NCBI GenBank assembly: GCA_016748015.1
Contig: JAAOMT010000436.1
Span: 1,362,847-1,426,846, forward strand
Reading direction: 5' to 3'
Source: Geosiphon pyriformis uo1
Taxonomy: Eukaryota; Fungi; Glomeromycota
DNA length: 64,000 nt
Both the position numbers and the translations under genes were made by a program. Numbering within the stretch: position 1 is the first letter of the stretch; the number at the start of each line of letters is the position of its first letter. Shown here piece by piece: positions 1 to 64,000 of this stretch. The notes under the pieces are model-generated. The model saw only the letters and a list, made by a program, of their open reading frames with translations, did no database searches and was not told the DNA's origin.

Positions 1-118
1 TTAAATTATATAATATTTAAAAATTTGTTAAAATATTTAAAATTTTAATTAAATATTTAACAATTTACTGAAATATTTAATAATTTATAAAAATAACTTG
101 TAGTTTATTAAAATAGTA
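1..118 (+). repeat. Decayed terminal-inverted-repeat (TIR) end of a DNA-transposon family, same family as 38975-40490
   Basis: 1-115 aligns with the reverse complement of 38980-39090 and with 40380-40490. It is built of ~20-bp subrepeats like AAATTTACCAAAATATTT. Confidence 0.6.
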
Positions 119-900
119 ATAAAAAAAAATACAAAACTATAGAATAATACTATAATAAATTGTATAAAAAAAAGTTTTTTTTTTAAAAAAAAAATTTTTA
201 CTAGAATTTTAATTTAAAACAACTAATTAGTTATTATAAATTAATTCAATAAATTTATTTTAAAAATTCAAACATTGTTTATAATTAAAATTGGTTAAAA
301 ATTTACTAATATCATAAATTTGAATACAATAAATAATTTAAGCTTACATTATTAAAATAAAATAAAATAAAATAAAAAATTACACATAATAGTTTAAAAA
401 TTTCAAGTTTTATAATTATAATTATATGAAAATATAATTCTATTATGTAAATTAAATGGTTAAAAATTAAAAATTAAAACAAATTATTTTTTATATAATT
501 CAAAAATTCATAAGACAATTTACAAATACAACAAAGTTTTATTAAATATTATACTAATAAAATAAAAAATTTGTATATTTTTAAATATTAAAATAAAATA
601 CAATTAATAAAAAATTTTGTGTTTGTATTTAAAATATTATTTTTATTATTTATAATATTAATATTATTAAATTCTTGAATGTTTTGTTGATAATAATGTT
701 ATAAACCAAAAAGTTTTTAATAATTTATAAAATTATAAATCTAATTAAATACAAATATTTTGATTAAACAAGATTGAACAAATATTATTAATTTAATATT
801 TAGTTATTTATATTTGTCCACTATGATATTATCAAACAAATTTTTAATCAAGTTTTTCAAATTTTATTTGTTCTTTTAACTAAAATTACCAAATTTGAAT
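119..900. repeat. Extremely AT-rich decayed repeat DNA, class unassigned
   Basis: Very low GC, CpG absent, no credible ORF. Composition shifts abruptly to gene-island type at about 900. Confidence 0.6.
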
Positions 901-1585
901 CTCGATTTCAAATTTTAGCAGGATTCGCATCCACATGTTATTTTATAATAAAACTTGTTTGAACCCAAAAAAAAGTCTATTAATAATTTGGTCAAAAAAA
1001 GAGTTCCCCATATTTACCACAACGTGACTCTATAATTTATAAAATAAAACTCGTTTTTTACCTTTTATTGTAGTCCATTTACTTTTGTTACTCAAAAATA
1101 TCTGAATGCGGAAAAGTCCTTAAATTTTAACTCAACTTAAAATAGAATAGTTTGATCAATAGGATTCATAACATGTAAATAACATGATGGAAGAAACCTA
1201 GACTTTCTGTCACTGACTTGAAAAGTGGTTCGCTTCGGCCGATCATGTTGTCCCACTCAATTATGGCAAAGAATGGTTAGCTTCCGTATCAAATGCGCCA
1301 AATTCACTTGCTCATTTCAGTAATCATTTTCATCCAAGTTAATTTTTTTATGAAGTGAATTCAACTTCTAGTCGTTTTTGGTTTTATATTACACTACACA
1401 TTCTTTCCTTTTTCCCAAATAAAATTTGGCCGTTGGTAATTTCAGACCAGACTTAAAGGTCTCAATATTGAAAAAGAATCAGTACAAAAGGAATTCCTTT
1501 CTTTTCTATCTTATATTGCCCGTCTGTTAAAGCCAACGACAACATTATTTTTTGATTAAGAAGCACTACTGAGAGAGAAAAAAAT

Positions 1586-2896
1586 ATGCTGGCACGTAGA
1601 AAGTCTTCAGTACGACGATTTCTCCTTACCACTTCTCTCATCATTATCAGTTTAATTTTGGGATCACTTTTCTTTAGTTTATTTCTTCCAATTCAAGATG
1701 AATCGTTTATCGATAAATTTTCCCCAAAATTTGACAACACTCTCTATTGTGAACGTTCACTGACCTTTGTATTAAGTGATTGTTGTGGTTTGCCCTTTCA
1801 AATGACGGGCTTGATTAATGCGATGATATACGCAGAAGATACTGGTCGTAGCTTTTTCTTAAACGATAGTCATTGGAATTATGGACGTTGGGAGAATTTT
1901 TTTGAACCATTACGGAAACCTCATTGTGTTCTTCCTGAAAACAATCCTGATTTGTTTGTAAAATTTCCAGACAGGGAATTATCATCGGCTGAACTGAAAG
2001 AAATGAACATGAAATTCAAGCGAGGATCTCACCAATTAATGACACGACACTCATGGCATTTGTTGGATGAATATATTTCGAACACTTATTATCAAAATCC
2101 CTCTCCCAATAAGAACTTTACCATTAATGAGGAAAGTGGTGAACGAGAACGAGATGCCGAGCTTGAAAGTATTTTTGGAGTTCAAGAATTAACATTGAAG
2201 AAAATATGGAGATTGAACCGTGAAATGAAAAAATTGATTCATGATCAATCACACGAAATTGGAGTTCCGCATAATCATGGTGGAATTCCTTCGGAAAATT
2301 CTTATCTGGCATTTCAAATACATCGATCTAATACATTAGATTTGTATATCTCTGCAGCTGAAAGATATTTGATTGCTAGTCAGGAGAAAAAAAATCAAAC
2401 CGATTTCAACAATAATGAAGAAGTAGTAGTGTTTTTATCAAGTAGATCAGACTTAATCGAAATATCTAAAAAATTAAGCAACAAGAAACCGAATTGGCAA
2501 TTACTAACTTCATTCGATGATGAACCCATGTACCGATTTAGCTCTGCATTGAAATCACGACATTTAATGGAATATAAACTGGAATCAAGGATTAATTTTG
2601 GGATGGCATTTATTGCTGATTTAACTTTAATGAGACATGCGGAGCATTTAATATGTACTTTCGCAGCGCCTTCGTGTCGGTTTTTGGTATTATTAAAAGG
2701 CTGGAGACAATGGAGAAGTACAACTATCATTGATGATAACCTTGGTAAGGACTGGTTCCCAACATTATTTCCAATTGGGGAGAACGGTGAACCCATGAAT
2801 CTATATCAAATTTATTTGAAAAATCAGAAAGTCACACCACATTCTAGACATAACCATGGGAAAATTAATAAGTTTGACGTGATGGGAACTAAATAA
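1586..2896 (+). CDS. Type II membrane glycosyltransferase, GT23/alpha-1,6-fucosyltransferase (FUT8)-like, intronless
   Basis: 436-aa ORF with a basic N-terminus followed by one TM helix. CCGLPFQM...GRSFFLNDSHWNYGRWENFFEP and C-terminal ADLTLMRHAEHLICTFAAPSCR resemble FUT8 motifs ([21 protein letters not shown]). Confidence 0.65.
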   Translation: MLARRKSSVRRFLLTTSLIIISLILGSLFFSLFLPIQDESFIDKFSPKFDNTLYCERSLTFVLSDCCGLPFQMTGLINAMIYAEDTGRSFFLNDSHWNYGRWENFFEPLRKPHCVLPENNPDLFVKFPDRELSSAELKEMNMKFKRGSHQLMTRHSWHLLDEYISNTYYQNPSPNKNFTINEESGERERDAELESIFGVQELTLKKIWRLNREMKKLIHDQSHEIGVPHNHGGIPSENSYLAFQIHRSNTLDLYISAAERYLIASQEKKNQTDFNNNEEVVVFLSSRSDLIEISKKLSNKKPNWQLLTSFDDEPMYRFSSALKSRHLMEYKLESRINFGMAFIADLTLMRHAEHLICTFAAPSCRFLVLLKGWRQWRSTTIIDDNLGKDWFPTLFPIGENGEPMNLYQIYLKNQKVTPHSRHNHGKINKFDVMGTK

Positions 2897-3153
2897 AGGA
2901 ATGGAAGACAAACTTTGGCTCAAAGCCAAATCTGTTAATTTTAAATCAATATTAATAGTAAACACTTATAGATGAAATTTGCAACTGATTTTCATTTGTT
3001 TATTAAATTGCTCTTGTTAATAAAATGTATTAAGATTTCTAAAAAGGGGTGTTCAACACCTGATTAAATTTAAAGCATCGATTCTTTATAAATATGCATT
3101 TTAAAAGATTTCTTGGGGGAACATGAATTTCCAAGATTTCAAAAGAACTCTCC

Positions 3154-4392
3154 TTACCATGCGTAATACTCATTATGAAGCCATTCAATATCTTCTGCCT
3201 GATCTCCAAAATTACCGTGATCATCATACCAAGCTAAAGATGGTAAAGAAATTTTCATTTCTGCCATTATTCTACCGATGTTCTCATCAAAAACTTTCAA
3301 ATCTGGATTCCAAATTATTACCCTTTCCAAACCATAAAGTGCTGCTTCTCTCTTCGCCCGATCTATCAAAAGACGTGTCGTGACTTTGTTTTCACTACGA
3401 AATCTAAGAATACGCAAATCCTTTTTCAAAAAATCATAGATCCATAATATAAAACTTTCCGGTCGTTTGGAACATGGGAGGTTAATCGAGGTAGATGAAT
3501 GATTGTCGGTTATTTTGCAAGGAGTTTTATCATTGTTGCAAGATGAAACAAACCCTGAATCCAAAGTTATTTGTGCCCCCCATATTCTCGGTTCGGAAAT
3601 CCCGAAAACACGGGCATAAAATTTACTACGCTCCAACATCCATTCATAAGATGAGGGTGTTGGTAAGATAACTATGCATTTCATTGAAGATTTTCTATCG
3701 CTAAAACTACCATCCAAATTATTATTGTTATTCATGACATTATTACCATTCCTGTGAGATCTTTGAAACTCTTTGAGTAACAAATCGCAATCAGAATGGG
3801 TAATAGATGATATTTCTTCTTGAATAACTGGTTGTGCAATGAATTCTTGCGATTCTATAGCCTCTTTAAAATTGCCATCCGCATTCTCAAATACATCCAA
3901 TCGAAGTTCCACATATGGATACAATTTCCATCCAAGCCTTGTGTAAAAATCTTTCCCTATATCACTATACAAAGAAGAAAAAACTGCTCCCATCTCTCGT
4001 AATTTTTGCGATAATAGCTTCAACATCAAAGAAGCATATCCTTTTTTCCGATGGGACGGGACACAGAATACTGAAGCGATGCTGAAACCTACTCCCTCTT
4101 TTACTTCTACCTCTCCATTTTTATCGACAGTACGAATCAGCGCGCTGCGTCGATACGTTTCGCAAGAACAGAAAAATGTTGTAGTTTCCGGATTTTTTCG
4201 TGGAACAAGAGCCCAGGTAGTTAAATTCTCAATACTGAAAGCAAGGTTAGCAAGCAGTGACTCGCGCTCAAGGTATTGTTGAAGGGTTAAACCACTACCC
4301 CATTCTATAAAAGAATTTATGTTCGTTAAGGGATATTGAGAAGGGGGAATTTGAACTACAGTAAAGTCGGAAAGGGTAGGTTCGTTGGACAT
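3154..4392 (-). CDS. GNAT-family (LYC1-like) lysine N-acetyltransferase, intronless
   Basis: 412-aa ORF with acetyl-CoA motif A IASVFCVPSHRKKGYAS, plus LYSDIGKDFYTRLGW. The C-terminal WLHNEYYAW is typical of fungal LYC1-like GNATs. Confidence 0.85.
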   Translation of the reverse strand: MSNEPTLSDFTVVQIPPSQYPLTNINSFIEWGSGLTLQQYLERESLLANLAFSIENLTTWALVPRKNPETTTFFCSCETYRRSALIRTVDKNGEVEVKEGVGFSIASVFCVPSHRKKGYASLMLKLLSQKLREMGAVFSSLYSDIGKDFYTRLGWKLYPYVELRLDVFENADGNFKEAIESQEFIAQPVIQEEISSITHSDCDLLLKEFQRSHRNGNNVMNNNNNLDGSFSDRKSSMKCIVILPTPSSYEWMLERSKFYARVFGISEPRIWGAQITLDSGFVSSCNNDKTPCKITDNHSSTSINLPCSKRPESFILWIYDFLKKDLRILRFRSENKVTTRLLIDRAKREAALYGLERVIIWNPDLKVFDENIGRIMAEMKISLPSLAWYDDHGNFGDQAEDIEWLHNEYYAW

Positions 4393-4563
4393 TGCAGATT
4401 CTTTGTTAATCTGTGTTTGAAAGATTATTTGAATATCATGTTTTCTAGAAAGTTCCTTTTACACAGTACAAATAATATTTGGATCAAAGGAATCTGCAAA
4501 AATTTTATTTTGTTCCCAATCGGGAATTCACCTAGCTTTTTTGATTTATTTCAACTCGGGATT
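4393..4563. promoter_or_regulatory. Probable bidirectional promoter between the GNAT gene and BCP1
   Basis: Only 171 bp separate the divergent start codons (4392 on -, 4564 on +). Confidence 0.5.
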
Positions 4564-6005
4564 ATGATGAGCTATAATATCAAAAAAAAAGGGATTAATT
4601 ACGATAAAAAACGTCCTTTCGAAGAAAATCATTATGATGATATGGATGTTGCAGAACAAGATGAAAGTGATATTATAATGACAGATGATGAATTAGAATC
4701 TTCTGAAAATGACCCAGATGAAAAATTAGAGGTATAAAAACAATCTTTTTTATATTTAATGAAAGGAGAAAACAGAATGGTAAACAAACATTTTTCACAC
4801 GCATTTTTTTTCCCTTTATTGAAAAAAATTGATGAAACTAGACAATAAATGTTGATGCCGAGTTCTTTGATCCACAACCAATTGACTTTCATGCGATCAA
4901 ATCTCTCCTAACTCAACTTTTTTCATCGGATGCTGAACTTTTTAATATCTCCGAATTAACAGACCTGATCCTTGGTCAACCTTTGTTGGGCACTACTGTC
5001 AAGTTTGATGGATCGCAATCAGATCCGTTTGCTCTTTTAACCGTTTTGAATTTAAATGAGCATAAGGTTTGTAATTCACTTTTCTAATTCTTTCTGTTGT
5101 TATTCATTGCATTCTTCATCCACTTGTATCATTATTAAATTTTATCTAATCATTTTACTTGATCAAATGTCTAATCAACACACAAAGTCTAAATCTTCCA
5201 TACAAAGTCTAGTAAATTACCTTCTGGAGAAGGTTCAAACAAATTCAGAACTCCATCAAAAGCTTGTGTCTGTGTTGGATCATGATTCAAATGAAAATAT
5301 CGGCTTGATACTGAGCGAGCGAATGTTAAATATGCCAGTACAGATTGTTCCTCATATGTATAAAATGTTAATGGAGGAAATTCAGTGGGCGGTTAACGAT
5401 GTATTGCATTTTTATCTATAATAAAATCTTAATTCTTTTTCGTTAAAAATGTGCTAACAATTTTTTATATCACTTTTAGAAAGAACCTTATAATTTTGAA
5501 TGGTACCTTATCATCACAAAAACATATCGTGAGATCAGGTCTTCCATTCCTGATTTCGAAAATGAAGATGCTCCCAGCGGTCATGCCCCATCCTCATTTC
5601 AACAAAAACATCGTCAAAAAAAGAAAAAGAAGGAATCGGTATGTTTTACATGGTCTAGATAATATCATGCTTTTTTTGGCTTCTCAAAGTAATTTTTTAC
5701 CCCTAATCATTTCTTAAAGTCTGAGCCAAAAACATTCTATTTCCATCCGGAGGATGAGATCATTGAGCAGGTAACAATGATATTCAAAGGGTTTCTTTCC
5801 CATTACTTTGTATTTTTTACTGATATCCCACACTTCATTGCAGAATGCTGATTATACCCACGATTTTCAGCTTTCAAAAAAGCCAGCAGAGTCTGATTCT
5901 CGTCGTGCGTTTCATGATTTTGGAATTACCCCAGCGATGAAACTATTTTTGATACATTGTAAAAAATTAGCAAAGATGACTGATGAGTTAGAGGCGGCCT
6001 GTTAG
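4564..6005 (+). CDS. BCP1: BCP1/BCCIP (Mss4 export / 60S biogenesis factor), 6 exons: 4564-4731, 4842-5066, 5188-5400, 5480-5638, 5720-5770, 5844-6005
   Basis: Spliced translation gives INVDAEFFDPQPIDFHAIKSLLTQLF, GLILSERMLNMPVQIVPHMYKMLMEEIQWA, EPYNFEWYLII and YFHPEDE. All introns are GT..AG and keep frame. Confidence 0.9.
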
Positions 6006-6573
6006 TAATAATCGAGTCGGTGAAGGTAATTTTAGCTCTCTTGAAATTGCGGGTTGAGAGCTTCTACTCCATGATTTCATGTTGGGAACATAAGTATTAT
6101 ATTGCTATATTGGAGAATACGTGGCTGCATTGACATTTATATGTCTGCTAATTCAAATCCTTTGATTTTCTCAGGTCAGTTATGACCAAGTTCCAAACTG
6201 AAGTAATTCTAACTACTAAAATATACGTGGAGAATCTTAGGTTACCTGCCATGGTGTCTAACTTCTTATGTCGATATTTTACTCCTTAACACGTGAAATT
6301 TGAGGCCCAATTAGCCCATATCATTTCTTTATTAAATCAATCGAAATTTTTGTGCTGGAATGATTTCCGGCAAATGTTGAAGGACTAAAAGTCCAGAAAA
6401 ATGTCCACCTAAATCTCAATCGAACTATGTACCTAAGCGGATTATTACCATTCTATCGAATTGATAAAATCTATATGACGACCAGTTTGATCAAAGTTTG
6501 TTTCAGGCTATATTGCTATGTAAAAAATGTCGATGTAATTAATTGCTCCGTCAACAAATACAAATAATTAGAG

Positions 6574-9500
6574 TTAAAATTCCTGTGATCAAAAATTTAT
6601 TTGTTAAGTGTGAAATTGTTGAAAAAAAAAACTTAATACAATTGATGATTATTTAGGTCACTTACCCAGTCAGCATCGACCTCAAAAGCCCACTTGAACT
6701 TATCACGCAAACTTTTAGTAAAAATTTTCTCAATGGGGACATCGTACTTGTAACACCAAGCCGCAGATATACGTGGATCGATGTAATTTATTTTCGAGGT
6801 ACCTAAAGCAGTTTCTTTATTTTTCTCTTTATCCGCTTGCATAAGTTTCGCTGCTATAATCTTTTCGTTTATCTTCTTTAATTGTTCATTAATCTTTTCG
6901 ATAGTTTGTCCCCTTTTCAGTTCAACTTTCCTAGTCTTGAGCTCCTTTGCAAGTTCTTTCTCCTTGCGATCAATTTCCTGTAATATTGCTTTCAGCTCTT
7001 TCTCAGGCTTAGGCTTTTGTTTTTCAGCGATGAGCTTCTCATTATCTTTTTCAAATTTTGCTCGAGCCTTCTCTCGTTCCTTCTCCATCAGCTGTTTCTC
7101 ATATTGAAGAATCCACTCATTTTCCAAATCACTTTCCTCTTGTAACAGATCGGGTCTTTTAGATTTTAATTTGGGTTCTTGGGTAAGAATAGCCCGTTTG
7201 AGCTTCATGCGTTGATATTTCAATGCACGTATCTAGGATTGAGGAACTTTTGGTTAGGCTAACAATAAATAATCGTATCAAAGTAAAATTATCGCCAAAA
7301 CACCTTATCCTGGATCTTAGACATTTGGCTTTCATGACCTTTGCCCACTGTCCGCTGATGATTACACAATACTGCAACTTCTCTATTAGCACTATTGTAG
7401 GCAACAATTTTTTCGGGTACCATCAAGTTTCCACTTTTTCCTTGCAATTCGTTCATGTTTTTATTCAGTTCGATTTGGAAAGTGTGCGAGGCGTTATAAG
7501 TACGAAAAACCTTAGCAGTAAGACCAGCCATATAAGTTGATAGATGTTTATTCAAAGAGGTAGTCTGAGTATTTCAAAATAGAGCTGCAGAGTTAGTAAA
7601 AGTTAAGCGGGTAATTTTTTGTAATTTCAAAACACTAACGTTCAGCCTGTCGAATAATAAGTCGGTTTTGGTCTTGGGCTTTCTCTTGAAGATACCCAAA
7701 TTCTTAAAAACTTGATCATCGACGGTCACTTCATTCTTGTACTGAATTGAATCTTTTCCCAGAAAGTCAAACAAAACTGTATTTGGAGCTGTAAGTGTGA
7801 TATGTTCAAGCCGCAACGAGCAACAGCCAACTGTATCTGCTTCGTTTTTATCATCTTTCTCATTGCCAGCCCTCAAAGCGAAACGATCTATAAGGTACAT
7901 AGCGGTAGCCCGTTGGCGTGTCTCCATGAGTTTGTCTTTGAGATCACGAGTGTAATCTTCACGAATTGATTTTACATGTTGCTGTAGTGATAAATTAGAA
8001 GCAATCAGTTAAGATCAAAATGGGATTTGGTGAAGGAACCTTTTAAAAATATTTACCTTAAGCTCTCGGGCTTTTTCAAATTTTTTGAGATCGCTTTGAC
8101 CTTTCAAAGAACTGTTTGCTGCAAGAAAAACGTATTTAATCGCATCATTCACATTTTCCTTCCAGGTCGCCAGCCAAGTGACTGTGTTATCGTGAACAAC
8201 GCCTCCCCATTTGTGACCAGGAGGAGGGGAGGGAACTTTTGCATTTTTCCCAATATTAATTGTTACAGACTCGGGTCTTACACGAGCCTAAGAAATTTAA
8301 AAGATGATTAAGATGTCTAAAAAGTAAATCATTTTATCATTGAAGATACTACCTTAAGCCTTCCTGTTTTAGGGTGTTGACCACGCCCTCTGAATAGACC
8401 AGGAGGCTCAATCCGGAAATTCCCAACTTTTTCCTTGCGCCCATCAAGGAAACAATATTCGTATTGTTCGTCAAGTTTCGCCTTGTCTTCCCTCACCTTT
8501 TTTTTCTCTTCTTTTGTCATAGACTTCTTGCGCTCCTTCTCGCTCTCAAAATATTCGAAGATAGGGGTAAAGTCACAATGTTTGAAGTCTTTATCGTAAT
8601 TGCGAATGGGAGGATTCTGGAATAATCTTTTCTTGTTAAAAAATTCCCTTTTATGCATGTGGAACAAAAGAAACTGCTGTTTTATCGCTGAAATACCTTA
8701 GTGGATTTTTTGAGGATAGCGACCCAATCCTCAAAAAAATTTCTATTAAAAGTTTCATTTTTAAGGTGTTCTGTATTCAACATAGCTGCATAAAAGCTTG
8801 CAACCTCTTCAGCCTCGGGTTCCAAATAAACTTCTGCGCCTATTGATATTAGGCGTTTTATGTATTAGTTTTATCAAACATGTGGTACAAGAATCAGAAA
8901 TTTAAGTTTCCTTGCCATGAAATTTCATTCGAACACCATGTGGAACATATTCAGGAGGAAAAAGAACCCCGGTGTGTTCGAGCGTGTTCCATTTAACAGT
9001 ACCATCCGCTTGCGCATTATTTTCTTTCCACCATTTATATTCGTCATCTTCCCCTTCTTCATCATCATCAAGAGATTCTTGGCGCTTTTCTTTTCCCTTG
9101 GTGTTATTTGAAGTCTTAGATTTTGAAGCAGCTTTACTAGAACCTCCCTTGGATTTATCCTGTTTAACAACTTTTTTGCCATTTGTCTTGAAATGGTCCT
9201 CTTCAGATGAATAGTCGCGCTCTGATCTATCAGGTTTTTGTTCGGATCCGTTCCCGGATTTCCCTCCCTTTTTGGGTACCGATTTTGGTTTGGTCGCGAG
9301 AGAGCCATTTTTCTTGCTTTTAATGGCAAGTTCATCTTCAATCTCGCTGGAATTTTGGGGATTGGGTTTTTTAATTATTTTTTTCTGCTTGGAAGGGGTA
9401 TGATTTATGCCATTTGTTTGAGGTTTAGCATTATTAACTCCCATTTCAGAATCAGATTGCTTTCGCCTTCGCTTCGTGACATTTCCATTACCGGATGTAT

Positions 9501-10619
9501 CGGACTGTTAAATCAATGAATATTCAGGAGCCGGAATTGTTGATTTTTGAGACAACTCTCATTTTGTAATTTTTTTACCTGATATTCTTCTTCAGTATCT
9601 TTAGCTTCTTTGGTTTCTAAGAGGTCACAAGAGATAAGAAAAAATAAAAATAGTTGAAAGAACAAAGAAGAACGAGAATGATACTTACTACTGAGCTGAT
9701 TTTTTTTGGTCCTTTTTCTCTGTGACAAAGGGACACTGTCTTCATCAATCAACGTAGGATCCTATATATGATTGTAATTAATTAGTTTTATATGAACAAA
9801 ATTTGCGAATGAAAAGACACATACAAAAATTCCTGAGCCCTCATTGGGCTTGAGTTGGAGTTCTTTGTTGATTGATTTGCCTATATTTTAAATCAAATAA
9901 CATATTGTACCATTTTATGAGAGAAAACGAGTGCGAGTTTCAAAATTTTTTTATAAATGTTTAGTTTTATCATATTATGCGCGACTCGAATAAAATAGAC
10001 CGTTTAAAGCATCCAACATACCCTTCACCGCTGGGGGTAACGATTTCTTGCTTGCATTGATCCGCTGAGAAAGAGGCTTTTCATCTTCGGAACCAGATTC
10101 TTCATTGGTCAGCGACTTGTTGATATTTTCCATAGACTTAGAGTTACCATTGGTTAATTTTTCGATTGGGGATGATTGTCGGATTCTTGTTTTTTTCGCT
10201 TGAGGGTCATTCTTATTTTGTTTATTGGATACAGGAGAAACCTTGCCATTTGAAATTACCGTAGAGGAAACATTTGTATCCACTTCATTATCAGACTCTA
10301 TTCGTTTCCTCTTAGAAGCTTTGTTGGATTCGTCGATCTTTTTTGGCCGGATGAAAATCACAGTGAGCAAGTAAAATATTCTACCACTAAACAAAGGATG
10401 AAAAAATTTCCCAATCTTACCTGCACTGTTTCCTTAATTTTGGACTTTACAGTTTCGTCTAAAATTTTATAAATGATTGTTCCAGTTGCCACTTAAATTT
10501 TTTCTTGAAATTTAAAATGGAAAATTTCAAAAACCCTTACTTCGGAATGAAGCTTTGGTACTGGTGCGAGTAACACGCCGTCTATATGAGAGCGGTACAT
10601 CGTCTTCTGCATCGGCCAT
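6574..10619 (-). CDS. TOP1: DNA topoisomerase I (type IB), multi-exon
   Basis: Exons encode [80 protein letters not shown] and the catalytic [11 protein letters not shown]. Inferred start [11 protein letters not shown] at 10619. The 9-nt last exon GAA TTT TAA (6574-6582) follows intron 6583-6665. N-terminal exon boundaries are only partly resolved. Confidence 0.95.
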
Positions 10620-10724
10620 TTCTTGAGAGAAAAGGTAGGTTGCGACCAGTTTTGTGGCCGATGTTGCGTAAATGATTTACACGTAAAACGGAACGACAAA
10701 TCCTAAAGCCTAAAAAGTGCTGCT

Positions 10725-10905
10725 CACGAAAAATATTTCACAATTTAATACGCTACCCGGTTTGAAGTTAAGAAAATTCTGATGTGAGCAAAACTTTGCT
10801 ATACTAGATTACTATGGTTTTATAAACGGTGCTACTAAACTACTCTAACCAGCAATATTAATAGTTGTGATTTGTGATTCGTGATCGTGAATCGTTATCG
10901 CGAAA
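10725..10905. promoter_or_regulatory. Two SCB-like CRCGAAA boxes upstream of TOP1
   Basis: CACGAAA at 10725-10731 and CGCGAAA at 10899-10905, plus short GTGAT tandem repeats at 10866-10892. Motif match only. Confidence 0.25.
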
Positions 10906-11149
10906 AGCTGGTAATTAAGCTTTTCTTTTTGTCTTTTATCAATTTGATCACATGATCCTTATCACCTTTATCAATTATCAAATGAGTGTTTTAACCTGTC
11001 TCATCTGACAAAAATTGATGGTTATGAGCCTTTGATGATCTTGATAAATTTTGTTTGCAATATTACTGCAGATCGAAGGTTTCAGTTTTTCAAATTAGCT
11101 GTTAATGTAAAAAGTTTCAAATTTTTGAAATTTAATATGATTGTTGTTC

Positions 11150-13860
11150 ATTAATGGTCAAACGCAATTTGATCTAATATTTATTTTTATATTTTTATTA
11201 TATTTGAATATAATAATTAATCAAATAATTAATAGTTGAAGTAAATATTTTAAGTTTATTAAATTTTGAATTTAAACCTAATTATGTATTAAGCAAATAA
11301 TTTGTTAAATATTGTTTTAATTTTGGAAATCTTATATTTATAAAATATGACACTTTTATTTTTGTTAATATAATTAAGAAAACAATAACCAAAAAGTTTT
11401 TTTAATAATAAAAATAGTTAAATTAAATATACAAAAAATAGTTTTTTAAATACCACAAATTTAAATAATTTTTTGGTTATTATTATATTAAATTATACTA
11501 GTTTATAATAATTAATTTCAAAAACAATACAACCAAAAAAAAAGTATTTAATTAAAATTATTTTTATTATTATTAAACTTATTAATAAGCAAAACATATT
11601 TACAAATATTATTATAAGTAATTTATTTAAATAAAATAACATAATTTTTAATGTTTTTATATAATATTAATTATTAAATATTTTGTTGCTTTTAAAAATT
11701 TTTGTTATATTTGTAAAAAGTTTTTTTATAAAAAACAAAAATAATAAAGCTTTTTAAGAATTTATTGTTTAATTAAATTGTTATAATTGCTTTTAATTGT
11801 ATTTAATCTAATTTATAATACTTAATTATAATTAATAAAATTTAATATTATTTTTTTGTCTTTTTAATAAGCTAATAATCTTGGTTGGTGGTTTTTTTTA
11901 ATTAAAGTTCTTTTTAAAAAACATATTTGAATTAGTCTTAATATTGTTTTTATCTTTTCTAAAAGTCTCAAAGTTTTTAATAACAGATTAATTAACAAAT
12001 TGGTTTTTTCTGCTTTTATTATTAATATTATTACTACTATTTTACAAATAGCCAAAAAAACCAAAGAGTTAAGAAAACAATAATAGTTATTTGTATTTGC
12101 TATTATTATATTAAATTTCTTTGTAATTCTAAATAAAATCTTAAATAAAATTTCTTTAGTAAGAACCAGTTTTTTTTTTAGTATAAACAATTACAATAAC
12201 AGCACATTTTTCAAAATAAACCAAGATTAATTACTAACTGTATTATTAAATATAGTGTTTTTTAATTAATTATTATTAGTTTTAAAAGCAAATTAACTTA
12301 TTAAATTATTTAATCTTAAAAATTTAATTGATTAAATAGAAAATAAATCAATTTTTTTTCTTCTGTTTTTTTATTCTGTTTTTAGTAATATTTAAAAAAT
12401 AATTTTTAGTTATTAAAGATTCTCTAAATAAGTGGTTTTTGTTTTAATATTTAATATTATTTTTAAAATTAAATTGGTTTTGGTTAATTCTTTGTTTTGT
12501 TTATTGTTTGGTTTTATTAGACTTAAATTAGTTTTTAAAGACAATATTAAGCTATTTTGTGTAAATTTTGCTTCTAAAACTTTTTTGGTTACTGTTATTA
12601 AAATTTTTATTGGTGATTTTTTTTTAATCATACTTAAAATTGCAAAATTTTTTTTGGTAGCTTCTGGTCTTTTTTTTTACATTTGTTGTACTTTGTAATA
12701 TTTTTCTTAATATATCTTTCAATAATATTAAAAAAATTCTTAATGTTTTTAGTATTATTAATTTTGTTACATTAAAATCTATTAATTTATAATAATATAT
12801 TATTGTAGTTTTTAAAGATTTTTTTTTGCTACTGTTAATCTGTATTGGTGAAAAAAAATTATTGTTTTAAGAAATATGTTTAAAATCAAATTGGTCAATT
12901 TTTTTTAGTTATACTGTCTTTAAAATTAATAATATAATTTTTTAAGTTGGTAATTATACTTGTTTTATTTCTTATTTTTTTAATTTTTATTATTATTAAT
13001 GTTTTATTATTGTAATATTTGGCTTTATAAGTTTTTAGATTTTGTTATTGTTAAAATTAGTATTTTATACAAGTGTTATATTTAGTAAAAAACTTTTAAG
13101 TATTATTATTATTATAAATATTAAGATTTAAATTATTTGTTTATTAATCATAAAATATATATTTTTATTTTCTAAGCTGTTTTTTAAGTTTGTAATTGGT
13201 TTTAAGTCTTTTGTGTTATCTTCTATTAATGACAAGTTTTATATTATAATTTATGCTTTTTTAATTGTTTTTAATAATTTTGTCATTAAGTCTAAATTAA
13301 ATTCTTTAAAACTTCAAGTCTTAAATTTGGTAGTATTGGTTAAATTTATTATTAAGTTTATTGGTTTTTTAATTACTTTAATTATTATTTTTCTAAATAA
13401 TAATGCTGGCAAAAATTTTTTAAATAAAAAAAATCTGTTTTTTATAAAATATATTGTTAATAATTTTTCTAATTTTCTAATTAGTGTTTTAAAAAACATT
13501 GTTTGTTTCAAATCTGAAATTGATTTTAATAAAATAAACTATAATAAAATACTAACTGCTAATTTTTTTTTGAGTAAAAACACTATTAAATATATAGCTT
13601 TAATATATATTAAGTTAATTAAGTTGTTTTTTAATGAATTTATTTTTGATTTTATAAATTTAAATAATATTATTAAAAAAATTAATAAACTAAATTTACT
13701 TTTGGCTTCTTTTGTTTTAATATAATATTGTTTTAATTAATTCAAATAACTGGTTACATATAAAAAGTATATAACTTATATCTAGTTTAAATTACTTAAT
13801 TTAATATATTATATTAAGTTATATTTAAATTTTATTTGTTAAACATAATAAAAAAACAAT
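11150..13860. repeat. AT-rich decayed repeat block, probably retroelement-derived, not confidently classified
   Basis: Near-absence of CpG. The ORF-track hits are I/K/N/F/L-rich low-complexity artefacts. Confidence 0.55.
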
Positions 13861-13869
13861 CTTTAATAA

Positions 13870-15626
13870 AATTAAAAAAAACTATTATATACCAAAACAA
13901 ACTTTCAATCAATTTATCAAAGAATTAAGAAGTAGTATTCTTCAATCTATTAGATTTTGTTATTTTGATAGCTTACAAAAAACCATAACACTTGCCTGTA
14001 ATTTTAAATTAGCAGAATAAAAAGCCAATCATATCTAAGCTATTAACTTAGCCATAAATAAAACATCAAATATTAATGCCAAACTTACTCAATTAAGTAA
14101 AAAATTGACTCAAAAAATTGAAGAATTCTTAGCAGAAAACTTTGAAATATATCAATTGTCACAATGTAAAAATAATTCTAGTAATTATTAACAACAGCAG
14201 AATTAATAATAACAACAATCTTAGAAGTCAAATTTTTATAATTGTTATTATTATCAGAAATCTAAATATATTACAAAAGATTACAGAAAAAAACTAGTTA
14301 ATTAAAACCAAGGAAATTAATATTAACCACAACTGAAATATTTCTAAGGCATTAAATTTTAATATTCTTTATTGTAATATTTACAATTATAATACTTACT
14401 TCAATAATTTTCAACTTACTATTAGTCTTCATAAGCAATAATACAGACAATACTTTAGTATTAAGTTCTAATATATAATAATTCCAGACCTTAAACCATT
14501 GACTATAATCAGAAATGGCAAAAGTAAAAATCAAATGCAATCTATTAATGAAACATCCAAATCAGTATATTATAGCAACATATTATTTTAAACAGCACAA
14601 ACAAAATACCCAAATCAGATTTCATATTTTGGTTTTAAAAAAACCTCAAATTTTGGTAATGCTATATCTTTGGAAAAAAAAAACATAGCCACAATTACTA
14701 ATTCTTTTTTTTAGAACATTAATCGAACTTTTAAAACAATTTTCTTTACTATGATTACTAAAAATAATATCCTGGCTGTTATATTTCTATTTAATATTAA
14801 CAGTTTGAACATGACTGATTTTTTTAGCAGAGCTGCTATTAATCAAAATAAATTAATTATAACAATGTATACTAATGCTAAAATAAAATAAATAAACATT
14901 AAATTAATATTTAACAGTAAATCTACAGACAATATAATCATAAAACAATTTATAGATTAACTAAATTACTAAGTAGATCATGCAATCACTACTAAAATAA
15001 TTACCATAGATGAGAATATTAAAACATTAATAAAAAAAATCAACAACTTTCTCTTTAAAATTTATAAAATTAGCATCTTAACTAAAATACTTATCATAAA
15101 AGTCACTTAATATTAAGCTTTTATAAAAAACAATTGGTTAATTAAAGCTTATTTTATATTTGATTGGACCACTTAGGAACTTCAGATTATTTTTAATAAA
15201 TAACATACTAAAGTATCTACTATGTGTAAACACTTTAGAATAACAATTCAAAAACAATTTCTAATTGACTTTAAAGAACTTATATTTTAGCCAATCTTGA
15301 AAACTTATCAAGTTTCTTAGGCTGACAATTTCTAAACAGAACTACTACTACTTTTCACATAGAAAAAAAAGGAAAAAGAATGACAGACAAAGAATCTTAG
15401 GAATTATCATTAATCTACTTAATCCTAAATTAATAAAATCAAATAGATTAATCTCTAAAATTAATTTGTGTTAATTATGAAAAGAAGTTATTCTTTATGA
15501 ATGCTTGTATCAGAAATAATAAAGTATAGTTCATTGTTATTAGATACTATTGTCAATCTTATGTATTAGAATAATTTAAATAACTAAAATAGTAAAGCAA
15601 ATAGGACAAAATTTTATGTCTTGTAT
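13870..15626 (+). mobile_element. Decayed Ty3/Gypsy gag-protease relic
   Basis: Reads NCYYYQKSKYITKDYRKK at ~14240 (eroded CCHC knuckle, CxxCxxxGHxxxxC). At ~14900-15240 it reads IKLIFNSKST...ALIKNNWL-like...FDWTT*ELQ (eroded aspartic protease, IKLILDSGS...ALVGNDWL). Truncated by the LTR at 15627. Confidence 0.75.
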
Positions 15627-16422
15627 TATTATAGATGATTATTTAAAATATTAAAACAAATAACAAATCCATAACTTAGTATTTAATATTTGATAATTGT
15701 TAATAATATCTGAAAATTTTGGAGTTAAAAGTTTTGGTTAAGTTTTTTGTATAATAGACAGAAATTTAATTGATAGTTTTTTCTGTGAATTTTTTTCTTC
15801 AGCATAATAGCTAATTTATTCTGATAGTTGTGTCCTTCTAATAAGCTATCCTTAAATTTCTACCTTTATTTTTGGGTTTTTTACCAAGCTATTCTTAATG
15901 TCAAATACTTAATACTTAATTTTTTTTAATTAATTAGTAAACAACAAAGAAACAAAACAAAAAAAAATAAAGAAATAAAAGAAATTAAAAAAAAATAAGA
16001 AAAAAAATAAGAAATTAGTATTTTGTTAATAGCTGTAATCAAGAATTATTAGTTTAATATAGTTAAGTATTAAATTTTATCAACATAGAATATTAATAGT
16101 ATAAAATTGATTAATATTCCTTATTAAATGATAATAACATAAATTAGATAATAATTATATGTTTATCAATATTAATGTATATCTATTTCAAATTATAGAA
16201 AAATATCTTTTGAAGAAAAAGTATTGAGGTTTTAAACTTTATCAAATTCTGAATACTTTTTTGCTTCTAATATTTTTGCTATATATACATAATTTGTGCT
16301 ATATAAAATTTCTGAAAATCCTGCAATTTTCCAAGAGAATTTTGAAATTTCTCATTTTACTATGCCTATTTCTGATTGGCTATTTTACTTATTATTATAA
16401 TTTCTAATTTTTATGAGTAATA
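15627..16422 (-). mobile_element. Decayed solo LTR without matching TSD (same family as 61538-62464)
   Basis: Termini TATTAT...GTAATA (from TGTTAC...GTAACA). Collinear with the younger LTR, including TGCTATATATACAT and CTGATTGGCTA motifs. Confidence 0.8.
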
Positions 16423-18150
16423 TTAATAAAAAAGCTATTGGGCTGTCTAATATCTCTAATAAAATATGGAAACATTGCAATAAAAACATTTTAAATCTTT
16501 TTTTATGCTTATTTAATTTGTATCTGGTAATAAAATCTGTTTCTAATGTTTAAAAAAAGGCTTAAATGTTAATAATTCTAAAACCTTATAAATAAAAGAG
16601 TATTTTAATAAATACTAAACTAATTGTTCTTATTAAAACCATAAGGAAAATTTTTTTAAAGGTTTTGTCTGATTGAATATTTAAAGTTTATAGTAAGTAT
16701 AACATTTTGCATAATAACAATTTTTCAGTTTTAAAAGATACTTTAACTTAGTTTTCTATTTTTGCTATTAAGTTTGTTGTAGAAAATGTCTTAGAAAAAA
16801 GCAAAAAAATTTGATTAGTGCTCTAAGATATACAAAAAGCCTATAATTTGGTAGACTAATTACATTTGGAGAAAAGTTTAAAAAAAATTAAAATATGTAT
16901 CAAATTTATTAAGTTTTTTGATTATATCTACAATGATCATATAAATAAGGTAATAACAAATTTTGGTTTGTCTAATAGTTATATAGTTTATAATGGACTA
17001 GATCAAAGTAAAAGTTTTTTTATCTCTTCTTTAGAAAATCTTTTATGGCCTTTTTTTGTGCAAAGTGAAAAAATATAACTCAGCTTTTAAGTATTACATG
17101 AATTTCAAATTTGTTATCAGAATTGGCAAAATTGAATTTAATACAGTTTAATCTTTTATTTGGCTGCTGGTGTTTTTATTAATAACACAATTTAAATTGG
17201 CAATTATTATACAACAATACAAAATATATTAAATATTGCTAATAAGTTTTTTGATATTATAGATATCTCAATAAATACAGAAAAAACAATGATTATTTCA
17301 ATAAATCTAAAGTCCAATAATTTTTTTTTGAAAATTAATGGTTTTCTTATTTCAATTACAAAAGCTAGTAAATTTTATTAGTATTTAGGCATTTTTTTGT
17401 CAACTAAGAATCTTTTTGGTTCAAGTATAAAAAAAGCAAACTCAGATGTAAAGTTTTTTTATCAATAATTTTGTATAAAACTATATCAAATAAACAATTT
17501 TTTTATTTAGTCTTAGCAGTTTTACAGCCAATTATTGAAAACAAAATTCAGTTTAGCTTTATTAACAAGAGTACATGTAACAGATAAAACTGTTTGATTA
17601 GTAAAGATTTAAAAACCAAAGCTAATTTACCAAATGACTTCCCTATTAAAACTGTATATCATTCAGCTTTGTACAATTTAAAATCTTTTAATTAGATTTG
17701 GATAAAAAGAAAGATGACTTTAATAATGAATTTTGCCAACAATATTAGTGTTTTAAATCAGTTTTTTCAATATAAATTGTTAGATTTACAAGTATTAAAA
17801 TAAATTTTTTAAAACTTTTTTCAATTTTTTATTAAACTAAAAGTAAATTCAGTAAACAATTTTCTTGTTAATATTACTCTAATTTTTTTAAACATTAAAA
17901 TTTTTCTGACCAATAGTTTGTTCAATGTCTTTTATCTTAAAAATAGAATTCTGTTATAAATATCTTGGGCCAGATAAAATATTTTCAAATTTATAGATCT
18001 CTTAAGTGCTTTGACATAATTTTTGTAAATCAATTTTTAAATAATTATAAAAAGTGTTTTTTTTAGAAGAATTTTTGTTGTTAGAAATAATTAGATTTTA
18101 AAGATCTAATTTCTTTTTAGTTTGTCTATTTATTATAATTCTTATTTTTA
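16423..18150 (+). mobile_element. Decayed LINE ORF2 (RT region) relic, copy D
   Basis: Reads KAIGLSNISNKIWKHC...*KKA*MLIILKPYK*KSILINTKLIVLIKT, an eroded form of KAAGLSGISNELWKHC...WKEAWVSMIPKPYEWEGVLMNTRPIALIET of LINE copies A-C. Confidence 0.9.
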
Positions 18151-19746
18151 TAAGTAATAATATTATATTCAAAATTTTTTTATTTTATAAGTGTGTTTTT
18201 TTAATATATAATAGACAAAAAAAAATTTAATTTATGTAAAATTACAGAAATCTGGTCAACAAAAAGTTTTAAAAAATATTCTAAAATATTTAAACAAATG
18301 TTTAAAACCAAAGCCATAAGACTATTGTCTAAAATATTTATTAAGTCTGTTATTATTAAAAAATTGTATAATAAGTTCGAAAAAAAAGTAAAGATTATGT
18401 TATTAATTACAAATATTTAAGTTTTGTTATTAAAAAAAAACAATTAAAAAATTAAAATTTGTTTTTTTATATATATAATATTGCTTATTAGAATTAAAAA
18501 ATTTTTTTTATTACATTCAGACACTTTTTTATTAAGTATATATTTGCTTAAAATATGATTATATTGTTTATAATTAACATACAAAAATAATATTAAATCA
18601 GCTTAACACAAACTTATGTTTTTAAAAATTAAAATAAAATAAATAACAGCTTTTTTAGAAAAAATAGAATTAAAAAAAATTATAATTTAACAAGTTTGTA
18701 TGTAAATAATTAAATTATATGTTATAATATAAGTTTTATTATATAATACAATAAAATTAAACAGACTATAAACTATAGTGCTAATTAAAAATATATATAA
18801 AAAAGTATAATACTGATCTTTAAAGTCTTATGTTTGTTTGTTATTAATTGTTTTGGCCATATATACAAAGTTTTTTTCTAATATAATTAATTATTTAAAT
18901 ACAATTAAGTTAATAGTATTAAGATTTTTAAATTCAACTAGTGTTTTTTATTATAGGCTAATAAGTTGTATTCTAATTGTTTTTATTTTATTAAATTTAG
19001 CAAACATCAATTATAATACCAATTTAAAAAGATTAATAGAGATTTTTTTAATTATTATTTTCAAATTTGATTTAATATTGACTTATTTTAAATTGGTATT
19101 TATTAAAAATTTTTAAATTTTTAATTTAATTAAGATTAAATTTAAAAATAAACATTAATCAAATTATTTTGTAAAATTTTAAGAAAGTTAAAATTTTCTT
19201 AAATTTATTTACTTAATAAAATAATTTTTTTACAATTTTTAATTTATTATTTAGAGTTTTACCAAAAACAGCTAATATATTAATATTAAAAATAAAGATT
19301 TTATTAAACCAAAAACTTTTTTTTTAATTAACAAAGTATTCTGAATATTTTTAATAAAAAAAATTAAAAAAAACAAATCTAAAATCTTATTATTACTTAT
19401 AGTATTAATAAAAAATATAATATATCTGTTATATTATAAGTTATTATTTGATTTTTATGTATTATTATATTATTTATATTATTAATATTATTATTTTTTA
19501 TATTATTTAAATTAATATATCTAGTTTTTTTAATAATTAAATTATTTGAATTTTTGGTATTTAATATTTTACTAATACTATTTACTTTACTTTTTATTTT
19601 ATTATTCTATAATTTTTTTTTTTTTATTGCTTAATAAGTGAGGTCCAAACACTACCTAGCACTATACATCAAGGAATTGATCTAAACTAGGCGTGAATCA
19701 TGCACTTTCTACACGTGACCAGCCACTCGGGCCAATCAGAACAACA

Positions 19747-22700
19747 CTATGCAGCTATATGAACTGATACTGATTCACCTATACCTGAAAAGAACAAGCA
19801 AGCCTTGCGAAAACCAAAATGAACACCTAAAGCACTAGTAATGCCAAGTAATCTAACCACCCCTGCAGAGAACCTCGAAGCCAAACCATGAACCGAGACA
19901 ACGGCTGAACCATTTAGCAGGATCAGTCCATTCTTCTCCATATACGCACAATGCTTAGCACGAATCGACCAGACATCCTTCCTGAAAGCAAGACCAAGAG
20001 AGCGTACAAACTTGACAATCTCCAAAACAGCAATCTTGGGGTCATGAAAGATGGAAACAGCCTTGCTAAACCATCCATTGAAAACAAAGCCCTTAAAAAG
20101 AGCCATAGACACAGAGAAATCAGAGACACTGGATGACAACAGCTGCAATATACCCGAGGAGGAGTAAGAGGAGCCAGAAAGCACCTTCCAGGACCCTACA
20201 TGAGAATTCAACAACTGGTGCCAAACAGACTCGTCAACCTTGCAAGAGAACACATGATCTGACACCTCCACCTCATTACAATACAAGCACAACACGCTAG
20301 GATAACATTTATCATAGAGGTGCTTCCGAACAGCAACCGGCAGCCGATGGTACAAAGACTTCATAAAATAAGTATGCACACTGGACAAACACCTGCTGGT
20401 GAATCCTGCAGCCATGTGCAAATCAGGATGCCACACCAACGACGAACGGGGCCAATCAACCTCAGAAGACAAGCTGCCAACTAAAACCCCAGAACCAGAA
20501 CCAATCTCCCATCATGCATAACAAATAGAATGATAAATATCACGAACAAAATGCCTCGAATTCCCAGAAACAACATCACCATCAGCCACCAAGAAGTGCT
20601 CACTCAAGCGAGAGGAAAGATACCAATTGGAGAGAGAAGCGGCACCAGCGAACACGTCGGCATATTCGTTTCCCGAAACACCAGAATGACCTTTCACCTT
20701 GCAAAAACTAACTCTTAACTTCTTACTGCAAATTACATTGACAATATGATGACACTCGACCCAACACTGATTACGAAAATCGGGACACACCAGATCTAAC
20801 TCCGACCTACAAGCATCCAACGCCAATTGATTATCTGAGAACAAACAGACAGAGCTTGACGGGGGAACACACTCCAGAGCTAAAGCAACCACCTGCAATT
20901 CCACCAAAGTAGATGACATCAAACCCGAAACCCTTACGCCCAAACCCAAACCAATGTCCTCAAAAAAAACAGCAGCACCAGCTCTACAGCCAACCATGCC
21001 AAGACCACTAAGAGATCCATCTGTATATACCGACAGGCTGCTAGCACTGGTCACCAAGAGATGATCACGAATAGACTTAAATTCACTAGACTTAAGAATG
21101 TTTGAAGGACTACTATCTCCCAAAACTAGAGACTGATTGCGAGAAGATCTCACACTATTGAGAAACAAAACAGAAAGTCTGAACCACTCAGGAACTGGGC
21201 CATGGGGGTCCAATCTCTTCCACCGCTTGAAAGTGTACCAATCATAGACAGCACCATGACAGCCACGAAGTTGATTCACAAAGGCAATACCATACCGCTG
21301 AAGAGAAGAGAGAAACTTGAGAAACCTTGACTCGCCCAGAACCTCAGACATAGGCACTCCATCATGAGACCGAAAGGAACTAACCAAAGAGCCACCCAGA
21401 GAAACATTGCAATCGACAAGAACACGAACCATGCCTGTCAGAAAGTTATTAGAAGCACTGACACAAATACGAACAGAAGAACACAAAGAATGAACAGGGC
21501 ACCAACACAGAACTTGCAAGTCATGAGACCTGTGGGAAAACAAATGACCCAAAATACCACCAGAGTTCGCAAAACTGACAAGGGAAGCAATCTTGCTTTC
21601 AGATTGAACTTGAGAAAATGACTTCAAACCATAAAACGAAGGGTGGTAAACCACATCATTGGGGAAGTCGAGTGGCAAACCAGACTTGAGCTTCAAACCT
21701 TTACGAATCAGAGCATCCTACTTCCCGCACATGCCAACAGGAATAAAACTGAACTGAGTTCTATAGCTGACTATCGGATGCAGAACTGCCGACACCAAAT
21801 ACAAAAACTGCTTATCTGAGACTGCCTTCCTCAACACCAGATTGGTGAAAAAGCGAACGTCCGAATGCGCCTTAGCCAAGCTAGGCCTCGAAAGACCCTC
21901 AGTCGACAAAAAAATGCCCAGATATTGGTGAGATTTGCCCTTTTTGGCAATAGAAATGGGCGAACCACTGATAGAAAGGAAGGGACTACTGACTCTGCTA
22001 TTGATAGGAATGGCTACCATTTTGTCGTTGTTAATAGAAATGTCATTGATAAAAAAAAATTCACTAGCAACATTGAGAATATGTTGAGTAGCCGCCTAAC
22101 TGCTACCAACCCAAATCGTATCATCAACAAAAGCACCAGTGGCAAAAAAAGAAGAAAACCCAGTCTGGGATTCGGAATAACCATTCTTGGAAACAAAGTG
22201 AGAGTTCAATCTATACCCACATACACTCTCCTGTCTTTTGACTTTGCACAAAAGAGGATCATAAAATATGCGCCAGAGAAAAGGAGAGAAAACCTCTCCC
22301 TGGTCCAAACCATTGTGCACATGATAACCACTCGTCAGTCCAAAATCAGTCATGACTCGGTTGGTACGATCTCTATGAATACCACCAAAAAACTGAATAA
22401 ATTTGCTACACATCTTAATCCTAACCAAACTTTTCTCGAGATGCTCCCAGCCAACTGAGTCATACGCTTTTCGCATGTCCTGCAGAACCAGCCATAGCTC
22501 CCTGTTTTTTTCCAAAGCATCTTCGACCACCGAACCAATTGCAAAAATAGGGAACTGGGTTGTCGTACCCTTCAAAACTGAGAAATTAGCCCCTCGAAGC
22601 ACGTCAAAAGTACTGCACGCCAAAGAAATCCTGTCTGAGAGTATCTTGGAAAGAATCTTGCGAGCCGTTTCGATCAAGGCAATAGGACGTGTGTTCATTA

Positions 22701-24435
22701 AAACACCTTCCCACTCATACGGTTTCGGAATCATCGAGACTCATGCTTCCTTCCAAGGGCCGGGCACTGACTCACTAGACAAACAAGAGTTCAAGAGCAC
22801 CAACAACATATCCAAAACTGACCTATCACAATGTTTCCAAAGCTCATTTGAAATACCCGACAAACCAGCCGCTTTACCTTCTGGAAGATCAGAAATCACC
22901 CCAAGGAACTCATCATACCCAATTGAACACATGACACCAGAAAAAGCCTTGTCAAAAACATACTCCAGCGGTTGATATTGGAGGCGCCAATCATCCGATA
23001 CATTATCGACCACCTGACGCTTCCTAGTCCAACCTTCCATGATCGCATCTATCTTGGATTTGACCTGCTCAGGTTCCAAAATCAATTCGTCATCAACCAC
23101 CAAATAATCCAGCACAATCTTACGAAACGGGCGCTCCAACACACTTCTTATTGTATGACCTTTATTTACCTCAAAGCTTTCCATCCTCTTGTCTATCGCA
23201 GATCTGATGCATGCTTCTTTAGCACCCTGAGATTCAATGAACTTGGACTTTCGATAAGATTTCCTGGCACCAAAAAGAGCAGAACAAACACAACCAGATT
23301 CCACACCAGAGTCCACCAGATCCTGAATGACCAGAGCCTTGACACTGTCCAGAGAAGCCCAACACCTCATGAGAGAAGCAAACTCCACAGCACACCTCAC
23401 ACGAAATGCCTTAATAATTTTTGAAACCAGAAGCTCCAACTTGTGAAACCTTGACGACTCTTTGGTAAAGACACCATCAAATTCCTTGAACCACTTTTTC
23501 TTGAACACTTCATCAGCCGAAAGAATCATTATTCTGCAAACAACATCCCATATTGTGTCCAAATCCAAAAACCTCACAGAAACAGCAAACTCATCTGAGA
23601 ACATTGCTGCATTAGCCAATGTGGCACACTTAAAATCGATCCATTTACTCTCATTAGCACTCTTGAAATTAAACTTCCATTTGTCTCTGTTTGCTTGCTT
23701 GCGAAAAGAGCACAATTGCGTATTCAGAAGCCCACTCAGACCCAAAGACACTAAGACAGCTTGATGATCCATGTCAAAGTGCTCATTAACACCTGATACA
23801 TTACGATGTACCATCACATTGACCAGATTTGGAGAGACAAACACATAATCAATCATTCTTTTGACACCCCTAGAATTCTCCCAAGTGGGCATTTTCACAG
23901 CTGGGCTCCCGACCAAAGAGTTAATCAATCCCAAATCAAGGCATTTCTTGAAACTCGCACACTTATAAGAGCCGTCTTCATTAAAATTGCCACTGAGGAT
24001 AACAAAGGAGGATTCATTAACAGCCTTTGTGATGATAGAGTTGATTTCACCTGCCTGAAAGAACCGGACTGCCGAAGAAGCGCCAGCATACAGTCCCAAA
24101 ATTGACACAGAGAGCCTGTTCTTGAAAAGTAACTTGATAGACAACAACCGACCCGGGACCTCAGACACCTTGCACACATGTCTCGCCAAAGAAGAGTCCA
24201 TAACCACCACCACACCAGCACTCAGATACCCAGAATCCAAACCAGTAGTAAACACCCGAACTCCATCAAACTTGTTAATGATCCAGGGCTGAACCTTACC
24301 TTTTAACTTAGTTTCAGTAAAAATTGAAATTGAATTGTCCATGTCCTTATGCCAACGAATGACATCACCCTGCTTTGCAGGGTTGTTCATTCCTCTAACA
24401 TTGCATGTAGCAACTTTCCATACTAATTCACTCAT
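19747..24435 (-). pseudogene. LINE A ORF2 (APE endonuclease, reverse transcriptase, RNase H, C-terminal zinc finger), 4 in-frame stops, no frameshift
   Basis: APE: ATCNVRG, ETKL, GNFN, IDY, DH. RT: RPIAL, DMRKAYDSV, GLDQGEVFSP, FVDD, YLG. RNase H: YTDGS, KVKGHSG..GNEYAD. Zinc finger: CLYC..E..DHVFSC. The fragments are all in one frame. Confidence 0.93.
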
Positions 24436-26231
24436 TGAGAAGGGGATTGGAAGTTCGCACCACCAGTCAAAGCCAGACTATCAAAACGAGCAGACAAGAT
24501 CAACACAGATTTGGAGAGGCCCTCCAACATACTTTCCAACTTGACAACATGGGGGGACGTGGATGAGTCCACAATCGTGGCAGACTCAAGGCTATCAGCC
24601 ATATTCAAGTCCATATCCAATGTCACATCACTTTCCGAATTCTGTGGTGGGGCGACCACCGGCAGCCGGCATCCGTGACCAGGCTGGGGAACCACCAGCA
24701 CAAGCAAATCTAACCTCTTGGCCAACCCATCAATTTGTTTTGCAAGACTGATGAGACCATCCTCGATACTGACCAGTCTTTTTTCCAGATCTTTTGCAAC
24801 AGAAGGGGTAGGTTTACCATTGACGATAGAACCAAAACTTGCCTTACCACCAGAGATAGATGGAGCAGAGGGAACGCTAACCACCGACGCCCAAGTTTTA
24901 CCACCAAAAGCCAAAGGACGAGAGATAGGCGCAGATCTTTTTGCATAAATTTTCGCCAACCTGGATTGGTCCAGAACCGAAAGGTGAGCCTTTCTGCCTC
25001 TTGCAAACTCAGCACTCTTGACTGTTCTGCAACCAAGAGAAGTATGACCAAATTTCTTACAAACTGCACATGAAGCTAAAAAAAGACGGGACCAACGGAG
25101 ACCAAAGCTCTTTATAACTGGAGTCGTTGCCATTGCATTAATTAATTCCACTTCCAAGCTAAAACACACAGTGGCACAGCGGGCACGAGAATAACTGACG
25201 GGATTGCGATCGATGAAGCAGGTTTTCCCACCAATAGAACCAATAAAATCCCACAAATCATGAGCAGTGGTTCCCATGGGAAGAGTATATAGCAAAGCCC
25301 TAAAATTATCTCTGGCATCCTATGATTGTTTGTCGATATCAGCCCTGGCCACCCAAATCGCGTTCTTCCCAATTAGGATAGACCACTTAGAGGCCAGAAA
25401 ATCAGCCTGGTCTTGATCTTCCAATTCGATGACCGCCTTTTGCCATAAACCCATCAGCTGCATTTTGATCGACTTAATGATGCCAAATTCGGCCACAGCC
25501 GCACGCACAGCCTCCAAAGATGTTCCCACAGGAATTTCTTTCAGCACAATAGCCCGATTTGTATGATTGTTGACAGGGTGCTTGAGATCGGTGTTTACCA
25601 CAACACCACAGTCATTAGCCAGATTAGCTGCAGTCATCATCGCCTCTTCAGAAGTGAAAGTAGCCCGAATGATTCCACCAAATTTTGAGGGAGTAGAGGC
25701 CCCCCCAAAACCATTTACACCTGAAAAGATTTTCCTAACAAAATTGACTTTTTCCTGAGAGGATTTACCCACCACCGCCACCAGATCAATATCCAAAGCG
25801 AAAGACTTGCAAACAGGCACCTGAACGGACGGCTTGACTGGAAAAGGAGGCAGGAGAAGAAGAAATTCATCCAACACATCACCATCTACATTGACAGCAC
25901 CATAATCAATCACACCCAATGGCTTCCCTAATACCTTTTTGGTCTTTACACACAAACCTTTAGGTGTTTAATCAGGATCCCCTCCCGTGAAAAAACCACC
26001 ATCACCATAGTCCACACTGGTTTTTTCCACCAAGCATTCTTCCTCCATGTCAATACTCTCAGATTCCGTAGTGTTACCAGTCTCCGAACTCCATGAACAA
26101 ACACCAGGAACTTCAGCAGCAACCCTTCCATTATCAACACCCTCTGCCAACACGCCTCCCTTCCTCTTTTTCCTTGAAGCAACCGCTTTAAAACCACTCT
26201 CAGAACCCGAAACTTTAGCAGTCTTTTTCAT
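24432..26231 (-). pseudogene. LINE A ORF1 (RRM-like region, CCHC knuckle, coiled coil), 2 in-frame stops
   Basis: AIVLKEIPVGT...EFGIIKSIKM (RRM-like) and CAVCKKFGHTSLGC. The stop codon overlaps the ORF2 start (ATGA). Confidence 0.88.
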
Positions 26232-28730
26232 AACAGCGATAACAGAGCCAACAGTGGCCTCGTAATCGAAAAACAGTTTTGATTTATCGTACTGAATGGT
26301 AAAAAAAAAAAAAACTCCTTTCGAAAAAAACTTTTGACTCTTTTTTGGGAATTTTGGACAAAGAAGAGAAAGAAGTTTTTTATTTTGTCTTTTTCTATAA
26401 TTTACACAAATTACTATTAAAGTTATTTAAAATATTAATAGTCATGAAATTAGTAAATGCTTTAATTATAATAATAAAAATACTAAGTTTTTTTGTTTTT
26501 TTGCTTATATTTTTGAAAATAAATATTAGCAAGAACTAATTTTTTTAATATTAAAGCAGATATTTGTATTGGTTTTTTTTTGTTTAAGACTTCAACAAAC
26601 AAAATTGGTTTTATTACTTTAAAAAAATTGGGTTTGATAAAAATATTTATGAAATAAAAGAAAATAGGGAAAATAATATAAAATATTTTGCAAAAAATTT
26701 TATGTTTTTATTACAATAAAAAAATTTATAAAAAAAAGATTATATTATTTAATTATTTAATTTTTATATATATATTTAAAATTGTATAAAATAAATATAG
26801 TTTTAACAATATTATAATACTTTTTTGGACAAATTTGTTTATATTTTACTTTTTAAACAATTATTTTTTTATTTTTAATTAATTTTAAATATTTCATATT
26901 AATTAACTAAACAGTTTATGATATTTGTTAACTTTTAACATTTATATATATGTATTTTTTGTTTATTAATTTGTTAAGTATTAACATTAATAAAAAGACA
27001 ACATTCTTATTTTCTTGGCTTAATATTATTTTTTTAAATAATATGTATAAAAAATTATTGCTAAATATTATCAATATAGTCTTGATTGTAATTGTCATGA
27101 AATATTTTTAATATAACATTAATATTACTGTTATATTATTAACAAAGCCTTTGTAAGAATTAGGTTGTTTGCTTTACCAGTTTTTGATTTTAAAAAAGTG
27201 GTATCTCATAAATGTCTGGGATTTTTTAATCGATTATTTCTTTTTGAATGTGAAAAGTGTCAAATGCTTACTTGTAAGTGCTACAAGGAAGAACATTTAA
27301 CACACATTCAAGAGATGGTGGTAACTAGAATTATGTGGAGATGGAATTTTTAAATCATTGAAACATTGAAGAATGTAAAAAGCAAGTTGTTTCAAAGACA
27401 ACAAAGACTTTGCAAGATTGATAAAAATTTGGAAAGTTGATAAAAGATATGATTAGGAATTTTATTCAAGCAAATAATTTCCTCAAGCCCTTTGCATAAA
27501 AAATTGGGATTGTTCATGGCAAACTTTTGATTTTTACGCCCTTTGATTTGCCCTTTGACACCATCAATATACCGTTTCGCTAAATAAAATAGTGGGCAAT
27601 CACATGATAAAAAAGCCTCATGATAATGGAGAATAAAATTTAGGTCGCGATTTTTGATTGTAACCCAATTTGTAAAAAACTGATGGGCACGCTTATGCTT
27701 TATAATATCATTGACCTAAATTTGTACTTATACTTCAACATAAACGTTAAAAAAAAGAAATTTTATATATAAAGGAGGATTGCTCGTTTCAAAAAGAAAA
27801 AATTAGAATAAGTGGAAATACCTACCGAATTTTCTTGAAACTGAGTACAAATATTTCATATTTTGGTACATTACCTTGCATTTTTTTCGTTTACATTACA
27901 TTACATTATTTGAATAATGGCTTCTGTGAGGATAACAATCGTGTTACCCTTACAATGGTGATGAAAATCCCAATAAACCAATCTCAGGTATTTCTTGGCA
28001 TTGTCCATCAAAATTGAGCACTGTGCAACCGAATCCAACAGATTTTCAATGGCGGATCTTAAGAACCTTGCTTGATTTAATAACTTTAACAAAATATGGT
28101 TGTCTCGATACATGAACCAGAAAATTTCGAAAATCTCTATCTTCTATTCTTCTAGCGATTCCATAGAATTTTCTAAAGGTCCAGAGAAATAATAAGAAAC
28201 CAATAAATTATATTCAAATATTCCGGATTTATTAGGGTGCAGATTTATGGATATCAAAAAATAACAAAGATATATTTGGAATACACCTTTAGGTTCTAAC
28301 CTTTACTTGTGATGAGGAATTTCAAGAAAATATAAATGCGGCAATTTCCCAGATAAGGAAAGATTGTATTGGTGAAAATATTTGAGTAAGAAGTGATCTG
28401 ACTATTTACAGTAATTACATTGCGTGTCAAAAAGTAGAATATATATGGCTTTTAAATTTTGTCTAATTTAGTTAAGGATTCATAAAAAGGTGACTCATTG
28501 ACGTTTTATAATAAATGAAAGCAATAAGTCATTTCAGTCAACAGCTCTAAGGAGTGAAAGTAGGGATTCAAGAGCTTTGGTGGTTTCAATCTAAGGACAT
28601 GAACATCCAGATTCTTTGAAGCTCTTTATAGAATTTGCATTCTTAATCCATATCTAACGATGATAGTTGTTCGTGGAAAAGTGAATGATTCTTTAATCAT
28701 TATCACTAAAGTGATTTAATAAAATTCTTT

Positions 28731-29813
28731 TTAATCGATAATTTGGGGTCCTTCACCAAGTGCAGCCTTCCCAATCGCTATAGTCTGACATTTTTCGCTA
28801 TCCTCGCCAGATGTTTGATCTTGGCGTTCTTTTGGCGGAATGAGCCCACTAGCTAATTCCCGTTTTACTAAACGCTCATATGCTTCACTTAATTGCTGTT
28901 CCAATTGACGAACTCTAGCATCTTTCTCAATACTTTTCTCTCGTAATGATGTCTTTTCACTTTCTAAAACAGCAACACGAGTTTGTAAGCGTGAGTTTTC
29001 AGTTTTCAATTCTGAAATTTCTTGTTCAAGTGATTCCATTTTTTGAGCTTTACGTAATCGGGATCTACGAGCCGCTTCAGTATTTTTCATACGTTTAATA
29101 GCAATTTCATCTTCTAGAGACATAGGGACACTATTGTCATCTGTCACATTGGTTGAAGAGCGCTTACGACCACGACTGTTACTAACACTTGGTCCACTAC
29201 TAACAGCTATAGGCAAATGGCCGGTTGATGGTGAGGCTATTGTAGATGGAGCGGTAGTGATTGAAGTATCGCTATTAGCTGGACTTGAAGCAACTACCAA
29301 GCTTTCTAAAGACACTGGATTAGAAGCGATGAAAGAAAGCGCTAATTTGGAGGAACCGGGATTTGTGGTATTTATTGGAGCGACGGAGGAGGTTGGTGGA
29401 TGACTCAAAACTTTGTTCTCGTTTATTGTGGCTGACTTTAGACTGCTAGCAAAGGTTTCAAAAGGAGGGGGACTACCAGTGGATTTGAACAAAATTGGTT
29501 CCCCAATTGAGCCATTGTGGGTCGGTAATATGGGTGAATTTGAACCTTCTGAGCCTGTCAATAATCTGGTATCACCAGTGTCCGAGGATTGATGGGCTCC
29601 ATTATTATTGTTTTGAGGCGGGTTCGCGGTTGTCATAGCAGCAATCGCTGCCAGTGCGGCAAGATTGGATGAAGTATCCGTGCTACTACTACCGGGAATG
29701 GAGTCGAGCACCAGGTTAGTTTTAGAGTTGACTGCAGGTGATGTGGGTTGTTTGGTTTTGGTTTGTGGTATTTTCTTTTTGGTTTCCGAACTTGTTCTCT
29801 TAGCGGTGATCAT
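28731..29813 (-). CDS. bZIP transcription factor, GCN4/CPC1(CpcA)-like basic region, intronless CDS
   Basis: KRMKNTEAARRSRLRK (GCN4: KRARNTEAARRSRARK) followed by a long leucine zipper. S/T/P-rich N-terminus. Confidence 0.88.
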   Translation of the reverse strand: MITAKRTSSETKKKIPQTKTKQPTSPAVNSKTNLVLDSIPGSSSTDTSSNLAALAAIAAMTTANPPQNNNNGAHQSSDTGDTRLLTGSEGSNSPILPTHNGSIGEPILFKSTGSPPPFETFASSLKSATINENKVLSHPPTSSVAPINTTNPGSSKLALSFIASNPVSLESLVVASSPANSDTSITTAPSTIASPSTGHLPIAVSSGPSVSNSRGRKRSSTNVTDDNSVPMSLEDEIAIKRMKNTEAARRSRLRKAQKMESLEQEISELKTENSRLQTRVAVLESEKTSLREKSIEKDARVRQLEQQLSEAYERLVKRELASGLIPPKERQDQTSGEDSEKCQTIAIGKAALGEGPQIID

Positions 29814-29968
29814 AGCTCAAAAAGCTGCTATAAAACAGGAGCGTTGACTAGAGGGGTTGAAATAAAATTAAAACAATTTTTCTTAAAAATGACCTCTCGA
29901 GAAAATTTGACCGAGAGAATATTTCAAGCTAGCAAGGAAGTTTAGAAATACTCTTGCTCAAATCGTTG

Positions 29969-30011
29969 ATTGGCTTAAACATGTTTGCATCAATTATGAA
30001 AAGATGACTCA
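29969..30011. promoter_or_regulatory. CCAAT box (29969-29973, - strand) and GCRE/AP-1 site TGACTCA (30005-30011) in the divergent bZIP/hydrolase promoter
   Basis: Exact motif matches 155-200 bp upstream of the bZIP ATG. Confidence 0.45.
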
Positions 30012-30206
30012 CGATCCTGAATAATAATGATGCGTGCGACGAAGTTCAGCTTCTTGTGTGCCCACAATTATCATCTCCAGCTATTAAGAGTGACAAAGAA
30101 TGACAAATCCAAATGATAGCAGATAATGCAGGGTCTGCATTGGTCTATCTAAAGGGATTCCAAGATTCTTAAAGAAAACTATCTGTCACATTTTTTACGG
30201 GAGATC

Positions 30207-31594
30207 ATGCTCCAAATTCTAAGAATATCCTTTTCTCGAATAGTTTACCATAAAATTTTCCTACTCTCTCCAATTTTAATCAAATATTCAAGAGAAATTT
30301 CTTTTCTTGGTCAGGGAAAAGAGCAGCTTCTGAAAAAGACTTATTTTTCAAAATCAGTAAAGAATTGGAAAAGTAATGCTTCACTTATCACCTATATGAG
30401 AAATTCGCTCTATTTTAATCACAATGAAGCTCCCTTACAATTTTCGTTTTGGAAACTTGGTTTGATTTTTTTTGGAGTACCTTTAGCGATATACATCTAT
30501 AAAGTTTGTCTTTTAATTATGTTCAGCGTTCTTTTGTTTCTCCACTTTTAACTCATGATTCATTAAGCTGCTATTTACATCATTAAAAAATTGTAGTGCA
30601 CCATGTTATTACTTTTTCAGAACAAATTAGTATATATGCCATATATACCTCTTGGAAGTCGTCGAGAGCAATTTGATGAAAAAAGTATCGACAACAGAAT
30701 TTTTTGTCATATGATAAACTTTAAGGCAAAAGATGGGTGCAATCTTGCAGGAATAATAGCTCGCGCTAAAAGACCAGATGTTCCCAATACCTTTATGAAG
30801 ACTAATGTGTTGAAAATGTGTACTGAAGATATTCATCCAATAATAATATATTTCCAAGGGTATTATGACCTATCTTATCGTACCATTCTATCTTTTCTTT
30901 CACCATACACTTGAGCATTCGAGATAAATTTTTTCCAAATAGCAATGCGGGAAACACAATTCTCAGATTGCCTTTATTTCAACGCATACTCCTTTCCCCT
31001 ACAACAAAAAATGACGTAGCCAATTTGACTATTGTGGCCCCAAGTTATCGAGGTTACTGGCTTTCAAGTGGTCGTCCATCTGAGCAAGGGCTTAAACAAG
31101 ATGCTCTTGGTATATTTGATTATGTTCAACATCATTATCCAAAGAATCCCATCTACTTATATGGCCACTCATTGGGAGGCTGTGTTACAATCTATCTGGC
31201 CTCACAACCACATGTTCAAGATAAAATACGAGGGATTATTCTTGAGAACACGTTCACTTCCATCCATGACATGATAGTAACCCTCTATCCTCAGAAATGG
31301 TTGCCATATCGATATTTGGCAAATGTTTCATTTCTCATTCGCAACAAATGGGATAATGCTTTTTTGATCCAAGAAATCCAAACACCGCTCTTATTTCTAT
31401 CATCACGAAATGATGAAGTTGTGCCACAAGAACAAATGCTTAAGTTACGCGATCTTGCTAAGAAATGCAATAAAAAAATCTGGGTAGAATTTGAGAAAGG
31501 TTTACATATGGATACATTCTTGCAAAATGGTTATACCGAAGCAATCAAAAATTTTATAAAAGAAACTTCCAATTGCAATTTTCATCGAAAATGA
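30207..31594 (+). CDS. ABHD13/BEM46-like alpha/beta hydrolase, 3 exons: 30207-30503, 30597-30859, 30943-31594
   Basis: Spliced product gives TM-YKCTMLLLFQNKLVYMP, YFQGNAGN, SYRGYWLSSGRPSEQGL, nucleophile GHSLGG, ENTFTS, DEVVP and a catalytic His (GLHMD). The start codon is uncertain. Confidence 0.88.
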
Positions 31595-32071
31595 TACAAG
31601 TCTTGTAAAGCAACTCTTAAGGTTTTGAATGGTTAATGGGTGTTACTGTCAATATTTTAACAACAGCTTTCCTATTACAGTTTGTTATCATTGGGCATAT
31701 TACCTTGAATGGTAGTTTATGAGCCAGCAATAAGAAGTATAAACGAAAATATGGCAGCAATGAAATTGGTAATGATAGTATTACTTATTCCATAACATAT
31801 TAATGAGTCAGTTTAAATATTATTGGAAGTTTTAGCTTCAAAATATGTAAAAATACTAAAATTAATAGCTAATCAATTTTAAAATATTAATTTTAAAGAG
31901 TTAATAATTTAAGAATTTGGATTTTTAAAGTAATTTTATTAAATTGATTTGTAAGAATTATGTGTTGGTTTTAAGATAAAATATCTAATATAAGATTCTA
32001 AAAAAAAAAAGCTTTTTTTTTATCTAACTTATTATAGTATTATCTTATAATTTAACACTTTTTTTTTCATA

Positions 32072-35000
32072 TTTTTTTTTTTTTTTTTATTACATTTAAC
32101 GAGTGAGATTTAAACGCGACCTAGGACTATACATCATATAAATGATCTAAACTAGGAGTGAATCATGCTTTTTCTACACGTGACCAGTCACTCAGGCCGA
32201 TCAGAACAACACTATGCATCTATTTTAACAGAAACAAAATCCCTTATACCTGAGAAAAACAAACAAGGTTTATGAAAACCGAAACCAATACCAAAAGCCT
32301 TAATGACACCCAACAACCTGATCACACTAGCTGAAAGCACCGTAGATAAACCAGAAACCAGGACAGGAATGGAACCATCATGAGGAATAAGTCTATTCCT
32401 CTTCATAAAAGCTTAGTGTTTGGCATGAACCAGCCAAAATTTATTATAAAATGTGGAGCAAAACTCATGCACAAAACACACAATATTCAAAGCCACAACC
32501 TTAGCATCCTTAAAGACCGAAAAGAATTCACAGTACCAATCATCGAAAACAAAACCCTTATACAGAGTAGTACTAATTGTAGCATCGGAAAAACAAGAGG
32601 CCAACAGTTGCAAGACACACGAAGTAGATTGAGAGAGACCAGACCGCGTTTCCTAAAAAGATGCATAACCATCCAACAACCAAGCATAACCAGCAGCATC
32701 AAAAGAACAAATGAAGACATGGTCTGAGAATTTTACATCACCACAGAACAAACACACCACACTGGGGTAGCACCTATTATACAAATGCTTACGCACAGTG
32801 ACAGAAAGCTGATGATGGGAAGATTTCATAAAGTATGTCTGAAGGCCAACAGTACGTGCACTAGTAAAACCAGCAGCCAAGTGAGAATCAGGATGCCAAA
32901 CCAAAAAAGACTTAGACCAGTCAACACCATTGTGCAAACCAGCCACCAAGACCCAGAAACCAGAACCAACCTCCCAACGTGTATGAAGAATAGACCAAAA
33001 CACATCATGAACAAAGTGCCTAGAATTTCCAGAAACCTTATTGCCCCCAGCTCTCAAAAAATGTTTACTGACCAAATGGGGCAAATGCCAAGTAGAGAGT
33101 GCTGCATTCTTAGCAAGCTCATCTGCACGCTTATTGCCTGAAATGCCCAAATGACCCTTAATTTTAATCCAATTCACAGTTAAATTCTTACGATGAATTA
33201 CATTAGCAATATGGCAACACTCTATCCAACAATAATTCCTGAAGTCTGGACAAGCCAATAATGATTCTGACTTACACGCATCCAAAACAACTTGGCTATC
33301 TGAGAACAAATCAACCACATGAGAAGAAAGAACACACTCAAGAGCCAAAGCAATGGCCTGCAATTCAGACAAAGTAAAAGAAACCAAACCAGACACCCCC
33401 ACACCTAAACCAGAATTAATGTCCTCAAAAAAGACCACAGCCTCAGCTTTCATGGCAACAGTTCCCAAACCATTCAGAGACCTATTCGTGTACACAGAAA
33501 GGCGAGCAGTGTCAGTAGTTGACAAATTGTCACAGATAACACCAAAATCATGAGATTAACGAACATCAGACAGAGTAGAATTTTTCACAAGAGAAGAGCA
33601 CACTGGAGAAGAAGCAACACCACTAAAAAAACACATAGAAAGATCAAACCAAAAAGGAATCGGGCCATGGGGGTTCAACCTTTTCCAATGCTTGAATATC
33701 TGCCAACTGAAAACAACACCATTTTAATCGTGTAATTGTTCTACAAAAGTGATACCATATTGCTTAAGTGAAGAGACACATTTTAGAAAATTGATTTCAC
33801 CAAGAATGAGAGACATAAGAGTACCACCTTGACAATAAAAAGCACAGGTCAGAGACCCGCCCAGAGACAGATCACATCCAGAGAAAATACAAACCACACC
33901 TGCTAAGAAATTATTTGAAGAATTGACACTAACACAAGCTGGAAACAGCAAGGGGTGACAAAGACGCCAGCTGAGAATCTGGAGGTTGTGAGACCTGTGA
34001 GAAAATAAGTGGCCCAAAATACCAACTGAATTCGCAAAAGCAATGATGGAGGCCAATTTGCTTTCTGCCTAAATTTGTTCAAAAGTCTTCAAACCATACA
34101 AAGAAAGATAATGAAGTGCACCATTGGAGAAATCAAGCAGCAGCTTAGACTTAAACTTCAAGCCTTTGCAAATCAGAGCATTTCATTTATTACACACACT
34201 AATAGGAACAAAACTGAACTAAGTCCTGTAGCTAATGATAGAGAACAGAACAGCAGAAGCCAAATAACTAAATTGTTTATCCGAGATGGCTTTTTTCAGA
34301 ACAAGGTTGACAAAAAATCGGACGTTCGAGTGGGTCTTGGCCAAGCTGGGCACCAAAAGACCATTAGAAGACAAAAAAATTCCAAGATAACAATAAGGTT
34401 CACCCTTTTTGGCTATGAAAATAGGCAAGTCACTGACAGTTAGGTAAGGGGTCTCAACCCAGCAGTTGATAGAAATAGCCATGGTTTTGTCATTGTTAAT
34501 TGAAATGTCATTAATCCTGAAGAACTCACTAGCAACATCCAAAATGTGTTGTGTAGTGGCCTGGCTGCTAGCAACCCAAATGGTATCATCAACAAAAGCA
34601 CTAGTAGCAAAAAATAATGTCAACCCAGCCTAAGATTCTACACAGCCAGTACTGGAAACAAAATGTGAATTCAACCTGTAACCATATACCTCCCCTTGCC
34701 TCTTGACCTTACACATGAGTGAATCATAAAATATGTGCCAGAGAAGCAGTGAGAAAACTTCACCCTGATCCAAACTATCATGAACCACATATCCACTAGT
34801 TAAGCCAAAATTTGTTATCACTCTGTTCCTGTAATTATTGTGGATGCTACCAAAAAATTTAATGAACCTGTTACACATTTTAATCCTGATCAAACACCTC
34901 TCGAGATGTTTTCAACCAACCAAATCATATCCTTTGTGCATGTTTTGTAAAACCAGCCACAGCTTTCTGTTTTTCTCCAAGGCATCTTCGACCACAGAAC

Positions 35001-38000
35001 CAATGACAAAAATGGGCAACTACATTGTTGTTCCCTTTAAAACAGAAAAATTGTTCCCTCATAACACGTTAAACTCATTGCAAGCTGAAGATATTCTGTC
35101 CGATAAGATTTTGGAAAGGATTTTACAGGCTGTTTCAATCAAAACAATAGAATGGGTGTTTATAAGAACACCTTCTCATTCATAGGGTTTAAGAATCATC
35201 AAAACTCAGGCTTCCCTCCAAGGTCTAGGCACCAACTCACAAACCAAGCAGAAATTCAAAAGCACCAAAAGCATATCCAGAACCACTCTGTCACAATGCT
35301 TTTATAATTCATTAGAAATACCAGAAAAACCAGCTGCTTTTCCATTAGGCAAGCTCGAAATGACACTGAACATCTCATCAAAACTAATTAAGTTCATGAC
35401 ACCAGAGAAAGCACCATCAAAAACATAGTCTAAAGGCCAAAATTGGCATTTCCAATCATCAGAGAAGTCTAAAACCACCAACTGTCTCCTAGTCTATCTC
35501 TTCATAATCCCATCCACTTTAGATTTAACCAGCTCAGGTTCCAAAACCAACTCATTATTCACTACCAAATGATCCAACACTACCTTGCAAAATGAATACT
35601 CCAAAACACTTCTGATAGTATGACTCTTATTCAACTCAAAACTCTTTATTCTATTCTCAATAGTCTGTCTTATACAAGATTCCTTAGCACACTTAGATTC
35701 CAGCATCTTGGAAGAGCAGTAAGACTTCCTTGCCTTAGCCAGCTCAGAGCGAATATCATTAAAACCAGACTCTAAAAGGAAAAGAGACTTCACTAATGAA
35801 GTGCCAACAGAGTTAAGCCTGTTCCATGTATCCAACAACAGAGCAAAATCACCCTCATAAATCAAACAGAAAGCCTTTACCAGCTTAGAAACCAGCCACT
35901 CCAGTTTATGAAACCTAGAAAACACCTTATTGAAAACACTATTAAAACCTTTGAACCACTTTTTCTTAAAAGTTCCACCTGCCAAAAGAATTATAATTTT
36001 GCGAATAATGTCCTATATTGCATCCAAATCTGAAAATTTCTCAGCCACAACAAATGCATCTAAAAACATAAAGGCATTGGCAGCCGTACCATCCCTGAAC
36101 TCAGCCCACTTCAACTCATTTGTATTCTTGACATCAAACTTTCAGTGATTTTTGTTGGTTTGCTTATATATCGAAAAAAGCCTTGTGTCCAACAAACCAC
36201 CCAGACTCACAGAAACAGAAACAACCTTATGATCAGTGTCAAAAAAATCATCAACATTTAACATGCCATAATTCATGATTACATTAACCAAGTTAGAAGA
36301 AAGAAATACATAATCAATTGTCTTAACAACACCATGAAAATTGCACCAAGTTGGTAACTTAGCAAGAGAGCTCCCACCCAAAGAGTTAACCAACTCCAAA
36401 TTAAAGCATTTTCTAAAACTGGCACACTTGTGAGAACTGTTTTTATTGAAGTTACCACTAAGAATAATGAAGGAGGATTCATTCACAGCTTTAGCGATAA
36501 GAAAATTAATTTCATCAGCCTAAGAAAAACAAACTGTTAAAGAGGCACCAGCATACAGCCCCAAAATGGAAACAGAGAGTCTCTTTCTGAAAAGCAATTT
36601 TACTAACAGGAGCCAACTGAGCACCTCTAGAACCTTGCACACATGTTTTACCAGAGATGAGTTCATAATAATTGCAACACCAAATTCCATGTGACTAGAA
36701 TCCAGACCTGAAGTAAAAACACGAACACCAGCAAACCTATCTGCAATCCAGGGAAGATTTTTCCCTTCAACTTTGTTTCAGTAACAACAGAAATCAGATT
36801 GTTCATACCATTATGCCAACATACAATGTCCACCTGTTTCACACAATTGTTCATTCCTCTAACATTGGACATAGCAATCTTCCAAGTAAACTCACTCATT
36901 GAGAAGGGGGTTGTGAAAGTGTACCAGCAGCTAAAGCCAAACTGTCAAAATGAGCAGACAAACTCAGCACCAAAACAGCAAGGCCTTCCAACATATTTTC
37001 TAACTTGACAACATGGGAGGACACAGAAGAGTCCTTCGCAGTATAAGTAGCAGTAGCAGTAGCAGCAACAGTCTTATCACAAGTGGACTTACCCAAACTC
37101 ACTCCCATTACTATATCCTCCTCTTGATTCTGTAATAAGGAGGTCACTAGTAGTTAACATCCAGGGTTAGGCTGGGGAACTGCTGGCATGAGTGACTCCA
37201 ACCTCTTAGCCAACTTACCAATTTGTCTTGCGAAGCTAATAAGACTGCTTTCAATGCTGACCAACTGTTTTTCCAAATCATTCATAACAGAAAGAAGAGG
37301 TTTACCATTATCAATGGAACCAAAAGAAGGAATCTGTCGATGAGAAGAAACACCAGAAGGAGCACCAACCATTAACACCTAAGTTCTTCCACCAAATGAA
37401 GCTAGGCAAGAGACAGGAGCTGATTTCTTTTTATAAATTACAGCCAGACAAACACGATTCTGATTAGAAACCACTCATCTCTCATGAACTCCAGAACTCC
37501 CACTCACAGAGCAGTTGGCAGTAATATAACCAAATTGTGTACACTGCATGCAATATGCCAAACAAAGACCAGCCCAGTGCAAATTCACATCCTTGAAAAC
37601 TGGAATCAAACCAACAGCAGCCAACTTGAACGCCTCATTCTCAAAACAGATCACAGCACACTGATCACGAACATACAAAGAAGGATTACAGCCAATAAAA
37701 TAAGTTTTCCCACCATATGATTCAAGTAAACCAGAGAGATTATAAGCTATAGTGTCAACAGGTAAGGTATACAACAATGCCTGATGTTGATTCCTCAATA
37801 CCCACATTTGTTTATCCTCTACAGCCAAAGCCACACACACAGAATCTTTTTCCACCAGAACAGACCACTTGGAAGCAACCTGGTTGGCAACTTCAACTGA
37901 CTCAAATTCTACTAGAGCCTTTTGCCAAAGACCAATTAACTGCATCCTGACCGATTTAATTGCACCAAACTTGGAAAACACTGCCACAATTGCCGATTTG

Positions 38001-38951
38001 GGAAGATCTACTGGAATCTTCTTGATGATCACCTCCCAATTCGTATGAATGTTTGCTTTTTTTAAATCATCATTAACCAAAATCTTCTCATTGATTGCCA
38101 TTTTTTTAGCTTTATTTAAACTAAACTCTGATGTAAAAGATGATCTGATAATCTCTGGGAATTTTGAAGAAACAGAGGCTTCTCCAAAGCCATCCACTCA
38201 ATAAAAAATTTTTTTAACTGAAATCAATTTGTCACTAACAGACTTCTCAGGCACAGCTGATAAATTCACATCCAAAGCAAACAATTTTACAGATTCAAAA
38301 TAACAATTCTCCAGAGCATGTGACTTGGGTAATAGCAATTGATTGAATTCACTAAACATACAAGGAGAAAGCTCTAGAGCACAATCATCATCGTTCATGT
38401 GTCCGAAAGAAGGCTGCTTTAGTGGACTGTCTAGTACGTATGTGTAAGTGCGTGTTTTTCTTGGCATAGTGTCGTTCATATTGTCATCCTCGCCTGATTC
38501 CGCAAAGCTGGTCTCTTTGGCAACCATATTTATTATGTTCTTGACATCTGAGAGATTGCCCACACTGCTAGCAACACTGCTTACATCACTTCTCCAAGAA
38601 ACCAAAGGCTTGTTACCAGCACCTCTAATATCTTCCAAGCTTAAAGGATCAGTAGATGAATCCAACACCACACTAATGACAGGTATTTTCAGCTTTTTAT
38701 AGAATGTACCATGAGAGTAAACAGTATTCACACACTTATTTTTGGCAGCCAAATGGGTTCTCAAACCCACCAAACCAGAACTTGGACCACCAGCAGAAGA
38801 GCCCACTGGTTCTATCATAACAAACAGAGGTGTATTGAAAGAAATAACTTAGAATGAAAAGGGAAAAAGAAAAAAGAAAAGCTATACTGTCAATATAATC
38901 TTCACTTTCATTGTGGTTAGGGGATCGACAAGAGAAAGATTTATTTTAAAC
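32072..38951 (-). mobile_element. Full-length LINE copy B, inactivated (ORF1 ~36896-38818, ORF2 ~32212-36899)
   Basis: Same domain order as copy A, with many stops. Poly-T at 32072-32088. TSD TTCATA(TTTT) at 32066-32071 and 38952-38957. ATGA ORF overlap at 36896-36899. Confidence 0.93.
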
Positions 38952-38974
38952 TTCATATTTTAATAAGCTAAAAA

Positions 38975-40490
38975 TACTTTTTATTAAATTACAATTTATT
39001 TTTGCAAACTATAAATTATTTTGGTAAACTGTTAAATATTTTGTTAAATTTTTAAATATTTTGGTAAATTTTGAATATTATATAATTTGATATATTACAT
39101 GATTTAATTATCATAATTTGGTTATATTTGTGTTTTATATAAATCAATTTATTAATTGAATAATAATTCAAATAATTTAATAAGATAATAAATAATAAAT
39201 AATAAATTAAAACAATAATTTATGTTAATTAATATTTTAAATTTTTGCTGATAACACTAATTTATTCTGGTGTTTGTATTCTTATAATAAGTAATTTTTA
39301 TTTTTATGATTATATTTATGCTTTTTTTTAATATTTTTTACCAGATAATTTTTAATATTATAATTTCGACATTTTTTTTAATTAATTAATAAAATAAACA
39401 AAACCACAAAAAAAACAAATAGAAATAAAAGTTAATTTTCTGTCAATAATTATTATTACCAAAGATTTTCATAGTTTTTTAATACAAATATTATAATACA
39501 TACTATAAAAATTATTATTAAAATTATAATAAAAAAACTTATATTATTATATTTAATTAACAAAATTAACTAATAAATAAAAAATTATTAATTAGTTTAA
39601 TAATAATAAAAAGATATAGTACAATCCAGTTGTTTAACTAAATTAAATACAAATAAATTAAAAAATATTAATAGAATTTAAGAATTAATACATATAATCT
39701 AATAATTATGTTTTAAGGTTTTTATATACTTCTATTTATATAATTCAATATTTCAAATCTGCAATTACTATTTAGAAATAATTACCAAAAAATATAATTA
39801 ATTAATCTATATTTAATTATGTTAATTATAATTACAATTAATATTAATAATATATAATTATAGTTTTAAATCTACCCATTTAAATTACTAATTCTTGAAA
39901 AAATAACATGTTAAATAAGTTTTTAATTAAATTATTTATATATACAGTTTTTTATAAACTAAAGAAAATATTAGTTTTATACTAAATCAATTTTTTATTA
40001 TAATTTTATAGTGAGCAATTAGTTATACATTTTTTTTATTAAAAGCTCTAAATACTTCTTATTAATATTTGAAATATATTATATAATTATTATTAATTTT
40101 TCGAATTTTTTGTTATTTTTTAATCTTTAAACACATATTATTAATATTTTATATTATGTTTTATTTTATTAAATAAGTTATTAATTTTATTATTTAATAT
40201 TATTGGTAAAAATTTAATCAGTAATTAACATAAAATTACTCTTATAATTTTTATTATTAATTAGCAAATATTATTATTGTTTCAATTATTACTTATTATT
40301 TATCAAATACTATTATTTAATTAATAATTCGATTTGTACAATACACAAATACAATAATCAAATCATGCAATACTTTAAACTCTATAACATTCAAAAATTC
40401 ATCAAAATTTATAAAAATTCGTAAAATATTTTAATAATTTACTAAAATAATTTATAGTTTATAAAAACAACTTATAAATTATTAAAATAA
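38975..40490. mobile_element. ~1.5-kb decayed non-autonomous TIR DNA transposon
   Basis: 38978-39150 is the reverse complement of ~40325-40490 (for example AAACTATAAATTATTTTGGTAAA vs TTTACTAAAATAATTTATAGTTT). The TIRs contain ~20-bp subrepeats. Exact termini are uncertain. Confidence 0.65.
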
Positions 40491-42089
40491 ATCTTTAATA
40501 TGTCAAAATTATACCAAAGAAAAAGTTGAAATTATAAACTAGTATTACAACAAGTTATAAAAGAAAAGCTTTTCTTTTTGAAAAAATATATTTTAGCTAA
40601 AATTACTTTTATCAAAAATATTTTTCTTAATATCTATTCAAATTATTCCAATAAAAAAAAACTATATTAAAAACAACAAAATTTATAATTATTTACTTAA
40701 AATTTTCTGAATTTAAATTAATGTTTTAAAATTAATTAATTACTAATTTCAGTAATCTATTAGTGACTTTAAATCTAAACAAAAGACAATTTTTTTAACA
40801 AAATTTTTTTCTTTTATATTTTTTATATTTTTTTATATTTTTTTTATTATATATATTAAAGTAATCTACAAACAAAATTTTTGTAAAAAAGTTGACTTTC
40901 ATAGCAAAATAACTATATATTTTTAATAAGTTTTTAAATAAATATTTTTTGAAAAAAAATAGATTTTTATTACAAAGTAATTACATAAATAATTGGTACA
41001 AAATTGTTTATTTTACTTATAAGTCCAACAGTTTATATTATAAAAAATAATTTGAAAATAAATTTAATTATTAAAGATTTAATAGCTTCCAATAATTAGA
41101 AAGTATTAGTAAAATAACTTTAATTATATTCAAAAAAAAACCAAAAACTATCATTAATACTAATTTTGTTTTTTTTATAATATTAATTATGTAATATATT
41201 GTTAAAAATTTGGTTTTTAACAATAGTATTTTAATTAATTAAATATTTTAGTTATAATTTTTGATTTTTATTTTTAAAATTAGGCTTTTAAATACCATAT
41301 ATTTTTGATAACTACTTGAAAAAATTCTGGTTATATTTTGGTTAAATAATTGGTTTCTGGTTTTAATTTGTTTTTTGTAACTTAAATGTGTATTTGATTA
41401 TTTTTTTTTATAAAAATTCATATTAAACTAGTTCTTATCTAAAAATAAATAGTTATAACAATATTTTTTTGCTTTAATATTTTTTTACTTTTTCAAATAC
41501 TAAAATAATTTATTTAACTATGTATATTATTAAAAAAAATATTGTTATTGCTAAAAAAATTTCCAAATTTGTGTTTTTTTTAATAAGTCTTTTAGTTATA
41601 AAAAAACATAAAAAAATAAAATAAAATAATAACTATTAATTCAATTTTTTTCTTATTATTTATTTATTTTTTCTTATTTTTTATTAAACATTTGAATATT
41701 TTAAAATAAAAAATTACTTATTGGCATTTACTTATTCTTTTTTAATTTGTATTATTATAATATTTAAAAATTATTAAATAAAATATAACTAAAAAATATA
41801 TTTAATACTTAATATTAAATTTTAAAAATATTAATGTAAGACATAAAATTATATTAATATATTATTTTTTGTTGATAATATAGATTATCTCTCTATTTTT
41901 AGATTTTTTAATTATTTTTTGAAAAGATTAATAACTAAAATATTTTATAAAACTGATTTTGTATATTAAATTTATACTTATTCAATTTGTTTTTTGAAGT
42001 TGAATTTTATTTGATTTATTTTATTATCCTATAATACTGTTTTTTTTTGCTATTTATTAGTTTATTATTCTAATTCATAATAATATTTT

Positions 42090-42400
42090 TATTAATATAT
42101 TTATTAACTTGGTTATAATTTGATTAAAATAATAATAAATACTAAACTAATCTTAAAATAAGCTTATTTGGTTTTAAAGTGTTTAATTTTTTGACTTTTA
42201 ATATTTCTGCTATATATACATAAATTTTTTGTATTAAAAAAAATTTATGTATATATAATAGAAATATTAAAAACAAAAAAAACAGATTATTTTAAAAACA
42301 AATAAATTTAATTAAAAATTAATTTAATTTTTTATTACTATTTTAATAATAAATTCAATAATTAGTATTTATAACCAATTTAATAAATATATTAATTAAT
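42090..42400. repeat. Long imperfect palindrome centred near 42233, formed by two inverted LTR-like TATA regions
   Basis: TTTTAATATTTCTGCTATATATACATAAATTTTTT-gtatt(aa)-AAAAAATTTATGTATATATAATAGAAATATTAAAA. The arms continue imperfectly for ~150 bp each side. Confidence 0.75.
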
Positions 42401-43414
42401 ATATTTAAAACTATTATTTTATAAATTTATACTTATTAAAATTAACTTATTTATGTTAATATTATTATAAAATAATTTTTTTGGTTTATTAAATATTAAT
42501 ATTTTATTTTAATTATAATTAGTTTTTTGTAAATTTTTAATTTTATTTAATAATATTAATATTATACTAAAAACTTTTTTTAATATTACAATATAAATTA
42601 TTTCTCAATTTTTGATTATTGAGTATATATTTATATACTTTTTTTTAAAGATTACACTAAAATTTACTCACTGTTTTAAAGTTTTTTCTAAAACTATATT
42701 TGTAATTATTTAAAGTGTTTTTCTAATTTTAAAACACAAAATATTAATAGTTTTTAGTATTTTTCTTAATTTCTATAATAAAATTTTTATTAATTAGTAA
42801 TAATATAAATAATTTTAATTAAAGATTATTCTTTTAAAAGATTTAGCTAATAAATAATAATTTTATTTGGTAAATAATACAAATAAATTTTTTAATACTT
42901 TTAATTGTAATAATTTAGTTTTTAATATTTTTTCTTATTTTTTTGATTAAAAATTTCTGTAAATATTTATTTAAAAATAAAACTAAAAGATAATTAAAGT
43001 AAAAGATTAAATTTAACAAGATTAAATTATTAAATAAATTACTATTTTTTTTAATATTAAGGCTACTATATATATGTTTATAATTTTATAAAAAACCATA
43101 TTGTAATATTTTTTTTCGATATTTCAATTTAGTGTTTATTATTATTACTAATTAATGTTTATTACTATTATAAACTGGTATTTATTATTATTATAAAATA
43201 GTACTTACTATTATATTAATTATTATTTTTTTAAAATTATTATTATACTATATTATAATTAAATAATTTATATTATTTTATAATTTTTTTGTTAAATTTT
43301 TGAATTATAATAATGTTTTTAGTATTAATATTATATTATTAATTATATTAGAACAATAGCTTTAAATTATGATTATGATAAAATATTAATTTTTATTTTT
43401 ATTATTTTTTGTTA

Positions 43415-43533
43415 TTTTTTTTTTAATTAATATTTATTAATGAATGAAGTCCAACTACTATCTAGTATATAGAACTAGACTAAATGGCTCAAACTAAATA
43501 CAACTCATGTACTTACTATATATGACTGGCCAC
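43415..43533 (-). mobile_element. 119-bp 5'-truncated LINE insertion (3' UTR + A-rich tail only)
   Basis: GTGGCCAGTCATATATAGTAAGTACATGAG...CTTCATTCATTAATAAA matches the LINE 3' UTR. Flanked by TSD TTTTTGTTA at 43406-43414 and 43534-43542. Confidence 0.8.
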
Positions 43534-43559
43534 TTTTTGTTATTTGTTTTAGTTGTTTA

Positions 43560-44015
43560 TTAATTAATTAAAAAAAATACTAAAATTATAATATTAAAAA
43601 TTGTTGATAAAAAATGTTAAAAAAAAACATAAATATAATTATAAAACCTTTAATAAATTCAGTAATCATTTATAATATTGTTTAAAGCATTAAAACTGAA
43701 TAAGTTTAGCACTAATAATAATAAAGATAACACATTAAAAAAAATTTCCAAAAATTAAACATATTATTTAATAATTTTAAATATATCAATATTTAATTTA
43801 TATGTAAAAACATAATCTAAAAATTCAACTTTATTATAATATAAACAAGTTATTCTAAGATATTATTTATTATATAAATATTTTTTAATAGTAATAAAAA
43901 GCTGTTTATATACAGCTTTTATTAAATATATATACAAACTAACTATATGTTAATTGGTAAAATTAAAGCTTATATAAAAATCTAAATATTAAATTATAAA
44001 TATATAATACTTTTA
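43560..44015 (-). mobile_element. Heavily decayed LINE ORF2 C-terminal relic (copy F), interrupted by copy E
   Basis: Eroded WHPDSH...YFMKA.H.RLPVA.RKRLY region at ~43870-44000. Confidence 0.5.
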
Positions 44016-44019
44016 AAAT

Positions 44020-47000
44020 TTATTTTTTTCTTATATTTAATAAATAAAATCAAATATTATCTAGTAAAATACATTAAACTAAGTAATTTAAACTAAATAT
44101 AAATTATGTATTTTTTATATATAATTAGTTACTTAGACTAAATAAAACAACACTAAACTTTTATGTAAACAGAAATTCTATTATTAATATCTCAAAAAAA
44201 TAGACACAAAACATATATACCAAAATCAATACTAAAAGCTTTAACTATTTTTAGTAATTAACTATTTTATACAATAGTATAAATAAAAAATCACAAACAA
44301 GAAAAAATATTGAATCATCTAATAGCATTAAATTCAATTTTTTATAACAAAACAATATTTGAAATAGACAAGCCATATTTTATTTTTATATATTAAATTT
44401 AAACTATACACAAAATTTATAATTTTATAATAACAATTTTAGAATTTTTAAAAACAGAAAAAGATTTTATATACTAATTTTTAAAAACAAAGTTCTTACA
44501 CAAAATTATATATACAGTAATATTAAAAAAACATAATAAATTAATTAAAACATATATAATAAAAATTTGCACAAATTAAAAAAAAACTTTTATATAGCAA
44601 ATCTGTAATTTTAACAAAATTTTGTAAGCAATAAAGACTATTATACATAAAAAAATAATTAAAAAGTTTTATATTACTATAAAAAACATAATATACTATA
44701 GTAGTATTTATTATAAAAATATTTACAAATAGCCATAAACAATTGATAATATAAAACTTTTATAAAATAAGAATAAGTATTAACAATAATTTGACTTATA
44801 AAGCCAATTACAATATAAGAGTTAAAATATTATACTAAAAATAACTTAATCCAATTAACATTTTTAATTAGACTATAATTTAAAATTTTGGTGCTAAAAC
44901 CATCTTTTTAATAAGTATAATAAATTGTTTAAAAACTGCACAAATAAAATATTTTGTATTTTCAAATATACATATATTATTAATTTTTAAATTTTTTTTT
45001 AAATAATAACTAAAAACACTATATTTAAAAAAAATACAGTATTAACCAAATTATTAATTTTGCTATTACTAAAAATACCAAAATAATTTTTAATTTTGAA
45101 CCAAAATATATACAGTTTTTTTTTCTTAATAATATTTGCAATATAATACTATTTTATTTAAAAATAATTACAAAAGTTTAATAAAACCAAAACCAATTTT
45201 AAAAAGCATATATTTAAAGCTATTTAACTGTTTAATAATATAGTAACTGCACAAAAAAAAGCACACTTCAAAACCAATATAATAGTTTATAGTTTAATTA
45301 AAGTAAATAAAACCAAACCAAAAACTTTAAATTTAATACTTAAATTTATATTATTAAAGAATATTACAACATTAGTTTTTATATCAATTAAACCCAAAAT
45401 TTTCAAGAAATTATTAATATAGATAAAAAAACTTAAAAAATTAGCAATTTGTAACTTATTACAAATAAAAAATTTATTTAAATTAAGTATACTTAAAAAC
45501 TAGAAATTTATAACAAAAGATAAAAAAACTTGGTAATAAGTTAAATATTCTAAAAATACAACTGCCAAAGTAAATTATTTAAAAACTAGATTATAAAAAT
45601 CCAGTTTTTTAATATTAAAAGCTTTTTTAATTAAGAACTTTATTATTTTTACTATACAATTGCTTAATAAAAGCAATATTAAAATGCTTAAATAAGCCAA
45701 AAACATTAAAAAAACCGAATTTATAAGAACTATTAACATTGAAATACTTTTTAAAAACCAAAAAGCAGAAAACAAAATGTTATCTAAAAACAAATTATGA
45801 TTACAAAAATTTTAACCATTTTAATTAAGAAATAATTTACCAAATTAACTTTAAAGCAAACAAAAAATAATAAAAAATAAGTAAAAACCTAATTCAAAAT
45901 TTGTAAATCCAAAAACTTATAATTAAAAAGCTGGCCAAAAATATCACAAATATTTGAAAAGCTTATTATAAAAACCAATTTGTTTTTAATTTATATTTGT
46001 TTAAAAAATTTTAAGTTATACAAAAAAAAAATTTTATCATTAAAAAAATTTATTAATAATTTAAACTTAAATTTTAAACTTTTTTTTATTAAAATATTTT
46101 ACTTATTATATATATTAAAAAAAATAAAAATAAATTAAGATTTGTAGTTAATAATAAGATATAATATTACAGAAACTAAATAAAAAAATTGTTTATTTAA
46201 AATAATTTTTCTCAGTATTTTATTAATAAAAAATTTAACATATAAATAAATTTTGGTTAAATTAAGCTTAAATAATCTATCTATAAATAAAAAAATTCTT
46301 AAGTATCTGTAAGTTTTATTTTTTTTGACAATTAAAATAAGTGAGTTACTAATAAACAACAAGAAAACACCAACTTTATAATTAATAAAAATAACTACTG
46401 TTTTATTATTATTAATTAAAATATTATTAATTTGAAAAAACTTACTTATAATATCTAAAATATATTACATTATTATTTAACTGCTACTAACCTAAATTGT
46501 ATTATTAATAAAGCTCTAATTATAAAAAAAGATATTAAATTGACTTGGTTTTTAACTTAGTCTGTTTTGGCTACAAATTTAAAGTCTATTTTATATTTGT
46601 ATATACTATTTTATCTTTTAATTTTATACAAAAAAGAATTATAAAATATATACTAAAAGAAAAAAAAAAACTTTATTTTAATTTAAATTATTATGTATAT
46701 AATACTTATCTGTTAATTTAAAGTCAGTTATAATTTAATTAACTCTATTATTGTAAATTTTACTAAAAAATCTAATAAATTTGTTACATATTTTAATATA
46801 AATTAAGTTGTTTTTTAAGTACTACCAACTTACTAAGTTATATATTTTGCATATATTTTATAAAACCAACCAAAATTTATGGTTTTTTTCTAAAACATTC
46901 TTAATTATTAAACTAATTGCCAAAATTAAAGATTGCATAAAAGTACTTCTCAAAACAAAAAATTATCTTTATAAAAAATATTAAACTTATTATAAACCAA

Positions 47001-47337
47001 AGAAATTTTGTTAGATAAAATCTTAAAAAATTTTTTTTTGTAGTTTTAATTAAAACAATAGATTGTGTGTTTATTAAGATACTTTTTTATTTATGTAACT
47101 TAAAAATTATAGAAACTTATATTTTTTTTTAAGATTAAAAGATAAATTTATACATTAAACAAACATTCAAAAGATTCAAAAACATATTTAAAATTGATTT
47201 ATTATAATATTTTCACAACTTATTTATTATTCCAAAAAAACTAATAGCTTTTTTATTAGACAAATCTATTATTATACTTAATATTTTATCAAAATTAATA
47301 AAATACATAATACCAGAAAAAACATTATTGACTATAT
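44020..47337 (-). mobile_element. Heavily decayed LINE copy E, 3' portion (3' UTR, ZnF, RNaseH, RT)
   Basis: 44085-44155 aligns ungapped to the copy A 3' UTR (19679-19749). RT motifs are recognisable at 46100-47330. The element continues at 60973 after the Gypsy insertion. Confidence 0.85.
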
Positions 47338-50300
47338 TATTATAGATAATTATTTAAATATTAAATAAATAACAAATCTATAATTTGGTGCTTAATAGAT
47401 AATTATAAAAATAAGGTTTAAAAATTTTTGTAATTTGAAAATTTTAATTAAATTTTTTGTATAATAAACAAAAATTTAATGGCAAATAATTGACAACACT
47501 CAATGTTTAACTTTTTAGCATAGTAACTAGTTTATTCTAATAAATAAATTTTATAATAAATAATTCTTACTATTTACTCTATACTTTATTTTGGTGTTTT
47601 TTATTAAATAATTTTTAATATTATAATTTTAATACTTTTTTTAATTTATTTTAGTAAACACAACAAACAAAATAAAGAATATAAATAAAAATTAGAAAAT
47701 TAGTATTCTATTAATAACTATAATTAAAAACTATTATTTTAGTGTAGTTAAATATTAATTATTATCAACATAAGTTATTAATATAATAAAAAATAGTAAA
47801 TAATTTAATTAATAAATGATAATAACATAAATTGAGTAGTAATTAATAATTTTATTTGATAAATAAATAATTTTACTTTAAATAATAGCAAATTAACTTT
47901 TAAAATAAATAGAAAAAAAAATTAAGTCTTGAATTTTTGTCTTTTTTTCTATTTTTATTGTTATATATATATATATAATTTTTTTTATAGAAATTTCTAA
48001 AATTCTAATATCTTGTAATTTTTATTAAGAGTATTATTGAAATTTTGGAATTTTTTTTTACTATACTTATTTTTAATTAACTATTTTTTTACTTATTATT
48101 TTTCTTATTTATTATTAAATAAGTAATATATTTTTTTTTTAATATTAAGCTTCATTAAAATTTTCTAAATTTTCTCTTTAAATTAACTTTATTACTTTTT
48201 TTTCTAAATTATATTGGCAATTCTGGTTTGTAATTTTTTAAATTAAATATTGATGATTTTTTTTATTAGTTAATTGTTACTATATTTATTACTAAATATA
48301 GTAGTATTTCTAAATAATTTTGAAATTTTGTTTATAATTGCTAAATTATTTTTACATAAATTGTTTTATCTATTATAATATAATTAAATCAAATATTTAC
48401 TTGGTTTTATCTGTATATAAGTTTTAAATATTTAGCTGTTTTTTTAAGTGATAATAGCAAAAGTTTTTAAAAAACTGTTGTGTTTATTAATTTTAATTTT
48501 TTTTGATTATTTTTTAGTATGCTGTTATTATTATTGAATTTTTTATTTTTATTTTTATTTTTTTCATTATTTTATCTATTATATTTTTAAATAATAGATG
48601 TATTTAGTATTGTAAATTGTTTTAAAGTTTTTGTTTCTTTTTTGTGTCTTTGTATTAAATAATTTGTTTATTTATTGTGATTTTTATGTTTAATTTTTAA
48701 TATTTTATAAGTTGAAACAATTATTGTACTATAAAGTGAATATTATTAGTAAATTTTATTTTTTTAATCACTTTTTTTGTTATATCTATTGGAATTTTAT
48801 ATAATTTCAACTGATTTGATTTATATTTGTTTCAATCTTATAAAATTTCATTTAATTTAACTAGTATTTTTTGTATTTCTAATTGTAGAATATTATTGGT
48901 AACTAATAATATTTTGTTATAATATAGTTTGATTAAAATTTTATTATCTTATTAGTTTATATGTTTTATTTTCCAATATAAAATAAATTGTCTTATTTGG
49001 AATTAAACTTTTTATTTTATTGTTTTTTTATCTTAGTATAATATAAAAGTATTTTGTCTTTAATTTTGAATTTAACTGATTTATCTAATAGTTAATTATC
49101 ATGTTGTTTTTTTGTTTTTTTTGTAATTTTTGAATATTATTAACTGTTTTTTTTTGTTTATATTTTAGTGTTTTTATTGATTTATATATTTTTTATAATA
49201 ATATTACTTAAAAATTAACTTCTGTTATTGGTTTAATTAGATATGTCTAAATATTTATTTTAATTCATAATGTTATTATTTTATTATAAACCAATTTAAA
49301 TTGTGTTATCTAAATTGTATTTGTTTTATTGTTTAATAAGCAAATAATACTGATAATATAAACAAGTTTTATTTGTTTTGATTTTTCTGGCTAATTTTAA
49401 TTATTATTTTATACAATATTTTGTTAAATTTTTTGATTAAGCCATTTGTTTATAGATAATATAATAATAAAAATGGTTTTTTTATTTCAAATCTTTAATT
49501 TAATTCTATTAAAGTTTTGTTTACAAAGTAAGTTCTCTAATTTAATAATAATTTTTTTGAATATTTATAATAATAAATCAATTTTTGGTGCACAAATTTT
49601 GCTGCTGTTTTTGTATTATTATATATTTGTTGTTTTTATTAATAATTATTAATAATTCTAAGTTAATTTTAATTTGATCAAATAATTGTCTTATTTTAAT
49701 TGGTTTTAATAGTTTATTGGGTCTTAATCTTCTTTTTTTTTAACAAATATTATAATTTTAAACATATTAAATAATATTTGAATATATTGATAATTAGTAG
49801 TATTATTTTTTAGTTTTTTAATTATAACTTCTTTATAGAAATATTTTGTTATTGGCTTTAAGTACATATTAAACAATATTGTTTTTTTTCTGGTTTTATA
49901 ACTATTCTAAATAACTGGTTTAATTTTTTTTATTTTTCTAATATAATATATTTTAGCAAGTAATAAAATATTTTAATTGTTGTTTTAAATAATTTTGTTT
50001 ATTTTAAGATAATTTTTTCTTAAATTTTTGGTTATTAAGATAGTATTATAGCTATTAGTATTTTTATATATTCATTTTTTAACCTATTTTTGGTTTGTAA
50101 TTTTCTTAAATTTGTCTTATTCTGAATAATCTATTAACATTTTCGTTTTTTTCTCTTTTTGTAGTATATTGTATATTTAAATAGTAATAATTTTATCTTT
50201 TATTTTGTATAATAATTGTTTTCAAATTTTTGTTTTAAAATTGATGTTGATTCTTTGTGGTTTATATTTATGTCGAATTTTTAACTTAAATACTTTTTTT

Positions 50301-50923
50301 ATTTCATTACAGCCTAATATATAACCAAGTATTTTAGTGTTAAAGTGCTGTAATTTTTTTTAATTGAACTTTAACTTTAGTTGGCATATGTTATTAAATG
50401 TTCTTATTTATTAAATTTTTATTATAATAAAACTGTTTTTAATGTTTGATCTAATGTATTTGTTGTAATAATATTTGAATAGATTAATATTAAAGCTTAA
50501 ACAAGCTTCTTTTTTAGTGTATTAAAAGTTTTTTGTTGTTGTTTAGTCTATTTATATTTTGTGTTTTTTGTTTAAAACTGATAAAATAGTTAAACCAGTT
50601 TGGAAAAATTGTAAATAAAATAATAGTAATATTTAACAAATTCAAAAAATGCTCTTATTTTTATGAAATTTATTGGTACTAAAAAGTTTTTAACTTTTTT
50701 AATTTTGTTTAAATTTGTTTTGATGTTATTTTTATTAATAACATGTTTCAAAAACTTGAGCTTTGTTCTTTTAAAAAAGCACTTGATAATATTTAATTTT
50801 AATTCAGCTTTTTTTAATTTTTTAAATACTTATTGAAGATAATAGAAATAATTATTAAATGTTTTAAAAAATATAATAGTATTATTTAAATATATAACTA
50901 TTAATTTCTATAGTATTCTTGTA

Positions 50924-53900
50924 AATATTGTTAAACTTCTTTCTCTCCTTCATCCCAAATTCCTGAAAAAGAGTCAAATTTTAAAAGAAGCTTTTTTTTG
51001 TTTTGCATACTGTCTTCCACTATTTTTCAAGAAACAAACTCCTTTGTTGTTGAACCGGCTGCCACTATGAGTAGGCCTGGAGCTAAGAAAAGGTCAACTA
51101 GAGTCTCGACCACTGGTTCAGTTGGTGGAGGTTCAACCCAAAAAGTCAGAAAGTCTCTCAGTACTATTAAGTATTCAAGTGCGGATAAGAACCTCAAGGA
51201 TGGTGGGTCTGGTTGTGAGGATGGGCAATTTGCTAGCATGGATACGGATGGAAGAACCTCTGATGGTAAAAGCACTTCTGACTCCCAAATGAATATGTCC
51301 AATGTGAAGCGTTTCAATGCTGGTACAGCTATCAGTTCCCCTATTGGCTCTATTGATTATGGCATGGATAATGAGGTGAAAGTTTCTCTTCCTCCCTATT
51401 TGTCTTTCTCTTTGGAGAAGGTGTGGGTGAAACCCAAAATTGTTAAGTCTCAGGTGGAAGTTGCTGTGAAGAAATCATTCGCATTGAACATCAATCTATC
51501 TGCTGTGGAAGGAAAATTGGTTACAGCCAAGACTCAGGTTATCAGGAAATTGTTTTCAACAATCAATGGTTTTGGGAGGGCCACTACCCTCTCAAAATTT
51601 GAAGGAATCATCTGATCAACATTTACTTCAGTAGAAAGCATAGAAAAGACCGCGTCATTGGCTAGGGAAAATAACATCATTGTAAACAACAATCTTAAGA
51701 GACAAAGAAATATGCTCAGATCGGGCCATAGTAATCAAGAAAATTCCCATGAACACACCAAAGGAAAGGATTGTCGCCGCAATATCCGAGTTTGGAAAAA
51801 TTAAGTCAATCAAAATCCAGTTGATTGGTTTATGGCAAAAGGCTATAGTAGAATTCGCTGAATTGGAACAGGCTGTGTCTTTGGTTGCTAAATGGTCTTT
51901 CTTGATTGGTAAAGACTCAGTTCGTGTGACTATGGCAGTGGATGACTGTAAAACTTGGGCATCTAGGGACCAGTTCAAGGCACTTTTGTTTACTTTGCCA
52001 GTGGGGACTACTGCTCATGATCTTGGGGATCTTCTTGAAGGGGCTGATGGGAAAACTTGTGTCATAAATTGGTCATTGGAGACTGGTAATAGGGTCTGCT
52101 GTGCTGTTGTGTGTTTTGATTCTGATGAGGTTTTGGAGTCAGCTTTTCGCACAAAACCGATTCTTGGTGGTGTGAAACTCTCATGGGCTAGACTGGATTT
52201 GGTTTACTGTGAACGGTGTGGGAAGTTTGGTTATTCTGCCTTGGAATGTGATGCTGAGATTGCATCAGCTTTCAAATCTTCAAAGTTTTTTATAAGGCCT
52301 ACCAACCCTGATACTCGTCTCCAGCTGGCCAAATTGTATGCGAAGAAGAATGTGCCGATCTCTTATCCTGTTGCCTTTGGTGACAAATCTTGGGCTCAAG
52401 TGGTCTCAGTTGCTTCAGTCTCTCATGGTTTTCATGCTGGTTCTGGTTCCAGTTCCCCGCCTTCCGGTGATTTGAGTTTGGGTGGGGTACTCCTCCCTCT
52501 ACCTGTGGTCAATTCTCCTTTAAGTGCTCGCTTAGCGCTTCTGGAATGCTTTGTGGAGCTTCTGTCTGAACAAATTTCGAACATTCTTTCTTGTCTTGAC
52601 AATATTAGTTTGGCATCCTTGGCGTCTTCCTCTCAATTGGCTCCTTCTGTGGTAGTTTTTCAGTCCCCAATCTCTGTTTCTCTTGTGGTTGCAAACTCCA
52701 ACGTGGATTTTGACATGGCAGTTGATAATTCTTTTGTCCAGCCTATTTTTTTTTCTCTAGGTGTTACTGGTTTGCTATTGGGTCCAAGTAGTTCCAAAGT
52801 CCTGACTTCTAAAGTTGGTGGTCTGGAATTAAAGCTGGTTGCCCTCAACATCTCCATTGGTTTGATTTTGGCTAAGTTAGATCAGTTATGTGCTGGCTCG
52901 GGTTCTTCGGTTATCTCTTCATCACAATAACCAGTTTTATTTGGAAAATTGCCACGTGTAATATTAGGGGAATAAACAATTCTGCAAAGCAGGAAGACAT
53001 TTATCGCTGGCATAAGGAATCTGGTAGTTCAATCTTGATTGTTACAAAAACCAAGTTGTGTTCCAGTTCGCAACCATGAATTATGAAAAGATTTGAGGGT
53101 GTCCAGGTTTTTACATCTGGTCTGGATGTTGGGTTTCATGGAGCTGGTGTGGCTATTTTTGTGAACAATTCTCTGGCTTGTCATGTTTCCAAAGTTAAAG
53201 AGGTGAAGGGCAGGGTTCTTTCAATTCGCCTTTTGTTCAAGAACAAGCTTTCTGTGTCTGTCATTGGACTTTATGTCTGTGTGTCTGGTGGTGACTGTTT
53301 TGTTCAGGCTTCTGTTATTAATTCATTCATTGCTGATACTGTCAACAAGAGTTCTTTTGTTGTTTTGGGTGGGGACTTCAATGAAGACAATTCAGTCAAG
53401 GGAGCAAGTCTTAGGAAATGTTTAGGTTTGGATTTAGTTAATGTTTTTGGTAGTCACTCTCTAGCTAGAATTCCTACTTGGAACAATTCAAAAGACGTTA
53501 GCAAGATTTTGGATTACATTCTAGTTAGTGACTCTTTGATTTCAGCAGTTGTGGATCATGGTGTTGGTTCTGTCTTGGAATTTTTCAACACAGATTACTT
53601 GGCTGTGTTGATGTCTATTGGATTGGGTGGTCTTCTAGATGCTTGTTTGAACAGCATCTGCAAGCATGCTAATAAAGATTACTGGAAGTTTAAGATTAAG
53701 GATGCTGATGAAAAAAAGTGGGCATATTTTAAGGACCTCTCTGAGTGTGTGCTTTTGGGTTCTCTGGATAGGTTCAAGATGGCTGAGGATGATGGCAACT
53801 TGGATGGAATGTAGGGGATGCTAGCTGACGCCATGACTGCTTTTGCTGAAAAATAATTTTCAAGACATTGGTATAGTGAATTTGATTGTGCTAAGAATAG

Positions 53901-56900
53901 ACTCTCTTCTAAATTTTCCAGGTTGGAGCTTTTGGTTGCCAAGTTATTGAAAGTGCTGAGATGGGATGATACTTTGGGCTTTGATCATCTGGCTAACACT
54001 TGGCTTAAAGTTGACTCTTCTGAAGCTTTCAAAGTTTTTGGTATAATCGGGGATGGTTTGGGTTCTGCTGACTTGATAAGTCATCTTTCAAAGGTTAGGA
54101 AGCAATATAGAAAGTCCAAATATTGTGAATCTGAGGTGGCCAAAAGATCTGCTATCAGAGATACAATTGATAAGCATATAGAAAAGTTTGAAATAGACAA
54201 AGGTGGGATGATTCGGAGCATCTTAGAGCGGCCCTTTCACAAAGTCATTCTGGACCATTTGGTTGTTGATGATTCTCTTATTTTGGAACCTAACAAAGTG
54301 AAGCTCAAAGTTGATAACATCATGGTTAATTGGACCAGGAAGTGGAATGCTCTTCCTGCCTTGTCTGGTCTCTGGGCACAACAATATGCCCCTTTGGCTT
54401 ATGTTAATGATAGTGCCTTCAGTCTGGTTATGTGTAATATTACCATGTGTGAGATGTCTTTGGTTATAAGCAATATTCCTGATGGCAAAGCTGCTGGTTT
54501 GTCTGGTATTACCAATGAACTTTGGAAACACACTGGCTATTTGGTTTTGGAGTGTTTGTTGTCTTTGCTGAACTCTTGTTTGCGTTTTAGTAATGTTCTG
54601 GTCCATTGGAAAGAGGCCTGGGTGTCCATGATTCCTAAGCCTTATGGTTGGGATGGTGTCTTGTCGAATACACGACCTATTGCATTGATTGAGACAGCCA
54701 GGAAGATTCTGTCAAAAGTTCTCTTAGACATGATCTCTCTTGCTTGTAGTAGGTTTGATGTCCTCCATGGTAACAACTTTTCTGTCCTCAAAGGCACTTC
54801 CACTCAGTTACCAATTTCAGCTGTGGGTTCAATTGTAGAGGATGCTTTGAAAAAAAGCCGTGAACTTTGGCTAGTTCTTCAAAACATGCACAAAGTGTAT
54901 GACTCTGTTGGTTGGCCTCATTTAGAAGCTAGTTTACGCTGTATTAAAATGTACAGCAAGTTTATCAAGTTTTTTGGCAACATTCACAAAAGTCACTTCA
55001 ACAGAGTCATGATAGATTTTGGTTTTTCTGATGGATACAAAGTTTTTGATGGTTTGGATCAGGGCAAAGTTTTCTCATCTCTTCTATGGAGAATTTTTTA
55101 TGACCCTTTGTTATGTGAAGTTGTGAGACAAGATCATTTGTGTGGTTATCGGATCAATTTGAACTTTGTGTTGAAGACTGGAAGGATTGAGACTAATGGG
55201 GGTATGACCTCTTTTTTTGTGGCTGGTGCCTTTGTTGATAACACTATTTGGGTGGGAAATGGGCAAGCCTCTATGCAGCACATTCTTAATGTGGCCAGTG
55301 AGTTTTTTCTCATCAATGATATTAACATAAACAACGAAAAGACGATTGCCATTCCTATCAACAAAAGAGTGGGAGTTTCTGTTTTATTCATCAACAGCCA
55401 GGTTATTGCTGTTGCCAATCCTGGTCTAAGTCATTAATATTTGGGTATTTTTTTGTCCACTGATGGTTTGTCTAAGCTGAGTCTTGCCAAAGCCAATTCA
55501 GATATTAAGTTTTTCTCAAATATGGTTTTCCAGAAGGCTGTCTCTGATAAACAATTCTCTTATCTGGTTTCAGCTGTTTTGCAACCCATAGTCAGTTATC
55601 AAACGCAGTTTAGTTTTGTTTCCAAAGCTGTTTGTCTAAAATAAGACATTCTAATTAGGAGGGGTCTTAAGTCGAAAACCAATTTGCCAAGAGACTTTCC
55701 CAATGAGGCATTGCATCACCCCTCTCTTTATGGGCTGAAATTTTTTGAACAGTTGCAAGCTGAATGCAAGACAGCTTCTGTTGTGCAGTTTGTAAATTCT
55801 TCTGGAATTCTTGGCCAACTGTTCGAATATCAAATTATAGATTTGCAGGTTTTGTGCTGGGCTCTGTTGAATTCTCTGCAATATCCTGTTAAGCTAAGAG
55901 TAAACACTTCAAACAATTTTCTAGTGGGTGTGGTTTGTATATTTCTTGACAACAAGCTGTCTTTGGATAACAGGCTTCCCTGTGCCTTTCACTCTCCTGG
56001 CCATTTCCCAATGTCATTAGTGTTGGATGATCCTTTGTATTTCAATGTGGTTCGCTCCTTAAAAATTGCTGGTGTAGCATATGGTGACCAACTTCTGGAC
56101 AAAAATGGTTCTATTGTTAGTTGGCGTATGTTTTGCCGATGAAAAAGACTTGGTTCTAGAGGCCTTGTGCCTTTATGGTTTTTGAAGGCCTCTACTTACT
56201 TGGGTAATTGTTTGCATGCTCCCCCTTCTGTGAGTTTAGCTTCTGTCTGTGCTAGTGTTTTGAATTCAACATCTTTTGCCGACATTCGTGAGGAGATTCA
56301 TAGATTGTGGGCTGATGAGATTGATGTTTATACTGATGGTTCTCTTAGAAGTTTGGGTATGTTTCAGGTGGCGTGTGGTGCTGCCATTTATTTTCCTGGC
56401 TTGAACAAAGGTTTAGAAGTGGAGGTACATGGTGTGCTGTCTTTGACCCTAGCTGAATTAAAGACTATTGCCCTGGCTCTAGAGTGCATTTCCGCCTCTG
56501 TTTCAGTGGCTTTGCACATGGATAGTTAAGTGGCTATCAATGCATGTGTGGCTGAATTGGGTCTGTTACAGCTGGATTGTCGCAATAGTTGCTGGATAGA
56601 AAGGCACCATGTGGTTAATTTGATTAAATCTAAAGATCTGACTGTTCGCTGGATCAAGGTCAAAGGTCATGCTGGCATTGCTGGTAATGTTTTGGCTGAC
56701 ATTCTTACTGAACAGGCTGCGCATTCTGGGGTCTCTCTCTCTGTCAGGATTAATTGTAGATATGTGGTTGCTAATGACAGGCCAGTTTCCAGTAATGCCT
56801 GCCATTTTGTACATGACATTTTTCGTTCTATTTGCAAGTTTTAGTGGGAGGTGGGTCCTGGCCAAGGGGTTGTGTCTTGTTTGTTTGGTCTGGTTGTCGA

Positions 56901-57746
56901 TTGGAATAGTACCACTCTAGTTTGGCACCCTGACTCTCATATGCTCTCTGGGAGTATGTGTCAAGCCACTGCTGCTCTTTGTATGTACTTCATAAAAGCT
57001 GTTCATTTTAGGTTGCCTGTAGCTGTTCGAAAGAGGTTGTATAATAAGAATTACCCTGGTGTGTCTTGTCTGTTTTGTGGTGATGTGGAATTTCCCGATC
57101 ATGGTTTTACTTGTATTAAGGATGCTTCTGTGTGGTCAGATATTTTGGGTGATTTTGGTGGTTTGTGGAGGACTTTGATGGGTCCTAATCTACTGTTGCC
57201 GTCTTTTGTACTGCGAGATCTTTCTCTGAGGGTGTCTGATATTGGGTTGTATTCGGTTTTTTGTAAGAGATTTGTTCTTAAGAGTTGGATGGATGAGACC
57301 ACTGCTTCTCTTGGTGACAAGAAGAAAGTGGCCGTTATGGTGGTGGATTTTATCCGTCATTTGGCTAAGAGTCATAGAACAAACCTATGGCTCTTTAGGA
57401 CTAAGTTCAGGTCTGACATGGAGAGAAGTGGTTTGATTAATGATGATGTTGTTGTGGCCGGTGCTCTTGGTGTGGATGCTCTGCCTCTCTCAGCTGGCAT
57501 GGTCCATCTTATTGGTGTGCTAGATTCTCTTAATGTCGGTTTTGGTTTTAGGGATAGGTTCTTGTTTTTGTCTGGTGCTGTTTATAGGGTTAGTGTTTTG
57601 ATAAATGTGTAGTGTTGCCTTGATTGGCTTAAGTGGCCAGTCACATGTAGCAAATGCATGAACCATGTTTAGTTGGCTACTTTTCTTTGTAATTTATTCT
57701 AGACTTTGATTGGGCTGCACTCGTTAATAAATAAATAAATAAAAAA
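50924..57746 (+). mobile_element. Full-length LINE copy C (divergent subfamily), inactivated; ORF1 51067-52930, ORF2 52927-57612
   Basis: Same architecture as A and B. Tail (TAAA)n + A-run. TSD ATTCTTGTA (50915-50923) / ATTTTTGTA (57747-57755) lies inside the Gypsy RT. The ORF2 start is mutated ATGA->ATAA. Confidence 0.95.
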
Positions 57747-58809
57747 ATTTTTGTATAGACAATTTTTATTAGCCATTGAAAAATAGCTGGTGTATTGGTT
57801 AAGTCAAAAGACATAACATTAAATTTGAAGTTTTTTTTGTTTTGTAGTAAATGTTGTTTTTTTTTTGTTATTTGAATTTATGACTATTTATTAATAATTA
57901 CTATCTAAGTTCAATATTAAAAATTAGTTTTTTCTGTTAAAAGCATCAAATAATTTTTAAATATATGAAATTAGATAGCTGTTATCTTGAATAATATTGT
58001 TAAGCTTTTTATAGTTTACACAAAAATGAATTTTTCTATTTTTTTTCTAATAAGTATTACTAATAATAATTATAAGCTTATAAATAATTAGATTAAACTA
58101 TTGTTTAACATTTAGTTGATCTTCTGATAAATAATTTTATGGATAACAAATGGTATTTTGTATGTTTTCTGATTAATTAACATTGTATTTTCAGTTTTTA
58201 TTTAATTCTAAATAATATCAGTTTATTCAAATTTATTCTTATTTACAAAGATATTTGCAAAGTTGTTAAACAACAATTTAATCTGCATATATTAAAGTAA
58301 ATTCAAATTTTCCAAGTTTATTTGTTCTAATTGTTTTAATTATAGTAAATAATATTTTTGTTTTTTATAAATGATTTATAATATAATATTTACATATCCA
58401 AAAAGTTATAAGAAGTTTAAAACAATAATTGGTAGTTAATTTTTTACTTTAGTATTTAAGTATCTAATAATCATTCTAATTAATAATTTTATTAAATTTT
58501 TTGTTGTATTATAAATTGAAATTTTAATGTGTTTATAGTTCTTAATTGGTAAATATAGATTAGTAATACCAATTTTTTTTAATTTATAAATAATTAGTTT
58601 TATTTCAAAAATCTGGTATTGATTTTTACTATTTTTACTATATATTGATTATATAATACAACAAAAATTAATTAATTAATGAAAATAATTTTTTTTTAAT
58701 TAATTGTTTCTTTTTTTATTATATTTACTAATATGTTATTTTTTTTAGTTAATCTAAATATATTGATTTTTTTTGCTGTTATTTTTAACTTTTTTTTTGT
58801 TTATATTAA

Positions 58810-59115
58810 TATTAACAAAGCTATTTTAATTAGAAATAAAAATATTGTCTGTGTTATTTTTTTAATTTATTTTGTAGTATTGTACTAATATTCTCATATA
58901 TTTTGCATTAATTATTTTTTTTTGGATACTGATTTCTTTTTTTGTTAAATTAAAACTAAATATTAATTAAACTATTATTGTTGCTAAAATTTTTAATGGT
59001 ATTTTTAAATTTATCTAAGTGTATAAATTAGGTTTTAATATGATAATATTTTTTTTAAATATTTAAAATTAAATTCTATATCTATATTATATACATATTT
59101 TGACATAATAATTTT
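58810..59115 (-). pseudogene. dUTPase domain relic within the Gypsy pol, between protease and RT
   Basis: Eroded motifs in correct order and spacing: DIEFNF (<-DAGFDL, 59065-59082), LIFSFNLTKK (<-LASRSSLAKK), KKIINAKY (<-GGIIDAGY, 58898-58921) and ITQTIF (<-IAQAIF, 58840-58857). Restoring them needs almost only A->G and T->C reversions. Confidence 0.65.
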
Positions 59116-61815
59116 ATTATTATTATTAAACTACTTAAGTTTTTGTTTCATTAAAAAATTTAAAAGCACAATATATAAGTCGAAATTATTACTGCTATTA
59201 TTATTATAAACAATATTAGAAATATTGTTATTATTATTATTAGAATTAAATTGGAATTGATTTTTAATTTTAATTTCTATATATATCTACTAATTGGTTT
59301 TTTTAGAAGGATTAAATAGATTATATAAGATAGTAAATTGTAAACAGTATCACAATTATTAAAATATTTAAAATAACATAAAATTAAATAATAGTTGTAT
59401 AGTTTAATATTAAAGTTAATTAATCTTTGCTCCTGTTTTTTTTATAAGAATAAGTTTTTAATAACATTTTTAAAATACTTCTGAGTTATTAGTAAAAAGA
59501 TTATTTATTTCTTTGGCTGCTATAAAAGTATTCTTAATAACATGTATTTTCTTAATAATTGTATTTTTTTATTTTACTATAGTTATTTTCCAGATTTCAT
59601 TTTTATTATAGAGATATAAGTCTAGTTAATTAATTGTTTAATTATAAATAGTGGTAAATAAAGTTTTTTTGTATGTTTAATTATTAATTAATATAATATA
59701 CTAACAAAATTTATTGTATGTTTTTTTTATTAGAAATGTTATTCTATAGTCTTTTATTGAACAAGATTTTTTTATAAACAAAACAATAGTATATTATCTT
59801 ATTTGTCTTATTATTTTAGATGTTTAAATTATTTTAATATATATAAATAACATTAATATTTTGTAATAATTGATTATATTTTGTTATTTCTTATACAAAT
59901 ACCTATTAATAATAATTTTTTATTATAATTAACACAAATTAACTTGGATAATTAATAAAGTTAATTTTATTAATTTAGTAAAACATATATAAAAACCAAG
60001 ACTTATGGTTTTTTTTCAGCTTTTTTTTTGTTTTTTTCTTTTATATTAATATTAGTAATAATTTATTATAATTTTTTTCTATTCAAAAAACTTAGTAAAC
60101 TTCTTAAGTAAATTTTTTTTAATTGATTAATAATTGTTTATTAGTAGTAATTTTAAAGTGTTTACAAATAACAAATACTTAATTATACTAACACTAAACA
60201 TTAGTTAAAGCTTTTGAATATTTTAATTAAATATAGTATTAGTTTTAAATAGCCAATTATTACTAATAAGTACTTAATATTATATAACTTTTATGACAAA
60301 AACTTTAATAAATATGATGATACTATTAACATTAAAAAAAAGTTATTAATTTTGCCAATTGAAATTTTTGTTGCTTTATTAACAATAATAATATATGTAT
60401 TAATAGTTTTATTAATTTAATAATTTAATTAATCTATAAGTTTATTTTACATTTTGTTTTAGTATTTTTTATCAAATAATCTTTAATGTTGTAATTTTAA
60501 TATTTTTCTTAATTAATTTTAGTAAATACAACAAACAAAATAAAAAAGATAAACAAAAATTAAGAAATTAGTATTTTATTAATAACTATAATTAAGAACT
60601 ATTATTTTAATATAACAAAGAATAGTAAATAATTTAATTAATAAATAATAATAACATAAATTAAATAGTAATTGATAATTTTATTAATAGATAGATAATT
60701 TTATTTTAAATAATAGCAAATTAACTTTTAAAGTAAATAAAAAGAAAAAAAACTAAATCTTAGATTTTTGTCTTTTTTTTCTTTTATTTTTATTGTTATA
60801 TATACATAAATTTTATTATACAAAAAATCTTTGAATTTTTTTTATAAAAATTTCTGGAATTCTGAAATTTTGTAATTTTTATTAAGAGTATTAATTTTTT
60901 TTTATTAAATCTATTTCTAATTAGTTATTTATTTACTTATTATTTTTTCTATTATTATATAAATAATAACATAAACTAATAAGAAATATTATTAATACTA
61001 TACTTTAAGAATAGTTTTTAATATCTTTTACTTTTTTGTTTAATTTTTTATAATTATATTTATTTTAAACTTGACCAATTTAGGTTTTAATATCAGATTT
61101 TTACTAACAATCAAATAATCCAAAACTATTTTGTAAAAAAAATGCTTTAAAATACTTCTAATAGTATAATTCTTATTTATTTTAAAATTTTCTATTCTTT
61201 TATTAATAATTAATTTGATTTATATTTTTTTAGCTTACTAAAACTTTATTATCTTTAAAACTTGATAAAACTTTTTTGTCTTAAATAAAACAGACTAAAT
61301 AATATTAAAACCAATGTTTAAATTAGCAAAATTTACAATATTAAAAGTATTATTAGCATTAAAAAAAAACCAAAGCTTTAAGAAAAAATTAAAATTATTA
61401 CTTAATATCAAATAAAAAATCTTAATTATTTTAGAGATCAAAATTTTCAACTTGTAAAAATAGAATAAAAACTTAGTAAAACACTGTTATAATTTTTAAA
61501 TTAAGTTTTAGAAAATATTTTATTTGTTAAAAAGCAGTGTTACAGATGATTCTTTGGAGTGTTGAGTAAATAACCAACCTGTAACTTGGTGTTCAAGGCA
61601 ATTGGTGACAATGATAATCTGAAGATATTTTATCTGAAGGTTTTTCCAATTGAGTTCTTTGTATAATAGACAGAGATTCAATGGTAACAGTTTATCAGTA
61701 GTTTTCTGGCACCATAGTTTTGCCAATTGCTTGCTCAGCTTGATGGTTGATAATTCTCCTAGTATGATATCTTCCATAAGTATATATCAATGTGGTTTCC
61801 TAACGTCAGTTCTTT

Positions 61816-61927
61816 CATAAGTCCTCCAAGAGTAAGTGTTGTTTAAGCAAGTTTATTTCTCCATAAGTCCTCCAAGAGTAAGTATTTTTCAGTAAGCTTT
61901 ATTCCTCCATAAGTCCTCTAAGAGTAA
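61816..61927 (+). repeat. 3 x 46-bp tandem repeat inside the solo LTR (core CATAAGTCCTCCAAGAGTAA)
   Basis: Cores start at 61816, 61862 and 61908. Confidence 0.85.
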
Positions 61928-62217
61928 ATTCTTTAATCAAGTTAGTAGACAACAAAGAAAATAAAGAAAGATAAAAGAGAAAATAAAAAATAAGCCAAGG
62001 CGATTTGCAAGTTAATATTCCATCAATAGCCATAATCAAGAGCTATTGTTCCAGTATGGTTAAGTATCAGTTACCATCAACATGAAGTGTTGATAGTGGA
62101 GAATAAATTTGATATAGTGAATAATTATTTATTTGAGGATTGTAGTAACTAAGCTAAGAATTCTTGGTGTTGATTCTTTTTTTTCTGCTTTTAACACTAC
62201 TGCTATATATACATATT

Positions 62218-62388
62218 TGAGATTCCTCAATTCCTCAATTCCTTGCAACAGGAATTTTGGAATTTTTGAAATTCTGTAATTCCTAATAAGAGAAATCCTG
62301 GAATTTTGGAATCTTGTGATTCTTTGTCAGGGAATCCTGAAATTCTTGGAATCCTGCAATTCCTCTGAGAAGAATCCTAGAATTCCAC
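62218..62388. repeat. Array of 8-9-bp GAATTCCTG-like units between the CCAAT and TATA boxes (putative U3 enhancer)
   Basis: Repeated GAATT(C/T)(C/T)TG / GAATCCTG / CAATTCCT units. Confidence 0.65.
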
Positions 62389-64000
62389 ATTTACTATGTC
62401 TACATCTGATTGGCTAATATCTACTGACTAATAATACTATATTTCCTATATTTTATAAGTAACAGCAGGCTATTTTTCGAATAATGTCTTATATTATGTT
62501 TATATTTGAAAACTTTTTTATAATAACAAAATTATTAGCAAATATAACAGTAATAATAAGTATATACATCTTAAATTGGCCTTATTTTAACTTATTAGCA
62601 TTTTTAAAATTAAATTTTCAATAATTTTTATTAGCTTAAGTGTAAAAAAAATTTAAATTTGTATTTAAAAGATTATTTAAACCAATAAAAACATAAATAA
62701 CACAATAATTAATATTAAAAAATTTATATACTTTTAAAAATTTTTTATTAGCTATTACATTAATAGAATTCAACAATACAAAAACAAAATCAATTGTCTT
62801 TTTAACATTTTTAAAGTTTTTTAAATAGAAATTTTAGCAAATAAACTACTAATTAAAAAATTAATTAAACTAAAATTCAAATATTTCTTAAAATTAGTAT
62901 TGTATTTAACACTATTTTTATTAAAATAATTTTTTAAAACAATAAAAGTACTATTATTAAATGCTTTAATTATAAAAAAATTAACAATAAGTGCCTAATT
63001 TAAATATTTTTTTAAAAATATACTTATATATAAATTTATTACAAAAACTAACTATTTGTTTTTAAACAATAAATAAATTATAAGAAATTTACTAAGAATC
63101 TTTAAGATTTTTAAAATATAATTAGCCAATTATTTATTTATAATTAATATAATATTAGTATACAAATATTTCAAATTTAAATCAAAAATAAACACTTATA
63201 TATTAATAAACTTATTTATAATCTAAGACTTAATATTAAAATATTATTTAAACAAAAAAACTTAAACTTGTCTAAAATAGTTTTTATTAAACTTTTTAAG
63301 ATTATTATATTGGCTTTTAAGTTATCAATTTTGATAGTTAGAATCTTTAATTTGCTAAAAAAAATTCCAAAACACATTAATAATATTGAACAATATACAA
63401 AAATTTGGCAATAGCTTAATAATAATCATATTAAGTTCTGATTTAATAATTAACATAAATGTCTTTTTGACATATATTAATAATATTAGAAAACAAAAAA
63501 TGTTTAGTTTGTAAGAAATTTTAACAATATAATCTGACAAAAATTTTAGAAAATGTTTCAAAATATTTTGATAAAAGACCAAAATCAAAGTTACAGAACT
63601 ATTAGTAAAAGTATTAAGTAAAAATTTTATTAAAAAAACACTAATAAACAATATAAACAGAAAACTTTTCAAAATACTACTTACCACAAAAACCTAAATT
63701 ATACAACTAAAAAAGACCAGATAAAGTCTGTTTTTTTGCATAAATACATATAAGATGTTTTCTATTAGATTTAAAAAAAATTTTTAAATACTAATTAGAT
63801 AATTTTAAATTTGGTTTACAAATACTAAAAATATAATTGTATTTTTTATATTTAATATACTTTAAAGTTAATAATTCAATTCAAACCAGATTAATATCTT
63901 TAAAAATTAGAATTAAATAAATAATAGTATTTTTAATAACAATAAAATTAAAACACATAATAGTATAATATGCTTATGTATATAAAACAAAGTTGTATAA

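Follow-up and report, generated by a model that had tools for sequence, protein, structure and literature searches.

Canonical RIP, as described in Neurospora with its RID and DIM-2 branches (10.1101/115501, PMC12543289), erodes repeats by C:G>T:A transitions, and a 2025 survey of approximately 1,200 genomes reported RIP-like signatures as unique to ascomycetes (PMC12543289). In Zymoseptoria tritici, a Dim2-dependent mitotic process produces C>T changes in transposable elements (TEs), with more than 98% of the changes at CpA and with CpG spared (PMC8016269), and a RIP-like hypermutation of repeats at TpCpG has been described outside the Ascomycota, in Pucciniomycotina (PMC3318451). Two further systems concern methylation: TEs of Rhizophagus irregularis are silenced by 5mCpG (PMC8647823), and those of Phycomyces carry CG and CHH 5mC in the presence of DIM2 plus DNMT1 (PMC11258239). 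RIP signatures were reported as undetected in Gigaspora margarita or Mucoromycotina, and RIP as undetected in arbuscular mycorrhizal fungi (AMF; PMC8647823).

We analysed a 64,000-nucleotide stretch (the window) of Geosiphon pyriformis, a member of Glomeromycotina and relative of AMF, which agrees with the host placement offered in an earlier note on this DNA. The sequence-level analysis covered 264 kb of the Geosiphon genome. A literature search returned no report of a C>T process for Geosiphon or its group; the Geosiphon genome papers (PMID 33592192, 39054868) were outside its reach and may mention one.

Decayed transposons in the AT deserts

Gene blocks, LINEs and AT-rich deserts share the window. 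The single-copy block at 1100..11100 (TOP1 exons, GNAT and a FUT-like gene; GC ~0.35, CpG observed/expected (o/e) 0.75-1.1) and the block at 27500..31700, which holds a bZIP gene (28731-29813; nearest named homologues from Ambispora) and an alpha/beta hydrolase gene (30911-31594), served as unmutated controls. The first desert (11170..19550, GC 0.10-0.22) has a sharp left edge at ~11170 and holds the nested remains of LINEs, of Gypsy pieces and of an element sharing the LINE tail, with ~50% of its length decodable. The second (39000..50930, GC 0.10-0.17) is 56% decodable, and the third (57750..64000, GC ~0.13) comprises the remainder of a Gypsy relic, more LINE relics and a younger LTR fragment (~61950-62470, GC 0.30). 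LINE A (19551..26400, minus strand; RT and RNase H by Pfam; GC 0.44, CpG o/e 0.55) is the least eroded copy here and its ORFs are already broken; LINE B (32014..38950, minus strand; GC 0.38, CpG o/e 0.24) is intermediate in erosion. LINE C (50935..57748, plus strand, GC 0.41), which has a sister copy just beyond the window (LINE D, 65850-72587), is nested inside a relic Gypsy-type LTR element (47572..60970, minus strand) with LTRs at ~47572-48130 and 60440-60970, both of GC ~0.11. The LINEs regarded as intact are under erosion too, at a CpG o/e of 0.24-0.55.

The deserts were decoded by alignment in purine/pyrimidine space to elements of higher GC within the surrounding region of 194 kb, which bore out the suggestion that they are decodable transposons: decayed LINE and Gypsy relics make up 50-74% of four large deserts, and the best matches summed to 3329 GC>AT versus 572 AT>GC changes over 14.85 kb. 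A relic LINE 3' tail (13720..13844, plus strand) compared with LINE A over 75 nt shows 27 GC>AT changes, one reverse change and no transversions, and a relic LINE RT region (16420..17940, plus strand, GC 0.20) has lost ~50% of invariant G/C. Relic E, a decayed LINE extending from the 3' tail to the RT (44080..47331, minus strand, GC 0.14), has lost 64% of invariant G/C and has dozens of matches genome-wide at 67-79% identity. The earlier note's count of 25 of 34 G/C positions changed by transition, in an ungapped 71-nt alignment of LINE A (19679-19749) with relic E (44085-44155), was reproduced without deviation: C>T accounts for 15 positions and G>A for 10, 9 G/C are kept, T>A occurs once and A/T>G/C never. 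The alignment runs far past these 71 nt. At columns invariant among intact LINEs, transitions have removed 50-84% of the G/C of relics, with AT>GC changes (2-5%) and A/T-site transversions (2-10%) at about the same level as in intact copies.

Genes near the deserts keep their composition, as had been claimed, with GC 0.35 and CpG o/e 0.85 in gene blocks versus 0.146 and 0.08 in deserts. The proposed comparison of repeats with single-copy neutral DNA showed that GC and CpG are both retained in introns, in intergenic DNA and in a duplicate that has become a pseudogene. C:G>T:A transitions concentrate in repeats, and the postulated repeat-restricted, directional process is upheld by the relics, by LTR pairs and by outgroup polarity. 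Genome-wide AT-biased mutation combined with old age, or an assembly artefact, is a highly improbable source of the deserts. AMF genomes are AT-rich (25-29% GC in most listed species, PMC9453076) and nesting shows the relics to be older than the intact copies, but the relics are not rich in transversions, the neutral single-copy sequences keep their GC and CpG, and a ts/tv of ~50 in LTR pairs versus ~1.5-2.4 in gene duplicates already contradicts this reading. Also against an artefact, a single read contig, which may be the assembly's own source, crosses a gene/desert junction without substitutions, and deserts are present in independent Ambispora assemblies.

Rate, clock and sequence context in young copies

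The two LTRs of one element are identical at insertion. Four LTR pairs in the window flanks, three of them with TG..CA ends and 4-bp target duplications, differ by 52/1, 53/1, 79/1 and 76/2 transitions/transversions (260 versus 5 in total), and LINE C and LINE D differ by 501 transitions and 17 transversions in 6737 nt. Outgroup polarity assigns ancestral G/C to 85-93% of non-CpG differences (70% in the weakest pair). Reverse-transcriptase error combined with purifying selection was ruled out as the transition source, since LTR pairs show the same pattern and non-CpG differences are spread evenly across codon positions. Per site, C>T is ~50-130 times the transversion rate. Passive 5mC deamination usually gives a roughly 10- to 50-fold excess over transversions, so the larger excess in these copies calls for something further.

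Accumulation of C>T is clock-like. Loads are equal between members of same-age pairs (chi2 1.38, df 5, p=0.93), changes are neither clustered nor over-dispersed, their dispersion being that of the null, and runs tests over 14 copies, lightly hit copies included, detected no strand runs (mean z -0.4). In a few relics the runs z approached -2, inconsistently between copies. The relic Gypsy LTR pair has 6 transversions in 420 nt, or 1.4% (0.5-3.1%); simple arithmetic on the young-pair ratios predicts ~1.7-3%, so the transversion age of this pair fits one steady clock.

Pooled per-copy rates were 0.28 for CpG, 0.068 for CpA, 0.085 for CpC and 0.067 for CpT; CpG thus decays ~4 times faster, and most changes are non-CpG. 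The 5' neighbour at non-CpG sites affects the rate in the order T (0.105), C (0.073), A (0.055) and G (0.043; p=4e-13), a bias of only ~2.4-fold that CpG sites lack, and its restriction to non-CpG sites suggests two processes. The CpA preference of canonical RIP was rejected, with CpA≈CpT≲CpC in young copies and no preference in relics (0.69/0.65/0.72), as was a preference between CHG and CHH. TpCpG was likewise rejected as a favoured target (TCG 0.245 versus ACG 0.307, CCG 0.287 and GCG 0.313). The Geosiphon process resembles that of Pucciniomycotina: both hypermutate repeats, lie outside Ascomycota and involve a 5'-T. It differs in that TpCpG (0.245) is not above ApCpG/GpCpG (0.31) and the 5'-T bias lies at non-CpG sites, where most changes fall. 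Deserts on several contigs show TpC o/e of ~0.7 and GpC o/e of ~1.8-2.0. Their CpA/TpG o/e of ~1.05 leaves RIP indices near zero, and the composite RIP index (~-0.3 to +0.6) is uninformative.

These context effects could reflect cytosine deamination by an APOBEC-like or other enzyme, or else UV lesions at dipyrimidines that escape repair; either would make the TpC-biased non-CpG part in TE chromatin, atop ordinary CpG decay. The ranking of 5' neighbours (T>C>A>G) at non-CpG sites, its absence at CpG and the TpC and GpC ratios of the deserts favour such a source. We nevertheless consider it unlikely: the bias is only ~2.4-fold, the changes show no clusters and no strand bias, Ambispora deserts lack the TpC depletion, and APOBEC_N had no match in the genome, itself a weak negative. 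Five hits fell in the dCMP/cytidine-deaminase family.

Spared duplicates and candidate enzymes

The L011/L012 gene duplicate, inverted, 1.17 kb long, ~92% identical and 32 kb apart, has kept its CpG and differs by 56 transitions and 38 transversions. It is one of two CpG-retaining duplicates, one of them a host gene, which have ts/tv of 1.5-2.4 and 1.3 and show no C>T excess, as far as two controls, neither tandem, can indicate. In addition, one end of a MULE, beside a carbamoyl-phosphate-synthase-like gene, has GC 0.35 versus ~0.1 in the other copy and in its own distal part; this end is protected next to the promoter.

All ten PF00145 hits in the genome fall in DNMT1, two DIM-2, two DNMT2-like genes and a stand-alone MTase with a broken copy; no RID-like gene was recognised among the ten, as classed by motifs and nearest hits. 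Each spliced DNMT model was searched, and its reading frame checked, one exon at a time. The DIM-2 paralogues G9A89_017607 and G9A89_014285 have intact catalytic motifs; the DIM-2 identification rests on an RFD-DUF7893-BAH-MTase architecture, a PDB 9baq/9bap hit and FCGGG/PCQ/ENV motifs, and the DIM-2 locus L013 is spliced in RNA data of two studies with exon phases open. The stand-alone C5-MTase L011 is unclassified (ENV motif; nearest hits bacterial/DNMT1). Genome profile matches also include three Pre-SET hits and weak chromo-shadow hits, candidate traces of an H3K9 methyltransferase and of HP1.

The process shares with canonical RIP the C:G>T:A erosion of repeats, sharply bounded AT-rich blocks and few near-identical repeats, and is unlike it in lacking CpA preference, a strand-coordinated or episodic load and a recognisable RID, and in sparing gene duplicates. 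It is not canonical RIP. Homology-triggered RIP acting in many weak rounds during cryptic sexual cycles, possibly through a DIM-2/DIM-5/HP1 branch as in Neurospora, would sum to an apparently clock-like load. The near-pure C:G>T:A change, confinement to repeats, sharp edges, lack of any nearly identical pair among the LINE copies scored (86-92% at best), ability of DIM-2 to drive RIP without RID (10.1101/115501) and presence of L011 are in keeping with it. We judge it improbable, given the untouched L011/L012 and second CpG-retaining duplicates, the lack of CpA bias, of a recognised RID-like gene and of strand runs (lightly hit copies included), and the escape of one MULE end beside a promoter despite homology. 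The earlier note had proposed a homology- or heterochromatin-directed system; the heterochromatin route is plausible with two DIM-2-like genes and DNMT1, and the homology or RIP-type trigger is disfavoured by unmutated duplicates, absent CpA preference, absent strand coordination or clustering, and clock-like loads.

Probable mutagenesis in transposon heterochromatin

The explanation that we consider probable is that C>T changes arise continuously in the heterochromatin of transposons through a mutagenic process linked to 5mC, with chromatin state rather than DNA-DNA homology picking the target. Once a transposon enters repeat heterochromatin, cytosines of both strands would turn to thymine continuously and independently of one another, in every context, with CpG fastest (~4-fold) and a 5'-T/C bias at non-CpG sites, such that elements would be inactivated early and then drift to ~10% GC. 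CpG loss would follow from DNMT1-maintained 5mCpG and non-CpG loss from DIM-2-type CH methylation guided by H3K9me/HP1, with deamination, spontaneous or methyltransferase-assisted, presumably poorly repaired. We infer this link between the enzymes and the mutagenesis, for which the Zymoseptoria process and the Phycomyces methylation offer precedents.

A purely passive account, in which dense all-context methylation coincides with replication of unusually low error or with a lack of T:G repair, and has no mutagenic function, differs from this chromatin-directed mutagenesis only in enzyme-promoted deamination and selective maintenance. It has a minority share of our confidence: the Poisson-like, strand-neutral, CpG-first kinetics agree with it, and the genome has a single UDG-superfamily hit, a result compatible with either loss or retention of TDG/MUG, but non-CpG rates 50-130 times those of transversions would need very high CH methylation, and CHH methylation in Phycomyces is ~1% genome-wide (PMC11258239). 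More speculatively, Archaeosporales may have evolved a dedicated genome defence that works by mutation and needs neither RID nor homology. Its agent would be a second DIM-2 paralogue, fast-evolving and specific to the lineage, or a partner deaminase, actively converting heterochromatic C>T in nuclei of the vegetative phase; outside Dikarya this would be the equivalent of RIP, invisible to RIP indices based on CpA.

Chromatin-directed mutagenesis of this type resembles the Zymoseptoria process in its TE restriction, near-pure C>T, lack of evident need for sex and DIM-2 homologues; it differs in that CpG is fastest, CpA, CpC and CpT are similar, a 5'-T bias is present, the end state is ~10% GC and the host belongs to Glomeromycotina. 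DNMT1 and DIM-2 family enzymes and CpG loss in TEs are common to Geosiphon and the Rhizophagus and Phycomyces systems; the papers on those two systems report methylation, whereas Geosiphon shows saturating all-context mutation. Ambispora has similar deserts, possibly also of TE origin, with a different sequence context that lacks the TpC depletion; these were undecodable against Geosiphon TEs because they are too divergent from them. The DIM-2 duplication is common to Geosiphon and Ambispora, and DIM-2 is also found in Rhizophagus, Funneliformis, Gigaspora and Diversispora. A small, TE-poor sample of R. irregularis, a weak control, contained no such deserts, so that DIM-2 presence alone appears insufficient to explain the trait; the D. 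epigaea loci are likewise TE-poor and a weak control.

The saturating, TE-confined, all-context C>T of Geosiphon, apparently shared by Ambispora, broadens the known scope of transposon control by mutation and makes clear why indices built on CpA overlook such mutagenesis. It bears on whether sex is needed for such mutagenesis, an open question for AMF, and the one DIM-2 found in other AMF versus two in Archaeosporales provides a natural comparison. LTR and Kimura ages and repeat annotations of these genomes will carry a heavy bias unless they are based on transversions only.

Composition and decoding of the AT-rich deserts

Sequence in the window falls into three compositional states: gene blocks (GC 0.35, CpG observed/expected 0.85), recognisable LINEs (GC 0.38-0.44, CpG 0.24-0.55) and AT-rich deserts (GC 0.146) with observed/expected ratios of 0.08 for CpG, ~0.7 for TpC, 1.8 for GpC and ~1.05 for CpA/TpG. 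The gene-block values bear out an earlier note on this DNA, which described nearby genes as normal in GC and CpG. The desert dinucleotide signature recurs next to genes on six other contigs. Alignment in purine/pyrimidine space, with the window and 130 kb of flank as reference, allowed 50-74% of the large deserts to be read as LINE and Gypsy relics, consistent with the proposal that deserts are decodable transposons. Decoded relics carry 3329 GC>AT versus 572 AT>GC changes. Transitions have removed 50-84% of the G/C in LINE relics at columns that do not vary between intact LINE copies, and other change classes stand at about the levels of intact copies. The earlier count for LINE A (19551..26400, minus strand) against relic E, a decayed LINE (44080..47331, minus strand), proved exact: positions 19679-19749 and 44085-44155 differ by 15 C>T and 10 G>A, both on one strand as claimed, and one T>A, with nine G/C kept and no reverse change. 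Relic E has dozens of genome-wide matches at 67-79% identity, and most LINE A relatives contain stop codons.

A ~2.3-kb element forms a tandem pair at L025:161-4421 (window-relative 94161-98421; window-relative numbers smaller than 1 or larger than 64000 lie in the flanks, L018-L030), with a relic at 11890-13160. It shares the LINE 3' tail, its copies differ by 335 transitions and 29 transversions, and its ORF pieces gave no Pfam match.

Spectrum and tempo of mutation

Both LTRs of an element are identical when inserted. Four pairs, three with TG..CA ends and 4-bp target duplications, gave transition/transversion counts of 52/1, 53/1, 79/1 and 76/2. LINE C (50935..57748, plus strand; closest scored relatives 86-92% identical) and its sister LINE D (65850-72587) differ by 501 transitions and 17 transversions over 6737 nt. 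Since outgroups assign ancestral G/C to 85-93% of non-CpG differences (70% in the weakest pair) and changes fall about equally on the codon positions, these are post-insertion C>T changes. Non-CpG loss per cytosine relative to transversions per site is ~48x for LINEs C and D; for the LTR pairs, with only five transversions, it is ~130x (range roughly 56-400x). Pooled per-copy rates were 0.28 for CpG, 0.068 for CpA, 0.085 for CpC and 0.067 for CpT. The non-CpG rate depends on the 5' neighbour (T 0.105, C 0.073, A 0.055, G 0.043; p=4e-13), an order repeated in relics; CpG sites in the pooled copies show no such effect, which suggests two superimposed processes, CpG and non-CpG. A deaminase or UV source could underlie the TpC component, as the highest rate follows T; the genome has no match to the APOBEC_N profile, and we consider this source improbable.

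Mutation loads are equal among same-age copies (chi2 1.38, df 5), mutations cluster no more than in shuffled controls, and C>T and G>A are intermixed at random along copies. A nested insertion series, the relic Gypsy element enclosing LINE C (47572-60970), provides an internal clock. Its LTRs (GC ~0.11 each) differ by six transversions in 420 nt (1.4%, 0.5-3.1%), which fits the 1.7-3% expected if young-pair ratios continue, so that one steady clock suffices; many weak episodes may have acted instead.

Spared duplicates and chromatin position

The earlier note envisaged homology- or heterochromatin-directed mutagenesis. A 1.17-kb inverted duplication of a stand-alone C5 methyltransferase gene, its copies 32 kb apart and one broken (L011:4242-5587, plus; L012:4430-5680, minus), shows 56 transitions and 38 transversions with CpG kept. 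A second CpG-retaining duplicate of unassigned gene identity, between TE blocks (window-relative -13702 to -13150 and 102651-103199), has a transition/transversion ratio of 1.3. In these two cases homology by itself therefore set off no mutation, and that part of the proposal is not supported. The Geosiphon process resembles canonical RIP in its outcome but lacks three of the defining features tested. We consider multi-round homology-triggered RIP improbable.

The chromatin part is supported by a MULE at ~89860-92100 (L023:5860-8100), beside a gene that we take, from its ORF text, to be a putative carbamoyl-phosphate-synthase-like gene. The gene-side end has GC 0.35 and retains CpG, and GC falls to ~0.1 within 1 kb; over 455 nt of its other copy, which is eroded throughout, directional transitions number 109 versus 6, with 6 transversions. 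With one end spared and the other copy eroded, chromatin position is pointed to as governing MULE erosion. Protection near genes is not universal, the desert edge at 11170 being abrupt beside the TOP1 upstream region.

Methyltransferases, relatives and known systems

As the earlier note presumed, the host lies outside Dikarya: G. pyriformis belongs to Archaeosporales and is not an ascomycete. The genome search which that note advised for DNMT1 and DIM-2 recovered both. PF00145 matches comprise one DNMT1 (L014), two DIM-2-like genes (L013, L015), two DNMT2-like genes (L016, L017; two are also reported for Phycomyces), and the stand-alone methyltransferase with its broken copy. L013 and L015 share an RFD-DUF7893-BAH-MTase architecture. 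The N-terminal exon of L013 matches PDB 9baq/9bap, presumably Neurospora DIM-2; runs from two studies support its GT..AG joints, and all 10 exons checked one by one are open and in phase. Rhizophagus, Funneliformis, Gigaspora and Diversispora each yielded one DIM-2 gene, Geosiphon and both Ambispora species two each. In a quick tree the paralogues form two Archaeosporales clades (support 96/84), the second long-branched with intact catalytic motifs, and DIM-2 appears to have duplicated in the Archaeosporales ancestor (L013, L015, P0033, P0186, P0034, P0036, P0188, P0196). The stand-alone L011 gene contains introns and an ENV motif and has bacterial-like nearest clusters, its L012 duplicate being frameshifted; it may be RID-like or horizontally acquired. 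Pre-SET matches are present, as are weak chromo-shadow matches and a single UDG-family match.

The window's bZIP gene has its nearest named homologues in Ambispora. CpG-free blocks of GC 0.06-0.2 lie beside normal genes within or at the end of four of five Ambispora loci, the fifth having only a short one at its end; a TE origin could not be decoded for them. Upstream of the orthologous bZIP gene of Ambispora leptoticha is a 2.6-kb block of GC 0.06-0.12 (L032:2000-4600). Ambispora deserts (5-6 kb per species) are depleted in CpC and not in TpC, so mutation context may differ from that in Geosiphon. The R. irregularis locus, which is TE-poor, has no such blocks, and strain differences there have transition/transversion ratios of ~0.8-2.7.

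The mechanism that we favour as probable is one in which TE heterochromatin continuously loses cytosines by a deamination-type process; DNMT1 would account for the CpG share and DIM-2-type CH methylation for the remainder. A purely passive form of this loss overlaps with the favoured model and is rather unlikely. The closest known system is Dim2-dependent mitotic mutagenesis in Zymoseptoria (PMC8016269), from which Geosiphon differs in sequence context; nor does its pattern match the TpCpG pattern of Pucciniomycotina (PMC3318451).

The survey of Badet and Croll 2025 (PMC12543289) confines RIP-like signatures to ascomycetes; neither Geosiphon nor Ambispora is named in its main text or in the part of its supplement covered. 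Dallaire et al. (PMC8647823) describe RIP as undetected in Gigaspora or Mucoromycotina, and an AMF-wide TE study that included Geosiphon does not mention RIP. In the literature covered, the erosion is apparently unpublished. Erosion in Geosiphon is real and strong, and it is best read as methylation/heterochromatin-linked mutagenesis of repeats, not as RIP proper.
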